From the NCBI GenBank assembly GCA_964342815.1, contig CAYFHS010000010.1, positions 2,534 through 66,533 on the forward strand: 64,000 nt of DNA, given 5' to 3'. The translations under genes were made by a program, and so were the position numbers. The stretch's first letter is position 1. Each line of letters opens with the position of its first letter. Source of the stretch: an uncultured archaeon. GTDB taxonomy: Archaea; Thermoplasmatota; Penumbrarchaeia; JASLWR01. The notes below the pieces were generated by a model, which worked only from the letters and a program-made list of their open reading frames with translations, did no database searches and was not told the DNA's origin. This document shows positions 1 through 64,000 of this stretch, piece by piece.

Positions 1-320
1 AAATAGCCTCCTATTCCACCAACTATCAACAGTATAAAAACTATAATGCTTATGATAATCAACTTTTTTCCTTTTTTCTTCTGTCGGGTTGCTTCCCCCC
101 TCACCTTCTCCTTTTCTGGCTCGGGAGTTACCTGTGATGACAAGAACCCGATGAATAAGTCGAAAGGGACAATTTTACCCATGGATTGTAGAAATGTATT
201 ATGGATATAAAAAATATCGTTTTAAAGTTCAGTTTTTTTTGGGATTTAGATTTATTGAGAGAAATTGGTGTAGTTTCGATTAGATAATCAATATAAAGAA
301 GAGGAGGCCAGGGCCTCCAC

Positions 321-457
321 GGTCGGCGCCCGCTTCGCTCCGGGGTATCGGAGACACCCCTGCGCCCGCAGGGACGTAACCCCGACATCGAATCAGAGAT
401 TCGATTAGGGTGCAGAAGAACTCGTTCTTCAGTCACCTGCGGACAAGGCCGACCTTT
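321..457 (+). ncRNA. Putative structured non-coding RNA or REP/MITE-like palindromic element (unassigned family)
   Basis: GC-rich island in AT-rich intergenic DNA. GGTCGGC (321-327) pairs with GCCGACC (448-454). Internal hairpins are CCCTGCG/CGCAGGG, ATCGAAT/ATTCGAT and GAAGAAC/GTTCTTC. A TATA-like AATATAAA at 290-297 lies ~26 nt upstream of 321, and TTT follows the closing stem. Confidence 0.4.
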
Positions 458-486
458 AGTAATATAATGTTGTTTGATTCGTAGAC

Positions 487-516
487 GAGGCCTGCGTTTC
501 TTGCGTCGCAGGCCTC
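487..516. terminator. Perfect 10-bp inverted repeat (GAGGCCTGCG/CGCAGGCCTC) downstream of glmS
   Basis: Stem 487-496 / 507-516 with a 10-nt loop, ~37 nt past the glmS stop codon. Confidence 0.45.
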
Positions 517-552
517 TTCAAGAAATTATTGATCGACATAGTGTTTCTACGA

Positions 553-2355
553 TCACTCAACAGTAACACTCTTTGCGAGGTTCTTTGGCTTGTCTATGGA
601 GCAGTCCAGGTCCAGAGCGCAGTAATATGCCAATAGCTGAAGCAAAACCGTGATGGGTATCGGGGATAGTAATGGTTCTACTTTTGGAACTTTTAGAACA
701 TGGTTCGCATATTTCTCCATCTCCGTATCGTCCTCCGAAACAATGCATATCACCGGTGCATCCCTGGCCATGACCTCTCCGATATTCGATGACATCTTTT
801 CATACAGAAAATCATCGGGAGCAATGGCGATCACAGGTTTATCTTTGTCCAGAAGCGCCAGCGGGCCGTGTTTCAGCTCTCCCGCGGGATACCCCTCACC
901 GTGGATGTATGATATCTCCTTCAGTTTCAGAGCTCCTTCTAGAGCAATTGGATAATTAATATTCCTGCCGATGAAGAAAACAGTTGTGGCACACGATATC
1001 TCATCGGCTATTTTCCTTATTTTGTCCACGTCCCTGAGTATCTTCTCCACCGCCCGCGGCATTTTCCTCAGAGATTTGTAGAGATGGTTTGCCTGGGAAG
1101 GTGTTATGTTGCTGTTGACCTGCCCCAGCTGTATGCCCATGAGGTAAAAGACCACCAGCTGCGCTATGAAGGATTTGGTAGCTGCCACGCTGATCTCCGG
1201 TCCGGCGTTTGTGAAGACGACGTCGTTTACTTCTCGGGTAATGGAGGATCCAAGAATGTTGGTTATGGCGAGGGTGGGAAGTCCCCTGCGGACCGATTCC
1301 CTTGCTGCGGCAAGCGTATCGGCGGTTTCGCCGCTCTGGGTAATGAATATTTCCAGTGGACTGTCTCTCGTTGGCGAGAGATATCTGTATTCGGATGCTA
1401 TCTCCACCGTGCAGGGGATGCCTGTCAGATGACATATGATGTATTTTCCAACTAGTCCTGCATGATAAGATGTACCGCAGGCGATGATCTTTATGGATTC
1501 TATCTTTTCGTTCAAAATGGGTGATACGAATACTTCTCCGTTCTCCTTCATTTTGCCCAGGATGGCTTCGCGGATCGCCTGGGGCTGCTCGTATATCTCT
1601 TTCAGCATGAAATGCTCGTAACCGCCTTTCTCTGCGTCTTCCAGCGTCCAGTTTATCTTTGCGATCTCAGCCTTCAATTCTTTCCCGGAACGGTCGAAAA
1701 TATCGATTGAATCATCCCGCACCAATGCTCCCTCGCCGTCATTAAGATATATGACCCGGTTGGTATGGCCCAGCACAGCCGGAATGTCGGAAGCCACAAG
1801 ATTCTCGCCCTTACCAACGCCCAGTACAAGTGGGCTCAGGTCTCTCATCACCGCCAGTTCCCCCGGATGTTCCCTGTGCATGGCAGTTATGGCGTAAGAG
1901 CCTTTTAGTTTGCCGACCGTTTTTACAATGGCATCCTTAAGCTCACCGTCGTAATGCTCTTCCAGCAGATGGGCTATGACCTCCGTATCCGTGTCCGACA
2001 CGAATTCGTGGCCATTTTTTATAAGCTCTCTTTTCAGTTCCATATAATTTTCTATGATCCCATTGTGTACGATGGCGAAATTTCCTTTGCAGTCCGTGTG
2101 AGGATGCGCGTTTTTCTTCGATGGAGCCCCGTATGTAGCCCAGCGAGTATGACCTATGCCGATGTTCCCATGGATCTCCGGAAGACCTCCTTCAAGGTCC
2201 TTGATTCGTCCCTTGTCCTTGTATAGCTCAATATCCTCTCGGTTGATCACGGCAATGCCGGCTGAATCATATCCCCTGTATTCGAGCCTTTTCAGAGCAG
2301 GAAGAAGCACTTTTAATGCTTCTTTCGGACCTACATAACCAACTATGCCGCACAT
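553..2355 (-). CDS. glmS: Glutamine--fructose-6-phosphate transaminase (isomerizing)
   Basis: N-terminal MCGIVG, LEYRGYDSAG, GHTRWAT, QSGETADT, ELKHGPLAL and C-terminal PKNLAKSVTVE motifs. Confidence 0.98.
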   Translation of the reverse strand: MCGIVGYVGPKEALKVLLPALKRLEYRGYDSAGIAVINREDIELYKDKGRIKDLEGGLPEIHGNIGIGHTRWATYGAPSKKNAHPHTDCKGNFAIVHNGIIENYMELKRELIKNGHEFVSDTDTEVIAHLLEEHYDGELKDAIVKTVGKLKGSYAITAMHREHPGELAVMRDLSPLVLGVGKGENLVASDIPAVLGHTNRVIYLNDGEGALVRDDSIDIFDRSGKELKAEIAKINWTLEDAEKGGYEHFMLKEIYEQPQAIREAILGKMKENGEVFVSPILNEKIESIKIIACGTSYHAGLVGKYIICHLTGIPCTVEIASEYRYLSPTRDSPLEIFITQSGETADTLAAARESVRRGLPTLAITNILGSSITREVNDVVFTNAGPEISVAATKSFIAQLVVFYLMGIQLGQVNSNITPSQANHLYKSLRKMPRAVEKILRDVDKIRKIADEISCATTVFFIGRNINYPIALEGALKLKEISYIHGEGYPAGELKHGPLALLDKDKPVIAIAPDDFLYEKMSSNIGEVMARDAPVICIVSEDDTEMEKYANHVLKVPKVEPLLSPIPITVLLQLLAYYCALDLDCSIDKPKNLAKSVTVE

Positions 2356-2369
2356 GATCCGTCCTCCGT

Positions 2370-3635
2370 TTACCTTACCACCCGGGATCCATCCGGAACG
2401 TCATCTCTGACCTGGACGAACGCATCGATTGCGCAGCCGGAGCCAACAACAACCCCTCCGTCGATTACTGCCCCATGTCCCAGCACGGTATCCTCCCCCA
2501 CAATGCATCCTATACTATTGGGAAATCCCATATTCTTATTGATTCCCATGTCTATATCGGTTATCTGTGTGGAGACGTTGGGACTGCATTTGGTACCGCA
2601 GGCAAGTACCGAATTCTCTATAATACCCCCCGGAGCAACTGCCGCGTCATCCATGATAATTGAATTGCTGATCTTCGTGAAAGCATCAACGGTAACATTG
2701 TCACCAATTGACGTGGACGGGTATATACAAGCATTTGGCCCGATATCACAACCTTCGCCGATAAGCACAGGTCCCTGGACATAGCAGTTGGACCGTATAA
2801 CAGTTCCCTTTCCCACTGATACGTCACCCATAAGGAACGCCCCTTCTTCCACCACGCCTTCATTGCTGGATTTCAATCCCGTCAGGGCCTGGCTGTTCAT
2901 GAATAACAGGTCCCAGGGGTAAACTGCATCAAACCAGACATCGGTCTTTACTGCCTCAATATCTATTCCCTTGTCTATCATGTATCCAATGAGTCCGGTC
3001 ATGTTGTTCTTTTCAATACCCTGCATCTCTTCCAGATAATCGAAGATGCGGGGATCCAGCCGGCAAATACAGGTGAAGATCAGATCCGAGGACCTTCTAA
3101 TGTCCTTTTGCCACATGGAATGTGTGAGAGTATGCTGAATACCAAAATGCCTCGGGTCCTCACTGGACCGAGGGGTCACTTCGATCTTTCGAATAAAATT
3201 GTTCTGGAGAGTAACCACACCGTATTTAGAGGGAGTGTGGGACGAGGTCACAACTACCCTGTAAGGTTCCCTGCCGGGGCTGAAGAGTTCTTTAAGTGTT
3301 AGACTTTCAATATAGTTATCCCCAGGAAGAACCACGAACTCACCGGTGAGCAAGTGCTTGACCTTGCCCAGCGCATGCGCGGTCCCCAACTGCCTTTCCT
3401 GCTCGACAAAGGTCAAATTGACATCATATTCCCCGCCGTCACTAAAATAACTGAGTATCTTTTCTTTTTTGTATCCCACCACCATTATGATATCCTTTAT
3501 TCCAGCGCTGGAAAGGGCGTGGACAATATGTTCAAGGATCGGTCGGTTCGCTATTGGGATCATTCCCTTTGTCATGTTATTTGTCAAAGGGCGTATTCTC
3601 AAACCCTCTCCCGCAGTCAGTATTACAGCTTTCAC
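2370..3635 (-). CDS. glmU: Bifunctional sugar-1-phosphate nucleotidyltransferase/acetyltransferase (archaeal GlmU-like)
   Basis: KAVILTAGEGLRIRPLT nucleotidyltransferase motif, EQERQLGTAHAL, and C-terminal hexapeptide repeats. Adjacent to glmS. GTG start at 3635 preceded by AGGTGA RBS. Confidence 0.85.
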   Translation of the reverse strand: MKAVILTAGEGLRIRPLTNNMTKGMIPIANRPILEHIVHALSSAGIKDIIMVVGYKKEKILSYFSDGGEYDVNLTFVEQERQLGTAHALGKVKHLLTGEFVVLPGDNYIESLTLKELFSPGREPYRVVVTSSHTPSKYGVVTLQNNFIRKIEVTPRSSEDPRHFGIQHTLTHSMWQKDIRRSSDLIFTCICRLDPRIFDYLEEMQGIEKNNMTGLIGYMIDKGIDIEAVKTDVWFDAVYPWDLLFMNSQALTGLKSSNEGVVEEGAFLMGDVSVGKGTVIRSNCYVQGPVLIGEGCDIGPNACIYPSTSIGDNVTVDAFTKISNSIIMDDAAVAPGGIIENSVLACGTKCSPNVSTQITDIDMGINKNMGFPNSIGCIVGEDTVLGHGAVIDGGVVVGSGCAIDAFVQVRDDVPDGSRVVR

Positions 3636-3757
3636 GCGATCACCTTTCGGGTACAACGTCAGCTCCCTATTATCTGAGGATATAATATACTTTTAGGTAT
3701 TAATTTGCATCATAATTCCGGACCAAAATCATAAAACCCCCTCTTGCAATCACGAGT

Positions 3758-4390
3758 ATGATGAGCATACAGCAACTTGATGAGCTGAAGAGTTTCAATG
3801 CGGCGATATGTGTGGGATTGGAAAACTTATCGAGCCTTGATCCATCCATTGTTGCCGAAAATGCAATGGCGGAATATAATAAGGACCACGGGACTTTCAG
3901 CGTCAGCGTGTTGGGCAAGAAATTTACCCTGGATCCCCAAAAAAGAATATTGTATTATCCCTATGAAATGGACGATCATGTCATGGGAAGTATGGCAGTA
4001 TTGATACTCCATTATCTCGCCAATTCCCGGCCCGGACCTTTCCGGAACAGACTCATCTCGTACCGCGAACTTCCTAATGGCATGGTGTTCTATGGTGCCT
4101 TCAGAAATATCGCCATAGAACCTATCGCACAAACATTCGGAGATGACATTAGTGCTTTTGAAAAACGTGCCGTTGCACTTGGGGGCCGTAAAGTAGATCA
4201 CGGTGAGATGGGTTTTGAATTTCAATTCTTCCCAAGGTTAGCGGTAACAATCGTCATGTGGGCCGGTGATGATGAGATCCCTGGCTCAGCGAATATCCTT
4301 TACGACGCATCCGCTCCCGATCAAATGCATACGGAAGACCTGGCGGAGATAGGTGAGGTTATAACCCACCTGCTCGTACATTCAGGGTAG
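3758..4390 (+). CDS. DUF3786 family protein
   Basis: LILHYL, ISYRELPNGMVFYGAF, FPR..V.IVMWAGDDEIPGSANILYD and TEDLA patterns typical of DUF3786. Confidence 0.75.
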   Translation: MMSIQQLDELKSFNAAICVGLENLSSLDPSIVAENAMAEYNKDHGTFSVSVLGKKFTLDPQKRILYYPYEMDDHVMGSMAVLILHYLANSRPGPFRNRLISYRELPNGMVFYGAFRNIAIEPIAQTFGDDISAFEKRAVALGGRKVDHGEMGFEFQFFPRLAVTIVMWAGDDEIPGSANILYDASAPDQMHTEDLAEIGEVITHLLVHSG

Positions 4391-4442
4391 AATGATTCTT
4401 TTGGATAAGTTTGGCTCTCCTGGGAAACAGATCCATTTATAC

Positions 4443-4790
4443 TTAATCTTCAGCGGGAGTCTCGTCCTCTTCCCCGGGAAGTTTTACCTTCATCACATCA
4501 ATAACGATGAGCATAACCCCGAGCACTGCAAGGATTATGGCAACCGCCATGGCGATGCCTCCTCTCCTCTCGATATTTTCAGCATTATCCAGGGCATCGG
4601 AGCGTGAAGCTTCCAGTTCGGTTGCACCCGCTTCCAGCCCACCATTTTTATAATGATCGATCAGTTCATCGCTTTTTGTATTATAGGTATCTCTCGCGTC
4701 AGCTTCTTCGCCCCACGCATAAATAGCTACGCCCACACCTGCGGCGGCTACTAAACACAGAACGATTCCGGCAATTAATTTTATTCCCAT
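4443..4790 (-). CDS. Small hypothetical membrane protein (two hydrophobic segments)
   Basis: 115-aa ORF with GAGGTGA RBS and N- and C-terminal hydrophobic helices. Confidence 0.7.
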   Translation of the reverse strand: MGIKLIAGIVLCLVAAAGVGVAIYAWGEEADARDTYNTKSDELIDHYKNGGLEAGATELEASRSDALDNAENIERRGGIAMAVAIILAVLGVMLIVIDVMKVKLPGEEDETPAED

Positions 4791-5102
4791 TTTTTCACCT
4801 CTGTTGCTCCTTTTTTTTGAATTATTGTATATTAATTGTAGTTTTTGCGAATCAATTATACGAGGATGTATTTATTATCTTCGGCGAATGAATCATTCCT
4901 ATTAAATGTGATTTACATGTTGGAAATTTGTGATTTTCAAAGGTTTTCCAAAATTCCCAAATATCATTTTACTTGTATTACTTTTTGGATTTGCACTCGA
5001 AAAAGGTTGTCTCCCACTGACCATGTTTGGAAATTATCACGAAAAATAAATTATACTTTCGTAAGGTTACCTTCATCTTTACTGCATCAAGTCGGAGATA
5101 AT

Positions 5103-6551
5103 ATGGCATTAAAAGTGTACAATACATCCAGTAGAGAGATGGAGGTATTCGAACCCCTTCAGAAAGGAAAGATCGGTATGTACGTATGCGGACCTACCAC
5201 TTATGATCTAAGTCACATGGGTCATGCGAGAGCATACGTGGCATTCGATGTGATCCGCCGTTACTTGGAAAATATCGGATACGACGTTACTTACGTACAG
5301 AATTTCACCGATGTCGATGATAAGATTATCGCTCGCTCGAAAGAGAGAGGTATACCGCCACTGGAATTTGCCCAGCTATATGTGGACGAGTACTTTAAGG
5401 ACATGGATATGCTGGGAATAATGAGAGCGACCCACCATCCGTATGCATCGAAGACGATAGATGATATGATTGCACTGGTAAAAGGTCTAATTGAAAAAGG
5501 GTTTGCTTACAACGTAAAAGGAAATGTGTATTTTTCGATCTACAAGGCTCTCGACAAGGTGGGGCAGCTGACACACCAGTCCCTGGATGAAATGCTGGAC
5601 GGAGCCCGGGTCGAGATAAATCCCGAGAAGGACCATCCCAAGGATTTCGCACTCTGGAAGAGAGCCAAGGAAGGTGAGATTTCCTGGGACTCTCCCTGGG
5701 GACCCGGACGTCCCGGTTGGCATATCGAATGTTCCACCATGTCCATGAAATTTATCGGGGAAACGCTGGATATCCACGGGGGCGGACAGGATCTTATTTT
5801 CCCACATCACGAGAGCGAGATATTGCAGTCGGAATGCTTCACCGGCAAGAAGTTCTGCAGGTACTGGCTGCATAACGGATTCGTGAGGATCGACAATGAG
5901 AAGATGTCAAAGTCTCTCGGGAACTTCTTTACCATCCGCGAGGTTTTGAAAAAATATTCTCCGGCCGTGGTTAGGTTCTTCTTTCTATATACTCATTATC
6001 GGCAGCCCATCGATTACAGCGGGGAACATCTTGAGGAAGCCAAGCGGAGCCTGGAGAGGATTCAAACAGCTATCATTAACGTAGAGAGATATCTGAACCC
6101 GGAAATCGGTGGCGGTGAGGCCCCCAACTCAGAATCGAATATAGTTCGGGAAGCGAAAAAGGCAAGGGATAAATTCAGAGAGTCCATGGATGAAGACTTC
6201 AATACCCGACGTGCCATAGCCGCCATTTTCGAGCTGACCCGCGAGATCAACCGAGCGGTTTTGGAAAGGATCAATAAAGGCTCTATCCGATCGGCATTTA
6301 TTATATACTGCGACATGCTTGGTATTTTAGGATTGTCCATCGAGATGATTAAGAACTCTCAATCACTTGGTGCTGCAGACGAAGAGTCTACTCTCGAGAC
6401 CGGCCTTATCGAATTGTTGATCGAGCTACGTAAAGAACTTAGGAAGGAAAAACAATGGGCTCTCTCCGATACCATAAGAGACAAGCTGAAAGAAATGGGT
6501 GTGATTCTCGAAGATACCAATAACGGGACAGTTTTCAAGAGAATCCGATAA
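5103..6551 (+). CDS. cysS: Cysteine--tRNA ligase
   Basis: MYVCGPT, HMGH (HIGH), DFALWK, GRPGWHIECS, DIHGGG.DL.FPHHE and KMSKS motifs. Likely start MALKVYNT at 5103 after GGAG. Confidence 0.98.
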   Translation: MALKVYNTSSREMEVFEPLQKGKIGMYVCGPTTYDLSHMGHARAYVAFDVIRRYLENIGYDVTYVQNFTDVDDKIIARSKERGIPPLEFAQLYVDEYFKDMDMLGIMRATHHPYASKTIDDMIALVKGLIEKGFAYNVKGNVYFSIYKALDKVGQLTHQSLDEMLDGARVEINPEKDHPKDFALWKRAKEGEISWDSPWGPGRPGWHIECSTMSMKFIGETLDIHGGGQDLIFPHHESEILQSECFTGKKFCRYWLHNGFVRIDNEKMSKSLGNFFTIREVLKKYSPAVVRFFFLYTHYRQPIDYSGEHLEEAKRSLERIQTAIINVERYLNPEIGGGEAPNSESNIVREAKKARDKFRESMDEDFNTRRAIAAIFELTREINRAVLERINKGSIRSAFIIYCDMLGILGLSIEMIKNSQSLGAADEESTLETGLIELLIELRKELRKEKQWALSDTIRDKLKEMGVILEDTNNGTVFKRIR

Positions 6552-6602
6552 AAGCGGATTTTCATAAAAAGATTGATTAATCGTTATTGTAATTTCCTTG
6601 TT

Positions 6603-8444
6603 ATGAGTGTCCCCGCTCGCAGGTATTTTAGACAAGACCATAAGTATAATACCACATCTGTCCTTTCCCTTGTAACCGTTATAGTCACATTAATCCTACT
6701 CGTTCTCCCCACGATCATCTTACACGAAAGCGTACTGCCGGCCAGAGGCCAGGAAACGGAAGATGTCTGTTTATTTGAAAAGAACGGCTTTACTTACCTA
6801 CATCTCGAAGGTGATCCTTACACTATTGGTTACGATCACGGCAAATACCTTGCCAGCAAGGTCACGCGCTCCATGTCTGCCTATGCTCATCTTACGGAGG
6901 ACCGCTACGGGTATACCTGGGACCAGTGCCGCTTGCAAGCGGTTAATTTCTGGTATTTTGTCCCCGAGGAGCAACGAACGGAGATAGAAGGCATCGCAGA
7001 AGGAGCCGCTTCCCAGGGTGTTAACAATCCTCTTGGAGCCAGGGTCGACTGGTTGGACATACTTGTTCTGAACTCAATGTGGGATCTTTGGTGGCGGGCG
7101 GGTGCTGTGGGTGCACGCCTAGATTTGCCTTTGAGCACCGGTACGGAAGCGGAAAATGAGGGTACGGAATTTCCGTTTGACGGTAATATTCATCATTGTT
7201 CTGCCTTCGTTGCAACCGGAAGCGCTACCAAGGATGGTAAATTCGTCATCGGTCAAACGCTGTGGATGCCCTTCTATCTTTCACCGGCCCATGCCGTGTT
7301 CGTGGATATTGTCCCGGACAAGGGAAATCGAATAATGATGGAGGTCACAGCGGGAATGATCTGGAGTGGTACCGAGTGGTACATGAACGATGCGGGACTG
7401 GTGATCGGCGAGACCACCCTGGGCGCGGGACCATATAACTGGGGGAACGTTCCTTCCTTCATTCGGTTGCGCAGGGCTGCCCAGTACGCAAACAGCATCG
7501 ACGATTTCAAGGATATAATGCTTACCGATACGAACGGAGCCTACTGCGGGGATTATCTTCTGGCGGATACCAAGACCAATGAGGTGGCCATTCTGGAGTT
7601 GGGTGCGAACGAATGGGAGTTAGCCCGGACGAAAGACGGTTTCCTGGGTTCGTGCAACTATCCCTGGGACCCCGAGGTCGCTGCGGAAATGAATGCGATA
7701 CAGGGGTGGGATCACGGATCTTATCCGAGATATGTTAGGCTCGAACAACTCTACGAAGAGCATAATGGTAATATAACAATCGAGAATGGTATGGAGATAC
7801 TTAGTGATCATTACGATACCGTGGAGGAAAAGAATAGCCCCAGTAGTTACACTCTATGCGGTCATGTGGAGAATGCATCGGGATATCCGTGGGGTTCGCT
7901 GGATGGTAAAATAACGAATCAAACATTGGCCTCAAGGTTCGAGTGTTGGGCCAGATTCGGACACACATGCGGACAGGCTTTTCTGGTCAGCGATCTGGAG
8001 GAAGAGCACCCCGAATACGCTTTCGATGATCTTGTCGACATAATACCTGAACCGTGGTGCACCTTCGGACCCGTGGAAGAGGTGAAGATAACTGTAAAGG
8101 ACAAGGGTGGGAACGTTATCACCGGTGCAGAAGTCTCAATAATATCAACTGAAGATGGCGCAGCGCAAAATGGTATCACCGATGGGAACGGTGAACTGGT
8201 TCTTCCATATGTCATGCACAGCCGTTACGATATCAAAGCAACTTCGGGTAAGCTTATTGGAGCCGAACGATTAGTGGTCCAAGAGGATTCGGAGCTGACC
8301 GTGGTAGTATCTATCCCGGAGAAGGAGGGGAGCGGTTTATTCAGTGGGACCGGCGGCCTTTTGATGATACTAATACCTCTTATCCTTATAGGAGTGGCTG
8401 TATTTGTCGTTATGAAACGGAGGAAGGGTACCGTTGCAAAATAA
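6603..8444 (+). CDS. Membrane-anchored Ntn-hydrolase (peptidase C45/phospholipase B-like) with C-terminal carboxypeptidase-regulatory-like domain
   Basis: N-terminal hydrophobic signal, HLEGDPYTIGYDHG, HCSAFVATG (Cys nucleophile at the autoproteolysis site), MNDAGLVIGETT, and C-terminal TM followed by KRRK. Start codon uncertain. Confidence 0.75.
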   Translation: MSVPARRYFRQDHKYNTTSVLSLVTVIVTLILLVLPTIILHESVLPARGQETEDVCLFEKNGFTYLHLEGDPYTIGYDHGKYLASKVTRSMSAYAHLTEDRYGYTWDQCRLQAVNFWYFVPEEQRTEIEGIAEGAASQGVNNPLGARVDWLDILVLNSMWDLWWRAGAVGARLDLPLSTGTEAENEGTEFPFDGNIHHCSAFVATGSATKDGKFVIGQTLWMPFYLSPAHAVFVDIVPDKGNRIMMEVTAGMIWSGTEWYMNDAGLVIGETTLGAGPYNWGNVPSFIRLRRAAQYANSIDDFKDIMLTDTNGAYCGDYLLADTKTNEVAILELGANEWELARTKDGFLGSCNYPWDPEVAAEMNAIQGWDHGSYPRYVRLEQLYEEHNGNITIENGMEILSDHYDTVEEKNSPSSYTLCGHVENASGYPWGSLDGKITNQTLASRFECWARFGHTCGQAFLVSDLEEEHPEYAFDDLVDIIPEPWCTFGPVEEVKITVKDKGGNVITGAEVSIISTEDGAAQNGITDGNGELVLPYVMHSRYDIKATSGKLIGAERLVVQEDSELTVVVSIPEKEGSGLFSGTGGLLMILIPLILIGVAVFVVMKRRKGTVAK

Positions 8445-8544
8445 TGGAATGGCGTTTCCCAGGATCCCGTCTGCCTTTTTATCCGTACCAAAATTATAAT
8501 TATTCCCTGTGAAATAGTGTTTATATCATGATCGGTGGCAAGTA

Positions 8545-11500
8545 ATGGAAACAAAATCGGAAAATGGAAGTGTCGAGGGGCCGGCATGCAGTCCGGAAAT
8601 GAAAAGTTATTTTTCACAAATGCATCATCACTGCATGGCATGTTATTCTGTGGCCAGGGAGGCCAGGGCCAAAGGATTCGATCCGGAGATAGACGTGGAG
8701 ATTCCGCCGGCGGAAGATCTTGCGTCAAGGGTTGAAAACCTCGTTGGCCCAGTAGGAATTGCAGAAAAGATAAGAGAGATGACGCGAAAACAGTCGAGCC
8801 GAGAAATGGTGGCCATCCTTATTGCCAAGCATATTGTGAAAACAGGTGAGTTCAGAACCAAGGATGAGGCCATGGACCAGGCCGTGAGGACAGGTCTTGC
8901 CATTATCACAGAAGGAGTCCTGGTGGCTCCTCTGGAAGGAGTGAGCGAGGTATCCATTCGACAGAATGATGATGGTTCGGACTACCTCAAGATCGGGTTT
9001 GCAGGTCCAATTCGCTCAGCCGGTGGAACGGGACAGGCGGTGGGTGTATTGATCGCGGATGTGGTTCGCCGTGAAATGGGAATCGGCAGGTTCAAGGTCA
9101 GGAAAAATGAGATCGAAAGATACAAAGAAGAATTCCATCTCCGTAAAGCCTCTCAATACAAACCCAAGGACGAGGAGATCGAGAATATAGTGAAGAACTG
9201 CGCCATATGCCTCGACGGGGACGGGACCGAGAAAAAGGAGGTTTCGGGATACCGGAACCTGGAACGGGTTCAGACCAATCAGGTTCGGGGAGGCCTGTGC
9301 CTTGTAATGGCAGAGGGATTGTGCCAGAAAGCAAAAAAGATAAAGAAACTTGTGGACGCTCTTGGCATTGAGGGTTGGGATTTCATATCAAAATTGATCA
9401 AAAAGGAAAAGAAGGTGGAAAAAAAGGGACCTGCCACAATTTTCGATTACACACCGATCCCCAAGACGAAATATCTGAGAGACGTCATAGCTGGTCGTCC
9501 TGTACTTTCGCTGCCAAGTGCCATCGGAGGTTTTCGGCTCAGGTACGGTAGGGGACGGACTTGCGGCCTTGCGGCAATTGCTATCCATCCTGCATCCATG
9601 TTAGTTGCAGGAGAGTTCCTTGCCGTGGGGACCCAGGTGAAAATTGAATTCCCCGGAAAAGCTGGAGCGATCACACCCTGCGATTCCATAGAAGGCCCTA
9701 TGGTCGAGCTCCATAACGGCTCCCTGCTGCAGGTTAATTCGGTCGATAAGGCAAAAGAACTTAAGAAAAAGATCTCGCGCATTATCGACCTGGGTGAAGT
9801 TTTGATCCCATTTGGCGAGTTTTCCGAGAACAATCATATGCTAATGCCTCCCTCATTTGCCAAGGAGTGGTGGCAGCAGCTTCTCGAAGAAAAGTTAATG
9901 GATACGGGCATTGAAGCGGAAGATACTCGTGATATTTCCGGTAGATTGCTGGATACGAATTTTTCAAATTCATATTTTCTCTCGGCTCATTTTGGTATTC
10001 CGCTTAATCCAGCGTTCAACCTTTTCTATCATGACATTACCCCGGAAACGCTGCATTTTCTGGGTAGTTACATTTCGGAAAGGGGCAAGATCACCGGTGG
10101 CTCCGATTTGACACCCCCCGGTTCAGCAGACCTGCCGGAACTTGGAAGAATGGCACGCGAAACCAAGGAAAACCACCGGCTGGAGCTGATGATGAATGGA
10201 GGTGACGAAAGTTGCGCAGCAAAGGAGTTATTATGCGTTCTCGGTGCTCTCCATGAACAAAATGAAGATACGGTCATACTAGATAAATACGGTGAAGCGC
10301 TTGTAAAATGCCTGGGATTGATCATTGGCGAAAAGGGTGAAATATCCAAACCCCCGTCTTGGGAATCCGTATTTTCCGATTATGGAGTAAAGATAGATGA
10401 TGAGAATATTGTCCGTAAGTGGAGCGCGAAAAAGGAATTAAAGTATGAGGATGAGGCTCATTACGTGAAGGTTAACGATAACAAGTATTGGGGCGCTACA
10501 CTGAAACTCATCAGGGGATTGTCCGGTATTGACATATATCCTCGGGCACCCACCCGTGTTGGGGCAAGAATGGCACGTCCTGAGAAGGCCAATGAGAGAA
10601 AGATGAAACCGGCTGTTCATTGCCTTTTTCCGCTGGGAGCGGCCGGTACCGACAGACGGTCCTTGAAGAAGGCAAACGAGGTACGCCGTTTCACAGCGGA
10701 AGTCGGTCGTAGATCCTGCTCCAAATGCGGTAAGTACACCTTCAAGTATGTATGCCCGGTCTGTAATAACCATACAGTACACAAAGGGGAGGTGGTGATA
10801 GAAAAAAAGATACTGGATTTCTACACCATTTACGGCGAAGCGAGGAAGAACCTCGGTATGGGCGCGGCACCGGAAGCCAAGGGTGTAAAGGGGCTCATGA
10901 GCAAGTTTAAAACTCCGGAACCCCTGGAGAAGGGTTTGCTTCGGGCAAAGAACGAGGTTTTTGTGTTCAAGGACGGTACAATACGTTTTGATATGACCGA
11001 TGTTCCACTTACCCATTTCCGACCGCGGGAGATCCACACACCCGTTGAAAAGCTGCGGAAGCTGGGATACACACTCGATATAGAGGGGAGGGAACTGGAG
11101 AATGACCATCAGCTGCTGGAACTTAAGGTACAGGATATTCTATGCTCCCGAAGAGGTATGGATTATTTCTTCAGGGCAACGCATTTCATAGACGAGCTGT
11201 TGGTGAGGTTCTACAAACAGCCGGCATTTTACAATCTCGAGGTGGCTGCTGATCTGGTAGGACATCTGGTTGTGGGTCTTGCGCCTCACACATCGGGGGG
11301 AGTACTGGGTAGAATAATCGGCTACGGCGACGCAAGGGTGGGCTACGCCCATCCATTCTATCACGCAGCAAAAAGGCGCAACTGTGACGGTGATGAAGAT
11401 TGTCTCATGCTTCTTCTTGACGGCCTTTTGAATTTTTCCAAATCATATCTTCCCGGGACCATTGGGGGCCAGATGGACGCCCCGCTTGTTCTCTCCACCA

Positions 11501-12138
11501 GATTGGACCCGTCGGAGATCGACAAGGAAGCCCATAACATCGACGTGCATAATCGGTATCCCGTGGAATTCTTCGAAGCCGCCGTGCGGCAGGAAAGCCC
11601 CAAGGAGGTGGATGATATAATGAACAAGGTTGCCGAGCGTATATCTTCACCTGCCCAGTATGAGGGTTTCGGTTTCACTCATGACACAAAGGATATATCG
11701 GAAGGGGTGACCACCACGGCCTATAAGATATTGGGCTCCATGGACGCGAAGATCGACGGGCAGCTGAAACTGGCCACCATGATCAGGGCGGTGAATGATT
11801 CCTTTGTTGCGGCTAAGGTGATCGAATCGCATTTCATGCCTGATATGATAGGTAACTTGAACGCCTTCTCGCGTCAGAAGATGAAGTGCTCATCATGCGG
11901 TATGTCATTCAGAAGGCCGCCCATTATGGGGGCTTGTCTGAGCTGCGGCGCGAAAACTATCAACATGACGGTTCACAGGGGTATGGTGGAAAAATACATC
12001 AAGACCGCAAAGAAGATGGCGGAAAGGTATGACCTCCCGGTATACACCATCCAGAGGATCGAACTCATCGAAAAGGCGATAGAATCTCTTTTTAACAACG
12101 ACAAGGTGAAACAGACCGGTCTGTGGGATTTCTGCTGA
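8545..12138 (+). CDS. polC: DNA polymerase II (PolD) large subunit DP2, intein-free
   Basis: GPIRSAGGT, GGFRLRYGR, FKDGTIRFD, LAPHTSGG and HAAKRRNCDGDED motifs, C-terminal Zn finger, and PIP-box-like QTGLWDF. Confidence 0.98.
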   Translation: METKSENGSVEGPACSPEMKSYFSQMHHHCMACYSVAREARAKGFDPEIDVEIPPAEDLASRVENLVGPVGIAEKIREMTRKQSSREMVAILIAKHIVKTGEFRTKDEAMDQAVRTGLAIITEGVLVAPLEGVSEVSIRQNDDGSDYLKIGFAGPIRSAGGTGQAVGVLIADVVRREMGIGRFKVRKNEIERYKEEFHLRKASQYKPKDEEIENIVKNCAICLDGDGTEKKEVSGYRNLERVQTNQVRGGLCLVMAEGLCQKAKKIKKLVDALGIEGWDFISKLIKKEKKVEKKGPATIFDYTPIPKTKYLRDVIAGRPVLSLPSAIGGFRLRYGRGRTCGLAAIAIHPASMLVAGEFLAVGTQVKIEFPGKAGAITPCDSIEGPMVELHNGSLLQVNSVDKAKELKKKISRIIDLGEVLIPFGEFSENNHMLMPPSFAKEWWQQLLEEKLMDTGIEAEDTRDISGRLLDTNFSNSYFLSAHFGIPLNPAFNLFYHDITPETLHFLGSYISERGKITGGSDLTPPGSADLPELGRMARETKENHRLELMMNGGDESCAAKELLCVLGALHEQNEDTVILDKYGEALVKCLGLIIGEKGEISKPPSWESVFSDYGVKIDDENIVRKWSAKKELKYEDEAHYVKVNDNKYWGATLKLIRGLSGIDIYPRAPTRVGARMARPEKANERKMKPAVHCLFPLGAAGTDRRSLKKANEVRRFTAEVGRRSCSKCGKYTFKYVCPVCNNHTVHKGEVVIEKKILDFYTIYGEARKNLGMGAAPEAKGVKGLMSKFKTPEPLEKGLLRAKNEVFVFKDGTIRFDMTDVPLTHFRPREIHTPVEKLRKLGYTLDIEGRELENDHQLLELKVQDILCSRRGMDYFFRATHFIDELLVRFYKQPAFYNLEVAADLVGHLVVGLAPHTSGGVLGRIIGYGDARVGYAHPFYHAAKRRNCDGDEDCLMLLLDGLLNFSKSYLPGTIGGQMDAPLVLSTRLDPSEIDKEAHNIDVHNRYPVEFFEAAVRQESPKEVDDIMNKVAERISSPAQYEGFGFTHDTKDISEGVTTTAYKILGSMDAKIDGQLKLATMIRAVNDSFVAAKVIESHFMPDMIGNLNAFSRQKMKCSSCGMSFRRPPIMGACLSCGAKTINMTVHRGMVEKYIKTAKKMAERYDLPVYTIQRIELIEKAIESLFNNDKVKQTGLWDFC

Positions 12139-12208
12139 TGATGTGGCCGTATCCGGGGTAGGGTTGGTTGAAAAGTTGTGGGTATTCGTATTATGAGAAT
12201 CGAGCTCT

Positions 12209-12610
12209 TCAATTCCTCTCAACCAGTTCAACCAGTACCCCGTTCATGCTTCCGGGGTGTATGAACACGATCCTTGCGCCGTGAGCGCCGATCCTTGGCT
12301 CCTCGTTTATCAATCGCACATTCTTTCCCTTTAATCTCACCACTTCTTTATCAATATCGCTTACCCGGAACGCCATGTGGTGAAATCCCTCTCCCTTTCG
12401 TTCTATGAAACGCCCGACCGGTCCATTGGGTTCCGTAGATTCCAACAGCTCTATGTTCACCGCTCCAACAGGGATCATGGCTACCCTTACTTTCTGTTCC
12501 TCTATTTCCTCTATACCGGAGCAAGCGAGCCCGAGTATACTTTCATATCTTTCGATAGCAGCAGCGAGATTTTTCACAGCGATTCCCAGATGATCTATCT
12601 TTTTCACCAT
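12209..12610 (-). CDS. mce: Methylmalonyl-CoA epimerase
   Basis: IDHLGIAV, IELLE, GEGFHHMAFRV and FIHP..NGVLVELVE motifs. Adjacent to the mutase. Confidence 0.95.
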   Translation of the reverse strand: MVKKIDHLGIAVKNLAAAIERYESILGLACSGIEEIEEQKVRVAMIPVGAVNIELLESTEPNGPVGRFIERKGEGFHHMAFRVSDIDKEVVRLKGKNVRLINEEPRIGAHGARIVFIHPGSMNGVLVELVERN

Positions 12611-12631
12611 ATTGTCCTCCTTACCTTTTTT

Positions 12632-14296
12632 TTAAAAAAGCTCCAGTGCCTTGTATTCTCCGAAAATGTCCCGCAGCACGTCGCTAATTTCCCCCAGGGT
12701 GGCATAGCTTTTCACCGCCTCTATAATGATCGGCATCAAGTTTTCATCGGTTCTGGCTGTCGTCTCCAGCCTATTGAGTACTTTTTCCACCTCTTCATTG
12801 TTTCTGGCAGCTTTCAGCCGTTCCAGCTGAGTTTTTTGTTTTTTCTCGATGGAGGGATCTACCTTCATGGTCTCAAGAGTTGTGCTTTCATCTATCTCGT
12901 ACTTGTTCACACCCACGATGATTTTTTTTCCTTCTTCCACATCCCTTTGGTATCCGTAAGCTTTTTCGGCAATCTCGCGCTGAATATAACCGTTTTCTAT
13001 GGCTGAAAGTACGCCACCCATTCCTTCCAATCTATCGATATATTCCACGGCCCCCTTTTCGATCTCGTTGGTCAAGGATTCTATGAAGTAGGAGCCGCCC
13101 AGAGGATCAACAGTATTTGTTACCCCGCTTTCATGTGCAAGTATGTGCTGGGTCCGAAGAGCGATCCTCACAGCCTTTTCACCCGGCAGAGCCAGAGCCT
13201 CGTCCATGGAATTCGTATGCAGGGACTGGGTGCCACCCAGGACCGCGGCCAGGGCCTGGATCGTTACTCTGACGATATTGTTTTCCGGCTGCTGGGCTGT
13301 TAAACTGCACCCGGCGGTCTGGGTGTGAAATCTCATGAGCCACGACCGGGGATTCTTTGCCCCGAATCTGTCGCGCAGCAGCTTTGCCCACAATCTTCGG
13401 GCTGCACGGAATTTTGCAACTTCCTCGAAAAGGTCATTGTGCGCATTGAAGAAAAAGGCAAGACGAGGGGCGAATTTATCCACATCCAATCCCTTGTCCA
13501 TGGCGGCTTGTACATAAGAAATTCCGTTTGCAATGGTGAAGGCCACCTCCTGTATCGCCGTGGACCCTGCTTCCCTGATATGATAACCACTGATGCTTAT
13601 GGTATTCCATCGGGGGAGCTCCTTCGAACAATATTCGAATATATCAGTTATCAGGCGCATGGACTCTCTTGGCGGGAAGATGTAAGTTCCTCGGGCCACG
13701 TATTCCTTGAGGATGTCGTTTTGAACCGTTCCGGACAACTTCTCCGGTGATAAGCCCTGTTTTTCGGCTACGGCGATATACATAGCCAGCAGTATGATGG
13801 CAGTGGAGTTGATGGTCATGGATGTGGAAACCTTATCCAAAGGAATGTCCCTGAACAATACCTCCATGTCGGACAAGGACGAAATGGCAACACCGCATTT
13901 GCCTACCTCGCCAAGAGACATGGGATGGTCCGAATCGTATCCCATCTGCGTCGGGAGATCGAAAGCTACGCTCAATCCGGTCTGCCCCTGTTCCAGCAGA
14001 TATCGATAGCGCTTATTCGATTCCTCCGCCGTAGCAAATCCGGCGTACTGTCTCATGGTCCACAATCTACCGCGGTACATGGTTGGCTGAACTCCCCTTG
14101 TGTGGGGCCATTCTCCTGGAAATCCGATATCGTGGAGATAATCTATATTTTCCAACTCTTCAGGCGTGTACAACCTTTCGATAAACTGATCCGAGACAGT
14201 TTTGAATTCACCCTTCCTTTCAGGGAATCTCGCCAGCACCTTACCCAGTACGTTCTCTTCCCACGTTTTTTTGCGATTTTTAAAGTCCTTATCCAT
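12632..14296 (-). CDS. Methylmalonyl-CoA mutase, large (substrate-binding) subunit
   Basis: [59 protein letters not shown] and TQSLHTN motifs. No B12-binding domain. Confidence 0.95.
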
Positions 14297-14702
14297 GACA
14301 TCACCTTAGAGACCGGATTCCCGGTAAATTCGGACCCTGTTAATTGGATCGAATTGGGAAATTTTTTTATAAACTTACCAGTTGATATTACGCTGTTTCC
14401 GGTTTCGCCTGCATGAAGGAATAATATCACAATGCCTATTGAATTTATCGCCGTTTTATCCCAACGTCCACTGCGAAAATGCTCCAAAACAAATCCCATC
14501 TTCTCCCTTGGCAAAGGAAATATATAGTATGAATGTGGATTATAGAAGATTACGTCATAACGAGAAAATGACGCCTATGCTAATATATGATAAATGAACG
14601 TTAGGATATTAAGGTCCTATAACCATACGATTTTCCATAACGGAATAACCGCCCAAAACAAGGAAAATATGACCTAATCATTATTGTAATTGAGGTGAAT
14701 TA

Positions 14703-17700
14703 ATGGCGACAACCGGTCCCGCCTATAGGCTTTTGTCTATTATTCTTGTCTGTGTAATGTGCCTTAACGGCATCCCACCATTCACGGATCCCGCGAACGA
14801 AGCAAGCGCAAGTATGTCCAAGATATCAGGTCTGGACAGTGAGAATCTATTTCATCAAGTATGGAGTAATAAAACGGATTTGAACAGCACTCTGAGAGAA
14901 GAGCCCAGAGATATTTTTACTACCGGGGGCTTTCTGGACCTGGACAACGATGCCCTGTCCGAGATCGTGGTGGGCGACGCAAGCGGCTGGTTCTATATAT
15001 ATGAATTTAATGGAACAGATAATAGCTATACTGAAGTGTATTCAAATGATACCGGGGGTTCCACAGTTTATGCCGTAGCCTATGGTGATCTGGACGGCGA
15101 TGGCGACCTGGAGATAGTCACCGGGGGCGATAACAACCAGCTAAGGATATACGAGTGGAACCAAAGCAACGGCAGCGATAATTTCACACTTGCAAATTCA
15201 AGCAATCTTGGGGGAGTTGTGAGAGATATTGAGATACGGGACCTGGATAATGATTTCAAGAATGAAATGGTCGTAGGATGGGACCAGGGCGTAACAATCT
15301 ACAGTTTCAACCAGACATATCATTTTGCAGAGGAGTTTCACTACGGAACGGATCATCCGGTTTATTCCGTTGCCACAGGTGACTTTGATTCTAACCTGAA
15401 AACGGATGTGGCGGCGGGTGAGCTGAATCACAGCTCGATATATGTATTCGAGAACATAGCCCAAGATGCATATAGCCCGGCGTTACTACAACCCTACCAG
15501 ATGAATCAGGGAAATGCCTCAGGAAATGTTCTTTCTCTCGAGACCGTGGATATCGATTCGGATGGAAGGGAGGAGCTGGTATCCGGTACTAACACCGGTG
15601 AATTGTACGTCATCAATACGCCGAACAACTTTGCCAATATCACTTTCAGACAGCTGGACAAACTAGGTAGCAGTGAAATATGGGATATTTTCATAGAGGA
15701 TGCTGATGTGGACCAGAGAGCTGATATATTCGTTGCAGCGGATCACAATTACCGAGTATATGATTATGAATACGTGTCAGGTAATATTGGTTTATTGAAC
15801 AGTTATGACAAACTTGTACTATCCGGACCGCTGGGATCGAACATATCACCTGCCCCCAGTTCCATATGCGTAGGGGATCCCGATGGTGATGGAAAAGGTG
15901 ATGCGATTATAGGATGTTTCGGCGACGCCAATGATTCAATGCTCTTCGTGCTCGAAAGAAACGTATTTAATGACGATGCGGGAGTTATTGGAGTAAATTT
16001 TCCTATTGATGGAGGGACTCTTCCCACCGGTACATATACTGTAAATTCCACTGTGAAGAACATGGGCGTAAGACAGGAAAACATTGATGTGAATTGTTCC
16101 ATTTACGATTCGAATATGAATTTAATATATTCGTCAGATGAATTTGGCATCCAGCTTAACTCCGGAGAACGGGCTTACGTGGACTTCGATTTTCCCAAAT
16201 GGGCGGCGAATGTTCAGGGAACATATCACATTAACGTTAGCACCGATTTGCAGGTAGATGAGAACCGGTCAAACGATTTTAAAAATATCACTATCAATAT
16301 TACGAACGTTTACGATCTCGCGGTTCAAAACGTGAGCTTCAGCGGAATGGCACCATACGGCGAAGGAGAGAATATATTCATTAACGCATCCATCCGCAAC
16401 GAAGGAAACATGCTGGCCAATAACGTGTCGGTATATCTCATGATAAACAGCACTCAAGGTTATCATTACAATGATACCGATCAGAAAATAAACCTCAGTG
16501 CTGGAAATACAACTGAAATCGCATTTACACCTGCCTGGTCTCCCCCCGCTGAAGGGATATATACGGTCAATATTTCGATAATGTGGGACCTTGATAACAA
16601 TATTTCGAACAATTATTCGCATCAGCCTTTGGTTGTGAACAATACAGTGGACATATCGGCGGAAATCAATAAACTTGTCAGTTCCTTCACAATTATCGAC
16701 CCGTGGGACGGATTTGACATATTCAACACAAACAGCAGCCTGATCGTGAACGGTACCCTGAAGAACTTGGGTAACAAAGAAGAAACCTTCAATGTAACTT
16801 TGAACATAACCGACGACAACGATACCAGTGTATTTCTGAACGAAAAAGAACTGACACTTAAAAAAGGTGAGCTGGCGGGCGTGGAATTCGATAAATGGAA
16901 CACGGGAAATATAAGTTACGCGAACTACACGATTAACGTTTCCGCCCACGAGCCCGACGAAAATCAAAATACAAATAACAACTATTCAACAAAACGAATT
17001 AGGGTCTGGGACATGTACGACCTTGAAGCATCCAATATTGAACTGAACCGATCGACTCCCACGAACAGCAACATTTCAATGCGTATCAATGCCACAGTAA
17101 AAAATACCGGAAATCTGAACCTCTCCGATTTTACCGTCCGGCTGGAGATAAGAAATTCCACGGGAGCCCTTGATCATTCGGAATCCACCAGAGTTCAAAC
17201 CACGGTTAATCGGAGTGAAACCATTACTGCTTCCTTCAATGTGAACACCCCGGCCACTGAGGATGATTACACGATAAACGTAACCGTTCTCTATGAAAAT
17301 GATACCTACTTGGCAAATAATTTCACCACTCTCGCTATCAAAGTAGACGACCTGCATGATATCAGTATGGAATCCCTAACGTTCCAGGGCCTGAACGTCA
17401 AATCCCATTATTCAACAGGTGTTCATTCTTTCGGAGCCACTGCCAGAAATCTCGGAAATACCAAGGAATCATTCGACGTCGAGATAAAGGTGGGTCACTC
17501 GAGCGGTAACAACGTAACCCTACTAAACGATGACATGGAAAACGGCACAGGCGCTTGGGAGCACTTTTCCTGGGAAGGGGATGATCTCTGGCACATGGTC
17601 AATTCCAGCAATTCGTTTCCGGGTAATCACAGCGCCAATACGAGCTGGTGGTTCGGCAGCGAGCAATCCGGTCATTATAACAACGGCACAAAGGCCATCA

Positions 17701-20700
17701 TTTACCAAACAATAGACCTCGCTGACTCTTTCTATGCAAGTGTTGATTTCTGGATGAACTATTCTTTCGAGACCGGAGATGACTACTGCCGCTTGCTCAT
17801 CAACAATGATACCACACTTGATCCCGCGAACGCTTCATGGACCGAAATCGACGGCCCGTATACCGGGAACTCCACCGGTTGGATATGGAATGATATCAAT
17901 ATCTCATCATATGCCGGCCAGAAGGTCCAGATCGGATTTTATGTCTTTTCCGATTCAGATAATGACGATTTCAGAGGATTTTATCTTGATGATCTGCGGG
18001 TCAATATTACACAGACCGCATTTGACCGCCAGAATACGGTGAACAAGGAATTGGAGCCTAACAACAGTGTCATCATTTCGGATGCCTATAATTTCGCCCA
18101 GGAGACCGATTATATTATAATTTTCAAGTCCACACTGCATAACGATGAGTTGGACGGCAATAATATAACAACTTGGAAGTTGAATGTTTTAAATTACCAT
18201 GATATTGGCACCACGGGAACCGTAATGGTAACGCAGCGGAACGAGGAGATACGAAATTCCGCCTCTTTCGAAGGTCCCAACGATCCTGCCTGGAGTCATG
18301 GCGGGGTCAATGACGATTGGGCTAGGGGAATGCCAGTATCGGGTCCTATGATGAGTCATTCCCCGGAGAACGTTTGGGGTACCAACCTTGAAGGGAATTA
18401 TTCTCCCAACACTTCATCCTGGCTTCGAACACCGCTTCTGAAGAATATCCCGTGGGGTTCCGAGATTGAGTTTTGGGTGTGGTATTCCACGAATTTTTCG
18501 CTGAACGATATAATGAGTTTTCAGATTTCCAACAATAATGGAGCTACATGGACCACTTTGAATGAATATACCGGGTCCACACTGGCATGGAAGAAAGAAA
18601 ACTTTCCTCTGGGGGATTTCTACGGTAACCTGTCCTGCCGCTTCTTCTTTTCCAGTGATGGTCAGGTCCAGGGTGACGGGTTTTATATTGACGATTTCAG
18701 GATCATATCGAAAGCTCCATTCCATATAGGAGAGACAGCATCCTTCGACGTAACTATAGAGAATTTCGGAAACGTCCCAGAAATCAATCCAGAAGTATTG
18801 ATGACCGTTACGAACACCGAAAACCTGTCCTACAAGTTCACACAGACAAAGATATTGGGGGCGACGCTTCAACCGGGGGACAGTCACACTTTCAACTGGA
18901 ATTTCCTGGCTCCGGAAAACGGCACATACCGGCTGAACTTCGACACTGTGCTTCCCACCGATGTGGATTTGAAGAATAACCGGAGTATTGGTTCCATAGT
19001 AATGTACAATCATACGGATATATCAGTAAAGGAAATAACCGAACCATCTGATGATAATGTATTCCGCATGGGTGAAATCCTAAGGATAAATGCTGTGATC
19101 GCCAACGAAGGGACGTGGGATTGGGACATGGTTCCCGTGACCTTCAATATCACAACCAAAGTGAACGGCAGGATCATGGTGAAAAATCTCAAAGTATACA
19201 ATCTGTCACTGGCAAGGAATGAGACAGGTAACGTAAGTCACAATTTCACCATACCTTATGTGCAAGGCGCCCGGTATGATATCAGGGTGTCGGTACAGCG
19301 AAACAATACCCTGGATATGAATTTTACCAATAATAACCAAACCATTTTCGTTTATGGATTGGTTGTTGAAAAAACACCCGCCTTATTCGGTTACATTAGC
19401 TCGAAATTCGACGGAAAACCCATAAAGCTCGCTCGTGTTTCAGGCTCTATCGATGAAGCCTCTCCAAGCTGGACACAAACCGATGCCAGTGGATTCTACT
19501 GGTTCCAGTTGGACGGTGGCGATAGCGTGGAGATTAGTGTTATCAAGGAGGGTTTCGTCACGCTGACCACCTCTGTGAAAATAGTCCTGGATAATAATTT
19601 CCAACCCATGAACCTCCGGAAGGATTTGTCTCTCGATGTGTACAATAATGTACCTACGGTCAGCATAACAGAAGCACCGGAATTTGCCCTTAAGGGTGAA
19701 TCCGTGATCTTCCATGTCGGATTCGGAGACGCGGACGCGGGGCAAGTTCATTTTTTCAACATTTCGTCTAATCTTTCAGGCAGTATCGACATTGACGGCG
19801 GAATGCACCTAGGCACCAGTTCATTATCTTTTAACAGCTCTCAGCTTAAGCCGGGCACGCACAGGATTTTTGTTAACATTTCCGATCTATACAGCAGTGC
19901 ATCTACAAACTCCACACTTGTTATCTACAGAGTTAGAAATATTGACGAGAACTCTGGTGAACCGACATCGGTGTGGTTGGAGGGAGAATATGGAGGAAGC
20001 GGGGAAGTGCTCCTCATACACAATAATACGAAACCTGTGAATTGTGAAAATATATCCCATGATCTGGATTCGGTGGGGCAGTTCGCCACGGTAAATATGA
20101 CCGGACAGGGGCGGATCATATGGGCTCGGATATTGTTCAAATATTCCGAGGATGCCTTTCCTCCAGGAACTTATCAGGAAGATCTGGGATTATTTTATTA
20201 CAATGATACCGATGGAAAGTGGATTAAACTTGAGGATACGGTCATGGACGGGGAAAACAACAGTATATACCTTAATCAAACTGATCCGCCCCGGGACCGA
20301 ATATATGCTCTCCTTGTAAAACGAGACCTCATTCCACCCACGATCACTGATGTTTGGCCAATTGACGGGGCCAGTGATGTGGACGTTGTCTCCAATTACA
20401 CCTTGGTATTTTCCGAACTTGTCGATCATAACACCATAGAGAGCGCAATTGTGGTTCTGGACAGCGGTAATAACGAGATCGAATTCGATCTGGATGCAGT
20501 TGATGATGCAGTGAACCGTACCACCACCGTAACGCTGAATTTCACGGAATCGCTGGCGTATCTTCACACATATATCTTAAATATCAGTGCCAATCTCAGC
20601 GATCTTGCAGGTAATATCATCCAGGAATTTTCATTCAGGTTCACAACGATAAAGGTTCCGGTCAGTACCGGTACTCTTATCGTGAGGGTCCGAAACGAGA

Positions 20701-23462
20701 CCGGTGTACCGGTGAAGGATGCGTATATTGGGATCGATGCCGAAGTTTACAAACATACATCTTCGGGGGAAATATCCAGAAAACTGAACCCAGGCATCCA
20801 TATCGTTAGGGTGTTGGGTAAAGATTATGGTGGAATAAGATACGAGGGATATCTGGGAGAAGTGGAGATAAGATTGAACGAGACCACAATGCACCAGGTC
20901 GCCCTCCAGAAATGGATCGAACCGGAAGCCCCTGCCCCCTGGGGTATCCTCATAGGTAATATTACCGACGAGGACGGACTTCCCATCGCTGACTCCGAAA
21001 TAATAATCACGTGGATTAACAAGACCACCTTTAACTACACCGTGGGGAACAACAGCAGCGTTCCAGCCAATTTCACTCATTACAAATGGATCGACAACAA
21101 TACAATCGAGGTCACAGAAAACTTCACCGAGCATTACACAACGGTCATCACACCTGACGGTTCGTTCTACATCATACTCGATCCCGGCAATTATACTCTC
21201 ACACTCAAAGCCGATGGTTATCAAACGCAGACCATGGAAGTAATCATCTCCGGTGACGGCAATAAAACATGGCTGAACCTCTCCCTCAAAAAGAAGTCCG
21301 AATACGGCTATCTCGTGTTCACAGTGGTGGATTCAAATGGCGATGCGCTTACGGGAATGGATCTGGTCCTAAAGGGAGAAAAGAACAGGACGGAATTCGA
21401 GCTTTATGAAGAAGAACCGGGGAAATACCGATCCACCGGACTGCCGGAGGGTAATTACCTGTTAACGGTGGTAGGAAAAGGATACAGGGATTATAATGAA
21501 CGGATCGGAGTCACCGCCGGCGAGGATGGCAGGATGAACGATATAGGGAATATAACGATGTGGAAAGAGGTCGAGATCCATCCCCCTGCGGTAAGCAACA
21601 GCGCGGACCCCTTCATTTTAATCGGAATAATAATTCTTGCGGTTCTGGTATTATTGATAGTTGTTCTGATTCTTGTAAAACGTTCGAAAGAGAAAAAGAT
21701 GCTCTTGGATAAGGATAAACGACCGATACTCTGGCTTGACGAGATTTCTCTCGAGGATGTTGCTCTTACCGGAAATAAGGCTGCATGTCTCGGTGAAATT
21801 ACAACAAAGACAAGCGTTCCCATACCGCCAGGCTTTACCACCACCGGAGCTGCCTTCGAGATGTTCATGTCCGGGGAAGCACTCTCCGAAAAATTAAATG
21901 AAAAGATCGCGAAATTCGAAGACCCTGAAGATGAAGAGCTACTGGGGAAGATCGGAAAACAATGCCGTTATGCCGTTCTAAAAACCGAAATGGACCCTGA
22001 GTTTGAGAAATTCATAAGGTCATTCTATGATGAACTAGTGGTGAAATACAGGGAAATCATGGGTGAAGGTAAGGAAAAAATTAAGGGAAAAACCAAGGAA
22101 GAACCCGAGGAAGAACTTGAGGAAGATCCCTTTATGGCAGTTCGTTTATCGGTTGATGAAGATAAGATTCCCAAGGACTTATTCGCCAGCGGCCAACGAT
22201 CATATCTCAATATTCAGGGAGTGGAAAGCGTCATAGAAAGGATAAAGGAATGTTACTCACTGACGTTTACCGACGAAGCTATATTACACAGGCGGCTTGG
22301 TGAGATCGATCACAAGACCGAAGGAATTTCAATAATCGTACAATTGATGGTATTTTCCAAGGGTGCCGGTACCATGTGTACCCTGGATCCCATGGATGGA
22401 AACAATGAGCTGATATCTATAAAATCCGCCTACGGTTTGGGAGAGTACGTTGTGGAAGAGAAGGTCAAACCCCATTCCTACCTTGTTAACAAAGACACGA
22501 TGGAAATCGAGGAAAGGGAGATCACACCCCTGGGAATCATGCTTACCCGGAAACCGGAGGGTGGTGTCGAGGAGGTGCCAGTATCTCCGGAAGACTTCGA
22601 AACGGAACTTCTTTCGGACGAACAGGTAACTGAGCTGGCCGCTTATGCAAAGGAGATCGAGGCTCATTTCGGAAAGGACATGGAGATGGAATGGGCGTTG
22701 GACGAGAGGGACGGAAAGCTGTGGCTGATCTACTCCACGGCGGAGCTGTATTGGTCCTCGAAACCCAAAGAAACCGAGGAGATGGTGGAATTCACCTGCC
22801 CGGACTGTGGAGATACAGTTGAGGAAACGGCTACGTTCTGCGATTCCTGTGGCACCGATTTCGAAACTCCGGAACGGACGGTTGTTGAAAAAGTGGTCGA
22901 ACAACACATAGAGGAGGAGTTCCTCTGCCCCGAGTGCAGTGAACCTGTGGGCGCGGATGCGAAAAAATGCGATGCCTGCGGTGCTGATTTCGAAACACCG
23001 ATGATGCGAACCACAAAAGAAATTCCAGAAGAAGCGGCCGTTGCGGCATTGGAACCCGAAATCCTTTCGGAGGAAGAGATCGAAGATATGGACCTTGGGG
23101 AGCTGGAAGAGGAGACCGACGATATCTCTCTCGACCTTGATGATCTTGACGACCTTGACGACGAAGTATCCCTGAGTGCTCTGGATATGATGGTATCCAG
23201 CATGCTCGGTGAGGACGAAGAGGGTGAATCTGAAGAAGATTTAGAGGAAGAATCCGCGGGAGAACCATCGGAAGAACCTGAAGAACCACCAGCCCCCGAG
23301 GATGAGGCTGAGGAATCCGAAGGGGATTTCGATATTACCCTTGATGACCTGGACCTTGATGAAATCGAGATCGAAAGTGATGATGAAATGGATCTTGATA
23401 TCGATCTCGACGACATATCAATTGAAGACCTTGAGACAAGCCTGGACGAGCTGGGAGATTAA
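14703..23462 (+). CDS. 2,919-aa single-pass surface protein: FG-GAP/VCBS propeller, CARDB/Ig-like repeats, two jelly-roll (MAM/immune inhibitor A-like) domains, Ig-like, TM, then cytoplasmic PEP-synthase-like ATP-grasp domain, double zinc ribbon and acidic tail
   Basis: Signal peptide, GDLDGDGDLEIV-type repeats, repeated N.TV.N.G...D.N..NN CARDB motifs, GFYLDD/GFYIDD jelly-roll ends, TM at ~21612-21677, GNKAACLGE..PIPPGFTT and AYGLGEYVV (PpsA-like), and CPDC..CDSC / CPEC..CDAC. Confidence 0.85.
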   Translation: MATTGPAYRLLSIILVCVMCLNGIPPFTDPANEASASMSKISGLDSENLFHQVWSNKTDLNSTLREEPRDIFTTGGFLDLDNDALSEIVVGDASGWFYIYEFNGTDNSYTEVYSNDTGGSTVYAVAYGDLDGDGDLEIVTGGDNNQLRIYEWNQSNGSDNFTLANSSNLGGVVRDIEIRDLDNDFKNEMVVGWDQGVTIYSFNQTYHFAEEFHYGTDHPVYSVATGDFDSNLKTDVAAGELNHSSIYVFENIAQDAYSPALLQPYQMNQGNASGNVLSLETVDIDSDGREELVSGTNTGELYVINTPNNFANITFRQLDKLGSSEIWDIFIEDADVDQRADIFVAADHNYRVYDYEYVSGNIGLLNSYDKLVLSGPLGSNISPAPSSICVGDPDGDGKGDAIIGCFGDANDSMLFVLERNVFNDDAGVIGVNFPIDGGTLPTGTYTVNSTVKNMGVRQENIDVNCSIYDSNMNLIYSSDEFGIQLNSGERAYVDFDFPKWAANVQGTYHINVSTDLQVDENRSNDFKNITINITNVYDLAVQNVSFSGMAPYGEGENIFINASIRNEGNMLANNVSVYLMINSTQGYHYNDTDQKINLSAGNTTEIAFTPAWSPPAEGIYTVNISIMWDLDNNISNNYSHQPLVVNNTVDISAEINKLVSSFTIIDPWDGFDIFNTNSSLIVNGTLKNLGNKEETFNVTLNITDDNDTSVFLNEKELTLKKGELAGVEFDKWNTGNISYANYTINVSAHEPDENQNTNNNYSTKRIRVWDMYDLEASNIELNRSTPTNSNISMRINATVKNTGNLNLSDFTVRLEIRNSTGALDHSESTRVQTTVNRSETITASFNVNTPATEDDYTINVTVLYENDTYLANNFTTLAIKVDDLHDISMESLTFQGLNVKSHYSTGVHSFGATARNLGNTKESFDVEIKVGHSSGNNVTLLNDDMENGTGAWEHFSWEGDDLWHMVNSSNSFPGNHSANTSWWFGSEQSGHYNNGTKAIIYQTIDLADSFYASVDFWMNYSFETGDDYCRLLINNDTTLDPANASWTEIDGPYTGNSTGWIWNDINISSYAGQKVQIGFYVFSDSDNDDFRGFYLDDLRVNITQTAFDRQNTVNKELEPNNSVIISDAYNFAQETDYIIIFKSTLHNDELDGNNITTWKLNVLNYHDIGTTGTVMVTQRNEEIRNSASFEGPNDPAWSHGGVNDDWARGMPVSGPMMSHSPENVWGTNLEGNYSPNTSSWLRTPLLKNIPWGSEIEFWVWYSTNFSLNDIMSFQISNNNGATWTTLNEYTGSTLAWKKENFPLGDFYGNLSCRFFFSSDGQVQGDGFYIDDFRIISKAPFHIGETASFDVTIENFGNVPEINPEVLMTVTNTENLSYKFTQTKILGATLQPGDSHTFNWNFLAPENGTYRLNFDTVLPTDVDLKNNRSIGSIVMYNHTDISVKEITEPSDDNVFRMGEILRINAVIANEGTWDWDMVPVTFNITTKVNGRIMVKNLKVYNLSLARNETGNVSHNFTIPYVQGARYDIRVSVQRNNTLDMNFTNNNQTIFVYGLVVEKTPALFGYISSKFDGKPIKLARVSGSIDEASPSWTQTDASGFYWFQLDGGDSVEISVIKEGFVTLTTSVKIVLDNNFQPMNLRKDLSLDVYNNVPTVSITEAPEFALKGESVIFHVGFGDADAGQVHFFNISSNLSGSIDIDGGMHLGTSSLSFNSSQLKPGTHRIFVNISDLYSSASTNSTLVIYRVRNIDENSGEPTSVWLEGEYGGSGEVLLIHNNTKPVNCENISHDLDSVGQFATVNMTGQGRIIWARILFKYSEDAFPPGTYQEDLGLFYYNDTDGKWIKLEDTVMDGENNSIYLNQTDPPRDRIYALLVKRDLIPPTITDVWPIDGASDVDVVSNYTLVFSELVDHNTIESAIVVLDSGNNEIEFDLDAVDDAVNRTTTVTLNFTESLAYLHTYILNISANLSDLAGNIIQEFSFRFTTIKVPVSTGTLIVRVRNETGVPVKDAYIGIDAEVYKHTSSGEISRKLNPGIHIVRVLGKDYGGIRYEGYLGEVEIRLNETTMHQVALQKWIEPEAPAPWGILIGNITDEDGLPIADSEIIITWINKTTFNYTVGNNSSVPANFTHYKWIDNNTIEVTENFTEHYTTVITPDGSFYIILDPGNYTLTLKADGYQTQTMEVIISGDGNKTWLNLSLKKKSEYGYLVFTVVDSNGDALTGMDLVLKGEKNRTEFELYEEEPGKYRSTGLPEGNYLLTVVGKGYRDYNERIGVTAGEDGRMNDIGNITMWKEVEIHPPAVSNSADPFILIGIIILAVLVLLIVVLILVKRSKEKKMLLDKDKRPILWLDEISLEDVALTGNKAACLGEITTKTSVPIPPGFTTTGAAFEMFMSGEALSEKLNEKIAKFEDPEDEELLGKIGKQCRYAVLKTEMDPEFEKFIRSFYDELVVKYREIMGEGKEKIKGKTKEEPEEELEEDPFMAVRLSVDEDKIPKDLFASGQRSYLNIQGVESVIERIKECYSLTFTDEAILHRRLGEIDHKTEGISIIVQLMVFSKGAGTMCTLDPMDGNNELISIKSAYGLGEYVVEEKVKPHSYLVNKDTMEIEEREITPLGIMLTRKPEGGVEEVPVSPEDFETELLSDEQVTELAAYAKEIEAHFGKDMEMEWALDERDGKLWLIYSTAELYWSSKPKETEEMVEFTCPDCGDTVEETATFCDSCGTDFETPERTVVEKVVEQHIEEEFLCPECSEPVGADAKKCDACGADFETPMMRTTKEIPEEAAVAALEPEILSEEEIEDMDLGELEEETDDISLDLDDLDDLDDEVSLSALDMMVSSMLGEDEEGESEEDLEEESAGEPSEEPEEPPAPEDEAEESEGDFDITLDDLDLDEIEIESDDEMDLDIDLDDISIEDLETSLDELGD

Positions 23463-24079
23463 TTTTCCCAGGTATCGGTGTGGGTTAATTTATAAAGCTC
23501 CGCCTGTCGGTACATTTCCAAAGCATAGTCGATATGCCCTACCATTTCGCTCTTGGGCGTTTTCCCCACTATTTCACCGTAGTATGGTTTTACCTCGCCG
23601 TCATCGTCCTCTTTCAGGGTTATTATGATAAAGGTCGGTGCCTCATGCTCTTCACCATTTTGAAAATCATAAGTATTCCACGCTTTGTCCTTCTCCTGGT
23701 CCTCTCCCCAGTAAACCAAAAAGAACTCGACCTCGTCTTCATAATCATCTTCGATATCCTGAATAACGGGCAGCATCTCGTCACAGGCAACGCAGCCGTA
23801 TTTTAGAGAAAAGTCGATGAAAACCACTTTTTCTTCCAGCTCGTCGAGAACCCATTGCGGATGAGCTGCCCCGTTTGCCGTCTCGAACCGGAATTCCACT
23901 TCACTCACCGGGGTCAATCCGAGGCATGAAAGGCATTTCGGGATCGAGATCTCTTCGTTGTAACCGTAACCGCCCAGTGCGATTCCACTTATCATCAAGG
24001 CCAGGGTTATTGTAGCCAGGATCAATTGTTGTGGTCTTTTTCTGGTGGCATCTCCGGTCTTTTCCGGTTTTATTTCCAT
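23459..24079 (-). CDS. Membrane-anchored thioredoxin-fold protein
   Basis: N-terminal TM, CLSC, then VVFIDF...CVACDEMLP and a cis-Pro-like APTFIII. Confidence 0.75.
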   Translation of the reverse strand: MEIKPEKTGDATRKRPQQLILATITLALMISGIALGGYGYNEEISIPKCLSCLGLTPVSEVEFRFETANGAAHPQWVLDELEEKVVFIDFSLKYGCVACDEMLPVIQDIEDDYEDEVEFFLVYWGEDQEKDKAWNTYDFQNGEEHEAPTFIIITLKEDDDGEVKPYYGEIVGKTPKSEMVGHIDYALEMYRQAELYKLTHTDTWEN

Positions 24080-24135
24080 GTGCTTATCCCGTTCCGGGTG
24101 GTGGGTGTTAAAAAGGACTTATTTACTAAAAGAAT

Positions 24136-24276
24136 AAAATGCGGGTACTCGCAGGCCCCTACGGGCTCTGCTGTCCCCACACATTTTTTCCCCTTGGTCA
24201 AAAATATGCGGGTGCCCGCTTTGCTCCGTCGAATCAAGATTCGACTGCACCCCCACATTTCTCTCCCTTTGGTCGT
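24136..24276 (-). repeat. Two imperfect tandem units downstream of tRNA-Gly repeating the tRNA 3' end
   Basis: On the + strand the units 24136-24200 and 24201-24276 each begin AAAAT(AT)GCGGGT, like the tRNA end AAAATGTGCGGGTG, and end CCCC(A)CACATTT..CCCTT(T)GGTC. Confidence 0.7.
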
Positions 24277-24282
24277 AAAATG

Positions 24283-24355
24283 TGCGGGTGCCGGGATTTG
24301 AACCCGAGTTTTAAGCTTGGCAAGCTTAAGTGATACCAGGCTACACCACACCCGC
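24283..24355 (-). tRNA. tRNA-Gly (GCC)
   Basis: GCGGGTG...CACCCGCA acceptor stem, TAGCCTGGTA D-loop, anticodon loop TTGCCAA and GGTTCAAATCC T-arm. 73 nt, CCA not encoded. Confidence 0.96.
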
Positions 24356-24445
24356 ACTGATGGATTTAATTAGTCGATTGGGCTGCAGGAATAATCACTC
24401 GGGGACATATAAATATATTGCCAGCGTCCTCCCCAAAAAAGAAAA

Positions 24446-24721
24446 TCATGCCTTGAACAAAGTTATCTCTAAAGAAGAAACGCTAACCATATGACCATCC
24501 TTGGACGGCAAATTCTCCGTGTCGGTCTGCATCTTCTCTATGCTCACTTCCTTCAAAAAGCGGTTCTTTACTATTTCGGCCACGTCTATCGCCTTTGCAG
24601 TGACCCTGCCCCTGGCCTTGATAACCACCCTGTTGGCGCCAGAATTGAACTCGGTCATAACTGCGAGAACATAGTTCATGGTCGGTCGTTTTCCTATAAA
24701 GATCATGGGCTCTTCTGACAT
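24446..24721 (-). CDS. albA: DNA/RNA-binding protein Alba
   Basis: IFIGKRPTMNYVLAV, VVIKARGR..AKAIDVAEIV and VSSLEITL motifs. Confidence 0.95.
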   Translation of the reverse strand: MSEEPMIFIGKRPTMNYVLAVMTEFNSGANRVVIKARGRVTAKAIDVAEIVKNRFLKEVSIEKMQTDTENLPSKDGHMVSVSSLEITLFKA

Positions 24722-24851
24722 CTTGTCACCTCCTGAACGGTGGAAATATACTGTAATTATCGGTTCTGGTGTTGTTCTTCGAAGTTCTCGATCGGCATCC
24801 CTAAAGAACCCAAATCATTCCCCATATGTATTGATCATAAATTGTGGGGCA

Positions 24852-26066
24852 TCACTTTCCTAGAGGGTGTAATCTCTTGACCTTCCTTGCCGGGGCCAAA
24901 TCCAAGGACAGTTCCTCCAATATGGGTTCGACTGAGGTAACCTCGTCAAAGGTGGGGACGTCTCCGAGAACACTATTGACGGAACCTATCCGCTTCTCCA
25001 GTTCATCGAGATCGGACAGTTTGTGCTCAGGGATCTTTGTCCCGCTCCCGATGTACCCCGCCAACCCTTCAACGAGTTTCGTGATCTCGAAAGGCAGTAT
25101 TATCTTCGTGGATTGTCCGTCCCCTATGGACTTTATGGCGTCCAGGGAAAGAACGGTCAAAGATTTCTGGTCGAGTGTTGCGGCTCCCAGGGACAACACC
25201 CTAAGTTTCTGCGCCTCGCCCTGGGCTTCCAGTATTCGTGCAGTTCTCTCTCCTTCAGCAAGCAGTATTTTGGACTGCCTGACACCTTCGGCATTCAATA
25301 TTTTCGACTGTCGGCCCCCCTCAGCGTTCAGAATGGCGGCCTTCTTCAGTCCGGTGGCCCTGAGGATCGCCGCTCTCTTCTCCCTCTCTGCGGCGGTCTG
25401 TTCCTCCATGGATTTCTTTACTGCTCTTGCAGGGTCTACCTCTCGAATCTCCACCGCCTGGACCTTCACACCCCAGGGGTCCGTGGCCTGGTCCAGAATA
25501 TCCCTGAGCTGAATGTTGATGGATTCCCTGCTCGAGAGAATCTCATCCAGTTCCATGTCGCCTATCACCGAGCGAAGGGTGGTCTGAGCGAGAAAAATGG
25601 TGCCCACCTTGTAATTCTCGATCTCGTAGAATGCCTTTTTCACATCGTTGATCTTGATATATATCACCGCATCGACATTGGTGGGTGAATTGTCCTTGGT
25701 GATCACTTCCTGACGCGGTACGTCCAAGGTCTGGGTACGAAGGTCGAGCTTGTGGACCGTGGACACGAAGGGGGGTATGAAATTGAATCCGGGGTTCAAC
25801 CTGCGTTTGAACTTACCCAGTACTTCCAGCAACCCCTGTTCGTAGGGCCGGATTATCTTGAAAGATCTCATCAGTGCAACCAGGCCGAACAGAAGGATAA
25901 CAATGCCCAGGCTGATAAAACAAATAGTCTATGCATCAGCTCCACTGTCATCTTCGGTAGTGGCGTCGTCGTCATCATCCTGCGCTATAACCGGGCTTGC
26001 CATAAAGACAATGCTCAGGACGAACAAAACAGTTACTGCGATCATTAGTCGTTTTTTGACCTTCAT
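24852..26066 (-). CDS. SPFH/stomatin (band 7, QmcA-like) membrane protein with an in-frame TAG at codon 46 (25929-25931)
   Basis: SPFH core 24852-25871 (QEVITKDN, AQTTLRSVIGDMELD, WGVKVQAVEI, AEREKRAAIL). The same frame extends to an ATG at 26066 with a GAGGTGA RBS, encoding signal peptide, acidic linker, TAG and TM helix. Confidence 0.85.
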
Positions 26067-26070
26067 TTAC

Positions 26071-26532
26071 TCACCTCTTTCTTTCTGTCAATGATGCCAC
26101 CACTATGTGAACACCTTCTGATCCGATCACCTTTATCTTTCTGCCCTTGGGAATGACCTTTGTGGACTCGGCGGACCACATCTCGGATCCTATCCTTACC
26201 TTTCCATATGTAGGGCGTTCCGGGTCTGTCTCTCTGGTCACGATACCAATCTTGCCCACAAGACCGTCCGATGTGGTGGTCTCGGGTTCGGAGACAGGTG
26301 CGATTTTTCTGTAGATCATGATGGTTAGAATGGCAGCAATGGCCGTGCATACCAGAACAATGGTCCATCCCCACCAGCTCGTGATCACTTCTTCGATGCC
26401 GAGGATCCACGAGAGTATTCCAAAGACTATTATTGCGGTTCCCGGTATGGCAATGAAGAAACCCGGTACCACTGCTTCGAGGATCACAAGGAAAATCCCG
26501 AAAATGATGATTGCAACGCTGTAATTGAACAT
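26071..26532 (-). CDS. NfeD-like C-terminal domain protein (stomatin partner)
   Basis: ILEAVVPGFF TM helices, then LVGKIG.V...GKVRIGSEMWSAES..IPKG..IKVIG.EG..IVV OB-fold. Directly upstream of the SPFH gene. Confidence 0.88.
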   Translation of the reverse strand: MFNYSVAIIIFGIFLVILEAVVPGFFIAIPGTAIIVFGILSWILGIEEVITSWWGWTIVLVCTAIAAILTIMIYRKIAPVSEPETTTSDGLVGKIGIVTRETDPERPTYGKVRIGSEMWSAESTKVIPKGRKIKVIGSEGVHIVVASLTERKR

Positions 26533-26733
26533 AGGTTCACATTCCTGCAGAATGAATAATATTTCTGTAATACCTTCAGATTGCATGAGAACGTATTAGG
26601 CATCTTATACAACTTGGGTAATCATATAAGGCAATCGGGCTTATATAAATATATCTCCCATAAAAAAATTATCTCAAAGAATAAATTAAAAAAAAAAGAA
26701 AAAAGAGAAGAGAAAAAGGAAAACGGATAATTA

Positions 26734-27051
26734 CTATCCGAAGAGTGCTCCGAGACCGGAAACGGCTTCCTCTTCGGAAACCTCCTCTTCTTCCTCTTCC
26801 TCTTCTTCCTTTGGTGCTTCCGCAGCCTTTGCCGCAGGGGCCGCAGCTCCTCCGGAAGCAGCCGCTGGTGCAGCGAAAGCAGCGCTCTTTATGGCTTCCT
26901 CGATGTTTACGTTCTCGAGGGAAGCCACAAGTGCCTTGATTCTGGATGAATCGGCACTAATTCCAGCAGCTTTCAATACCTTGCTCAATGCGTCCGGGGT
27001 TACTTTTTTCCCTGCAGAATGAAGCAACATCGCACTATATATGTATTCCAT
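26734..27051 (-). CDS. rpl12: 50S ribosomal stalk protein P1 (aL12)
   Basis: [15 protein letters not shown], Ala-rich hinge, acidic run and terminal GLGALFG. Confidence 0.97.
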
Positions 27052-27106
27052 ATTCGGGTCCTCCTTTTCATTTTTTAATAAATAATTACTCGTTATTCGT
27101 TATTTT

Positions 27107-28129
27107 CTAACCGAAGAGCGCACCAAGACCGGATACCGCCTCTTCCTCGGAAACCTCTTCCTCTTTTTCCTCTTTTTCCTCTTCTTCTTCCTCTTGAACC
27201 GGCTCCATGTTAGGTCCTTTCGAAGAAGCTTTGGTGGCCTGGCCTGCGAGAGCGCTTCTCAGTTCATCATCCACGGCGTCCGTGGAAACCTTCGATGCCA
27301 CCGCCAGCATATTCCCGTAAGCCTTCCCCAATATCTGCGAGATGGTGTTGGGAGTAGCGATGGCCTGGGATATGGCGATTGATATCGAGTCCCGTTGCGC
27401 CTTCTGTATCAGAGGAATGATGGTTGCATCCGTCGCATATGCTATGAATACCGCCAGGTTGAAAGCATTTCCCGCGGCATGCCGGAAGTTGGTTTCGAAA
27501 CCATCAAGGTCGATATCCAATGATGACGGATGAATTATCTCGCCGTTGTCGTAGATGCCCTTTAGCTGAAGACCCACTTCCATAGGGTATATCTCCAGTT
27601 TCGTTAGCATGGCAGCAACGTTCTCGGGTATTATCTCTCCCTTTTTTACGATGGTCTGGGATTTCCTGAAGACCACTTTTCCCTTCTCGATGGACGCGGG
27701 AAAACCAGCCCTCTGCAGTTCAGCAATGATCGGCCCCGGTTTGAAGGCGGTCTCACCCTTTTCCACAGTTATGTCCATGGGTGATATCTCTCCACCCTTG
27801 GCAGGTGCTTTTGTCTTCGTCGATTCCAGAATCTGAAAGAGCTTGAATGGGTTTTCCTTGCAGATGATCAGTGCTATCTGGCCATCAATAAATTGGCTCA
27901 ATTGTTCGATATTATCGAGTTCGGTCTCATCTATCGCTATCTTGAGGAGTTTGTTCTTCACCACCTTTAAGACCGCCTTATCCCTGAGATTAGCCCGCAT
28001 CTGCTGTATCTGGCGGGCAGCGATTCCATGAATACCTACTACGCCTACGACGTCCGACTCAGTGATCATGGTCGTAAGCTCGGACACTTCCTTTTTTTTC
28101 CACTCCGCTACATGTGCCATATCCACCAC
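27107..28129 (-). CDS. rpl10: 50S ribosomal protein uL10 (P0)
   Basis: VAEWKK.EV, KNKLL, T.FKPGP and terminal GLGALFG. Start probably the internal MAHV. Confidence 0.96.
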   Translation of the reverse strand: MVDMAHVAEWKKKEVSELTTMITESDVVGVVGIHGIAARQIQQMRANLRDKAVLKVVKNKLLKIAIDETELDNIEQLSQFIDGQIALIICKENPFKLFQILESTKTKAPAKGGEISPMDITVEKGETAFKPGPIIAELQRAGFPASIEKGKVVFRKSQTIVKKGEIIPENVAAMLTKLEIYPMEVGLQLKGIYDNGEIIHPSSLDIDLDGFETNFRHAAGNAFNLAVFIAYATDATIIPLIQKAQRDSISIAISQAIATPNTISQILGKAYGNMLAVASKVSTDAVDDELRSALAGQATKASSKGPNMEPVQEEEEEEKEEKEEEVSEEEAVSGLGALFG

Positions 28130-28130
28130 C

Positions 28131-28775
28131 TCACATCATCCTCATTGAAGGGCCCATCGTGGTCTTTAAATAGATCGAATCGATATTCATGAGACCCCTC
28201 TCGAGATGGGCCTCGACCCTTTTGATTATTTCTTCGTAGTTCGCCGCCAGATCGGCGGCGCTCATTTTTATGGTTCCTATTGGGGCGTGGAATGTCCTCC
28301 TGTCTTTGGACCTGATCCGGATCTTGTTCCTTAAAGAAGCTACTATAGGGGCCGGATCTGCCTGGGGAGGAATGGGTTGAGGCATTTTACCTCTGGGGCC
28401 AAGAATTATACCCATCCTCTTACCGATCACGGGCATCAGGGGCGTTTCCGCTATAAAGAAATCATGTCGGTTAACCATTTGTTTTGTCGATCTCTTGTTC
28501 TTAACAAGATCATCGATCTCTTCAGGTTGTATAACAAGGTCGGCAACCTTTTTTGCCTTTAATGCGAACTCCCCGGAACCGAATACGACCACTTTCATGG
28601 CCTTGCCTCTTCCTTTAGGAAGAATAATCTGTTCCTGTATCCTGTTCTTGGGCTGTTTCAAGTCCACATCCTTGAGGTTGATGGCAATTTCCACACTTTC
28701 CAGAAAACCTCTCTTGGGAGCGCTCTCCAGTGCTTTTTTTATTTTATCTATGTTCGTCTCTTCCGCCATGAACAT
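28131..28775 (-). CDS. rpl1: 50S ribosomal protein uL1
   Basis: R.F.ESVEIAINLKDVDL, LP.GRG, LGPRGKMP and KTTMGP motifs. Confidence 0.97.
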   Translation of the reverse strand: MFMAEETNIDKIKKALESAPKRGFLESVEIAINLKDVDLKQPKNRIQEQIILPKGRGKAMKVVVFGSGEFALKAKKVADLVIQPEEIDDLVKNKRSTKQMVNRHDFFIAETPLMPVIGKRMGIILGPRGKMPQPIPPQADPAPIVASLRNKIRIRSKDRRTFHAPIGTIKMSAADLAANYEEIIKRVEAHLERGLMNIDSIYLKTTMGPSMRMM

Positions 28776-28782
28776 TACCTCC

Positions 28783-28814
28783 CTGTAGTTAACGAGTATT
28801 AACCTCTCCTACAG
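28783..28814 (-). promoter_or_regulatory. Putative uL1-binding autoregulatory mRNA leader
   Basis: Minus strand CTGTAGGAG...TAACTACAG hairpin immediately before the GGAGG RBS of rpl1. Resembles the GUGGGAG...AACCAC L1 target motif. Confidence 0.6.
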
Positions 28815-28854
28815 CAAGTTATTTTTTAACTTTTAAATTAAATTGCTTTGTGCT

Positions 28855-29337
28855 TTATCCGTTCAATCTATCATCGTAAAGTCCTTTATTTATACTGGTA
28901 ATGGCTTCTTTTGGGTTCTTTCCGTCACATGTGACACCCATGGAAACACAGGTCCCCAGTACCTCCTTGGCACGATTCTTCAGATTCTTACCCAGCAGGG
29001 AATCTTCCTTCATATTGGCAATCTTTACAAGAAGCTCGATGGACAGGTCACCCACAACCTCCTCCCTGCATTTCTGGGCACCTTTCTCGATTCCCAGTTC
29101 GCTCAATACAAGCGATGAGGTGGGCGGTGTGCCTATGGATATTGTAAAATCCTTCGTAGCTGTATCCACATTTATTTTTACAGGTACCTTCATTCCCTTG
29201 AAGGCTTCCGTTTTTCCATTGATGGCACTTACCACCTTCATGATATTGAGCCCAAGGGGGCCCAATGCAGGTCCGATAGGCGGTCCCGCGGATGCTTTCC
29301 CACCCTCTACCAGGGCTTCTATCGTGGTCACTGGCAT
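28855..29337 (-). CDS. rpl11: 50S ribosomal protein uL11
   Basis: VEGGKASAGPPIGPALGPLG, GMKVPVK and GTCVSMGV motifs. Confidence 0.97.
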   Translation of the reverse strand: MPVTTIEALVEGGKASAGPPIGPALGPLGLNIMKVVSAINGKTEAFKGMKVPVKINVDTATKDFTISIGTPPTSSLVLSELGIEKGAQKCREEVVGDLSIELLVKIANMKEDSLLGKNLKNRAKEVLGTCVSMGVTCDGKNPKEAITSINKGLYDDRLNG

Positions 29338-29975
29338 TATTTTGTCTCCTTCTCAATCACTCTAACGGATTCACCCTTGATGGTTACAGGGATCGAGACC
29401 ATGGCTTCGAAGAGTTCCACCGTGATCTCTTCCTTGCCTTCGTCCTTTTTCGAGACCCTTGCTTTCTCACCCTTGAAGGGACCGTTTATTATTTCTATGA
29501 TGTCTCCAACCTCGATACCGGAAACGGCCGGAGGCGGCGACAGGAAATGTTCGATCTCGGACATGTAAGTTATACCGGACACCACGGACCGCGCGTGTTT
29601 CAATCCCTTGAGGAGGCTTGACAGGCGGTCCCGGATAACCCTTCCCACGACCGAATCATCATTGGCTATTAGGCTGGGATCTTCCAGTTCTTCCAGTACT
29701 TGATCGTGATGCTGGGGATCGTTGAGCATGTCTTCAATTTGCTGGTAGTTCAATCCAAACTCGACCAGGAGATAACCTCTAAGACGGTGTGGGGATAAAA
29801 GGGAATATATCTCGGCCTTTTTTCTCTTGGCTCGGCCCCCCAGATTATTGGCCACATCCTTTTCATGTCCGATAGCAGTTTTAATGGCAACGATATACCT
29901 GGCTTTTTCCTCAAGTTCCTTCAGTTTCAGATAGTCATAGGTATCGATAATGTTGTCAACATCCCCCTTGTACAT
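29337..29975 (-). CDS. spt5: Transcription elongation factor Spt5 (NusG family) with insertion
   Basis: AIKTAIGHEKDVA and LRGYLLVE NGN domain, plus GDIIEIINGPFKGEKARV KOW domain. Conserved secE-spt5-rpl11 synteny. Confidence 0.93.
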   Translation of the reverse strand: MYKGDVDNIIDTYDYLKLKELEEKARYIVAIKTAIGHEKDVANNLGGRAKRKKAEIYSLLSPHRLRGYLLVEFGLNYQQIEDMLNDPQHHDQVLEELEDPSLIANDDSVVGRVIRDRLSSLLKGLKHARSVVSGITYMSEIEHFLSPPPAVSGIEVGDIIEIINGPFKGEKARVSKKDEGKEEITVELFEAMVSIPVTIKGESVRVIEKETK

Positions 29976-30001
29976 ATTTTCACCAGAGCCTTTCTCTCTA
30001 A

Positions 30002-30241
30002 TTACAATCCCAGCATATCGCTGATCAGCGGGGGCAGTTTTTCCCAGATGAGAAATATCAAAAAGCCCATGGCACCAATGATAACCAACCCAACCCCCGT
30101 TATCTGGAGAGTTTTAGTGTACTCTTCCCGATTAGGTTTTCTTGCCATTTTCAGCACTCTACCGTACTTTCCCTTTCCGAGATTCTTGGTGCGGCTCTCG
30201 ATCCGCTTCTGAATCTGAAGAGACTTTTCTATGATATCCAT
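30002..30241 (-). CDS. secE: Protein translocase subunit SecE/Sec61-gamma
   Basis: GKYGRVLKMARKP.REEY.K...ITG.G..IIG..GF.I motif and synteny. Confidence 0.93.
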   Translation of the reverse strand: MDIIEKSLQIQKRIESRTKNLGKGKYGRVLKMARKPNREEYTKTLQITGVGLVIIGAMGFLIFLIWEKLPPLISDMLGL

Positions 30242-30284
30242 TAAAATACCTTCAATTCCTCAAGATTATGGTACAGTCGGGACA

Positions 30285-31439
30285 TTACCTGATGAAGTCC
30301 AATCCCAATTCCTTCAACGGTCTAAGGGACTGTCCCTTGCCGCCAACATGCTTGGAAATAACCCCCGTTAAGACTACCATTACCTCAATGGTCCTGTCCA
30401 GCTGCGGCTCTATACGTGCGCCCCATATTATCTGGGCCTGAGGATTGATCTTCTCACTTATGAGCTCCACGACCTTTTCGGCCTCGGATACCGTCATATC
30501 CTCTCCACCCACAACGTTCACAAGCGCTCCGCCCACGTCGGATATGTCAAGATCAAGAAGTGGAGAACCCAACGCTTCCTCAACAGCTTCATTGACACGC
30601 TCATCGCTATCGGACTTGCCCAGTCCGATCATGGCCACTCCGCCGCCCCGAAGAATGCTGCGAAGATCATTGAAATCCAGGTTGACCAGGCCGGTTTTTG
30701 TGATAATTTCCGTAATGGATTTGATGGACTGCATTAAAATCTCATCAGCAACCTGGAAGGCTGCATTCAGAGGCATTCGGGGAACGATCTTCAATAGCTT
30801 ATCATTCTGGATCACTATGACCGTATCAACAACTTCCTTCAGTTTCTCAAATCCCCACTGCGCGTTCTGCCTCCTCACGAGGCCTTCAGCGGAGAAGGGG
30901 AACGTGACGATGGCAAGGGTCAGTTTACCCATCTCTGTAGCCAGCTTCGCAACGTATGGAGAAGTGCCAGTTCCGGTTCCGCCACCCATACCGCAGGTAA
31001 TGAAAACCATTTCCGAGTCCTGGAGGATAAGCCTGATCTCATCTTCCTCCTCCGCAGCTGCATGTTCACCTATCTGGGGTTGCGAACCCGCTCCAAGACC
31101 CCTGGTGGTACGTTTTCCGATCAGCAGTTTATGAGGGGATTTGATATGAAGTAAATGCTGGGCATCGGTATTAAGCGCATACAGTTCTGCCCCGTAAATC
31201 TTCGCATCGACGCACCTGTTGATAGTATTGCTCCCTGCGCCTCCGCATCCAACGATCTTGATAGCGGGTTTAAGCTTTTTGGCTATATCGTCCAATTCCT
31301 TGTCCGATATGCCTGCCCCGGACTGCTCGATGATGGTCTGCGGTTTTACAGGGCTTGGTGAAGGCGCCTTTTTAACCTCGCTAGTCTTTCTTGTCAATAT
31401 GTCACGTGCCAAGGATCTTGTCATTTGGAATCCTCCCAT
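30285..31439 (-). CDS. ftsZ: Cell division protein FtsZ (FtsZ1)
   Basis: VGCGGAGSN, NTDAQHL, GMGGGTGTG tubulin signature and VNLDFND. Upstream of secE. Confidence 0.97.
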   Translation of the reverse strand: MGGFQMTRSLARDILTRKTSEVKKAPSPSPVKPQTIIEQSGAGISDKELDDIAKKLKPAIKIVGCGGAGSNTINRCVDAKIYGAELYALNTDAQHLLHIKSPHKLLIGKRTTRGLGAGSQPQIGEHAAAEEEDEIRLILQDSEMVFITCGMGGGTGTGTSPYVAKLATEMGKLTLAIVTFPFSAEGLVRRQNAQWGFEKLKEVVDTVIVIQNDKLLKIVPRMPLNAAFQVADEILMQSIKSITEIITKTGLVNLDFNDLRSILRGGGVAMIGLGKSDSDERVNEAVEEALGSPLLDLDISDVGGALVNVVGGEDMTVSEAEKVVELISEKINPQAQIIWGARIEPQLDRTIEVMVVLTGVISKHVGGKGQSLRPLKELGLDFIR

Positions 31440-31865
31440 GTAAACTCAGCATAAATGCAAAATGTCAATATAAAGTCCGATAAAACCGGTCCCCTTATTA
31501 TTTGACCCATCATTCAGAAGAAGAATGATGTTGCCTTGGAACGGTGATAAGTTAGAAATGATATATTAACTTTTGTGTATAAGTTCAGCTGAATCGGTCC
31601 CTATTGGACTACAATTCCGCGTAGCTTGTCACAAGTGTAAACTTCGACTTCTCGTCGGGCATAGAGCTAATGAAAATATGAGCTTGATCGAATGGATTAT
31701 TTACGTTTTCCCTGGATCATTCACGCTCTATCCACCGAAGCCGCAATGATTAATAAAAATACAAAAGGGTATTGTCCCATCCCGATAATATAGTTCCTCA
31801 ACGACAATATATTATAAGCAATCAACTTATATCAGTTCCGTTTTTTAACAAGGGGGATTATTTCC

Positions 31866-33041
31866 TTGAAGGTACTGATCAATGCCATGAGCATCATGGA
31901 GAGAGGCGGTTGCGGTTTATATGCGAGAGAGCTGATACGAGGGCTTCTTGAGACCAAAACCAGCGAACTTAGCAATCTGGCGGTACCACGGAAGGTTTAT
32001 AATTCAATCGGAAACGTGAAGGACATCAGATTCAACAAAGAAATGATGGCAAGTATGGCTGTACCTGAAGAATTAATAACGTCAAAATTTCAAGGATCAT
32101 TCTGGCATTATCTAACTCTCCCTTTATGGGAAAAAAAACAGGGATTCGACATATTTCACGATCCGGCTCAAATAGGTGGATTTACTTTAAGGTCCTCTTC
32201 AAAAAAGATATTGACTATTCACGACCTTTCTCCTCTTACGCATCCGGCGCTTCACCCGAAAGAGCGGGTACTGAAACATAAATATCTTCTGCCCCGAATA
32301 ATATCGAACACGGACCTCATTGTTGTCCCATCCAATTCCACGAAGGTGGAGGTTGCCGAGTTACTTGATGTGGATACTGAGCGAATAATGACGATCTACC
32401 CCGGCTGCGATCATCTCAAAAGCGAAACTAAGATCGACTTTTCTCTATGGAAAAATAATATTGGGATAAGCTCCCCCGAACCCTTCATAATACTGACAGT
32501 ATCCACTTTGGAGTCCAGAAAAAACATCGGAGTCATTGTGGATGCGTTCGATAAAATGTGCTGTGAGGATTTGGGAAAGGATGACATTTACCTGGTGATA
32601 GTTGGAGAATGGGGTTATAATGGCAAAGAATTAAAAAACCGCATACGCGTCTCTCCTTTTCGTAAAAACATTATTATCACGGGCAGGATCGATGACGGAA
32701 CCCTTGCGGCTCTTTACGGAGGATCGTCTGTTTTTGCCTGCATGTCGCTAAAGGAGGGGTTCGGTCTTCCCCCTATGGAGGCGCAATTCTTTGGGCTTCC
32801 CACTATAATTTCCTCGGATAGAGCATTAATGGAGATTTCGGGAGAAGGGGCTCTCGTTGTCAAACTTGAAGAAGGAAATGAGAGAATGGCTGAGGAATTA
32901 TCTACCCATTTCATCAATATCCGTACAATACCGGACCTTAGAAAGGAAATGAGCGGGAGTGCCCAGAGGAACGCTTCGAAATACAAATGGAGCAGTTTCA
33001 CGCAAAATATAATGCGTGCGTATAGATCGGTATTGGGTTGA
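31866..33041 (+). CDS. Glycosyltransferase family 4 (GT-B)
   Basis: ILTIHDL, STLESRKN and EGFGLPPMEA motifs. TTG start after GGGGG RBS. Confidence 0.9.
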   Translation: MKVLINAMSIMERGGCGLYARELIRGLLETKTSELSNLAVPRKVYNSIGNVKDIRFNKEMMASMAVPEELITSKFQGSFWHYLTLPLWEKKQGFDIFHDPAQIGGFTLRSSSKKILTIHDLSPLTHPALHPKERVLKHKYLLPRIISNTDLIVVPSNSTKVEVAELLDVDTERIMTIYPGCDHLKSETKIDFSLWKNNIGISSPEPFIILTVSTLESRKNIGVIVDAFDKMCCEDLGKDDIYLVIVGEWGYNGKELKNRIRVSPFRKNIIITGRIDDGTLAALYGGSSVFACMSLKEGFGLPPMEAQFFGLPTIISSDRALMEISGEGALVVKLEEGNERMAEELSTHFINIRTIPDLRKEMSGSAQRNASKYKWSSFTQNIMRAYRSVLG

Positions 33042-33055
33042 AGTCACGTTGATCA

Positions 33056-33808
33056 TCAATACATCGCTTTTAAAAAATTGGCACATTCTTCCGCCGTGTT
33101 TGCGATCATATCGAAGTTTTCGATTATCTTTAAAAAATGCATGGTCGGTATGCTTCCCAGAGGAAATTCCTCGCGATATATCTTGCCCCGAAGTTTTCGC
33201 TCCAAACGATCAGCCTCGTCTTCAGCATGGCTCACTTCCTGGCAAAGTTCATAGACCGATTCTTTTTCTTCCACTTCGCAGCCCTGGTTCTTATCCCTGA
33301 AGCCAGGTATGTACCGGTTCTCATCGATCTTGCTGCAGGAGCCCATATCGGCTCCCTCATACATTTTAATGAAATGCTCACAATCCGAACATTTTTTTCG
33401 CTCGCCGGTTCTTGCCATTTCGATGGATTGCTGAAACTTTTCAACGCTATCCAGAACAACTTCCATGAACTTACTGAAATCGACCCATGCACTGGTGGGT
33501 ATGGAATCCTCGCGCATGATTAAAAGAAGTGCCACATCCTCTGAATAATCCGCAATAAGGCTTATTCTGGCAGATAATTCGAGAGCTGAACTCTTCGTAC
33601 GAAAATCACTCTCGATGCTGGCCCAGTGAAGTTGGGCTTTTTCTTTGATGGAATCGGTCTGATCCTCGATGGAGCTTATTTCAAGCTGAATTTTTTTTAC
33701 TTTTATTGTATCCCCGAGATAATATTCCTCGGTACATTTTACAAGTTTTTTTACGCTTTCCAATGCCATTTTGGTTTGGTTCTCAAGCAGTTTTGTCTTT
33801 AATTTCAT
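33056..33808 (-). CDS. DUF47 (PhoU-like phosphate transport regulator) family protein with Cys-rich insertion
   Basis: Duplicated helical pattern ISSIEDQTD..IADYSEDVA / VSHAEDEAD.LER..DMIANTAEECA. Start uncertain (33808 or 33838). Confidence 0.7.
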   Translation of the reverse strand: MKLKTKLLENQTKMALESVKKLVKCTEEYYLGDTIKVKKIQLEISSIEDQTDSIKEKAQLHWASIESDFRTKSSALELSARISLIADYSEDVALLLIMREDSIPTSAWVDFSKFMEVVLDSVEKFQQSIEMARTGERKKCSDCEHFIKMYEGADMGSCSKIDENRYIPGFRDKNQGCEVEEKESVYELCQEVSHAEDEADRLERKLRGKIYREEFPLGSIPTMHFLKIIENFDMIANTAEECANFLKAMY

Positions 33809-34102
33809 GTTTTCATCCACCTTATGACAATGATTCATATTGGGATAACAATATTATATCACGATTCGAATAAAAAGAGAGAAGGGGGATTATACGACTT
33901 GTTTGTATATTTGTATTTTGGGATTGCAAGGTGGAAAAAAGGAGATTACAATTCAACATTCGTACCAAAACTTTTTTTAACTAAATTGTAATATCGTTCC
34001 GCTCTGGCCGTATATTATCGAAAATAGTATTCAAAGCGACGTATTGCCTATGGATAGTTTTGCAGATACACAAGGGCGATAGTTCAATTAATACTGCCCA
34101 TC

Positions 34103-35146
34103 ATGGTGATGAACATGGAAGATATCAAGGTCTACGAGATACGGAGACTGGACCTCCGCGGTGCTACCGTCATTGATGGTTTTCCCAGCGTTGGGCTTGT
34201 ATCCACAATTTGCGCTAATTATCTCATCAGCTCCCTCAATCTTAAACAGATAGGTATTATGGATTCGATCTATTTTCCCACAGTATCCGTTGTGAGGGAC
34301 TCCGAGCCGTTGAACCCTGTGAGGATATACGGTGGAGAGATAATGAATAAAGATGACGAGAAAAAGCTCATTGTGGTGTTCATCTCCGAATTCCAACCGC
34401 CGCCAAAGTTGATAAAACTCATTGCAGGCACCATTCTGGACTGGATCGTTGAACAGAACTGCGGGGTCCTTGTATCCCCGGAAGGACTCGTCATAGAAAG
34501 AGCGGGAGATACGGATGAGGCTGCTGAAGCGTCTTTCAACAAAGACGAGATATTAAGAGGCATGATATCGAAGGGACAGGGTGAATCAGACGATGGAAGC
34601 GGGGAAAAAGCAATTGTGGAGGCCATGCTGTCCATGGACCTGTTGAACCCTGCTGAAACAGGGAAATTAGAAAAGGTGGATGAGGGGAAAAATGATACCG
34701 CTGAAGGGGATCTGCTCAAAGAAGAAGAGGGAACAGGGGAAAACCTACAAGATGACGATGGAGGCCCGGTGCCGGGAGGAAGACCGCAGGTTGACGTTTA
34801 CGGAATCGCTTCCACAAAGGAAGCAAGAGAACTTCTTAACGACAAGTGGATAATGCCCTTCTCGGAAGGAGTGATTTCGGGTGTGGCGGGTGTTCTATTG
34901 AACGAGGGGAAAAGAAGAGGCTTCAATGTTATTTCGCTTCTCGCAGAGACACGAACTGATTACCCCGACGCCCGAGCTGCGGCGAAAGTCATCGAAGCCA
35001 TAGACGAGGCGGTACTGAACATTGGAATTGACGTGGAGCCCTTGTACAAGGAAGCGGAAGATATAGAAATGAAAATAAAGATGATGAGAGCCCAGGTGGA
35101 GGGTCCGAAACGGAGAAAACACACCTCGCCCAGCATGTACGGTTAG
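34103..35146 (+). CDS. Proteasome assembly chaperone PAC2 family protein with long acidic insertion
   Basis: IDGFPSVGLVSTI, PVRIY, GVISGVAGVLL, PDARAAA and C-terminal HbYX-type MYG. Confidence 0.9.
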   Translation: MVMNMEDIKVYEIRRLDLRGATVIDGFPSVGLVSTICANYLISSLNLKQIGIMDSIYFPTVSVVRDSEPLNPVRIYGGEIMNKDDEKKLIVVFISEFQPPPKLIKLIAGTILDWIVEQNCGVLVSPEGLVIERAGDTDEAAEASFNKDEILRGMISKGQGESDDGSGEKAIVEAMLSMDLLNPAETGKLEKVDEGKNDTAEGDLLKEEEGTGENLQDDDGGPVPGGRPQVDVYGIASTKEARELLNDKWIMPFSEGVISGVAGVLLNEGKRRGFNVISLLAETRTDYPDARAAAKVIEAIDEAVLNIGIDVEPLYKEAEDIEMKIKMMRAQVEGPKRRKHTSPSMYG

Positions 35147-35237
35147 TAGAAATTTGCATATTTTTATTATTGATTATTGAGCATCTTACAGCACCGCAAC
35201 CCATAAACTATACCAAGGAAATGATTTCCGGATCTAG

Positions 35238-38200
35238 CTAAAAACTGTAATAGTCCGTCTCTCCATCGGTTCCGGGGGATCCGAGATCATCCGTTTGTTC
35301 AATATCATTTTCTTCATCATCTATAATTTCTAATTCGGTCAGTTCGGCAAACTCTCCCAGTTCTTCCATCTCTTTTAATAATTCTCGCTCGTCCCTTTCC
35401 CTTTGCTCCTCTTTTTTTGCAGGTCCATCTTCCTTTTGCCCTTCCTCATCGGCAGCTTCAGATAATATTTTCGTTTTTTCGGATTCTTCGAATTCATCTT
35501 CTCCATGGTCATCTTCATCATTTTCATCGGCATTCTCTTCTTCGATCTCATCATCCTCTTCGATTTCCATCGATTCATTTCCCAATTGGTAATCTGTATC
35601 GTCAGCTTCTCTTGAAAGACTTATTGTTTTAGGGGTTCGAGCCGGTTTGTGATCCTTTTTTCTATCGGTTTTTTTTGACACATTCATTTCATCTTTTGCG
35701 GGGGGATGAGGATTTACCGGTTTTTTCCTGAAGATGAGTATCAGTATTATTATGATCGAAAGTCCTAATATCCCCACAAGCAGGTAAAGATTCATCTCGA
35801 CCTTGTCCTCATCTTCCCCGCTGAATTTCTCTATGTCAGCGCTTAGTTCGTTCTCGGTGTCACTCAGAGATTGGTCCAGTTGTTGAAGTTGATCCAGTAT
35901 CAGGTCCAATTTTGTCAGTCTTTCAAGGCTCTGGTTTATTCTATTTAGTCGTTCAATGGTCTCGTTGTAATAATTTCCAATATTGGAATTGACCTGTAAT
36001 AGCTCTTGTTGGACAGAGCTGTCGTGATCGCCAATTTCTGAAATCATGCTGGATATTCCTTCATTCAATTCCGACAGGTGCAGCGTGCTCAGAGAATTCA
36101 GCAGAGTTGACAGGTTTGATATTATTACCCGAATTGAAGCGTCATGAACGGTCACATCATCCGTAATTGAGACGAGTTCATCTCTGATACCCGATATATT
36201 CTCCATGAGCTGTTCATCCGTCAGGTTATTCCCGGTCCCGATCAATCCCGTCAATTCAGCCAGCAATACCTCGATATCGGAATCATGGTCCGTGATATTG
36301 TCATCGAGATCACCGAGTAACTCGTATGATTCGTTCAGTTTATCGAGAATAATTCCCTTTGTGAGATTATGCTGATCGACCATTGTCGAAGACAATAACA
36401 CGAGGGTATCATTTATTACACCACTGCGGATGCTGAGATTGTTCTCCATGGAAAGGAGATTCCCCATCAATCCGGTCAAATTTGTCTTCAAAGAAGTATA
36501 GAAATCAATGGTCAGGGTTTCCAGGCCGCTTATCTGAGCGGTTAATGATTGATTTACAGTGGTTAAATTCGAATCGATCTCACTGAGAACCGTATCCATC
36601 TAATTGCGTAAAGCATTATGTTCCGTGCTAATGTTGCTTGATAGATTCGTAAACTTTTCGGTAAATGTGAAATTCAATCCCGACATATCATTTGTAATAT
36701 TCGATACCCTGCTCCTGATCTCCTCCGCCAAGGACGAATTAATCCGCGCCAATTCTGCCATCAAGTTAGTGTCAATCCCCGTAAGGTTGTTCTCGATATT
36801 ATCCATACGACGGCTAAGAGTTACATTTACGCCTGATAACTGGCTTGTGAGATTGTTCAATGAGGAGGGGATGGTTGAATTCAAATATCCCAGGTCAGCT
36901 TTTATATTAACGATACTGGTGTTCATATACGATAGGTTGGATTGTATGTTTATGATTCTATTCTGGACGTCGTTTACGGTGTTATTGATACTTGTCAAGC
37001 TATCGGTGATGTTGCCAAATTCCGAATTCATATCATTTATGTTGCTGAAGGGATAAGGGTCGGTACCATCGCTTATGCCGTCGTTGTCGTCGTCACCGTC
37101 CGCATTATTACCGATACCATCGAGGTCGCTATCGAGCCATTCCGAGGCGTTCAGCGGAAAATAATCCTCTCCATCCGGTACCCCGTCTCCGTCATCGTCG
37201 CTGTCAACGAGATTGCCTATCCCATCTCCGTCAAGGTCGGAGTCCGCCACCATGGCCTCAATGGGCGATAGCAATGATTCGCCTCCCAGCGGGCATACGT
37301 TTACTACCGAATAATAATATGTTACGCCGGCAGTAATATCCAGGTCCGTGTAATTCATACCGGTTACATTTATCAGCCGGCTGAGTGAGCTCGGGGCAAG
37401 TCCGCGGTATATACCTGTAAAAAACGGACTTCCGTATGAGCTGGGCCAGAAAAGATTGATCCCGGGATCAGTTGAGGTAAGATTTAATGAAAGCTCGCTT
37501 ATCCGCGGTAGATAACTCCTATTTATAAGATACGTGTGTCCAGCTTCACCTCCCCCGTCGTCATCTCCATAAGCACCTATCAGTATGTCGTCATATCCAT
37601 CTCCGTTAACATCTCCCGCGCCGGAAACGGAACGCCCCGAAAAATCGCTAGCGTCTTCCCCTATAAATGAAGCACTGGCATTGCTCAGCTCGAAATTCGC
37701 GGTCCAACCCGAAGGCTTGCCGAAAACAAGGTAGCTGTGACCGGCGCTTGATCCCCCGTCATCGTCTCCATAGGCACCTATTAGTATGTCAGCATAACCG
37801 TCACCGTTGACGTCCCCCGCCCCCGAAACGGAATCGCCCGCCAGATCATTTGTATCTTCCCCGATGAATGAAGCACTGGCATTTGTCAGATTAAAATCCA
37901 TTACCCATCCGGATGTTTTGCCAAAGATCAGATACGCCTGGCCCGAACCCACTCCTCCATCGTCATTCCCTTTTGCACCGATCAAAATGTCGTCGTATCC
38001 GTCTCCATCAACGTCTCCAGCTCCCGAAACCGAGTATCCCGCAGTATCGTCAGCCGCTTCTCCGATGAATGACGCACTGGCGTTTGTAAGCTCGAAATCC
38101 ATGATCCATCCTGATGAGCTCCCGAAAATAAGATAGGTTTGGCCTGCACTATTTCCCCCCTCGTCATTTCCGCTGGCGCCGATCAATATATCATCGAATC

Positions 38201-40817
38201 CGTCGCCGTTCACATCCCCGGTTCCGGCAATTGCGCCACCAGAATAATCCAGACCGTTCTCTCCCAGAAAAGAAGCATCCACATTCGCAAGGGCCACATC
38301 CATTTCCCACCCTGCGGATTTCCCGAAGATCAGGTATGTCTGGCCCGCCGTCCCTCCACCTCCGCTGTTCCAGTATGAGCCGATCAGAATATCATCGTAT
38401 CCATCATTGTTAACGTCTCCGGCCCCTGCCACGCGTCTTCCGGCGTTATCACCCCCGCCTTCGCCGATGAAGGATGCATCTGCATCGGAAAGGTCCGCAT
38501 CCATTTCCCACCCGGATCCTTTGCCAAGAATGAGGTATGTTTGGCCGGCCAGGGCACCGCCGTCATCATCACCATATGCTCCGATTAAAATATCATCGTA
38601 TCCATCGCCATTCACGTCTCCCGCCCCCGCAACCGAGTATCCGGAATAATCGTATGCACTTTCGCCCCACCACGAGGCGTCGGCATTTGAAATAATTGTA
38701 TTACCTGACCACCCTGATGAGTTACCAAGAAAGAGATATGTCTGTCCAGCTTCGGCGCCTCCATCTTCATCTTTGTAGGCCCCGATCAAAATATCATCGT
38801 ATCCATCTCCATTTACGTCACCCGCTCCCGCCACGCAATAGCCGGCCCAATCGCCAGCATCCTCTCCAATGAAGCCAGTACCGAAATCTCCAAGGTCCAC
38901 ATCACGCCTACTCCACATTTCTTCATCTTGCATGTCCGGATGGGCATCATATATGTTTTGTATACCATCGCCATCGATATCCGAATCTATCGAATCACCA
39001 ATCCCATCACCGTCGGTGTCATATTCGTAATAAAATGATATCGTACTTGTCATGGGTGAAAGATCACTGTCTCCATCCATTGCGGCTAAACCATAGAAAT
39101 ATTTTTGGCCGAGTTCAATATCGTTGTCCTCGTAATCAACAATATTTCCTGAAACGAAAGCGAGAGTATTGTAGTTCGTTCCATCCAAAGATCGGTAAAC
39201 CTGATAACCTATTATAGGTCGATTCCAGTAGACCGGTGGTTTCCAGGATAATTCAATGGAATTTCCGTCATTTGTAAGTTTTCCGGAAAGTCCTCTGGGC
39301 TTAGGTGGTCTGCTTCCCGGGAAAATGAGATATGTTTGGCCTGCCTGGGAGCCACCTTCTTCATCCCGGTCGGCACCGATCAGAATATCGTCGTATCCGT
39401 CTCCGTTGACGTCCCCCGCTCCTGCAACAGAATAACCGGAACGGTCATCACTATCCTCGCCGAGGAATGATGCTGAAGCGTTCGCGAGTTCGACATCCAT
39501 TGACCAGCCCGACTCTTTGCCGTATACCAGATATGTCTGACCGGCATCACTACCTGCCTCCTCATCCTGGTAAGCACCGATAAGTATATCGTCAAACCCG
39601 TCACCGTCCACGTCCCCTGCACCTGCCACAGAAAAACCTGCCCAATCGTTTAAATCCTCTCCCAGAAAGGATGCGTTTGCGTTGGACAGATCAGCATCCA
39701 TGGCCCAACCGGCGGGTTTGCCGAATATCAGATAGATCTGACCTGCCTGAGAACCCCCGTCCTCATCCTTGTAGGCTCCGATAAGAATATCATCGTATCC
39801 GTCTCCATTCACATCCCCGGCACCCGACACCGAATTTCCCGAGTAGTCACTTGAATCCTCGCCGATGAAAGACGCTGATGCGTTCGTCAGTTCAAAATTC
39901 ATGGTCCAGCCGGATGCTTTTCCAAGAATGAGGTATGTCTGGCCCGCATTGGAACCGCCGTCCTCATCACCCAGAGCCCCGATTAGAAAATCATCGAATC
40001 CGTCAGCGTTCACGTCGCCGGCCCCCGCCACCGAATAACCGGCCTGGTCGCCTGCATCCTCGCCGATGAATGATGCGGAGGCATTGGTGAGATTGACATC
40101 CATGGACCAGCCGCTATCGTTGCCGAATATGAGGTAGGTCTGTCCCGACCAGTAACCTCCCTCGTCATCGTGATGCGCTCCCACGAGTATATCGTCGTAT
40201 CCGTCTCCGTTGACGTCACCGGCCCCGGAAACTGAATATCCCGAATTGTCATCCTCATCTTCTCCGATGAACGATGCATCGGCGTTGGAAACTTCGAAGT
40301 CCATTGTCCACCCGTCGGCTTTACCCAGTATGAGATATGTCTGACCGCAATCGGTTCCCGCGTGGTTATTCAAATACCCTCCAAGTAGAATATCATCGAA
40401 TCCGTCACCGTTCACATCCCCCGCTCCAGCCACGGAAGCTCCCACAAAGTCGACATTATCTTCTCCAATGAATGATGCATCGGCGTTCAAAAGATCAAAA
40501 TCCGCGTACCATCCGGCTTCACTGCCAAATATGAGGTAGGTCTGGCCTGTACGGTCGCCACCCTCGTCATTGCCTTTCGCACCGATCAATATGTCGTCGA
40601 ACCCGTCACCGTTCACATCCCCGGCTCCCGCCACGGAGAACCCTGACCAATCGCTGGAGGATTCTCCCACGAACGAAGCATGTGAATTAGCAAGATTGAA
40701 ATTCATCCGTAACTCGGAAGAGGGCTGCGCTGCAGGCATGAACATGATCATACCTGTAAAACTTACTCCTAAAAGTATGAAAACCATAAGAAAAGGACCG
40801 ATTGTTTTTGTAGCCAT
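35238..40817 (-). CDS. Integrin-alpha-like FG-GAP double beta-propeller surface protein with FnIII, Ca-binding DxDxDG repeats, coiled-coil stalk, TM and acidic tail; split by an in-frame TAG at 36600-36602
   Basis: 14 repeats of G.SV.GAGDVNGDG(F/Y)DDILIGA (2 x 7), each set followed by an FnIII-like domain and DxDGDG repeats. ORFs 36600-40817 and 35238-36599 are in the same frame, separated only by TAG, and the heptad pattern continues across it. Confidence 0.85.
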
Positions 40818-41006
40818 ATGTGTTCACCTCTAGTTATATTGAGTATCATTTGCGTGCTGGTACTATCTATGAAAATCTAAGATGGCCCCCCTTCTATAAA
40901 ATATTTGGGAATTGTTTATCACATCACTTTATCGGTAATTTCTGCTGATTTTGAGTATATCTCCTGTAAACACCTATTTATACAATCCAATACTATATAT
41001 CTTTAC

Positions 41007-41354
41007 ATGACATCTGGAATTATGCCAACCGATAACGACGAAAGTCAGCTGGAGATATTGCGCGACGCGGTGCGGTCATGGGGGCAGAATCTGGACTGTT
41101 ACGACAACTTCAGTGGTGGTGATATCGCTTGGGAGGCGGCTTGCCGGGACCACCAGCAAATCATCGAGGCTTTCCACGCCTTGTCACCAGCGTTTCACCG
41201 ATGTCACCCTGAGATTAAAAATGCCTTTGGGGCCATCGAAAACAGTCCCATGGGCGAGGTTATCGACCATTTCTCTGTGGCTGTTCGAAAGGTCGCTCGG
41301 GAACGATTGGGAGACCACAAAATGGAGAGTACCCCCCGGATCATGGAAAAATAA
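41007..41354 (+). CDS. Hypothetical protein
   Basis: Coding-like stretch within AT-rich flanks, with TATTTATA upstream. No recognisable motif; start uncertain. Confidence 0.5.
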   Translation: MTSGIMPTDNDESQLEILRDAVRSWGQNLDCYDNFSGGDIAWEAACRDHQQIIEAFHALSPAFHRCHPEIKNAFGAIENSPMGEVIDHFSVAVRKVARERLGDHKMESTPRIMEK

Positions 41355-41509
41355 TCTAATTTCATATTGTGGAAGTTCGCATATTAGACAATATTGAATG
41401 GATTGAAATGAGGTTGGTCCCAAATTCCATTTGATACGATAATTATAAATTTGAAAACTGTAAATTACAATCTCGAAGGGTTTGAGGAGAATATTTATGA
41501 AAGCATATC

Positions 41510-42277
41510 CTAATCAGTCTCTTCTACTGTCTTCTCCTTCTCTCTCTGGTCTGCAACCTGTTCCTCTTGATCTCCCTTGTCAACTGGCATTTCCACTTCC
41601 GTCTTCTGTGATTCATCAGTCACTAGCTCGCCTTCTTCCTCCTGCAACGCTTCGTCTGTCGGGGGGAGTTCGTCCCCCCCGGGTTCACATTCCTTTTTCA
41701 CAGGTTTGTTTTCACCAACTTCAGGATTGTTTTCCGCCTCTGCCTGTTGGCTTCCTTCTCCCCTCGGGATTTCTTCATCCTTCATTCCCATTTTTTCCCG
41801 GAGCCAATTCTTTATACCCTCCCTGGTCGAAGTCCCTATGCCAAAATATTCAGGGAATTTCGATGAAGTTGTGAGTATCTTAGTTTGACCGCTTCGCTTC
41901 CGGTGGATCAACTCAAGCTTCTTAAGCTTCTTGACCTCGTTGTATATCCGCGTCCCCATCAGGTGTACCATGGTACTCTGTTTTACCGGTTGGTGATAGG
42001 CTATATAGGCCAGAGTCTTCAAAAGTTTGGGAGGTATCTTCGTCCTTACGAATCGGCTGGTATTACCTATATATTCCCTTTTTACCTGCAGGCAGTATTT
42101 GCTGCCCACCTTTGCCACTTCGAGAGCGGTATTCCTCTTGCCGTACAGTCCTTTGAGCTTTTTGATATATTTTCGCACGGTCTGCGGCTCCAGCTTCAGT
42201 GCTTCTCCCAATTCCTGCAGAGAAAACGGTCTGCCCGATGAGAACAATAAGGCTTCCACGAGAAGTATCTCATCCAC
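41510..42277 (-). CDS. scpB: SMC-Scp complex subunit ScpB with acidic C-terminal tail
   Basis: VEALLFSSGRP, LKTLAYIAYHQPVKQS and TSSKFPEYFG motifs. Confidence 0.93.
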   Translation of the reverse strand: MDEILLVEALLFSSGRPFSLQELGEALKLEPQTVRKYIKKLKGLYGKRNTALEVAKVGSKYCLQVKREYIGNTSRFVRTKIPPKLLKTLAYIAYHQPVKQSTMVHLMGTRIYNEVKKLKKLELIHRKRSGQTKILTTSSKFPEYFGIGTSTREGIKNWLREKMGMKDEEIPRGEGSQQAEAENNPEVGENKPVKKECEPGGDELPPTDEALQEEEGELVTDESQKTEVEMPVDKGDQEEQVADQREKEKTVEETD

Positions 42278-42288
42278 CTTTCTTCACC

Positions 42289-43218
42289 CTAATTGCTGTG
42301 TTTGCGCATCAAGTTACGTACGTAGATATCCCCGTAAGGGAAGTTCTTCTGCCATAGTGATATCTTTTTTCTGTGCGCGAGATGAACCGTTGATATCAGC
42401 GTGGTAATGACGTCCATCCGGTCGTGGTAATCGCATAGTTTCGTAAGACGTATGGGGGAACCGTTATACTGATTTATCTTAGCCCAAACGATGGCCATAT
42501 CCTCTTCAATATTGTCCTTGTGCGAGTTTTCGAAAACGTTTATTTCTGATTCGGCCTTTTTATTTTCTTCTCTAAGCCTTAGGCGGTTGTCCTCAATGAT
42601 CTTTCTCACCGCGGCTTCCTTTTCCGCATCGGCCAGTGCCTCAACAATGTCCAGCAGTGTGGCTGTCCGGCTGGCATCCCTCCATACCATCTCCGTTATT
42701 GGGGCTTCATCTCTTGGCGCCAACGCATTATCGAACCTGTCATCGAGACCGTCATAGGGGTATTCGGCGTCCCCGTACATGGGATTGTCCATTTCCTCTT
42801 CCTGGGACTTTATGGCTTCCTCAAGTATTATCTCGCTCTTTTCTGCGAGAACGCCCCAGGCCATGAACACCACCTTCCCGATGGTTATAAGATTGATATC
42901 CTTTTCACGCTCAAGCCGGGCGATATATTCTCTGCCGAAGGAGATCAGGTCGATGTTCCACGGATCGATCTTGCGGGAGAATACAAGCTCGAAAACTATG
43001 GCCACCATTTTTTCAAAATTTCCCGTCATTGAGACGTGATACCCTTTCGAAAGATCCCGAACCATATCCAGGTAATAATTTACCCGTTTACCGTCATCAT
43101 CGAAAGATATTATAGACTTTTCATACATAAGATATGCCAAAATTCGCTCAAAACCCTTTGGGTCATCTTGAATGACCTTGAAGGCTTGCCCGCTGCACAG
43201 ATTTCCGTTCAGGTCCAT
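42289..43218 (-). CDS. scpA: Kleisin ScpA
   Basis: IDPWNIDL, L..KSE, TLLDIVEAL and C-terminal winged helix (LA..KI.LWQ..FPYGDIYV). Upstream of scpB; ATG at 43218 has a GGTGAG RBS. Confidence 0.88.
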   Translation of the reverse strand: MDLNGNLCSGQAFKVIQDDPKGFERILAYLMYEKSIISFDDDGKRVNYYLDMVRDLSKGYHVSMTGNFEKMVAIVFELVFSRKIDPWNIDLISFGREYIARLEREKDINLITIGKVVFMAWGVLAEKSEIILEEAIKSQEEEMDNPMYGDAEYPYDGLDDRFDNALAPRDEAPITEMVWRDASRTATLLDIVEALADAEKEAAVRKIIEDNRLRLREENKKAESEINVFENSHKDNIEEDMAIVWAKINQYNGSPIRLTKLCDYHDRMDVITTLISTVHLAHRKKISLWQKNFPYGDIYVRNLMRKHSN

Positions 43219-43618
43219 GGACTTCTCACCTACGTGTTCACCTTTCTCTCCCTGACTTGATAAGGTGAAGCGCAGAATCACTTTTCGTCTACGACTTCAT
43301 GCGGACCCTGGCTGGTGGGCTCTATGAAATTGGTTTTAAGTATTATATAAATCTTTTGAAGAAATCGCGCCTCCATATAAAAAAGTAGGCTATCTCGTAA
43401 CTTTAAATAATCATCTATGTTTTATCCAATATCTTGACCTATTCCGTAGTCTTAGGGGGGATTCCAAGAGTACAAGTCCGAAGTTGTTATAGGTTTCTCT
43501 CTATTGAATTAAGTACTAAGTATTATATATTGATAAGCCGTATTTATAGATAGGTTGACAGAAAGACATGTAGGTAGATCGAATCTTTAAAAAAAGTTCT
43601 ACTGAAGGTAGTACCAAC

Positions 43619-43726
43619 ATGACCGAAGAAGAGTATGACCGGTTTTTAGATAGTTACGGACTATCTCCATTGGAAAAGGCTGCTTTTAAGCAGTTGCGAG
43701 GTATTTCTACGGGATTACCTGACTGA
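43619..43726 (+). CDS. Putative 35-aa peptide overlapping the 3' end of the Fic-like gene on the opposite strand
   Basis: MTEEEYDRFLDSYGLSPLEKAAFKQLRGISTGLPD, with GAAGGT RBS-like sequence and TATTTATA upstream. Below the ORF-track cutoff. Confidence 0.35.
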   Translation: MTEEEYDRFLDSYGLSPLEKAAFKQLRGISTGLPD

Positions 43727-44214
43727 ATTAGTTTGTCAAAGTATTCTCTCGTCATTGCTAAATGTTCTCCTAAACAATTTTCCATGAACCATTCTTTATC
43801 TTTTTTGTCTACATTTCTTATTTGTTTCAATAAACTCCTTTCAGAGAGTATGGCATGTTTTGATTCTTCGGAGAACCTATTGTAATTCCATTTCTGATCA
43901 TCATACTCGTGCAGATATACATCATTTGAAAGTAGATACACTCTAGTGAACACAATGGTTGTACGATGATTCAAGTTTGGTAGAGCTTGTAGGGAAATCA
44001 ATTTACTAAGTAGTTCAATTGCGATTTCTTTGATCGTTTTGTCATCTTCTTGGAAATTATTAAAGAATTCTTCGATTCCTTTTTTATCAATATCCTCTCG
44101 ATACTCCTTAGGATAATTGCCAGTTTGACGTTTGACTTCCTCACGTAGAATACTGTAGTATTGGATGTACTTTTTTGTCAGGAGTTTGCTTGTAGAAGAG
44201 TCCATTTCAGTCAT
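43654..44214 (-). CDS. Fic/Doc-like protein with degenerate motif
   Basis: LQALPNLNHRT resembles the Fic HPFxxGNxR motif and is followed by ..FT.VYL..N. Lies in an AT-rich segment. Confidence 0.6.
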   Translation of the reverse strand: MTEMDSSTSKLLTKKYIQYYSILREEVKRQTGNYPKEYREDIDKKGIEEFFNNFQEDDKTIKEIAIELLSKLISLQALPNLNHRTTIVFTRVYLLSNDVYLHEYDDQKWNYNRFSEESKHAILSERSLLKQIRNVDKKDKEWFMENCLGEHLAMTREYFDKLIQSGNPVEIPRNCLKAAFSNGDSP

Positions 44215-44587
44215 TCCAGATAGGCGATTTGGGTTAAATCTTTTGCCATCCTTTTAGTATTCTCAATATAATGCTCGACTAAAATCAATTTACCTCATAT
44301 GCCTGATCCCGTAACTTCTCACAAAGTATTCCCAAACCTTTTACAAGGTAGCTTGACTATCTTGTAAGATGCCGGTATCTGGGATGGGTTAGATGGGGTA
44401 TATGAAATTGTTAATAATATCGTCTATTTATATGTTTTCCTCTTCCAGGAAACCTTTATATATAATAGTAAAAAAAATTCTCAAAAAAGTAGCCTGAATA
44501 TCCATAACACTCCGAAAAGTTTATTAACACTATCTCAAATGCAATTTTCAATATAGAGTACAGATTAAAAAAAAAGGAGGAAACAAA

Positions 44588-46018
44588 ATGACACTCATAT
44601 TACCAGGCGTGGAAATCCAGGTCGTGAAAGAAATTGTCGTGGGACAATTGAATCCCGCAGGCATCTTTGGATTGATCGGGATCACAGAAGACAATATTGA
44701 TGGTACGCCAAAGCCGCTGGAGAGGGCCAGTTCGTACAAGGCATTGAAAGACTTCTTCGGCAAGGCAATCGACTTTACAATACCGGAGGCGAAACAGGCA
44801 TTCCAGAACGGTATCTCCGATGTTGTGGTATCTCCGGTGCACAGTTCGACCGCAAAGGCAGCCAAACTCGATCTGAACGATGAAAAGGGCAGTAAAATTG
44901 CAGTGATAACTGCCAGGGCCAGGGGTATCTGGGGCAACAAGATCGCGGCCAAGGTGAAGGGAAAGATGGACGATGAGGGGACGATGAATATGTTTTCCCT
45001 TGCCGTTACATACGGAAACGCGTCGGAGTTCTTCGACAACCTGAGAGTGAACCCGGGAGATGATCGGTTCTTTGCAGATATTATCAACGCCCGATCGGAT
45101 ATAATTCAGCTGAAACCCGTTATCCAGAAGGGGGGTGCTAAGGGAAAGGATGCAAAACCGGCGGCAGTCTCAATTCCAGCGGACATCGAAGCGACATTGG
45201 CAGGGGCCAAGGATCCGACGCCTGCTGATTACGAGAACGCTTTATCGAAACTGGAGAGCGAAGATGACGTGGATATAGTGGCAGCATCCATTCACAACTG
45301 GGATGACAAGACCCTACCGAAAAAGGTTTACGCTGCCATAGAGGCACACTGCTCCATGATGAGCGTGAACTGTTTCAACCGAATTGGTTTCGGTGAGGCG
45401 GCGCCATCAAAGAACTTCCCATCGGAAAAGGATGAAGTGGACCATATCTGCAAGCAGACGAACACGCTCTCTAGCGACCGTTTCGTGTACATTGCGCCTC
45501 ATGGTGCTCTGGGGGCGGTAGTAGGTCTCGTGGGAAACCTGAACTACTATGAATCACCCACTTTCAAAACGCTCAGCGGCATAACCGGGCTGGAACGAAA
45601 ATATTCGCCGTCATCGCTGAAAAAGCTCTTGACCTCACATATTCTGCCGCTGGAAGTGAAAAAGGGTCGGGGAATAATTGTTGAGAAGGGGATCGCCACT
45701 TCCGCTGAACAGATTTCCGTGCAGAGAGTGGCGGACCGCTCCGTGAGAGGGACTAAAATGATTGGCGACCTCTTTATTGGGACTCTCAACAACATGACCG
45801 GGAGGGCGGCATTGAAGGAGAAGATCACCGAGTTCTTCATACAGATGGAAAAGGACGGGGGGATAGTGCCCAGCGCGGACGGCTCGGACCCGGCCTACAA
45901 GGTTGATGTGTACGCCACCGATGACGACATCTCCAAGGGAATAGTCAGGGTGGATATCGCCGTGCGGCCTGTAAGGGCTATCGATTACATATACGGAACA
46001 ATACTCGTAAGGGCATGA
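44588..46018 (+). CDS. Contractile phage-tail sheath family protein (orphan)
   Basis: N-terminal LPGVEI.V, A.ARGIWGN.I, and C-terminal sheath domain ISVQRVAD...FIGTLNN..GR..LK..I..F...V.VDIAVRPVRAIDYIY. Strong AAGGAGG RBS. Confidence 0.85.
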   Translation: MTLILPGVEIQVVKEIVVGQLNPAGIFGLIGITEDNIDGTPKPLERASSYKALKDFFGKAIDFTIPEAKQAFQNGISDVVVSPVHSSTAKAAKLDLNDEKGSKIAVITARARGIWGNKIAAKVKGKMDDEGTMNMFSLAVTYGNASEFFDNLRVNPGDDRFFADIINARSDIIQLKPVIQKGGAKGKDAKPAAVSIPADIEATLAGAKDPTPADYENALSKLESEDDVDIVAASIHNWDDKTLPKKVYAAIEAHCSMMSVNCFNRIGFGEAAPSKNFPSEKDEVDHICKQTNTLSSDRFVYIAPHGALGAVVGLVGNLNYYESPTFKTLSGITGLERKYSPSSLKKLLTSHILPLEVKKGRGIIVEKGIATSAEQISVQRVADRSVRGTKMIGDLFIGTLNNMTGRAALKEKITEFFIQMEKDGGIVPSADGSDPAYKVDVYATDDDISKGIVRVDIAVRPVRAIDYIYGTILVRA

Positions 46019-46204
46019 ACCTGATTCGTTCTCGCCCTTTGTTTTCTTTTCTTTCAGCAATTATTTTATATTAGATTCAGCGATATCTATCTCTGCGAGT
46101 TGCGACACCGCGAACATTATGAAAAGAGCGATTTCCAATCGAATTTCGCTCTTTTAACAATATTTTCAAATATGTAAAATAGGAGCGAGACAGAGGATAT
46201 ATTC

Positions 46205-46483
46205 ATGACCGACTACATCGGGGGAAAAGTAACCAAAGTGATCGATGGTATCACCTTTGAAATGGCTGTCGATTTCAGAGGTGATCAAAATCAGGATGTT
46301 TTTCTCGACAAGGAAATGGTGCGTTTGGCGAGTTTTAAACAATCCGGTCTCGGGAAGAGTGGGGGTCGGAGCAGTATCACCGAACTGAGAAAAAAGATTT
46401 GGAACCGTCACATCACCCTGATAGTGGTGGGAAGGGATGATGACGACCGCGTTATAGCATACATCTCTCCGGCCTCGGCCTAG
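46205..46483 (+). CDS. Small SNase/thermonuclease-like OB-fold protein, catalytically degenerate
   Basis: GKVTKVIDG.TF..VRLA...RD..DRVIAYI matches the SNase layout (VIDGDT, VRL, D.YGR.LAYV) with substitutions. Confidence 0.55.
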   Translation: MTDYIGGKVTKVIDGITFEMAVDFRGDQNQDVFLDKEMVRLASFKQSGLGKSGGRSSITELRKKIWNRHITLIVVGRDDDDRVIAYISPASA

Positions 46484-46496
46484 ACAAAATTGTTTT

Positions 46497-49400
46497 TTAC
46501 TCTGCGAGATACCCCTGCGCTCCACAGGAGCTGCAGGTGACGATGGTGGGCCTCTCAATGGTGGTCACAGGATTCATTGAACTGCAGATGTGACACTGGA
46601 TCGACTGGAGGGGTGCTGCACCTGCCGCTTGTCCGGGAAGAGGTGGAGGCAATGGCGGGACCTGAGGGGGTACCGATGGTACCTGAAGCGGAACCGGCGG
46701 TGCAGCGGGCTGCTCGAATCCCGTTGTTAATCCCGGGATCGTTTCTCCCAACCCCGGTGCTCCCGTTGTATCCGGTATTAGAGGGGCCGAGGGATCCAAT
46801 GAACCTATATCCGGTTGAAGTCCCGCAGGTTGAACCGGGGGGAATGTCCCAGGTTCCATGGGTGCAGGGGGAAGTGCCATGAGATTGAGGTCCTGGACAC
46901 CCTGGTCGGTTGTCATTGTGGGAAGTAAGTAATCAGGTTGAATAGGCGGTGCCTGGAGACCGGCTGGTTGCTGCTGTGGAAATGGAGCGATCCCAGGAAC
47001 CGTAGATGAAGGGCCGGCGGGCCAGCCCATCTGACCGGTTTGATCAGTGAATGTTTGCGAGTGCATGGGGAGGATAGGCATTCCTTGGGCACGTCCCGGA
47101 GGCGGAAATCCTCCCGGAACTGCATTCTGAGAGCCATAAGGAGGTACCATGGTTCCCTGCCAACCACCGCCACTTGTTTGGTATTGGCCCTGCGATTGTG
47201 GAGGGAGGGCCGTGGGTGAATACATGGGATGGTGGAAATCCCTATCCCCCACTGGATATGGAAACTCCGGTGGAAATTGCTGAGAAGGAAGTGTTTCGTC
47301 AGTCTTTTTATCTTTCTTCCTGCGGCCAATCACTATTATCAAGACGACCATTGCCAGTATGATGATGCCTATAACGATAAAGACCCACCAGTACGTTGAG
47401 AGAAGCCCTTCATCGCGGGTATTCTTTGCTTTCCGGTCATTGATTTCCGAATCGTAAGTTGCTGTCATCTCAGGGGTAGCATCGGAGGGATCATTGGGAT
47501 CGAGGCCGTTCATTTTCTCCCACCAGTCCGGAAGCTTATCTCCGTCGCTGTCCGTGGTATCACCCCATTGCTCTTCAGCCTCTTTTCCCGTGGGTTTTGG
47601 CGTGATCTCGATCTCCAGCTTCACGCTTTCATTGAAACCGAAACCGTCATCCACATGAAGATAAACCAGATACTTGCCTGCCTGGTCCAGTACCGCCTGG
47701 GTTTCCATATTGTGACCTTTGAAAACGATCTTTTTGCTGGTCTTCCCCTTTATCACCCAGTAATAGCCAAGCTCGTCCTCTTCGTTATCTGTGGTCCCTT
47801 CAGCACTCAAACGAATTGTCGAGCCCTCCACGAAGGTCTCATCATCATAGGGTGCGTCGATCACCACGGCAGGTGGTGAGTTGATCCATACCTGGTTCGC
47901 CTCAGACATGGCAAAACCATTCCCAACGGCATCCTTGGCTCGCCATTTTATATAGTTTTCACGACCCGGTTCGAACTCTATATCCATCAATATTATCAGG
48001 TTCTCCTTGACCACGTTATTGTTGATAATGGTCCAGTTAGTGAAAAGTTCCTCATCGTCACCCCACGCAGAAATGGAATACTCCACGGTCTTTCCGTCCA
48101 CACCGCTGCCGCCCATATCATTGATTGTGATACCTGCGGATACGGTAGTTTCTGTGGATATCTCATCATCCGGCATCGGCTCGGAGAAGGTCACCGGCGT
48201 AAGGTCCACCTTCACCGCCCGCTTTTCGCTGTATACCGGTCCGTTACCGGACATGTCGGAAATACGCCACATTACTGCATTACGGTCCCCCTCGTTGAAC
48301 GTCAGCTCCGTCCATGCCCTGACCTTAACGGGATATCCCTCTTCTCCATTCTCCATTATTTCGAATTCCATCCCGTCACTGCTCCAGCCCGAAAACGTTC
48401 CCTCACCGTTCTTCCGGTAGGAGTAAGCAATACTATCGGTATCCAGGCCGTAACCGTCATTATCGTAGAATGTAATTTCTGTCCTTACTACGCTGCTCCC
48501 GAACCATTCATTGCCCATGGGAAAAAGATCGAATGCTATGGGCAGTACGCTGTCTATGTTGAATTGAAAATGCGTGGTGTTGCCCCATTGATCGTACACG
48601 TCGCAGGGTGTTATGTGAAAATACCAGCTTCCCTCTCCAAGCCCTGCAAACTCACCGGCATATGTTCCTGTAATACCGCCGTTGGGGGAATAAAGTACCT
48701 TCGTAGGCTCGGTGAGAGGAGTGCTGTCCACAGTATACGAATATCCTTTGATACCCGTTATCTCATGAGGCGGTTCCCAGGAGAAGACCGGGAGAGTGTT
48801 GTTGTAATAAATCGCCGGATCCGGATGGGTGGATGATGAAATCATGACTTCGTCCGGCCCTATGAGATCGAAATAGATGGTATCGTTGAAATCTTCGGAG
48901 ACGATCCCCGCATGATCCCGAAACCTCACTCGTATTATTTTCAGTCCGTCGGTGGGAGTGAGTGCTATCCTCTTTTCTCCCTTGTATTCCTCCCAGGGCC
49001 CGACGTTTCCACGATCCCCTATGATCTGCATGTCCGCTATTCCGCTGCCATTATCCGAGGCATTGATTACGATGTCCACTAGCTGCTCATTCACCGAGAG
49101 CGCTCCCTCTTCTATTGTTATATTGCCCACAGGCTTTGTCACGTCTATCATCAGTTTCTTTACCATGGAATAATTGCTCGAAGCATGATATGCATCTCTG
49201 GTACGAACACGCCAGTAGTACACTCCGTCCTTCAGCTCATCCTGGACCGTATGTTCCGTAAAAGGGGGATCGGATGAATTCACCCATGATGTGTTGTAGA
49301 CTTGGGAGATCAGTTCTTGATCGTAGTATATTTCCACAAGATATTCAGATTGTATGTCGTTCTTATCTGGATCGGTGAAGTTCCATTCCAGTACGGGCTG

Positions 49401-50612
49401 ACGTGTACCCTGCCAAATATGGGATGGAGGTCCGCTTGTTTCCGGATCGCTCACCAGATCGTATTCGATTATTACCTTTTCGACGTAAGGCTGAACATCC
49501 TCATCGTTGGTGCTGAAGGTGGCATTCCACATCAGGTGGGACCCGCGGTTGCGGAAAACATGGTTCGTCCCGTTCTGCATGGTTACCCAGTTTACTCCGT
49601 CCACGGTCATGTTGTAAATTATATTGGTACCCTGGGGGCTGTACTCGTACCAGGTTATCCTCGCAGCCCCTATAGTGGGCCATTTCATATAGAGCGGATT
49701 TGACTGAATTGTGCCGTATTTCGAGGAGCTTGCGGTAACGTGGTATCCTATGAATCCTTTGTAGTTATGATTGGAACTGCCGTCCGACGAGGTCCCCGCT
49801 CCATTGTACTGGACGCTGCCGTGGCAGGGATGGTTCTCCACCATGTGCGCCCGCGTATTGATGCCGAACAGATAAGGATTCAAGGGCCTGGCGCCGTTCT
49901 GCCGGCAGTAGGTATAGGCTTGTCTCTCGGAGATAGTCCCGTAATCCTTGTAAAAATAGAGCTTGCCGTTCACCACCTTGCTGTCGCCGAACTGTCCCAA
50001 TCCCGGCGTATCTCCGTTGGCGTAGGCCAGCACGCAGTAATGGCGCTCGTTCTTGTTCCTGGTGTTAACACTGTTCCACCTGTTAGTGCTGGTATATGCA
50101 GTGTTTGCGTCCCTATCCCCCACCCATCTCTCATGCTGTTCGTAGGGTGCGTTGTACCCGTAGTGGTTAAAATCAGGCGCTCCCATGAACTGGGCGCCGT
50201 ACATGTTGGCCATTTCCTCCGCCTCGTCCCAGGTCATCAGACCAAAATTAAAAGTGAACCACTGGGACCGGTCCCCGCATCCTCCGTTGACTGTAGCATC
50301 GTACTTGAATTTCATCGTATTATGGGAATTTCCCGAGAGGACTGCTCTTCCGTTGAAAGTATCCACAAGGCACGAGCTGTTCTCCCGGTTGATGAAGGTC
50401 CTGTTGTTAAAGTCCTCGATTATGACATTCCCGTAGCGAGTATCCGTCTCTGATTCCTCGGGCCGGTCCAAATTGAGAACGACAACTTTGGAATTCGTCT
50501 CCGCTCCATTGTCGATACCAGAATACAGGGGAGTCGAAAAGCTCATAAGGATAATAATTCCCACAACAAGAATAACGTTCCGTCGATTGGCTGTATCCCG
50601 AAATATTTCCAT
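46497..50612 (-). CDS. Polymorphic surface protein paralogue 1 (variable domain resembles tandem C-type lectin-like modules)
   Basis: Signal/TM, RYG..IEDFNN motif, variable insert, conserved FnIII/Ig/PKD scaffold, DSDGDKLPDWWE, TM, Pro-rich tail and C-terminal CxxC-CxxC. Confidence 0.85.
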   Translation of the reverse strand: MEIFRDTANRRNVILVVGIIILMSFSTPLYSGIDNGAETNSKVVVLNLDRPEESETDTRYGNVIIEDFNNRTFINRENSSCLVDTFNGRAVLSGNSHNTMKFKYDATVNGGCGDRSQWFTFNFGLMTWDEAEEMANMYGAQFMGAPDFNHYGYNAPYEQHERWVGDRDANTAYTSTNRWNSVNTRNKNERHYCVLAYANGDTPGLGQFGDSKVVNGKLYFYKDYGTISERQAYTYCRQNGARPLNPYLFGINTRAHMVENHPCHGSVQYNGAGTSSDGSSNHNYKGFIGYHVTASSSKYGTIQSNPLYMKWPTIGAARITWYEYSPQGTNIIYNMTVDGVNWVTMQNGTNHVFRNRGSHLMWNATFSTNDEDVQPYVEKVIIEYDLVSDPETSGPPSHIWQGTRQPVLEWNFTDPDKNDIQSEYLVEIYYDQELISQVYNTSWVNSSDPPFTEHTVQDELKDGVYYWRVRTRDAYHASSNYSMVKKLMIDVTKPVGNITIEEGALSVNEQLVDIVINASDNGSGIADMQIIGDRGNVGPWEEYKGEKRIALTPTDGLKIIRVRFRDHAGIVSEDFNDTIYFDLIGPDEVMISSSTHPDPAIYYNNTLPVFSWEPPHEITGIKGYSYTVDSTPLTEPTKVLYSPNGGITGTYAGEFAGLGEGSWYFHITPCDVYDQWGNTTHFQFNIDSVLPIAFDLFPMGNEWFGSSVVRTEITFYDNDGYGLDTDSIAYSYRKNGEGTFSGWSSDGMEFEIMENGEEGYPVKVRAWTELTFNEGDRNAVMWRISDMSGNGPVYSEKRAVKVDLTPVTFSEPMPDDEISTETTVSAGITINDMGGSGVDGKTVEYSISAWGDDEELFTNWTIINNNVVKENLIILMDIEFEPGRENYIKWRAKDAVGNGFAMSEANQVWINSPPAVVIDAPYDDETFVEGSTIRLSAEGTTDNEEDELGYYWVIKGKTSKKIVFKGHNMETQAVLDQAGKYLVYLHVDDGFGFNESVKLEIEITPKPTGKEAEEQWGDTTDSDGDKLPDWWEKMNGLDPNDPSDATPEMTATYDSEINDRKAKNTRDEGLLSTYWWVFIVIGIIILAMVVLIIVIGRRKKDKKTDETLPSQQFPPEFPYPVGDRDFHHPMYSPTALPPQSQGQYQTSGGGWQGTMVPPYGSQNAVPGGFPPPGRAQGMPILPMHSQTFTDQTGQMGWPAGPSSTVPGIAPFPQQQPAGLQAPPIQPDYLLPTMTTDQGVQDLNLMALPPAPMEPGTFPPVQPAGLQPDIGSLDPSAPLIPDTTGAPGLGETIPGLTTGFEQPAAPPVPLQVPSVPPQVPPLPPPLPGQAAGAAPLQSIQCHICSSMNPVTTIERPTIVTCSSCGAQGYLAE

Positions 50613-50799
50613 TACCGTATCACCATTCCGGATTAATTTTCCATTTATTGAGAAAAGTTCTGATGTCCGTTAGTATTTGAAAAGATGGGTCATATAGAGA
50701 CCTTCATCATAATTATTTATTACCCCGAAAAAATCATGAATTATCCACAATTTATTGGGCAAACAGAATTGTCTCTTGAAGAGCGGCTGTACGCAAAGA

Positions 50800-53700
50800 T
50801 CACCCTGAGATATACCCCTGGGCACTGCAGACCGGGCATGTGATCACCGTCGGTCTTTCATTTGTTGTGACCTGATTCATGGCCCCGCAGGAATGACATT
50901 GCACGGATTGTGGTTGAACTGGCACCTCCGCCGCAGGCGGGGGAGGGGATATAGGTTGTTCTGTGGGGGGAAGCGGGGGTAACGTAGCGGTATCGAAAAG
51001 GTCGTCTATTGATGGTGGGCCCGCAGCCGGCGGTGCAGCCGGTTCGGGAATTGCAAAGAGGTCCTGCACGCTCAATTGAGGCTCGGAAACCGGAGGAACT
51101 GCCGCTTCAACAGGGAATGGATCCGGTGCGATAAAAGCCGTACCGGCAGAAGGCACGAATGCCTGGGCTGCCGCTTGCGTCGGTTCCGCCTGGGACATGG
51201 GGAGATCGTCCGGAGCTGGGGGAAGCGCCATGAGATTGAGATCCTGCGTGCCTTGGTCCGTGCTAATGGGCGGAAGGGTGTAGCCAGGTAGCACCTGTTG
51301 TGGACTGACATTTTGTTGGTACTGGGGCGGATTTGGCTCCTGGCTTCCCAATGAAGGCGCGGGGGCTGTGGGTGAATACGCCATTGAGGTCTGTGTATGC
51401 ATGGGCAGAGCCGGTCTTTGCTGTTGAAAGGTCTGGGGAAGAAATCCACTGACGCCTGGAGATTGAATTCCCCCTGTGTTCCATCCACTTCTCACACCAG
51501 AGGGGTATTGACCCTGAGCTTGGTAAGTTTGGGGTCCCGCCGGGTAACCGGAGTGGTGAAAATCCCTGCCTCCCGCGGGATAAGGTCGCTCGGTGGGATA
51601 ATGCGGTACCGGAACTTTCCTTTTTTTCTTTTTCCGTCTCCTCCTGGCAAGAACTATGATGCCAATGATCATGATCAATATTATGCAACCGATGATAACC
51701 AGAACCCACCAGTACCTTGATAGAAGGTTTTCTCCGGAGGACGCCCCCATCTTGCCTTCATCAATTACATTTCCGTATTCCTTTTTTTCATCGGGTGTGG
51801 CATCATTCGGATTATTTGGGTCCAGCCCATTTTCGATCTCCCACCAGTCCGGGAGCCCGTCGCCGTCGCTGTCAACTACCTCATCAGGATCATCGGGGCC
51901 TTCGTCCCCGAGGGTTTTGGGCAGCACCTCAATGTTAATCTTCAAACTCTCGTTGAATCCATGACCATCATCCACGTAGAGATAGACTACGTATCTCCCT
52001 TCGTTTTCAAGAAAGGTCTTCAACTCCATACCGGAACCTTTGAAGAAGGTTTTTTTACTGGATTTTCCCTTTATTACCCAGCTGTAGTTTAGTTCGTCGC
52101 CCTCGTTATCCTTGCTACCCGTCGCATTCAGGCTAATGACGGCATTTACCTGGAACGTTTCATCATCGTAGGGGCTCTCCATAACGGGTACCGGCGGAGA
52201 GTTTACCCAAATTCGATAGGCATCGGAGCTGCTGGATGGATTCCCCACGGCATCTCTGGCCCGCCATTTGATGTAATTATTTTTACCTGGTTCGAATTCT
52301 ATATCCAGAAATACGTCCATGGTCTCCTTCACCATATTGCTGTTCAAAGCCGTCCAGTTGATAAAATATTTATCGTCGCCCCCCCCCCATTTGGATATGG
52401 AATATTCCACGGTCTTTCCGTCCACACCGCTTCCACCAATATCGCCGATGGAGATGCCGCAAGATACGTAGTTTTCGTTGGAAACATCGTCCTCTCCAGG
52501 AACGGGTGCGGAGAATACCACAGGTGTGAGGTCCACTTTCAGCAAGAGCATTTCGCTCTCAACCGGGCCGTTGCCTGCGAGGTCGGTTATACGCCATCTT
52601 ACGGCATTCTCACTTCCTTCGCTCAATTCGATATAGACCCACGCCCGGACCTGCGCTGGATTTTTCCCGGCAGATTCTTTCAAAACCTCGAATTCCATCT
52701 TTTCAGCAGTCCATTGTGAGAACCGTCCCTCCCCGCTTTTTCTGTATGCGTATTGAATACTTTCGGTATCCAGGCCGACCCCTTCAACATCTTCGAAGAC
52801 CACACTGGTACGTATGGTCGTCTCGTTGAACCAATTACCCTTTTCGGGGCTTAATTCATAGAAAATGGGTTGGGCGCTGTCGATATTGAAACGGAAATGA
52901 GAAGTATTACCCCACTGGTCATAGATGTCCGCGGTAGTTATGTGAAAATACCAGGTTCCCTGGGCAAGCCCGGAGAATTCACCGGCAAATGTCCCGGTAA
53001 GATGGTTATTCGGGGTATAGAGCACCTTCGTTGGTTGGGTCAGAGGCGAGCTGTCCACCATGTAGGAATAACCTTTTATTCCAGCCACTTCGTCCGGCGG
53101 TTCCCATGAGAATACGGGGAGAGTGCTGTTGTAGTACATGTCAGGATCAGGATGAGTGGGCGAGGTGATCATCACTTCCCCGGGTCCCTTGAGATCGAAA
53201 TAGATGGTATCGTTGAATCTCTGGGAAATGATGCCTGCGTGGTCCATGAACCTGACCTCTATCATTTTCAGACCGTCCGTGGGTGTAAGCGCGATCCTCT
53301 TTTCCGTCTTGTATTCCTCCCATGGCCCCTCCTCCCCCTTGTCTCCGATTATCTGCATGTCAGCTATTCCGCTTCCGTTGTCGGAAGCGTTGATCTTCAG
53401 GTTCACCAGCTGTTCGTTTACGGTGAGCGCGCCTTCTTCTATGGTGATATTTCCCTGAGGTTCCGTGATATCGATCATAATCTTCTTCAAGGCGGAAAAA
53501 TTGCTCCAGGCGTGATAAACATCCTTCGTTTTTACCCGCCAGTAGTACACGCCGTCCTCAAGTTGCTCACTCACGGTATGCTCAGAGTCCGTGGAATTGA
53601 CCCAGGACGAATTGTATACGAGATCATTCATTTCCTGGTCACTGTAAAGCTCAACAATGAAATCGGATTGGTGATCTCCCTTGTCGGGGTCTGTGAAGTT

Positions 53701-54873
53701 CCATTTCAATGTCGGTGTGCTGTTCCCCTGCCATTTTACCGAGGACGGAGCGAAGGGTTCCGGATCGCTTACCAGATCGTATTCTATGATCACCCTGTCG
53801 ATATAAGGCGTGATTTCTTTATCACCGGTGGTGAGAGTGGCGTTCCACATTAGGCGTGAGCCGCGGTTTTTGAATACGTAATTCGTATGATTCTGCATGG
53901 TTACCCAGTTCTTTCCGTCCACGGTCATGTTATAGACGATATTCGTTCCCTGCGGTTTGTGCTCATACCAGGTCATCCTTGCGGCACCGATGGTGAAACG
54001 CTCCGTGTAGAGCGGGATCGACTGTAAGAATCCAATTTCGGCGTTCTCACCCCCGGCGATACCGCTTACTGTGAATCTCAGCATCCAATCACCCCTTGGA
54101 GCGCTGCCCCGACCCCCATTGGCCGCGTAGCATATCTGGGTATAACCGTTACCGTCAATGTCCCGCCCGCCGTTCTGTATGGTATGCCCGAGAAACATAT
54201 TGTATATGCAGTCGGCGTCGTTTGGTCTCGTTACGTCGAACCATACCTGGTCGCCGTTCTGCAGCGAAAAGGAATCCATGTTCTTGTAAACGAATCCCTG
54301 ATGCGGTCCGTACCCGCCACCCGAACCGAATGGAATACAGTTGCCCGGCCCTCGCGGATTCTGAGGTATCGCACTGCATAGCTCGGCGTTCCCCCGCATG
54401 AATCTCACTCCGCTGATGGTATTCTGCCTCCACCCTCCTCCACCGCCCCACCATTGCCATACGAACTTCCCGCTTCCATCTCCACTGGTAGTCGTATCGC
54501 AAACCTGGGTACATGAATTATCACCCAAATATGCTCCTGTCGGTACAAGTTTTAGTATCATTCCCCCACCGGGAAACAGAAAACCGCTGGAAATACTTGC
54601 ACGGCCTTCCCGTGTATCCACGCCGCACGATGTATTCGACTGGTCGATACCTGTAAAATTATTAAAATCCTCTATGATCACCCTTTGGTACCGGTTTTCC
54701 GTCTTGGGATCCACAGGCGAGCGCTCAACGGCGATCTCCGCTTGAGACCGTCTTTCGCCGTTTGAGTTATCCACTTTCGATTGTTGGAGGGCAGGTAAAA
54801 GAAAAAGTAATAATATCGCCGTCACAATTATTCGCGTGAACAGTAAATGTTTCGAAGAATTATTGCTATGCAT
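50800..54873 (-). CDS. Polymorphic surface protein paralogue 2 (Cys/Gly-rich variable domain of unknown fold)
   Basis: Same scaffold motifs as paralogue 1, with an unrelated insert at ~54035-54583. Confidence 0.85.
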   Translation of the reverse strand: MHSNNSSKHLLFTRIIVTAILLLFLLPALQQSKVDNSNGERRSQAEIAVERSPVDPKTENRYQRVIIEDFNNFTGIDQSNTSCGVDTREGRASISSGFLFPGGGMILKLVPTGAYLGDNSCTQVCDTTTSGDGSGKFVWQWWGGGGGWRQNTISGVRFMRGNAELCSAIPQNPRGPGNCIPFGSGGGYGPHQGFVYKNMDSFSLQNGDQVWFDVTRPNDADCIYNMFLGHTIQNGGRDIDGNGYTQICYAANGGRGSAPRGDWMLRFTVSGIAGGENAEIGFLQSIPLYTERFTIGAARMTWYEHKPQGTNIVYNMTVDGKNWVTMQNHTNYVFKNRGSRLMWNATLTTGDKEITPYIDRVIIEYDLVSDPEPFAPSSVKWQGNSTPTLKWNFTDPDKGDHQSDFIVELYSDQEMNDLVYNSSWVNSTDSEHTVSEQLEDGVYYWRVKTKDVYHAWSNFSALKKIMIDITEPQGNITIEEGALTVNEQLVNLKINASDNGSGIADMQIIGDKGEEGPWEEYKTEKRIALTPTDGLKMIEVRFMDHAGIISQRFNDTIYFDLKGPGEVMITSPTHPDPDMYYNSTLPVFSWEPPDEVAGIKGYSYMVDSSPLTQPTKVLYTPNNHLTGTFAGEFSGLAQGTWYFHITTADIYDQWGNTSHFRFNIDSAQPIFYELSPEKGNWFNETTIRTSVVFEDVEGVGLDTESIQYAYRKSGEGRFSQWTAEKMEFEVLKESAGKNPAQVRAWVYIELSEGSENAVRWRITDLAGNGPVESEMLLLKVDLTPVVFSAPVPGEDDVSNENYVSCGISIGDIGGSGVDGKTVEYSISKWGGGDDKYFINWTALNSNMVKETMDVFLDIEFEPGKNNYIKWRARDAVGNPSSSSDAYRIWVNSPPVPVMESPYDDETFQVNAVISLNATGSKDNEGDELNYSWVIKGKSSKKTFFKGSGMELKTFLENEGRYVVYLYVDDGHGFNESLKINIEVLPKTLGDEGPDDPDEVVDSDGDGLPDWWEIENGLDPNNPNDATPDEKKEYGNVIDEGKMGASSGENLLSRYWWVLVIIGCIILIMIIGIIVLARRRRKKKKRKVPVPHYPTERPYPAGGRDFHHSGYPAGPQTYQAQGQYPSGVRSGWNTGGIQSPGVSGFLPQTFQQQRPALPMHTQTSMAYSPTAPAPSLGSQEPNPPQYQQNVSPQQVLPGYTLPPISTDQGTQDLNLMALPPAPDDLPMSQAEPTQAAAQAFVPSAGTAFIAPDPFPVEAAVPPVSEPQLSVQDLFAIPEPAAPPAAGPPSIDDLFDTATLPPLPPTEQPISPPPPAAEVPVQPQSVQCHSCGAMNQVTTNERPTVITCPVCSAQGYISG

Positions 54874-54967
54874 CTACGATTACACGGTATACAATATATT
54901 TTATGTTTTCTCTTTATGTTTCCACCGATAATACAAAGTCATGCTTGGGAAGAAGATTCTGGAATAT

Positions 54968-57900
54968 CTATTCTGTTACTAATCCCTGGGCTCCGCATGA
55001 GGTGCAGGTAACAATGGTGGGTCTTTCGGCGGTGGTCAAAAGATTCATAGCTGTGCAGACATGACATTGTACGTTTGAGAATACCGATTGGCCGCTTGCA
55101 GGAGGCTCCTGCCCGAGAGGCTGCGGTGCTTCCGGCGGCAGTGGTGACGGTGCGGCAGGTATGCCTGGAAGATCATCGTAGGAACTGGCTTCACTTCCCA
55201 CAGAGGTGATTGGTGGAGGAACCGCGGGGGGTACAATGTTCGGTGAAGATGGTGGCATGGGTGACGGTGCAGCGGTTTCCGGTGCAGGATAATTTCCGGA
55301 GGCGACCGCTGATGGATCTATTTCCGGTGCCGGCGTCGGGTATTGTGTTGCTATTTCAGGTGTGACATCAGGGAACGGTATGGCAGGTGATTGTATTTCC
55401 TGAGATGACGGTGGTACGGGGTAGGGTGCTACTATTTCAGGTACAGGGACTGCAGTTGACGGGTTATGGTCCGCGATGGGGTCATTGCCCATGGTACCAT
55501 ATGTAACATCTTCGTACTCGGGGGCAGGTGGCAGTGCCAAGAGGTTCATATCCTGTAATCCCTGATCGGTGGTAAAAGAGGGAAGTAGATAATTGGGCGC
55601 GGAACTTGATGCTGTTTGAGCGCTGGGCGGCAAGGTATGTAGGCCGGGACTTATGGGCTGTTGGCTCCAGCTTCCCGGCATCCCTGCTTGATTGGGAGAG
55701 CCCGAGTAAGGAGCCCCCGGACCCGGAGGTAGTGCTAATGGTGGATTGGCGCCGGCCCCATACTGAGGGTTGCGGCCCCCGTACATTCCACCATATCCCG
55801 GTGTACCCATGGGAGCGTACCCGGAAGGTGCAAAGCCCAGGTTCTGACCCTGCGGGTATGGATGGAATGATTTCGGGGGCGGGATCTGGGTCGGGATTTG
55901 TTTTTTCTCCTTTCTTTTCTTACTTGCGGCAAGCAGGATAACGGCAATCACCGATATCAATATGAGAGATCCGATGATGATCAACAGCCACCAGTATTTT
56001 GCCAGCAGGCCATCTTCAGCGGCGTTATTGGACTTCTTTTCATTGAGTTCATTCTCATAGGCATCCATTTTTTCCTGGCTAGCATCATTAGGATCGTTGG
56101 GATCAAGGCCATTCTCTATCTCCCACCAATCGGGCAGCAAATCCCCGTCGCTGTCAATGGTATCGTCCCAAACGTTCCCATCATCGTCATCTTCATCCAC
56201 GGGTCTCGGCACGATCTCTATGCCCAGTTTAACACTCTCATTGAAACCCAGACCGTCATCCACGTAAAGGTAAACTAAAAATCTGCCTGGCTGGTCCAAC
56301 ACCGCCTGACAGCCGAGACCATGTCCCTTGAACACAGTTTTCTTGCTGGTCTTCCCCTTTATGATCCAGAAATAGCTTAGTTCATCCCCTTCATTATCTT
56401 CGCTCCCGGAGGCGTTCAGCTGTATGATGGAACCTTCCTTAAATGTCTCTCCGTCATAAGGTTTCATGATTGACGGAACCGGTGGCGAGTTGATCCATAT
56501 GCGGTAGGTGTCAGAGATTGAATAGCCGTTCCCCACGGCATCCTTCGCGCGCCACCGGATATAATTATCCTTTCCGGGCTCGAACTGTATTTCCAATGAA
56601 ACGTCGATGGACTCCTTCACCATGTGGTTACTGATGGCGGTCCAGTTTTGAAAATATTTTTTATCCTCTCCGTACTTGGATACGGCATACTCTATTGTCT
56701 TCCCGTCAACACCGCTGCCTCCGGCATCTGAGACGGTTATGCCGCAGATCAGCATGTCTTCAAGAAATATTTCCTCGGTCTCCGGGACCGGCATGGAGAA
56801 GGTCACCGGGCTCTTGTCAACCTTAACGGACCATTTCTCGCTCAGAGCCGGACCATTGCCGGCCAGATCGCTTATTCTCCACCTTATTGTATTATCGCTG
56901 CCCTCCGACAGGGGGATGTTCACGTAAGCCCGAACTTTCACAGGATTATTCTCGGTACTCTTCTCCAGTATCTCGAATTCCATTCCGTCATTGGTCCAGG
57001 ATGAGAACGAGTTTCCCCCGGATATCCTGTATGAATATTTGATGCTCTCCAGATCCAGACCAAAACTATCGATATCAGTAAAGACGGCCTCTGCCAGCGC
57101 ATTGCCGGAGTTGTACCAAACAGTATTGTCGGGCCCCATTTCGGAGATCAGAGGGATAGAGGTATCGATATTGAACCGGAAATGGCTGGTATTACCCCAC
57201 TGATCGTATATATCGGAGGCACAGATATGGAAAAACCAAGTGCCGTCGGTGAGACCGGAAAATTCCCCTGCAAATGTCCCGGTAATTTCGCTGTTCGGGG
57301 TATAGAGAACCTTTGTGGGTTCCGTAAGGGGTGAGGGATCCACCAAGTAAGAGTATCCTTTGATGCCCCCCACCTCGCGGGGAGGGTCCCATGAAAAGAC
57401 CGGAAGCGTGCTGTTATAATACATCTCGGGCGTGGGATGTGTTGTGGAGCTTACATTGATCTCATCCGGACCCAGCAGGTCAAGATAAATTGTGTCGTTG
57501 AATATTTCCGAAACGATGCTCGCATTGTCCCGAAACCTGACTCCTATAGTTTTCAAGCCGTCCGATGGTACGAGTGAAATCCTCTTTTCTGTCTTGAACT
57601 CTTCCCAAGGGCCATCCTTTCCCCTGTCGTTGATGATCTGCATGTCGGCAATACCGCTGCCGTTATCAGAGGCATTGATGCGGATATCTACCAACTGCTC
57701 GTTCACAGTAAGGGCACCTTCCTCGATAGTTATGTTTCTCACCGGTTTGGTCACATCGATCATGATCTTTTTTAAGGCTGAAAAATTGCTGGACGCATGA
57801 TATATATCCCTTGTCCGCACCCGCCAGAAATACGTTCCATCTTCCAGGTCATCCTCAACAACATGTTTTGGGGTAGTGGAGTTTTTCCACGAGCTGTTGA

Positions 57901-59188
57901 AGACCATGTCAGTTCCCTCATCGTCGCTGTACATTTCAACGAAATACTCCGATTGATGGTCGCCGGGATCTGGATCGGTGAAGTTCCATTCAAGGGTGGG
58001 GGTGCTGCTACCCTGCCACTCGTGGGAATTCGGGGCGAATGGTTCCGGGTCGTCCACAAGGTCTATCTCTATCACCACCTTGTCTATGTAAGGCGTCACC
58101 TCTTCATCCTTGGTGGTGAGAGTGGCATTCCACATCAACTGGGAACCGATGTGCGTAAACACATGGTTGGTATGATTGGCTACAGTATCCCAGTGCTCCC
58201 CGTCAGCTGTAATATTGTAGATTATGTCCGTCCCTGGTGGTTTGTGTTCATACCAGGTCAACCGAACGGCTCCAACAGCCTTCAGAGTGTCATGCAGAAC
58301 TTTGGATTGCACGTGAGACCGGTTGTTCATAATTCCTGTGGCTCCGAAGCGTATGTCGTCGATACCCACCACGTCGCCGCCGTTGTTAGGTATGTTCCAG
58401 ACCACCGATCGTATGGAATTGACCCCGCCGTCAGTAACTCCCATGAATACCATGTTGTTCCTCTGATAGTTATTGTTTGGCGCTGTGGCCGTTGCGATGA
58501 GATTTCCATTTCCCTGCACACCGGAGTAGCCTTTAAGTCTCATACCTCCTCCTTGAAACTTGTCAACCACCATGAACCCGACTCCCGACTGGGCGTTGCC
58601 AAAGGTCATGGTAAATTGAGAATTCGGCCCTATGTTTGTCAGCATTCCCGATGCTTGATGCGGTCCCTCGCCCTGAATGGCCCCACCCTGGTTTCCTTGG
58701 CCCGGCCCTGCGCTATTCTGGACGTTACCGCTGGTGGAGGTCATAGAACTTATACCTATCCCTGCATAGAAGTTTGCCTGCAATGCGCCGTTTGGATGGT
58801 TGTTGAAATTGGCCTGGGTATTGATGAACATACTTCCCATAGCGGTATTGAAGTTTGCAAGACTGACATGACCGGTTGGGGAGCCTCCAGCGCCTCCTGC
58901 TCCGGATAGAAGTATTCTGCCCTGGAACGTGTCCATCCCAGCGGTGGAATTGCTGAAATCTATAAAATCTACATTCTTGAAATCATCTATGAAGACCTTG
59001 CCGTACCTTGTTTTTGACGTATCGGATTCACTGGGAAAAACATTGGAAAGACCGGCAAAACACTCTACACTGCTTTGATCCCATCTGTATGAAACACGGA
59101 GAATGGATGTGAACGAGAGAAAAGAAACTAGGGAAAGGATCAGCACAATTCGCAGAGTACTTGTTTTATCGTTCATCTCATGAGACAT
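54968..59188 (-). CDS. Polymorphic surface protein paralogue 3 (jelly-roll-like variable domain)
   Basis: Same scaffold. Insert has GVGFMVVD...FMGV.D...I.SV.W...D.VGIDDIRFG. Start uncertain (59176-59239). Confidence 0.85.
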   Translation of the reverse strand: MSHEMNDKTSTLRIVLILSLVSFLSFTSILRVSYRWDQSSVECFAGLSNVFPSESDTSKTRYGKVFIDDFKNVDFIDFSNSTAGMDTFQGRILLSGAGGAGGSPTGHVSLANFNTAMGSMFINTQANFNNHPNGALQANFYAGIGISSMTSTSGNVQNSAGPGQGNQGGAIQGEGPHQASGMLTNIGPNSQFTMTFGNAQSGVGFMVVDKFQGGGMRLKGYSGVQGNGNLIATATAPNNNYQRNNMVFMGVTDGGVNSIRSVVWNIPNNGGDVVGIDDIRFGATGIMNNRSHVQSKVLHDTLKAVGAVRLTWYEHKPPGTDIIYNITADGEHWDTVANHTNHVFTHIGSQLMWNATLTTKDEEVTPYIDKVVIEIDLVDDPEPFAPNSHEWQGSSTPTLEWNFTDPDPGDHQSEYFVEMYSDDEGTDMVFNSSWKNSTTPKHVVEDDLEDGTYFWRVRTRDIYHASSNFSALKKIMIDVTKPVRNITIEEGALTVNEQLVDIRINASDNGSGIADMQIINDRGKDGPWEEFKTEKRISLVPSDGLKTIGVRFRDNASIVSEIFNDTIYLDLLGPDEINVSSTTHPTPEMYYNSTLPVFSWDPPREVGGIKGYSYLVDPSPLTEPTKVLYTPNSEITGTFAGEFSGLTDGTWFFHICASDIYDQWGNTSHFRFNIDTSIPLISEMGPDNTVWYNSGNALAEAVFTDIDSFGLDLESIKYSYRISGGNSFSSWTNDGMEFEILEKSTENNPVKVRAYVNIPLSEGSDNTIRWRISDLAGNGPALSEKWSVKVDKSPVTFSMPVPETEEIFLEDMLICGITVSDAGGSGVDGKTIEYAVSKYGEDKKYFQNWTAISNHMVKESIDVSLEIQFEPGKDNYIRWRAKDAVGNGYSISDTYRIWINSPPVPSIMKPYDGETFKEGSIIQLNASGSEDNEGDELSYFWIIKGKTSKKTVFKGHGLGCQAVLDQPGRFLVYLYVDDGLGFNESVKLGIEIVPRPVDEDDDDGNVWDDTIDSDGDLLPDWWEIENGLDPNDPNDASQEKMDAYENELNEKKSNNAAEDGLLAKYWWLLIIIGSLILISVIAVILLAASKKRKEKKQIPTQIPPPKSFHPYPQGQNLGFAPSGYAPMGTPGYGGMYGGRNPQYGAGANPPLALPPGPGAPYSGSPNQAGMPGSWSQQPISPGLHTLPPSAQTASSSAPNYLLPSFTTDQGLQDMNLLALPPAPEYEDVTYGTMGNDPIADHNPSTAVPVPEIVAPYPVPPSSQEIQSPAIPFPDVTPEIATQYPTPAPEIDPSAVASGNYPAPETAAPSPMPPSSPNIVPPAVPPPITSVGSEASSYDDLPGIPAAPSPLPPEAPQPLGQEPPASGQSVFSNVQCHVCTAMNLLTTAERPTIVTCTSCGAQGLVTE

Positions 59189-59239
59189 GTGAACCAATAC
59201 CATAATACATGATATACGAAATATTTCATATTTTCGCAA

Positions 59240-62200
59240 TTATTCTGCAAGGTATCCCTGTGCGCTACAGTTAGTACATGTTATTGTTGTGGGCCGCTCG
59301 GTTGTCTCGACCTGGTTCATGGAACCGCAGGCATGGCATTGAACGCCGGGCAGTTCGGTTTTTTCCTCTACGGGAGACTCAGCAGGCATTTCGGATTCTG
59401 TAGTTCCCTCTGTCGGCAGGGAGGAAAATATATCCTCAAGGGGGCCAGGAACGCTTTCCTCCGTTTCCGGTGCCGGTGATATGGGTCCGTCCACGGCGGG
59501 CTGGTCCTGTGTGTTATCCATTCCGGCTTCATTTACCAAGCCGCTTTCGGCATCGACCTGATCAATTGGGGCCGCTTCCACGCCGGTAGCAGGAGGAAGC
59601 GCCTTAAGATCGAGGTTCGGAGTGCCCAGTCCGGAGGTAGACACCGGAAGAGAATATTCAGGGGAATTTTCAGATGTTTCCTCCTGTTGAGCTCCCATTT
59701 CCGGTGCGATCAATGAAAGGTCCAGGGGAGGTAGTGTCAGGTCCATGAGCGGCTGTAGTTCCATGGGACTTTCCGTGCTCATGGGGAGTGCGGGTCGATG
59801 AGGATCCGGGACGGTACCTGCCGTAGGTGGAAGCTGTACCTGTGGATAATTATTAACAGGCGCCCCTCCCGTCCCTCCTCCCCAACCACCACCGGTTCCA
59901 TAGGACGGAGAATATCCGGGTTGAGATTGCAGCGAAGCGTACATCTCGGAATACTGCGGATAGTGAAAGTCCCTGGAACCCATTGGGTACGGATCAGGAG
60001 AGTAACGCTGCTGAGGGGTATATTCCACATTATCCACCTCTTCTTCATTTTTCCCCTTTTTCACAGTTATTACGATTATCCCAATTATCATCAGCACTAC
60101 GAGAACGCCTACAATGAGCAGGATCCACCAGTAACTCGACAGAAAATCGTCTTCCACAGCTGTCGCACCCTGATGTTTTGCAAGTTCACTGCGATAGAGA
60201 TCTTTCTGTGGATCGGTGGCGTCGTTGGGGTTACCCAGGTTCAGGCCCTTGAGTTCCTCCCACCAGTCCGGGAGCCCGTCGCCGTCGCTGTCCGTTTTAT
60301 CCTCCCACCGCTTCGTCACTTCGTTTCCTGTGGGTTGGGGGATAACCTCGATTGTCAGCTTTATGCTCTCGTTGAAGCCGAGGCCGTCATTCACATACAG
60401 GTAAACCAGATATTTGCCAGTTTTGTCAAGTGTGGTATTGGCATCTGGCCCCCAGGCTTTGAAAACGATCTTTTTGCTGGTCTTCCCCTTTAACTCCCAG
60501 TAGTAGCTGAGCTCGTCCCCCTCGTTATCCTCCGTCCCTATAGCGCTGAGGGTGACTGTGGCGCCATCTTCGAATTTCTGATCGTCGTAAGGTAAGGCAA
60601 TTACCGGGGAGGGAGCCGAATTGACCCAGATACGGACAACTTCGGACACGGCGTATCCGTTCCCAACAGCATCTTTCGCACGCCACATGATATAATTGTC
60701 CCGCCCTGGTTCGAACCCAATGTCCATCAGAACTACGAGGATCTCATTTACCATGTTGTTGTTCGCATTTGTCCAGTTGACAAAATATTTCGAGTCGTTA
60801 CCAAATGCAGAGATAGAATATTCCACAGTCTTTCCATCCACACCGCTTCCGCCTGCATCGCTGATTGTCAGGCCGACGGAAACCATGGTATCTATGGATA
60901 CAATATCATTGGCAGGAAGCGGATCTGAGAAGGTCACCGGGGTGAGGTCCACCTTGATGGTAAGCCTATCGCTCTCAACGGGGCCGTTTCCGGATATATC
61001 GTTTACGCGCCATAATACAGCGTTCCGGTCACCCTCCGCGAGACCCAGCTGAACCCATGCCCTGACCTTCACGGGATTATCATCGATACCTTCCTCCAAT
61101 ATCTCGAATTCCATTTCGTCGGACGTCCATCCCGAGAATGTTCCCTCGCCGCTCTTCCGGTACGAATATTCTATGGTATTGGTGTCCAGACCGAAACCTT
61201 CAGCATCGGCAAAGGTGGCCTCCACAAGGATGTCGGTGCGCCTGAACCATTCACCGTCCGTCGGAACAAATCCGGAGATAACAGGGGCGATGCTGTCTAT
61301 GTTGAACCGGAAATGAGTGGTGTTGCCCCATTGGTCGTAAATGTCACAGGGAGTTATATGAAAATACCACGTCCCCTCGCTGAGCCCGGCAAACTCGCCG
61401 GGATAGGTTCCCGTAAGATCGTTGTTCTGGTTGTAAAGCACTTTAGGTGGTTCTGTGACAGGCGTGCTGTCCACGGTATACGTATATCCCTTTATACCGG
61501 TCACTTCGTACGGCGGTTCCCAGGAGAAGACCGGGAGGGTGCTGTTATAATACACCATGGGATCCGGATGAGTTGGAGAGGTCACTTCGATATCGAAAGG
61601 TCCCTTGAGATCGAAATAGATAGTATCGTTATAATCCTCCGAGACGATCCCCGCGTTATCCCGAAACCGAATAATTATCTTCTTCAACCCGTCGAGAGGG
61701 GTGAGGGCGAAACGTTTCTCTGTGGCGAATTCCTCCCAGGGACCTTCGTTCCCCCGATCACCTATGATCTGCATATCCGCAACGCCCGAAGCGTTGTCGA
61801 AGGCATGGATGGCCAGGTCGACCAGTTTATCGTTTACCGAGGAAATGCCTTCATGTATGGTTATATTGCCCACGGGGCGGGTCACATCGATCTTGAAACT
61901 TTTTTTGTAGGAGTAATTGCTGGCGACATTATAGTTGTCCTTTGTTCGCGCCCTCCAGAAGTATACGCCATCCACCAATGAATCCGATATGGTATGTTCC
62001 GTAAAGGAGGAATTCACCCATGAGGAATTGTATATTTGATTGCTCAACTGTTCATCGTTGTAAATCTCCACCAAGTATTCTGATTGGTAATCGCCCTTAT
62101 CCGGATCAGTGAAGTTCCACTCCAGTTTCGGGGTCTGGGTTCCCTGCCATATATGAGATTGGGGCAGGTGGGGCTGAGGATTGCTGAATAGGTCATACTC

Positions 62201-63412
62201 GATAATGATCTTGTCTATGTACGGGCTGATATTCTTGTCATCGGTCTTTATTGTAGCATTCCATCTCAATGCCGATCCGCGGTGCTCTAGAATGTATGAC
62301 GTTTCGTTCTCAACGGTTATCCAGTTCTTCCCGTCAACACTTAACTTGTATATGATTTCCGTACCCTGGGGAAGATGCTCGAACCAGGTGGCTTTCACAG
62401 CTCCTATGGTCTTGGCCTCATCATACAGTATTTTCGATTGTATATAGGTTATATTCGTGGGAGGCTCGATATCGTTACCGAGGTAGGCGTTGCCGTCTGA
62501 TATTTTGTAACGGTGTGGGTTGTTGTTGTTGGCAGAAATACAATATTCCTCCCCATTGAAAGCCATGTTGTAGATGCTTTCCTGAACGTTGAACTGTCCC
62601 ACCAAAGCGCCATTGGCCGGGTTGATGATGCCAACATTCTGAATATTATTGTTATAGCCCCCCACATATAATAAACCATTAGCAAAGGCAAGACCCCCGT
62701 ACACCCTGGGATTGCCGTTTATATTGAAATTTCTGACATGCTGCCCGTTATCCTTTCGGAGAACCCTCACTTGGTTCTGGTTATAAACCATTGCATAAAC
62801 GTAATTGTCATCGCAGCAAACGCCTCCGGTGGTGCTTCCCATGTGATACGACCATATCTGGTTGTTGCCGCGGTCGGACCATTTATAAACTCTGTCATTT
62901 CCCCAATTTGCAGTATAGTATGTCCCATCCTTATCTCCCCAGAGCTGCATAATATTTCCGGTTCCGCTGTTGAAGGAGCCCAGATAGTTGTTATTAATGT
63001 CGTACCGGTAGATCGTGCTCCCGGCCCACTGGGGATACCAGTACTCATTGTATTTAGGACTGAATCCGCCACCGTGTGATCGTGTGTTCTGGTTCATCCT
63101 GCCTTTATAGGTAGGCGGGATTATGGGGCTGCTACCCCACAGCATAACCCGACCGTCCATTGTGCGAATTGAAGCTGTAGTATTGGAGCTGTCGATATAC
63201 GTCAGATTGTTGAAATCCTCAACAATTCGATTGCCGTAACGAGTTTTTGACTCGGAGATTTCAGGAAGCTCTGGTCGCAAAACCCCGGATTTCTTTGTCT
63301 CTTCCACAGATGATGTGGAGTGAAATACAATGGAGATCATCAGAATGCAGATACCGAAAGATATTAGTTTTGAAAAACCCATTTTTTTCTCAATCAAGAA
63401 ATTTATTGGCAT
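59240..63412 (-). CDS. Polymorphic surface protein paralogue 4 (beta-propeller-like variable domain)
   Basis: Same scaffold. Insert has ~40-aa repeats (IYRYD..GSF, VYKWS, VRVL..G..VRNF, GLAFANG, NMAFNG). Confidence 0.85.
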   Translation of the reverse strand: MPINFLIEKKMGFSKLISFGICILMISIVFHSTSSVEETKKSGVLRPELPEISESKTRYGNRIVEDFNNLTYIDSSNTTASIRTMDGRVMLWGSSPIIPPTYKGRMNQNTRSHGGGFSPKYNEYWYPQWAGSTIYRYDINNNYLGSFNSGTGNIMQLWGDKDGTYYTANWGNDRVYKWSDRGNNQIWSYHMGSTTGGVCCDDNYVYAMVYNQNQVRVLRKDNGQHVRNFNINGNPRVYGGLAFANGLLYVGGYNNNIQNVGIINPANGALVGQFNVQESIYNMAFNGEEYCISANNNNPHRYKISDGNAYLGNDIEPPTNITYIQSKILYDEAKTIGAVKATWFEHLPQGTEIIYKLSVDGKNWITVENETSYILEHRGSALRWNATIKTDDKNISPYIDKIIIEYDLFSNPQPHLPQSHIWQGTQTPKLEWNFTDPDKGDYQSEYLVEIYNDEQLSNQIYNSSWVNSSFTEHTISDSLVDGVYFWRARTKDNYNVASNYSYKKSFKIDVTRPVGNITIHEGISSVNDKLVDLAIHAFDNASGVADMQIIGDRGNEGPWEEFATEKRFALTPLDGLKKIIIRFRDNAGIVSEDYNDTIYFDLKGPFDIEVTSPTHPDPMVYYNSTLPVFSWEPPYEVTGIKGYTYTVDSTPVTEPPKVLYNQNNDLTGTYPGEFAGLSEGTWYFHITPCDIYDQWGNTTHFRFNIDSIAPVISGFVPTDGEWFRRTDILVEATFADAEGFGLDTNTIEYSYRKSGEGTFSGWTSDEMEFEILEEGIDDNPVKVRAWVQLGLAEGDRNAVLWRVNDISGNGPVESDRLTIKVDLTPVTFSDPLPANDIVSIDTMVSVGLTISDAGGSGVDGKTVEYSISAFGNDSKYFVNWTNANNNMVNEILVVLMDIGFEPGRDNYIMWRAKDAVGNGYAVSEVVRIWVNSAPSPVIALPYDDQKFEDGATVTLSAIGTEDNEGDELSYYWELKGKTSKKIVFKAWGPDANTTLDKTGKYLVYLYVNDGLGFNESIKLTIEVIPQPTGNEVTKRWEDKTDSDGDGLPDWWEELKGLNLGNPNDATDPQKDLYRSELAKHQGATAVEDDFLSSYWWILLIVGVLVVLMIIGIIVITVKKGKNEEEVDNVEYTPQQRYSPDPYPMGSRDFHYPQYSEMYASLQSQPGYSPSYGTGGGWGGGTGGAPVNNYPQVQLPPTAGTVPDPHRPALPMSTESPMELQPLMDLTLPPLDLSLIAPEMGAQQEETSENSPEYSLPVSTSGLGTPNLDLKALPPATGVEAAPIDQVDAESGLVNEAGMDNTQDQPAVDGPISPAPETEESVPGPLEDIFSSLPTEGTTESEMPAESPVEEKTELPGVQCHACGSMNQVETTERPTTITCTNCSAQGYLAE

Positions 63413-63692
63413 ATGCTACCACCTTGTTATACACGTATAAATTATCGTAAAAATAAAGATTACGATATAGCTTATTAAGCGGGAAATCGAATCCCAATTA
63501 AGAAATACTCTATCTTTTTTCCTACATTTAAATTTTTATATTCCTACTTCGAATTTTTTAGATTTCTAAAATTCACTATTATTTACACGACATCAAAGCA
63601 AATAAATCAAGAACCTCATGTCAGCGACAAAACATTCTTGGGGCTGTCCCTAAATAGAATCGATCCTTATGTCAAGAGACAAAAAGGGTAAT

Positions 63693-64000
63693 TTAAACGG
63701 CGAATCCCTGCACGCCACAGGAAGAACAGATCACAACCGCCGGTCGTACGTTCGTGGTCACCTGATTCACGGCCCCGCAGGCGTGACAGGGGATGCTCTG
63801 GGGCGATGGAGTTGGCGGAATCTCCGGTGCTGGGGGAGACTGGGTGGGAAGGGGCGGTTCAGCAGGGGGCAGGGGTAGCTCACCGCTTTGACGTTGACCG
63901 AATATATCATTCAGCAGGTCGTCCGCGCTTTTTGCGGTGGAAATCAACGGTTGCGGTGAACGGGGAACCACTTGCGGTACAGCTGGAGATGAAGACGGAA
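63693..64000 (-). CDS. Polymorphic surface protein paralogue 5, C-terminal fragment (runs off the window)
   Basis: Frame is open to the window edge. Pro-rich segment ends in CHACGAVNQVTTNVRPAVVICSSCGVQG, matching the other four C-termini. Confidence 0.8.
   Translation of the reverse strand, partial: PSSSPAVPQVVPRSPQPLISTAKSADDLLNDIFGQRQSGELPLPPAEPPLPTQSPPAPEIPPTPSPQSIPCHACGAVNQVTTNVRPAVVICSSCGVQGFAV

Follow-up and report, generated by a model that had tools for sequence, protein, structure and literature searches.

How does the ATP-grasp domain of a metabolic enzyme come to stand behind the membrane helix of a giant archaeal surface protein, and what could it be doing there? The window, which is the whole stretch of 64,000 nucleotides of DNA that was analysed, comes from the genome (G000) of an uncultured marine Thermoplasmatota archaeon. 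A single ORF in it (14703..23462, forward strand, stop codon included) encodes a surface glycoprotein of 2,919 aa in which a signal peptide, an ectodomain, one TM helix, a PPDK_N domain, two zinc ribbons and an acidic tail follow one another. The original prediction had given the same order from the TM helix onwards, and all the motifs quoted in it were located in the ORF: ILWLDEI at residue 2342 (nt 21726), where the conserved PPDK_N-region sequence begins, GNKAACLGE at 2357, AVRLS at 2479, FASGQRSYLN at 2494, IVQLMV at 2545, YGLGEYVV at 2577, MEMEW at 2660 and LIYSTAE at 2675. The features are as follows.

14703..23462, forward strand: whole gene, type-I membrane glycoprotein of 2,919 aa (ORF list, translation)
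14703..21611, forward strand: N-terminal hydrophobic signal-like segment and ectodomain (Pfam; sequons)
21612..21677, forward strand: single TM helix, residues 2304-2325, FILIG...LILV, then KRSKEKK (hydropathy scan, motif position)
21765..22772, forward strand: PPDK_N ATP-grasp domain, residues 2355-2690 (Pfam, AF2, Foldseek, dN/dS)
22725..22745, forward strand: LIYSTAE, canonical LQARPET elsewhere, Gln and Arg both lost (alignments)
22797..22982, forward strand: two CxxC...CxxC zinc ribbons, residues 2699-2717 and 2742-2760 (Pfam DZR, Zn_Ribbon_1, Zn_ribbon_3)
22983..23459, forward strand: acidic tail of 159 aa, 46% D/E (composition)
23073..23105, forward strand: conserved tail motif 1, EEIEDMDLGEL (D, L and G invariant in the 5-row alignment A1)
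23166..23210, forward strand: conserved tail motif 2, VSLSALDMMVSSMLG (S.S.LD.MVS invariant in A1)
23394..23459, forward strand: conserved C-terminal motif 3, LDIDLDDISIEDLETSLDELGD, followed by the stop (nearly invariant in A1)

The ectodomain matches the Pfam families FG-GAP_3 (five times), CARDB (three times), Big_5, CarboxypepD_reg (three times) and PEGA. It holds all 110 NxS/T sequons of the protein, against 38 predicted from composition; the 594-aa C-terminal part has none. The signal-like segment, the one TM helix, the positive-inside KRSKEKK stretch and the sequons on the outside only are the marks of a single-pass type-I protein (N-out, C-in). Taken together, the hydropathy scan, the sequon distribution and KRSKEKK fit a PPDK_N domain that would lie on the cytoplasmic side of the membrane.

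The PPDK_N match is far beyond chance. Pfam PF01326 is matched over nearly its full length with 230 bits against a cut-off of 27 (E 6e-68, model positions 3-318 of 328). The AF2 model of the domain (mean pLDDT 86.5, pTM 0.78) has the ATP-grasp fold, its top Foldseek matches being PpsA 2ols (E 8e-28), then HpeI 9goj in second place and the ATP-binding domain of RPH 5hv6 (TM-score over target 0.90). On the 2,919-aa protein no Pfam match was obtained for the swivel-His domain PF00391 at E up to 0.1, nor for the PEP/pyruvate-binding barrel PF02896. It had been proposed earlier that a full-length ATP-grasp domain of the PpsA type is present and that its two partner domains are absent; Pfam bears out both points and the tree agrees on the first.

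A 72-row tree unites the four fused sequences in one clade (SH-aLRT 100), which has a long stem (0.46) and sits inside the clade of the three-domain PpsAs of about 795 aa (27 rows, support 96). The domain is 38–44% identical to the N-terminal ATP-grasp of three-domain PpsAs (P0005, P0006; solved as 2ols and 8a8e) and only 26–30% to any PPDK_N in the related genomes G001–G003. Judged by this tree, the fused PPDK_N is of single origin from a canonical three-domain PpsA and diverged fast afterwards. As compared to PpsA, the window protein lacks the swivel-His and PEP-binding domains, has lost QxRP and is altered at 21 of 58 conserved positions, and its PPDK_N is tethered to the membrane behind an ectodomain of 2,300 aa.

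Full-length orthologues are known from G001 (2,913 aa), which is congeneric with the window genome, from P0124 (2,905 aa) and from two sister genera, G003 (2,584 aa) and G002 (2,499 aa). The ectodomain is common to the PPDK_N-bearing orthologues and to those of G003 and G002. The G003 protein has the TM helix, two ribbons and the tail motifs and lacks PPDK_N; that of G002 has the TM helix and an acidic tail with degenerate motifs, and lacks both ribbons and PPDK_N. The ectodomain tree reads (G002,(G003,(P0124,(window,G001)))) and the split between proteins with and without PPDK_N has a support of 95/98, which indicates that the presence of the domain changed only once; to read this change as a gain rather than a loss assumes midpoint rooting. 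From these two orthologues it follows that PPDK_N is a late, optional insert and not the core output, so that the earlier description of it as an output module is not supported as it stood. PPDK_N without partner domains is common in the databases and mostly unexplained, but here its history can be read, and the newly found orthologues without it are natural controls.

The family is tiny, comprising three genera of uncultured marine archaea, and its direct impact is limited for that reason. A search of GTDB representative genomes with the tail alignment retrieved G001 and G003 only; it also retrieved one JGI contig, whose C-terminal part is identical to P0002. Searches restricted to lengths of 1,605–5,109, 262–835 and 836–2,385 aa yielded no further fused form, which is weak evidence, the 262–835 aa search giving only the piece P0004. 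Among the best 150 of 11,579 representatives, the tail was common only to P0124 and the piece P0126. Of those representatives, 21 with PPDK_N away from the N-terminus were scanned; none was membrane-tethered, and they were permuted (swivel first), intein-bearing, or had other N-terminal extensions or fusions.

Conservation within the domain was judged on 58 columns, chosen for at least 85% conservation among 141 diverse PPDK_N representatives. The window copy deviates at 21 of these columns, the G001 copy at 19 and P0124 at 23, against a median of 3 and a 90th percentile of 8 in the representatives, only one of which (1/141) reaches 21. Ten of the 31 positions of at least 95% conservation are altered; among the altered sites are the Ser of RSS, the SFAGQQ loop, Gly2586, Asp2591 and the Gln and Arg of QxR. 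The reported change of QARP into YSTA was recovered, Y2677 and T2679 standing where 97% of the 141 representatives have Q and 93% have R, respectively; the PPDK equivalents of this Gln and Arg we take to be Gln335 and Arg337. Across the four fused members, QxR reads YST, NAR, MCR or QAE and DIEW reads MEMEW, MEMEW, MEMVW or MSVEW. The Gln is gone in three of the four, and since G001 and P0124 still have the Arg, the window's own copy alone lacks both residues; in P0124 the GLGE motif and the DIEW Glu have gone as well. These different losses in different lineages are seen in a small sample, the clade being made up of three full sequences and one 363-aa piece.

On the other hand, several residues have been kept. 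As was claimed earlier for K, R and E, K2359 (mapped by the shared GGK motif, which reads GNK here), R2481 (RSS reads RLS) and E2663 align to Lys22, Arg117 and Glu297 of RPH, and S2499 is the equivalent of Thr136 (Thr in P0124). The equivalents of Lys22, Arg117 and Thr136 and the VQxMV motif are present in all three full fused members. According to the RPH study (5hv6, 5fbs; PMC4844700), in an ATP-binding domain of the same fold Lys22, Arg117 and Thr136 are required and the change Glu297Ala is tolerated; RPH differs in having its own swivel and substrate domains, and its Gln309 corresponds to a Tyr in the window copy. Keeping Lys, Arg and Thr/Ser would be just as expected of an active enzyme. 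Between G000 and G001, PPDK_N has a dN/dS of 0.110, the ribbons 0.123 and the tail 0.122, and the last 40 codons stand at 0.036; these values are approximate because dS is about 1.1, near saturation. PPDK_N is thus conserved under purifying selection and is not in neutral decay, a possibility raised along with the original prediction.

The reading to which we would give an even chance is that a captured and degraded PpsA ATP-grasp domain has become a nucleotide-binding regulatory or scaffold module beside an older, conserved tail. On this reading, the region makes up the cytoplasmic 594 aa of a giant type-I surface protein that is heavily N-glycosylated. The older tail, which all five orthologues share, would have begun as an acidic stretch bearing three short motifs that are conserved, and would later have acquired one or two zinc ribbons; it is taken as the conserved 'business end' of the protein, probably docking a cytoplasmic partner. 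In one sub-lineage, the ATP-grasp of a canonical three-domain PpsA was then captured once and came to lie behind the TM helix and ahead of the ribbons; neither the swivel-His nor the PEP domain was taken along. The captured domain then diverged quickly and gave up many positions that are conserved everywhere else, while its fold, VQxMV and the Lys/Arg/Thr(Ser) that hold the phosphate were retained. Such a pseudo-dikinase would no longer perform ATP-to-His phosphotransfer but would most likely still bind an adenine nucleotide, to go by four or five retained residues only. Tethered at the membrane, it could be tuning the tail downstream of it, for example by coupling it to the ATP/AMP state. The single capture, the lost hallmarks, the selection and the natural controls make this a clear example of how a domain of a metabolic enzyme becomes a pseudoenzyme.

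It could also be possible, though we consider it rather doubtful, that the domain is purely a scaffold, a folded spacer or protein-docking surface that has given up nucleotide binding. The altered positions of at least 95% conservation, among them the RSS Ser, the SFAGQQ loop and QxR, would agree with this, as would the losses in P0124 and the fact that the sister orthologues function without PPDK_N. However, the retained Lys/Arg/Thr equivalents and VQxMV would be unexpected if the pocket were free to drift, and a dN/dS of 0.11 also speaks against it. A more specific form of the pseudo-dikinase reading, which must be called speculative and is unlikely as it stands, is that the PpsA-derived domain senses ATP versus AMP by ATP-grasp closure and so controls whether a giant integrin-like (FG-GAP) adhesin engages a cytoplasmic partner through its conserved acidic C-terminal motifs. 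If true, this would be an archaeal counterpart of a receptor pseudokinase, with energy charge exerting inside-out control of cell-surface adhesion, built by stepwise accretion of the acidic tail, then the zinc ribbons, then the pseudo-enzyme.

Quite unlikely, in our view, is that the domain remains an active ATP-grasp enzyme in trans, pyrophosphorylating the His-swivel of another protein, with the membrane tether localising the chemistry. HpeI (9goj; PMC12167813) is the precedent; it is likewise a PPDK_N/RPH-type ATP-grasp without a swivel on the same chain, but it is soluble and paired with a dedicated separate swivel protein, HpeH. It is the second-best structural match, yet only 26% identical in the Foldseek alignment. 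Retention of Lys, Arg and Thr/Ser would suit an active enzyme, and the window's genome encodes an RPH-like protein and a PpsA, each bearing a swivel domain. Against this, an orphan swivel-His protein (PF00391 without ATP-grasp) was found in none of G000–G003: the matches (two, one, one and two, respectively) are all in proteins with their own PPDK_N, although absence of a partner is not proven because the genomes are 89–93% complete. The separate His-domain partner offered as an alternative in the original prediction thus did not turn up. Furthermore, no swivel gene adjoins the giant gene, G001 lacks a counterpart of the RPH-like gene of G000, the QxR Gln (with the Arg in the window copy) is lost as described, and rapid change at conserved sites is untypical of a working enzyme.

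Very unlikely is an outside-in receptor, the one-component receptor of the original prediction, in which ligand binding at the ectodomain would be relayed across the membrane by the single TM helix, with PPDK_N as the signalling output. By analogy, an ectodomain with a single TM helix and a cytoplasmic domain of nucleotide-binding type resembles receptor kinases and pseudokinases. Eukaryotic receptor pseudokinases are single-pass proteins with a degraded nucleotide-binding domain, and integrin cytoplasmic tails carry short conserved motifs; this is analogy alone, the folds and lineages being unrelated to the window protein. As an output PPDK_N would be dispensable because the G003 and G002 orthologues lack it, and the gene has housekeeping neighbours, with no linked gene for downstream signalling.

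That the fusion is an assembly chimera or is decaying neutrally has a negligible probability. The one oddity is P0126, a 363-aa call with its start inside the domain, seen on contigs of up to 24 kb, which may be a copy that broke in one lineage. The junction is spanned at 100% identity by contigs of independent runs (X3, 21104-21786; X4, 21557-21717 and 21703-21853), the same fusion is present in JGI contig L031 and in a MAG, the exact 2,919-aa protein is on record from six contigs, and dN/dS is low. The reading frame is open in three lineages and the fusion is common to three or four, so that TM-PPDK_N is not unique to this genome. Parts of PPDK_N and of the tail are covered by contigs of one metatranscriptome library (X7), which does not demonstrate transcription and gives no more than a weak hint of it; gaps in contig cover in runs X3–X5 and X7 were counted as evidence of nothing.

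As for the tail, DZR (PF12773) exceeds its cut-off of 27.3 bits both on the whole protein (30.2 bits) and on the C-terminal piece (34.7 bits), spanning residues 2699-2760 with CxxC at 2699, 2713, 2742 and 2756, and the ribbon Cys columns are invariant in A1. In the alignments, the C-terminal acidic motifs are the invariant cytoplasmic part across orthologues and are degenerate in G002, where motif 2 reads IGIEDLDSMVSDILG and the C-terminal end DIDLDGIEMPSIEDIEKELEGL. A complex prediction of PPDK_N (A2 residues 1-362) with the acidic tail (A1 residues 95-230) scored 0.00 and was counted neither way. The C-terminal L-x3-L-x2-L motif presumably resembles a MIM-like helix for an MIT/Vps4 protein; this reading was dropped because the MIT domain PF04212 was not found in the 88.9%-complete genome.

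In the literature searched, no archaeal PPDK_N was described as membrane-tethered, and no archaeal surface protein as having a zinc-ribbon cytoplasmic tail. In bacteria, a preprint lists PPDK_N among the frequent domains of giant Omnitrophota proteins (bioRxiv 10.1101/2023.11.21.568195); there too it lies inside giant membrane-associated proteins, a likeness by domain listing alone, but these are multi-TM and far larger. The same genome encodes other giant type-I proteins, on C30 (1,391 aa), C1 (2,039, 1,749 and 1,159 aa) and C6 (933 aa), which share the plan of an ectodomain, a single TM helix, ribbon(s) of the form F.CP.CG...C..CG..F and often an acidic tail. None of them has PPDK_N and their tail motifs differ from those of the window protein, the C30 protein ending in FDSLLEGLEDEL. 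This points to a broader class of archaeal surface proteins, so far undescribed, in which the cytoplasmic tail bears zinc ribbons and conserved acidic motifs; archaea of this lineage may therefore have a cytoplasmic docking system. A six-frame regex scan of the window's genome found the tail itself in this gene alone; in the same kind of scan, a 2,517-aa frame on C13 showed an acidic stretch loosely similar to it.

The giant surface protein carries its PPDK_N domain (PF01326, an ATP-grasp domain) behind a membrane helix, in the following order.

Window 14703-23462, + strand: whole gene, one open frame of 2,919 aa (ORF and translation)
First 2,280 residues: FG-GAP_3 (five stretches), CARDB (three), Big_5, CarboxypepD_reg (three) and PEGA (Pfam)
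Residues 2304-2325: hydrophobic (TM) helix, then KRSKEKK
Residues 2355-2690: PPDK_N (Pfam E 6e-68; 230 bits against a cut-off of 27; model 3-318 of 328)
Residues 2699-2760, after PPDK_N: double zinc ribbon (Pfam)
159 aa: acidic tail, 46% D/E

This architecture, TM helix to PPDK_N to ribbons to acidic tail, confirms what the original prediction had described; its quoted motifs were all found where it had placed them, and the Pfam match covers nearly the full PPDK_N model. It had also held that the swivel-His and PEP-binding domains are absent, and neither PEP-utilizers (PF00391) nor PEP-utilizers_C (PF02896) has a Pfam match on the 2,919-aa protein. All 110 NxS/T sequons lie N-terminal to the helix and none beyond it, with 38 expected from composition; the asparagine content is 10.2% in the ectodomain versus 1.0% in the C-terminal part. 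Because the sequons all precede the helix and KRSKEKK follows it directly, PPDK_N, the ribbons and the tail are predicted to be cytoplasmic. Among 271 PPDK_N-matching proteins, only the giant-protein family has a hydrophobic helix immediately preceding the domain.

The fusion is real, selected and confined to a small clade. The exact 2,919-aa protein is recorded from six contigs, and the fusion is found also in the congeneric MAG G001 (2,913 aa, 73% identity overall), in the JGI contig L031, in the short JGI contig P0004 and in a third lineage, P0124 (2,905 aa, cytoplasmic part 41% identical). A chimera at the TM-PPDK_N junction had been considered, and the check gave no sign of mis-assembly: Logan contigs from runs of other samples and studies cross it with zero mismatches (run X3, 21104-21786; run X4, 21557-21717 and 21703-21853). 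One RNA library gave contigs over 21682-21943 and portions of the tail, a weak hint of expression. Nei-Gojobori dN/dS between the window's own genome (G000) and G001, approximate since dS is about 1.1, was as follows.

Whole gene: 0.136
PPDK_N: 0.110 (79% aa identity)
Zinc ribbons: 0.123
Acidic tail: 0.122
Last 40 codons: 0.036

The neutral decay that would have spoken against the original prediction is thus not seen in this pair. A 363-aa family member (P0126 / P0280) has its gene called from a start within PPDK_N, even though its contigs reach 24 kb; it may be a copy of the giant gene, in a fourth lineage, that has been broken or shortened.

The key new result is that PPDK_N is an optional domain of the giant protein. 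The orthologue of a sister genus (G003; 2,584 aa, ectodomain 45% identical) runs from TM helix through an acidic linker to two zinc ribbons and the tail with PPDK_N absent, and its tail keeps the same motifs, MSISSLDQMVSSLM and LNIDLDDISMEDFEKSLDELAE-stop. The orthologue from G002, a third genus (2,499 aa, 41% identity across the first 900 residues), has the TM helix and an acidic tail with degenerate but recognisable motifs, IGIEDLDSMVSDILG and DIDLDGIEMPSIEDIEKELEGL-stop, and is without both ribbons and PPDK_N. The C-terminal acidic motif is the most conserved cytoplasmic element across all five proteins. The ectodomain tree is (G002,(G003,(P0124,(WIN,G001)))), WIN being the window protein. 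As the split between proteins with and without PPDK_N is well supported (95/98), a single change accounts for the presence of the domain, and under midpoint rooting this change is a gain. From such a gain it would follow that the motif-bearing acidic tail came first, the ribbons second and PPDK_N last.

What sets the giant protein apart is the PPDK_N insert alone, and its base plan is typical of the lineage, because G000 encodes five or more further large single-pass proteins with one to five zinc ribbons in the cytoplasmic tail after a C-terminal TM helix, some with acidic tails; the listed proteins lie on contigs C30, C1 (three), C6, C32 and C13. The C13 protein has an acidic tail and no ribbons, and the C30 protein ends in FDSLLEGLEDEL, resembling the tail end of the giant protein. 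Housekeeping genes flank the giant gene: PolD large subunit and methylmalonyl-CoA mutase upstream, and downstream a small membrane protein (weak thioredoxin match), Band7/NfeD, ribosomal L10/L1/L11, NusG and FtsZ. Neither a swivel-domain gene nor a signalling gene lies in this neighbourhood. A 206-aa protein at 23459-24079 (- strand), convergent with the giant gene, matches only thioredoxin, and weakly (E 0.011). G001 has its counterpart (203 aa) in that position; in G003 a PKD protein stands there.

The closest relatives of the fused PPDK_N, 38-44% identical to it, are ordinary three-domain PpsAs about 795 aa long. A tree of 72 rows groups the four fused sequences as a single clade (SH-aLRT 100), which branches from within the PpsA clade (27 rows; support 96) on a stem 0.46 changes per column long. 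Outside the fused gene, G001-G003 yielded no PPDK_N more than 30% identical to the insert. The other PPDK_N genes of G000 itself also differ from it.

C3:1436-4972, - strand: long-type PpsA, QARPET intact, with a swivel domain
C45:16172-18610, - strand: RPH-like protein (RPH, rifampin phosphotransferase), with a swivel domain
C45:249-3251, + strand: large multidomain protein with a PPDK_N-only domain, 1,001-aa open frame; long N-terminal region, LQIRP kept, no swivel domain

Among other database proteins, four PpsA representatives (P0193, P0176, P0273, P0232) carry an intein, inserted into PPDK_N at one shared position: in each, the Pfam match restarts at model position 116. Three of these inteins contain a LAGLIDADG domain. 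P0239 (1,987 aa) fuses a full three-domain PpsA to a triosephosphate isomerase domain and has a hydrophobic segment at its N-terminus (residues 10-28).

Two sets were aligned with the insert, 119 near-length PpsAs and, from clusters at 50% identity, 141 diverse representatives; conserved columns were defined on the second set.

Differences at conserved columns (58 at >=85%; 31 at >=95%)
WIN: 21/58; 10/31
G001: 19/58; 9/31
P0124: 23/58; 11/31
141 representatives: median 3, 90th percentile 8, maximum 25 (58 columns); median 0, maximum 12 (31 columns)

Only one of the 141 representatives reaches 21 or more differences at the 58 columns. WIN, G001 and P0124 have in common RSS to RLS, S2493L, loss of the FAGQQ Gln, changes at S2520, R2525, F2559, G2586 and D2591, and DIEW replaced by MEMEW or MEMVW. 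The catalytic QxR, Gln335 and Arg337 in PPDK, reads YST in the window, NAR in G001, MCR in P0124 and QAE in P0126. Retained are the GGK lysine K2359 (RPH Lys22, matched by the shared motif), the VRSS arginine R2481, S2499 (the Thr/Ser equivalent of RPH Thr136) and the VQxMV motif. The DIEW Glu is kept as well in three of the four fused members. In the window's own copy, K, R and E are retained and QARP is lost, as the original prediction had it. Positions were mapped to RPH-Lm numbering through the 5fbs alignment; RPH needs Lys22, Arg117 and Thr136 and tolerates Glu297Ala (PMC4844700). The AF2 model is confident for the ATP-grasp (mean pLDDT 86.5) and less so over the ribbons. Structurally it resembles PpsA, HpeI and the ATP-binding domain of RPH most closely, and the PDB titles among its matches include '2dik R337A mutant'.

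Beyond architecture and evolution, every mechanistic step is one that we infer. With no swivel His on the chain, PPDK_N cannot complete dikinase chemistry in cis. It could act in trans on a separate His-domain partner, an alternative already raised in the original prediction and for which HpeHI offers a precedent (PMC12167813). However, a search of G000-G003 turned up no orphan swivel protein, every PF00391 frame there carrying its own PPDK_N, and the QxR Gln is lost in three of the four fused members; we consider the in-trans mode possible without favouring it. That the fold is under purifying selection and keeps its phosphate-holding residues speaks for a ligand pocket still in place; since the replacements (RLS, LF) are shared and fixed, they point to a new constraint and not to drift. 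On these grounds PPDK_N is best interpreted as a pseudo-dikinase, probably one that has kept adenine-nucleotide binding. Such a pseudo-dikinase would modulate or scaffold the older cytoplasmic tail.

The domain belongs to PPDK_N and the ATP-grasp fold, but it departs from what defines PpsA/PPDK enzymes and, to the extent tested, from what defines two-component dikinases. Neither PPDK_N-only proteins nor pseudoenzymes are new in kind. P0179 (505 aa) is a soluble PPDK_N with QARP intact, and an acidic linker leads from it to a CxxC...CxxC zinc ribbon; a ribbon thus stands beside PPDK_N also outside the giant-protein family, at only 28% identity. A figure legend of bioRxiv 10.1101/2023.11.21.568195 names PPDK_N as one of the domains of giant Omnitrophota proteins. 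The literature searched, supplements of that preprint excluded, gave no account of an ATP-grasp derived from PpsA and tethered behind a giant ectodomain in archaea, nor of the conserved tail motifs.

Elsewhere in the window, a second integrin-like surface protein of 1,405 aa with nine FG-GAP repeats (E 6e-81) is encoded at 36600-40817 (- strand). A phage-tail-sheath-like gene (Phage_sheath_1, Phage_sheath_1C) lies at 44588-46018 (+ strand), adjoined at 46497-63412 (- strand) by four tandem ORFs of 1,371, 1,357, 1,423 and 1,390 aa that are almost without Pfam matches (one weak Ig, one PKD).

Follow-up and report, generated by a model that had tools for sequence, protein, structure and literature searches.

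Members of a family of paralogous, large, membrane-anchored surface proteins, encoded by an uncultured marine Thermoplasmatota lineage, carry one of eight types of head domain at a single fixed site on a common stalk. We consider it likely that the family forms a fixed panel of adhesins or receptors with eight kinds of head, each presented by a split domain on a stalk that evolves in concert. A member begins with a signal peptide and a predicted split domain that is interrupted by a complete head (181–254 aa). Next come the stalk (about 630 aa) and an acidic, TSP3-like motif, then a single transmembrane helix, and lastly a cytoplasmic tail rich in Pro (275–320 aa) with a C-terminal zinc ribbon. 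The first two strands of the split domain (the N-flank) would precede the head and the other seven (the C-part) would follow it, and the stalk would thereby carry the head at its distal tip. It is further proposed that gene conversion among the mostly tandem copies keeps the stalks of each genome alike, and that it bypasses the heads, which are not homologous, and for the most part the split domain too. We infer that every head binds a different extracellular ligand, be it a glycan, a particle or a cell surface; the array would then be the fixed panel, and the zinc-ribbon tail may tie the proteins to a common intracellular partner.

The gene array

The window analysed is a stretch of 64,000 nucleotides. 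Its genome (G000) was compared with those of three relatives, giving four genomes in all; all are metagenome-assembled, with contamination of 2–6% (rounded for the three relatives). The minus strand of the window carries four complete genes of 1,357–1,423 aa and the end of a fifth in head-to-tail order, an arrangement that had been read from the sequence in the original prediction and that the open reading frames and their translations confirm. These are A1 (P0001, 1371 aa, 46497–50612), encoding a type-I membrane protein with head type T1, A2 (P0002, 1357 aa, 50800–54873, T2), A3 (P0003, 1423 aa as listed, 54968–59239, T3) and A4 (P0004, 1390 aa, 59240–63412, T4). The listed start of A3 is a TTG that abuts the stop of A4. 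Translation probably begins at a Met further downstream; in the ortholog from the relative G001 the N-flank begins 12 residues closer to the N-terminus, as judged by HMM boundaries. The 3′ end of A5, comprising the Pro-rich tail and zinc ribbon, is an open reading frame fragment at 63693–64000 (minus strand); the whole gene is G000:C10:66226-70386, with its head outside the window. Beyond the window the array extends to seven tandem copies on the contig which, with three dispersed copies, make ten in the genome. In the present assembly copy 6 is interrupted by an in-frame TAG, and in copy 7 the frame shifts within a G-run. No RNA run contained the sequence. An ortholog of A1 with a T1 head is present in all four genomes examined.

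A predicted split domain around the head

The original prediction expected identity between the genes to fall sharply at the same two boundaries, and this is what a four-way alignment and the sliding identity of the ten paralogues reveal. Averaged over pairs of the four window genes, identity (P0001 numbering) is 0.44 at residues 68–97, 0.01–0.17 at 98–303 and 0.58 from 304. By HMM boundaries (all minus strand), the N-flank of A1 spans residues 57–94 (RYGNVIIEDF...GRAVLSG; 50331–50444) and is predicted to form the first strands of a split beta-sandwich; the C-part spans residues 302–392 (49437–49709) and contains an Asp-box-like motif (IQS...TW.E..P.GT.I.Y....DG..W...WNAT...IEYDL). The corresponding N-flank and C-part are residues 59–96 (54586–54699) and 283–373 (53755–54027) in A2, 76–113 (58901–59014) and 310–400 (58040–58312) in A3, and 56–93 (63134–63247) and 324–414 (62171–62443) in A4. 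Both flanks, with an insert of 181–254 aa, are found in 34/34 complete N-termini from the four genomes.

Together the flanks look like one split beta-sandwich, a possibility raised in the original prediction; it would be of Asp-box type and about 130 aa long. The AlphaFold model of A4 has seven strands in the C-part, at a pLDDT of about 70–89. In the A4 monomer model the first N-flank strand has a pLDDT of about 65–71 and the second (model residues 31–43) one below 50; because confidence in the N-flank is low there, the geometry of the split sandwich rests on complex prediction and on natural uninterrupted relatives. Predicted as a complex, N-flank and C-part scored 0.62 (median of three runs), the best control reaching 0.06; this mark is attained by 58 of 80 solved complexes and by 2 of 110 mismatched pairs, counts that are only rough given the custom alignments. 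The partner pLDDT was at least 67 and agreement between runs at least 84%, and the N-flank strand VIIEDF is predicted to pair with the last strand, KVIIEY. This supports, rather than shows, binding of one flank by the other.

The relatives come from a profile search with the C-part: of 1.84 billion representatives, 901 proteins matched at E ≤ 1e-3. Of 137 distant representatives fetched, 75 have a motif resembling the N-flank (EDF...D..TTA.WDT..G..L) ahead of the C-part, at a distance of 11–858 aa (median 399). In five occurrences the gap is 11–13 aa; in one protein (P0106) it is 13 aa and the Sortilin/BNR matches fall after the C-part. Propellers of the LVIVD (P0093, P0099), Kelch (P0096) and BNR (P0167) types are the inserts in four of nine distant representatives scanned. 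The C-part also occurs elsewhere as an apparently self-sufficient 92-aa tandem repeat, and the N-flank could for this reason be a clasp added to a fold that is complete without it.

Stalk, membrane segment and tail

The remainder of the protein is much as first described. In A1 (all minus strand) the stalk occupies residues 393–1020 (47553–49436) and consists of Ig/FN3/PKD-like domains, identified from weak Pfam matches to Ig_Rha78A_N and PKD_4, and is the part in which the paralogues appear to be homogenised; in A4 the PKD_4 match reaches 28.8 bits (cut-off 27). The TSP3-like motif (DSDGD.LPDWWE in the original prediction) is marked by invariant alignment columns at residues 1021–1045 (DSDGDKLPDWWE..GLDP.DP.DA; 47478–47552), and the TSP3_bac match in P0002, at 17.9 bits, is under the cut-off of 25. 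Hydropathy places the transmembrane segment at residues 1077–1095 (47328–47384), followed by GRRKKDKK. Alignment and hydropathy define a cytoplasmic Pro/Gln/Gly-rich tail (46500–47327) with a conserved TTDQG.QDLNL.ALPPAP motif, and alignment a C-terminal zinc ribbon (QCH.C...ERPT.VTC..C.AQG; about 46500–46601). All four window genes encode one strong transmembrane segment, a basic cluster and then a Pro-rich tail ending CxxC...CxxC. There are 17–21 N-x-S/T sequons per ectodomain versus 0–1 per tail, and the family members are probably N-glycosylated type-I surface proteins. The transmembrane segment and zinc-ribbon tail are common to 32 open reading frames in the genome by a strict pattern, 23 of them encoding at least 900 aa.

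The heads and their conservation

The HMM-defined heads (minus strand) each lie within about 10 nt of the inserts originally delimited: T1 (207 aa, 49710–50330), the Gly/Cys-rich T2 (186 aa, 54028–54585), the Gly/Asn-rich T3 (196 aa, 58313–58900) and T4 (230 aa, 62444–63133), which AlphaFold and Foldseek identify as a five-bladed beta-propeller. That they are mutually unrelated, as had been claimed, is upheld by BLASTP, which detected no similarity among the four at E ≤ 0.1, and by profile–profile comparison, in which every T1–T4 pair has a probability below 4%. Among all eight types only T4 and T6 are related (94%, E 9e-8), the remaining 27 of 28 pairs falling below the same 4%. Alignments and profile comparisons together thus place unrelated heads at the same position of a shared stalk.

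The T4 model has a mean pLDDT of 76.4, with head blocks mostly at 77–94; its best structural match (Foldseek, VIA) is the bacterial glutaminyl cyclase 3mbr (Z 19.3, rmsd 3.0, 202 aligned), and Olfactomedin-1 (5amo) gives Z 15.9. T1 has no match to a Pfam family, and searches with T2 and T3 gave no family either. AlphaFold gave no fold for T1 (pLDDT 38); bacterial Cys-rich secreted proteins carry the T1 domain at their C-terminus, with 45–59% identity. The head of A5 is an Endostatin/DUF1554 domain (PF06482, E 6.6e-20, 71.9 bits) and that of A9 matches OLF (Olfactomedin; 30.3 bits), both above the Pfam cut-off. OLF or T4-like heads, at about 30% identity, also occur on stalks of subfamily B, as do LamG heads. 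The eight types so far include olfactomedin-like five-bladed propellers, an endostatin-like domain and one domain shared with bacteria, the other four being without family assignment.

The same eight types account for 34/34 members in the four genomes and for 50/50 database members with both flanks, with no new type; 18 of the 68 database matches fetched were without full flanks and were left out of this classification. The set of heads is closed. Across the three genera, heads are 72–82% identical and the scaffolds of the same pairs 50–57%. The T2 head is 91% identical to its G001 ortholog, the T3 head 98% to that in G001 and 82% to that in G003, and the T6 tree has two subtypes, in each of which every genus has a single ortholog. 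Mean dN/dS for six G000–G001 ortholog pairs is 0.04 for the head, 0.04 for the N-flank, 0.06 for the C-part, 0.10 for the stalk and 0.23 for the transmembrane segment and tail, values that are rough since dS is about 1. On these comparisons constraint within the gene is strongest in the heads, and the types appear to predate the divergence of the three genera and to have been under strong purifying selection since.

Probable homogenisation of the stalk

Scaffold identity is 0.568 within a genus between proteins with different heads (n=177), 0.491 between genera with the same head (n=70) and 0.501 between genera with different heads (n=278). On a maximum-likelihood tree of 33 scaffolds, genus labels change 3 times (minimum 2) and head labels 15 times (minimum 7). 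Three scaffold sequences have deviant amino-acid composition. T1 scaffolds are monophyletic in 0/200 bootstrap trees, and the AU test rejects a scaffold clade for T1 (p=1.6e-7) and T3 (p=0.0011). Stalk trees are thus grouped by genus, not by head, which points to gene conversion that makes the stalks evolve in concert. With regard to stable co-inheritance of head and scaffold under congruent trees, raised in the original prediction as grounds against its own reading, the heads are kept across genomes but the trees are incongruent between genera.

Individual genes display the transition. A6 and its G001 ortholog have 75–89% DNA identity over residues 1–450, where A4 and A6 have 47–71%; from about residue 450 to 1100 all three pairs compared converge to about 0.73–0.89. 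A1 and A7 have different heads, yet form a 100/100 clade over residues 531–1021; over residues 302–530 this clade is missing from the tree (14% of bootstraps), yet the AU test does not reject it (p=0.48), and the mosaic breakpoint is thus not sharply located. Mis-joining of tandem paralogues by assemblers could create or blur such signals. The 73 exact shared DNA stretches of at least 17 nt fall mainly in the stalk (60), with five in the C-part and none in the N-flank, and the supposed recombination in the conserved flanks is not supported. The tree pattern is what stalks homogenised around stationary heads would give, rather than heads that move from stalk to stalk.

Alternative explanations and related systems

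It was originally suggested that this is an active cassette-swapping polymorphic system, in which recombination in the flanks lets stalks trade their heads, as in polymorphic toxins or phage tail fibres. Unrelated heads between two conserved flanks, the conflict of head and scaffold trees across genera, the stalk that A1 and A7 have in common and the differing array content of the congeneric G000 and G001 would all be in keeping with this. Against it are the closed set of eight types, each 72–98% identical across genomes and more so than its stalk, the head dN/dS, the order T1-T2-T3-T4, which is the same in G000 and G001, and the head trees with one ortholog per genus per subtype. The distribution of shared stretches and the position of the identity transitions, about 130–230 residues downstream of the head, also argue against it; spacers between the window genes are only 0–187 bp and so leave no room for silent cassettes, and the seven upstream open reading frames scanned include no recombinase or reverse transcriptase. 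Active swapping is thus very improbable; what stands of the original interpretation is the head-on-stalk architecture, the split sandwich (as modelled) and the absence, from the literature and database names searched, of a described archaeal family of this kind. Alternatively, a single ancestral scaffold might have expanded separately in each genus, with the same heads recruited repeatedly into the same site; the clustering of scaffolds would then reflect recent duplication rather than gene conversion. Scaffolds do cluster by genus, heads are autonomous and occur elsewhere (T1 in bacteria, OLF or T4-like heads in subfamily B), and distant relatives have many different domains at the insertion site. 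This scheme is scarcely credible, in that it would take independent insertions of at least eight types or subtypes at one and the same site in as many as three genera, same-type heads are closer across genera than to the nearest copies in other contexts in the same genome (about 30%), and, as A6 and its G001 ortholog show, the head is accompanied by the N-flank and the signal-peptide region. The lineage of A10 and G003-L042 keeps cross-genus orthology in scaffold and head alike, and the family therefore predates the genus split.

The proteins might also form a structural coat, a glycoprotein surface layer or glycocalyx of a wall-less archaeon, with heads that serve lateral packing or protection rather than ligand recognition. 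The 32 open reading frames with the same membrane segment and tail, the dense ectodomain sequons and the long, repetitive stalk are compatible with this. We regard it as unlikely: the heads are members of binding-type families or look like them (olfactomedin-like propellers, endostatin/C-type-lectin-like domains and, in subfamily B, LamG), and eight distinct heads under strong purifying selection are easier to reconcile with distinct partners than with generic packing. Among the domains of bacterial adhesins, moreover, it is those budding from split domains that bind ligands (PMC12077191).

Database entries for the family are named only ‘hypothetical protein’ or ‘PKD domain-containing protein’, and a literature search gave nothing specific on an archaeal family with this layout, in agreement with the original prediction. 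The closest known principle is that of the bacterial RTX adhesins, in which ligand-binding domains bud from split domains. In contrast to these, the archaeal proteins are transmembrane-anchored and have a zinc-ribbon tail; as putative adhesins or receptors, they would represent an archaeal, membrane-anchored variant of the split-domain principle.

The array and its distribution

The four complete genes of the array lie on the minus strand and encode proteins of 1,357–1,423 aa: A1 (P0001, 46497–50612), A2 (P0002, 50800–54873), A3 (P0003, 54968–59239) and A4 (P0004, 59240–63412), with heads of types T1, T2, T3 and T4, respectively. By ‘head’ we mean the domain inserted between two flanks, the N-flank and the C-part; the sequence from the C-part onward is the scaffold, which includes a stalk of Ig/FN3/PKD-like character. 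A fifth copy, A5, is represented in the window by a 3′ fragment on the same strand (63693–64000), its T5 head lying beyond the window. For A3, the annotated TTG start lies directly against the A4 stop (59203–59239); because the N-flank of the orthologue in G001, a genome of the same genus, begins 12 residues nearer to the N-terminus, the start of A3 is probably a downstream Met.

The assembly of the host genome, G000, comprises 4.35 Mb in 116 contigs and is 88.9% complete. The window spans positions 2534–66533 of its contig C10. Seven array copies are found on this contig and three are dispersed (A8 on contig C3, A9 on C1 and A10 on C16). In this assembly, A6 (L004, G000:C10:70582–74829) contains an in-frame TAG at codon 444, a position occupied by Gln in the paralogues, and A7 (L002, G000:C10:75039–79681) contains a frameshift within a G-run. 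The truncated ORFs from A6 and A7 (P0031 and P0009) are recorded on 8 and 6 contigs, respectively, in the protein collection; the G001 orthologues of both genes are intact, and ortholog-like constraint is still seen in A6.

The complete architecture is present in G001 and in two genomes of the same family, G002 and G003; in more distant genomes of the class, matches are confined to stalk residues ~570–1100. Among 5.8 billion protein clusters, a word-indexed search returned 69 matches at E ≤ 1e-30, of which ~60 belong to the A-type subfamily; entries are labelled either ‘hypothetical protein’ or ‘PKD domain-containing protein [Candidatus Thermoplasmatota archaeon]’. Window DNA is found in marine and seawater metagenomes, and the search of sequencing runs returned no RNA run containing window sequence. 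All of the genomes are MAGs, and tandem paralogues are difficult to assemble. The G001 contig has four array copies followed by DNA that is located ~35 kb further along in G000 (C10:114951–121810), and the A7 orthologue stands at the start of another G001 contig (L032, L046 and L033 compared with G000:C10). This difference reflects either a rearrangement with its breakpoint in the array or an assembly artefact.

Ectodomain, membrane anchor and tail

An N-terminal hydrophobic signal is followed by an ectodomain of ~1,030–1,070 aa bearing 17–21 N-x-S/T sequons, one strong transmembrane (TM) segment, a basic cluster and a tail of 275–320 aa, which has 0–1 sequons and 13–21% Pro. The tail carries the conserved sequence TTDQG.QDLNL.ALPPAP and ends, at the C-terminus, in a CxxC...CxxC zinc ribbon. 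Pfam matches on A1–A4 are sparse: a weak Ig_Rha78A_N, PKD above the cut-off in P0004 only (PF18911, 28.8 against a cut-off of 27; PF00801, 25.6 against 23.5; the homologous position in P0001, P0002 and P0003 scores 16.8–22.7, under the cut-off), and TSP3_bac below its cut-off. The motif DSDGD.LPDWWE, adjacent to the membrane, is invariant across the four window genes; it is nevertheless described here as ‘TSP3-like’ only, because the best score for the TSP3 repeat PF18884 is 17.9 bits (P0002) against a gathering threshold of 25 bits.

By a strict pattern (C..C...P....C..C..G near the very end), the zinc-ribbon tail is present on 32 ORFs of G000. Of these, 23 are at least 900 aa long, and in 24 the final 600 aa include a strongly hydrophobic segment; a looser pattern also catches proteins of up to 7,294 aa. 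Examples of tail-bearing ORFs lie at C3:33290–55174 and C1:139518–175687. In this lineage the tail seems to be a general cytoplasmic module of the surface proteins.

A probable split domain at the N-terminus

A sharp drop in identity at the same two boundaries in every copy was originally predicted. A four-way alignment and a sliding profile of ten paralogues agree on it: the mean identity of the window genes is 0.44 in the N-flank, 0.01–0.17 over the next ~200 residues and 0.58 from the (I/L/V)QS..L motif on. The head coordinates first read from the DNA essentially match the HMM bounds (49710–50330, 54028–54585, 58313–58900 and 62444–63133). Both flanks, with an insert of 181–254 aa, occur in all 34 complete N-termini from the four genomes, and no insert-free member was found among them. 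The ‘fixed insertion site’ is thus real; it is an ancient feature of a host domain that is widespread but has no name in Pfam.

The two flanks were also modelled to see whether they form one split β-sandwich. AlphaFold, given the N-terminal region of A4 with a 12-sequence alignment, returned a model of mean pLDDT 76.4, with the C-part as seven strands (~70–89). The first N-flank strand is paired (pLDDT ~65–71), and the second falls under 50. Prediction of a complex docks the flanks. When the N-flank (47 aa) and C-part (105 aa) were supplied as separate chains with a 33-row alignment each, the score was 0.62 (median of three runs), compared with 0.06 for the controls (best of three); pLDDT of the partners was no lower than 67, and agreement between runs no lower than 84%. 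Among solved complexes, 58 of 80 attain a score of 0.62, compared with 2 of 110 mismatched pairs, counts that are rough where custom alignments are used. In the predicted complex, VIIEDF pairs with the final strand, KVIIEY, and the interface takes in the last part of the N-flank as well as the first part of the C-part.

Natural relatives add to this picture. A C-part profile found 901 proteins at E ≤ 1e-3 among 1.84 billion representatives. An N-flank-like motif (EDF...D..TTA.WDT..G..L) is present in 75 of the 137 new representatives retrieved, usually directly after the signal peptide, and its distance from the C-part in those 75 ranges from 11 to 858 aa (median 399), five occurrences being at just 11–13 aa. 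In four of nine representatives scanned the inserts are propellers, namely LVIVD (P0093 and P0099), Kelch (P0096) and BNR-type (P0167); in P0106 the Sortilin/BNR matches are positioned after the C-part. Because the C-part also recurs as a 92-aa tandem repeat, it may be a complete sandwich by itself, to which the N-flank was added as a clasp without belonging to the fold proper. When all PDB sequences were searched with the C-part profile, the best E was 0.13; the chains matched are unrelated and the matches at chance level. The VIA search with the whole A4 model was occupied by propeller matches (model residues 43–258) and so is uninformative on the fold class of the sandwich. The geometry that we propose, a sandwich in which a complete domain is inserted behind the first one or more strands and the fold then resumes, thus rests on predictions and on natural uninterrupted relatives: the flanks in all 34 members, the docking, the relatives with 11–13 aa between the motifs, and the occurrence of T1, T5 and T6 as free-standing domains in other proteins.

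Three giant flagellins (P0074, P0075 and P0076; 1,984–2,859 aa), with Flagellin_N and Flagellin_C ends, carry in their centre tandem N-flanks with a period of ~36 aa (at least 12–14 in P0074 and P0075, 5 detected in P0076), followed after a core by 9–18 tandem C-part repeats with a period of ~92 aa. The sequence layout suggests recursively nested split domains.

The head domains

Eight head types (T1–T6, T9 and T10) were defined by BLASTP and profile–profile comparison. T4 and T6 are the sole related pair (94%, E 9e-8), the other 27 of the 28 type pairs being below 4%. The four heads in the window, T1 (A1), T2 (A2), T3 (A3) and T4 (A4), are accordingly unrelated to one another by both methods, as had been supposed.

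T4 is modelled as a five-bladed propeller, with bacterial glutaminyl cyclase 3mbr as its best match (Z 19.3, rmsd 3.0, 202 aligned). Olfactomedin-1 fits the model less well (Z 15.9, rmsd 3.5, 219 residues) and the A4 head has no match to Pfam OLF PF02191 at E ≤ 10 (gathering threshold 23.9 bits). Outside the window, the T6 head of A9 scores 30.3 bits with OLF, above the cut-off, and the head of B7, a member of the second family in G000 (subfamily B), scores 145.2 bits. The T5 head of A5 matches Endostatin PF06482 (71.9 bits, cut-off 29.4) and DUF1554 PF07588 (29.5 bits, cut-off 27.5). Pfam at E ≤ 10 gave nothing for T1, T2, T9 and T10 and, for T3, a chance-level zf-C2H2_assoc (E 0.61); PDB sequence searches with the T1, T2 and T3 profiles likewise gave chance-level matches only. 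In the ESM Atlas the best values were 0.89 for T1 and 0.82 for T2, both under 0.9, and the hints of Lcl_C and Lectin_like for these two types are leads only. The T1 head may carry a C-type-lectin-like motif. For the N-terminal region of A1 with four orthologues, AlphaFold2 gave a mean pLDDT of 38, too low to assign a T1 fold. The T1 domain also forms the last ~200 residues of bacterial Cys-rich secreted or repeat proteins (P0216–P0229; 45–59% identity) that are without the split-domain motifs and match Pfam Dicty_CTDC or Stig1, one being named Deltaproteobacteria (MAG). For an unnamed module, such identity is high across domains of life.

Subfamily B has eight tandem copies on C1, three on C26 and others elsewhere in G000. 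The genes of the C1 array (G000:C1:139518–175672; L056, L057) encode ~1,350–1,470 aa. The stalk is different (CYA.YKPY...), the TM segment and zinc-ribbon tail are the same, and the heads are N-terminal rather than inserted; these heads are unrelated to one another and include Olfactomedin (145 bits), Laminin_G_3 (74.6 bits) and a T4-like propeller (~30% identity).

A closed head repertoire on a probably homogenized stalk

The array was originally interpreted as a cassette-swapping system in which different heads are displayed on a common stalk and diversified by recombination. The display of heads is supported; swapping and diversification are not. All 34 members from the four genomes fall within the eight types, as do all 50 database members with both flanks (T4, 17; T6, 11; T1, T2, T3, T5 and T9, 4 each; T10, 2); 18 of the 68 database matches retrieved were without complete flanks and were left out of head typing. 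The search of related genomes for new inserts at the site thus yielded none beyond the eight. Heads of the same type are 0.72–0.82 identical across genera, compared with 0.50–0.57 for the scaffolds of the same gene pairs; within a genus the values are 0.89–0.98 and 0.80–0.85, respectively. The T6 head tree has two subtypes, with one ortholog per genus in each. For six G000–G001 ortholog pairs, mean dN/dS is 0.04 in the head, 0.04 in the N-flank, 0.06 in the C-part, 0.10 in the stalk and 0.23 in the TM and tail, values that are rough because dS is near 1. The order T1-T2-T3-T4 is kept in G001, beside the same flanking gene; synteny of heads across genera was inspected and is not claimed, the orders differing in G002 and G003. 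Spacers between the window genes are 0–187 bp, and none of the seven upstream ORFs scanned is a recombination or mutagenesis element that could be dedicated to exchange. The Logan contigs from four DNA runs were short and of low depth, most of them matching the window at 99% identity or more; the only two joints in them (51876>60266 and 51883>60276) have sides of 20–21 letters within the conserved TSP3-like motif and are unreliable. Taken together, the heads are a closed, old and strongly constrained set.

The scaffolds have a different history. Head types were fixed before any tree building, and an ML tree was made from 33 scaffolds over the 720 aa that begin with the C-part, a further row of half length being excluded. 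On this tree genus labels change 3 times (minimum 2) and head labels 15 times (minimum 7). T1 scaffolds are monophyletic in 0 of 200 bootstrap trees, and the AU test rejects a T1 scaffold clade (p = 1.6e-7, delta lnL 426) as well as one for T3 (p = 0.0011). Scaffold identity is 0.568 for the same genus and different heads (n = 177); for different genera it is 0.491 with the same head (n = 70) and 0.501 with different heads (n = 278). The same-genus excess is greatest from ~residue 480 onward. A4, A6 and the G001 ortholog of A6 were compared in DNA: over residues 1–450, identity is 75–89% for A6 and its ortholog and 47–71% for A4 and A6, from ~residue 450 to the TM region (~1100) all three pairs are at ~0.73–0.89, and in the TM and tail they are at 0.47–0.78. 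The fourth G001 gene was considered as a deletion chimera of an A6 head and an A4 stalk, a reading dropped in view of its mixed 3′ identities. A1 (T1) and A7 (T4) are mutual nearest DNA neighbours (73–86%) over residues 534–1064 but not upstream; their clade has 100/100 support over this segment, and over residues 302–530 it appears in 14% of bootstraps and is not rejected by the AU test (p = 0.48). The ten paralogues share 73 exact stretches of at least 17 nt, the longest of 36 nt: the stalk contains 60 of them, the TM and tail 7, the C-part 5 and a head 1, and the N-flank contains none. The sole old lineage with cross-genus orthology of the scaffold is that of A10, which is on a separate contig, and G003-L042.

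The family therefore has stalks that are more alike among paralogues within a genome than among orthologues between genomes, and heads that keep their orthology. This conflict could also arise if the same eight heads had been inserted again, independently, in each genus; such re-insertion would yield scaffolds grouped by genus, but is far less parsimonious. Concerted evolution of the stalk is the simplest account of these sequences. Gene conversion would homogenize the stalk among the copies within one genome, while the non-homologous heads, together with the signal peptide, the N-flank and largely the C-part, would stay in place and remain orthologous.

Comparison with known systems

The closest known systems are the bacterial RTX adhesins, such as AhLap of Aeromonas hydrophila, MpIBP of Marinomonas primoryensis and FrhA of Vibrio cholerae. 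A paper on these (PMC12077191, which cites Graham et al. 2024, Proteins 92:933) describes ligand-binding domains that are recognized by their budding from Ig-like split domains on an extender stalk; the binding site is at the far end, and different proteins bear different budding domains. The window proteins share with them a sandwich, here predicted, that sits on an Ig-like stalk and is split near its beginning, behind the first one or more strands, by a complete, outward-budding domain. Unlike the bacterial adhesins, they are archaeal and are anchored by a C-terminal TM segment and a cytoplasmic zinc-ribbon tail; type-I secretion, an RTX C-terminus and an N-terminal retention domain belong to the RTX adhesins and not to the window proteins, and A1–A4 have no RTX or haemolysin-type Pfam match at E ≤ 0.1. 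The split domain of the window proteins is N-terminal, distal and single, in contrast to RTX adhesins, and variation is spread over paralogues, with eight heads on a single type of stalk, and not along the length of one giant protein. The two are alike in mechanism, but the window proteins are not members of the RTX family.

A parallel was first drawn with polymorphic toxins and phage tail fibres. A conserved scaffold with unrelated terminal or near-terminal modules, and members in tandem, are common to both. The present repertoire, however, is closed and conserved, the variable module is N-proximal and inserted rather than C-terminal, and the neighbours examined include no orphan cassette, immunity gene, recombinase or diversity-generating element. 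The giant flagellins have the same N-flank and C-part motifs in multiplied form; the window proteins have one level of nesting and are not flagellins.

Metazoan proteins were represented by olfactomedin-1, gliomedin, latrophilin and the NC1 regions of collagen XV/XVIII. The A9 and B7 heads resemble them in passing the OLF cut-off, and the A5 head that for Endostatin, but here the setting is insertion in a prokaryotic split domain, and there is no coiled-coil or collagen context. Marine Poseidoniales (MGII) have TSP-repeat proteins that are read as adhesion factors in PMC6461757, and a TSP3-like motif lies beside the membrane in the window genes also. That paper reports the presence or absence of annotated thrombospondin genes; its passages on them do not mention a split domain, head repertoire, zinc-ribbon tail or paralogue evolution. 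Literature searches found no described archaeal family with this layout, in line with the original expectation, and no description of archaeal olfactomedin domains or nested flagellin domains.

Proposed function and significance

From the binding-type nature of the identified heads, strong purifying selection on each head, the sequon pattern and the type-I topology, we infer that the proteins of the array serve as adhesins or receptors, an invariable set in which each member would bind its own extracellular ligand and for which the zinc-ribbon tail would be the common cytoplasmic coupling module. The proteins appear to follow the RTX budding principle with a different anchor and a probably different split-domain family. 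Neither the budding of variable binding domains from split domains carried by a common stalk nor the concerted evolution of tandem families is new. What is new is the archaeal form anchored by a TM segment and zinc ribbon; the panel of eight heads on paralogues, some of them resembling olfactomedin or endostatin; a host domain that is widespread yet unnamed; and the clean split between conserved heads and homogenized stalk.

A broader reading, which we consider conceivable but rather doubtful, is that the N-flank and C-part form a general Asp-box β-sandwich ‘socket’ for heads of 150–650 aa, nested in flagellins, which this lineage combined with the common TM segment and zinc-ribbon cytoplasmic tail into a panel of eight receptor-like proteins with stalks kept uniform by gene conversion. 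If this were so, a previously unnamed and widespread socket would hold propellers and other heads across bacteria and archaea, and in the nested form in flagellins twelve or more N-flanks would precede a core, behind which the corresponding C-parts would follow in series.

Olfactomedin-like and endostatin-like domains are otherwise typical of animal extracellular matrix, and their archaeal counterparts bear on the origins of these animal matrix domains. For an uncultured marine archaeon, the array offers a testable picture of environmental recognition, in which each of eight conserved heads may have a ligand of its own, while the stalk is interchangeable and the cytoplasmic module common to all. 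The array would extend the rule of split-domain budding from bacterial RTX adhesins to archaea and to a probably different host domain, and the pair of N-flank and C-part motifs provides a sequence rule for locating binding domains in unannotated surface proteins. The family is also a clean prokaryotic case of segment-specific concerted evolution, the heads being orthologous and more conserved than the homogenized stalk, and it corrects the attractive but unsupported reading of such an array as diversity-generating.

Neighbouring genes

A 476-aa ORF on the plus strand (44588–46018), convergent with A1, matches phage tail sheath (PF04984, 43.5 bits; PF17482, 31.8 bits). A homologue with 82% DNA identity also adjoins the T1 gene in G001; the seven upstream ORFs scanned include no other contractile-system gene. 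A few kb from the array, on the minus strand (36600–40817), lies the gene for a protein of 1405 aa that matches the FG-GAP repeat 14 times (265.9 bits). Its scores for FN3 (23.9 bits against 25) and TSP_3 (21.2 against 25) are just under the Pfam cut-offs, and its repeats suggest an integrin-like surface protein.
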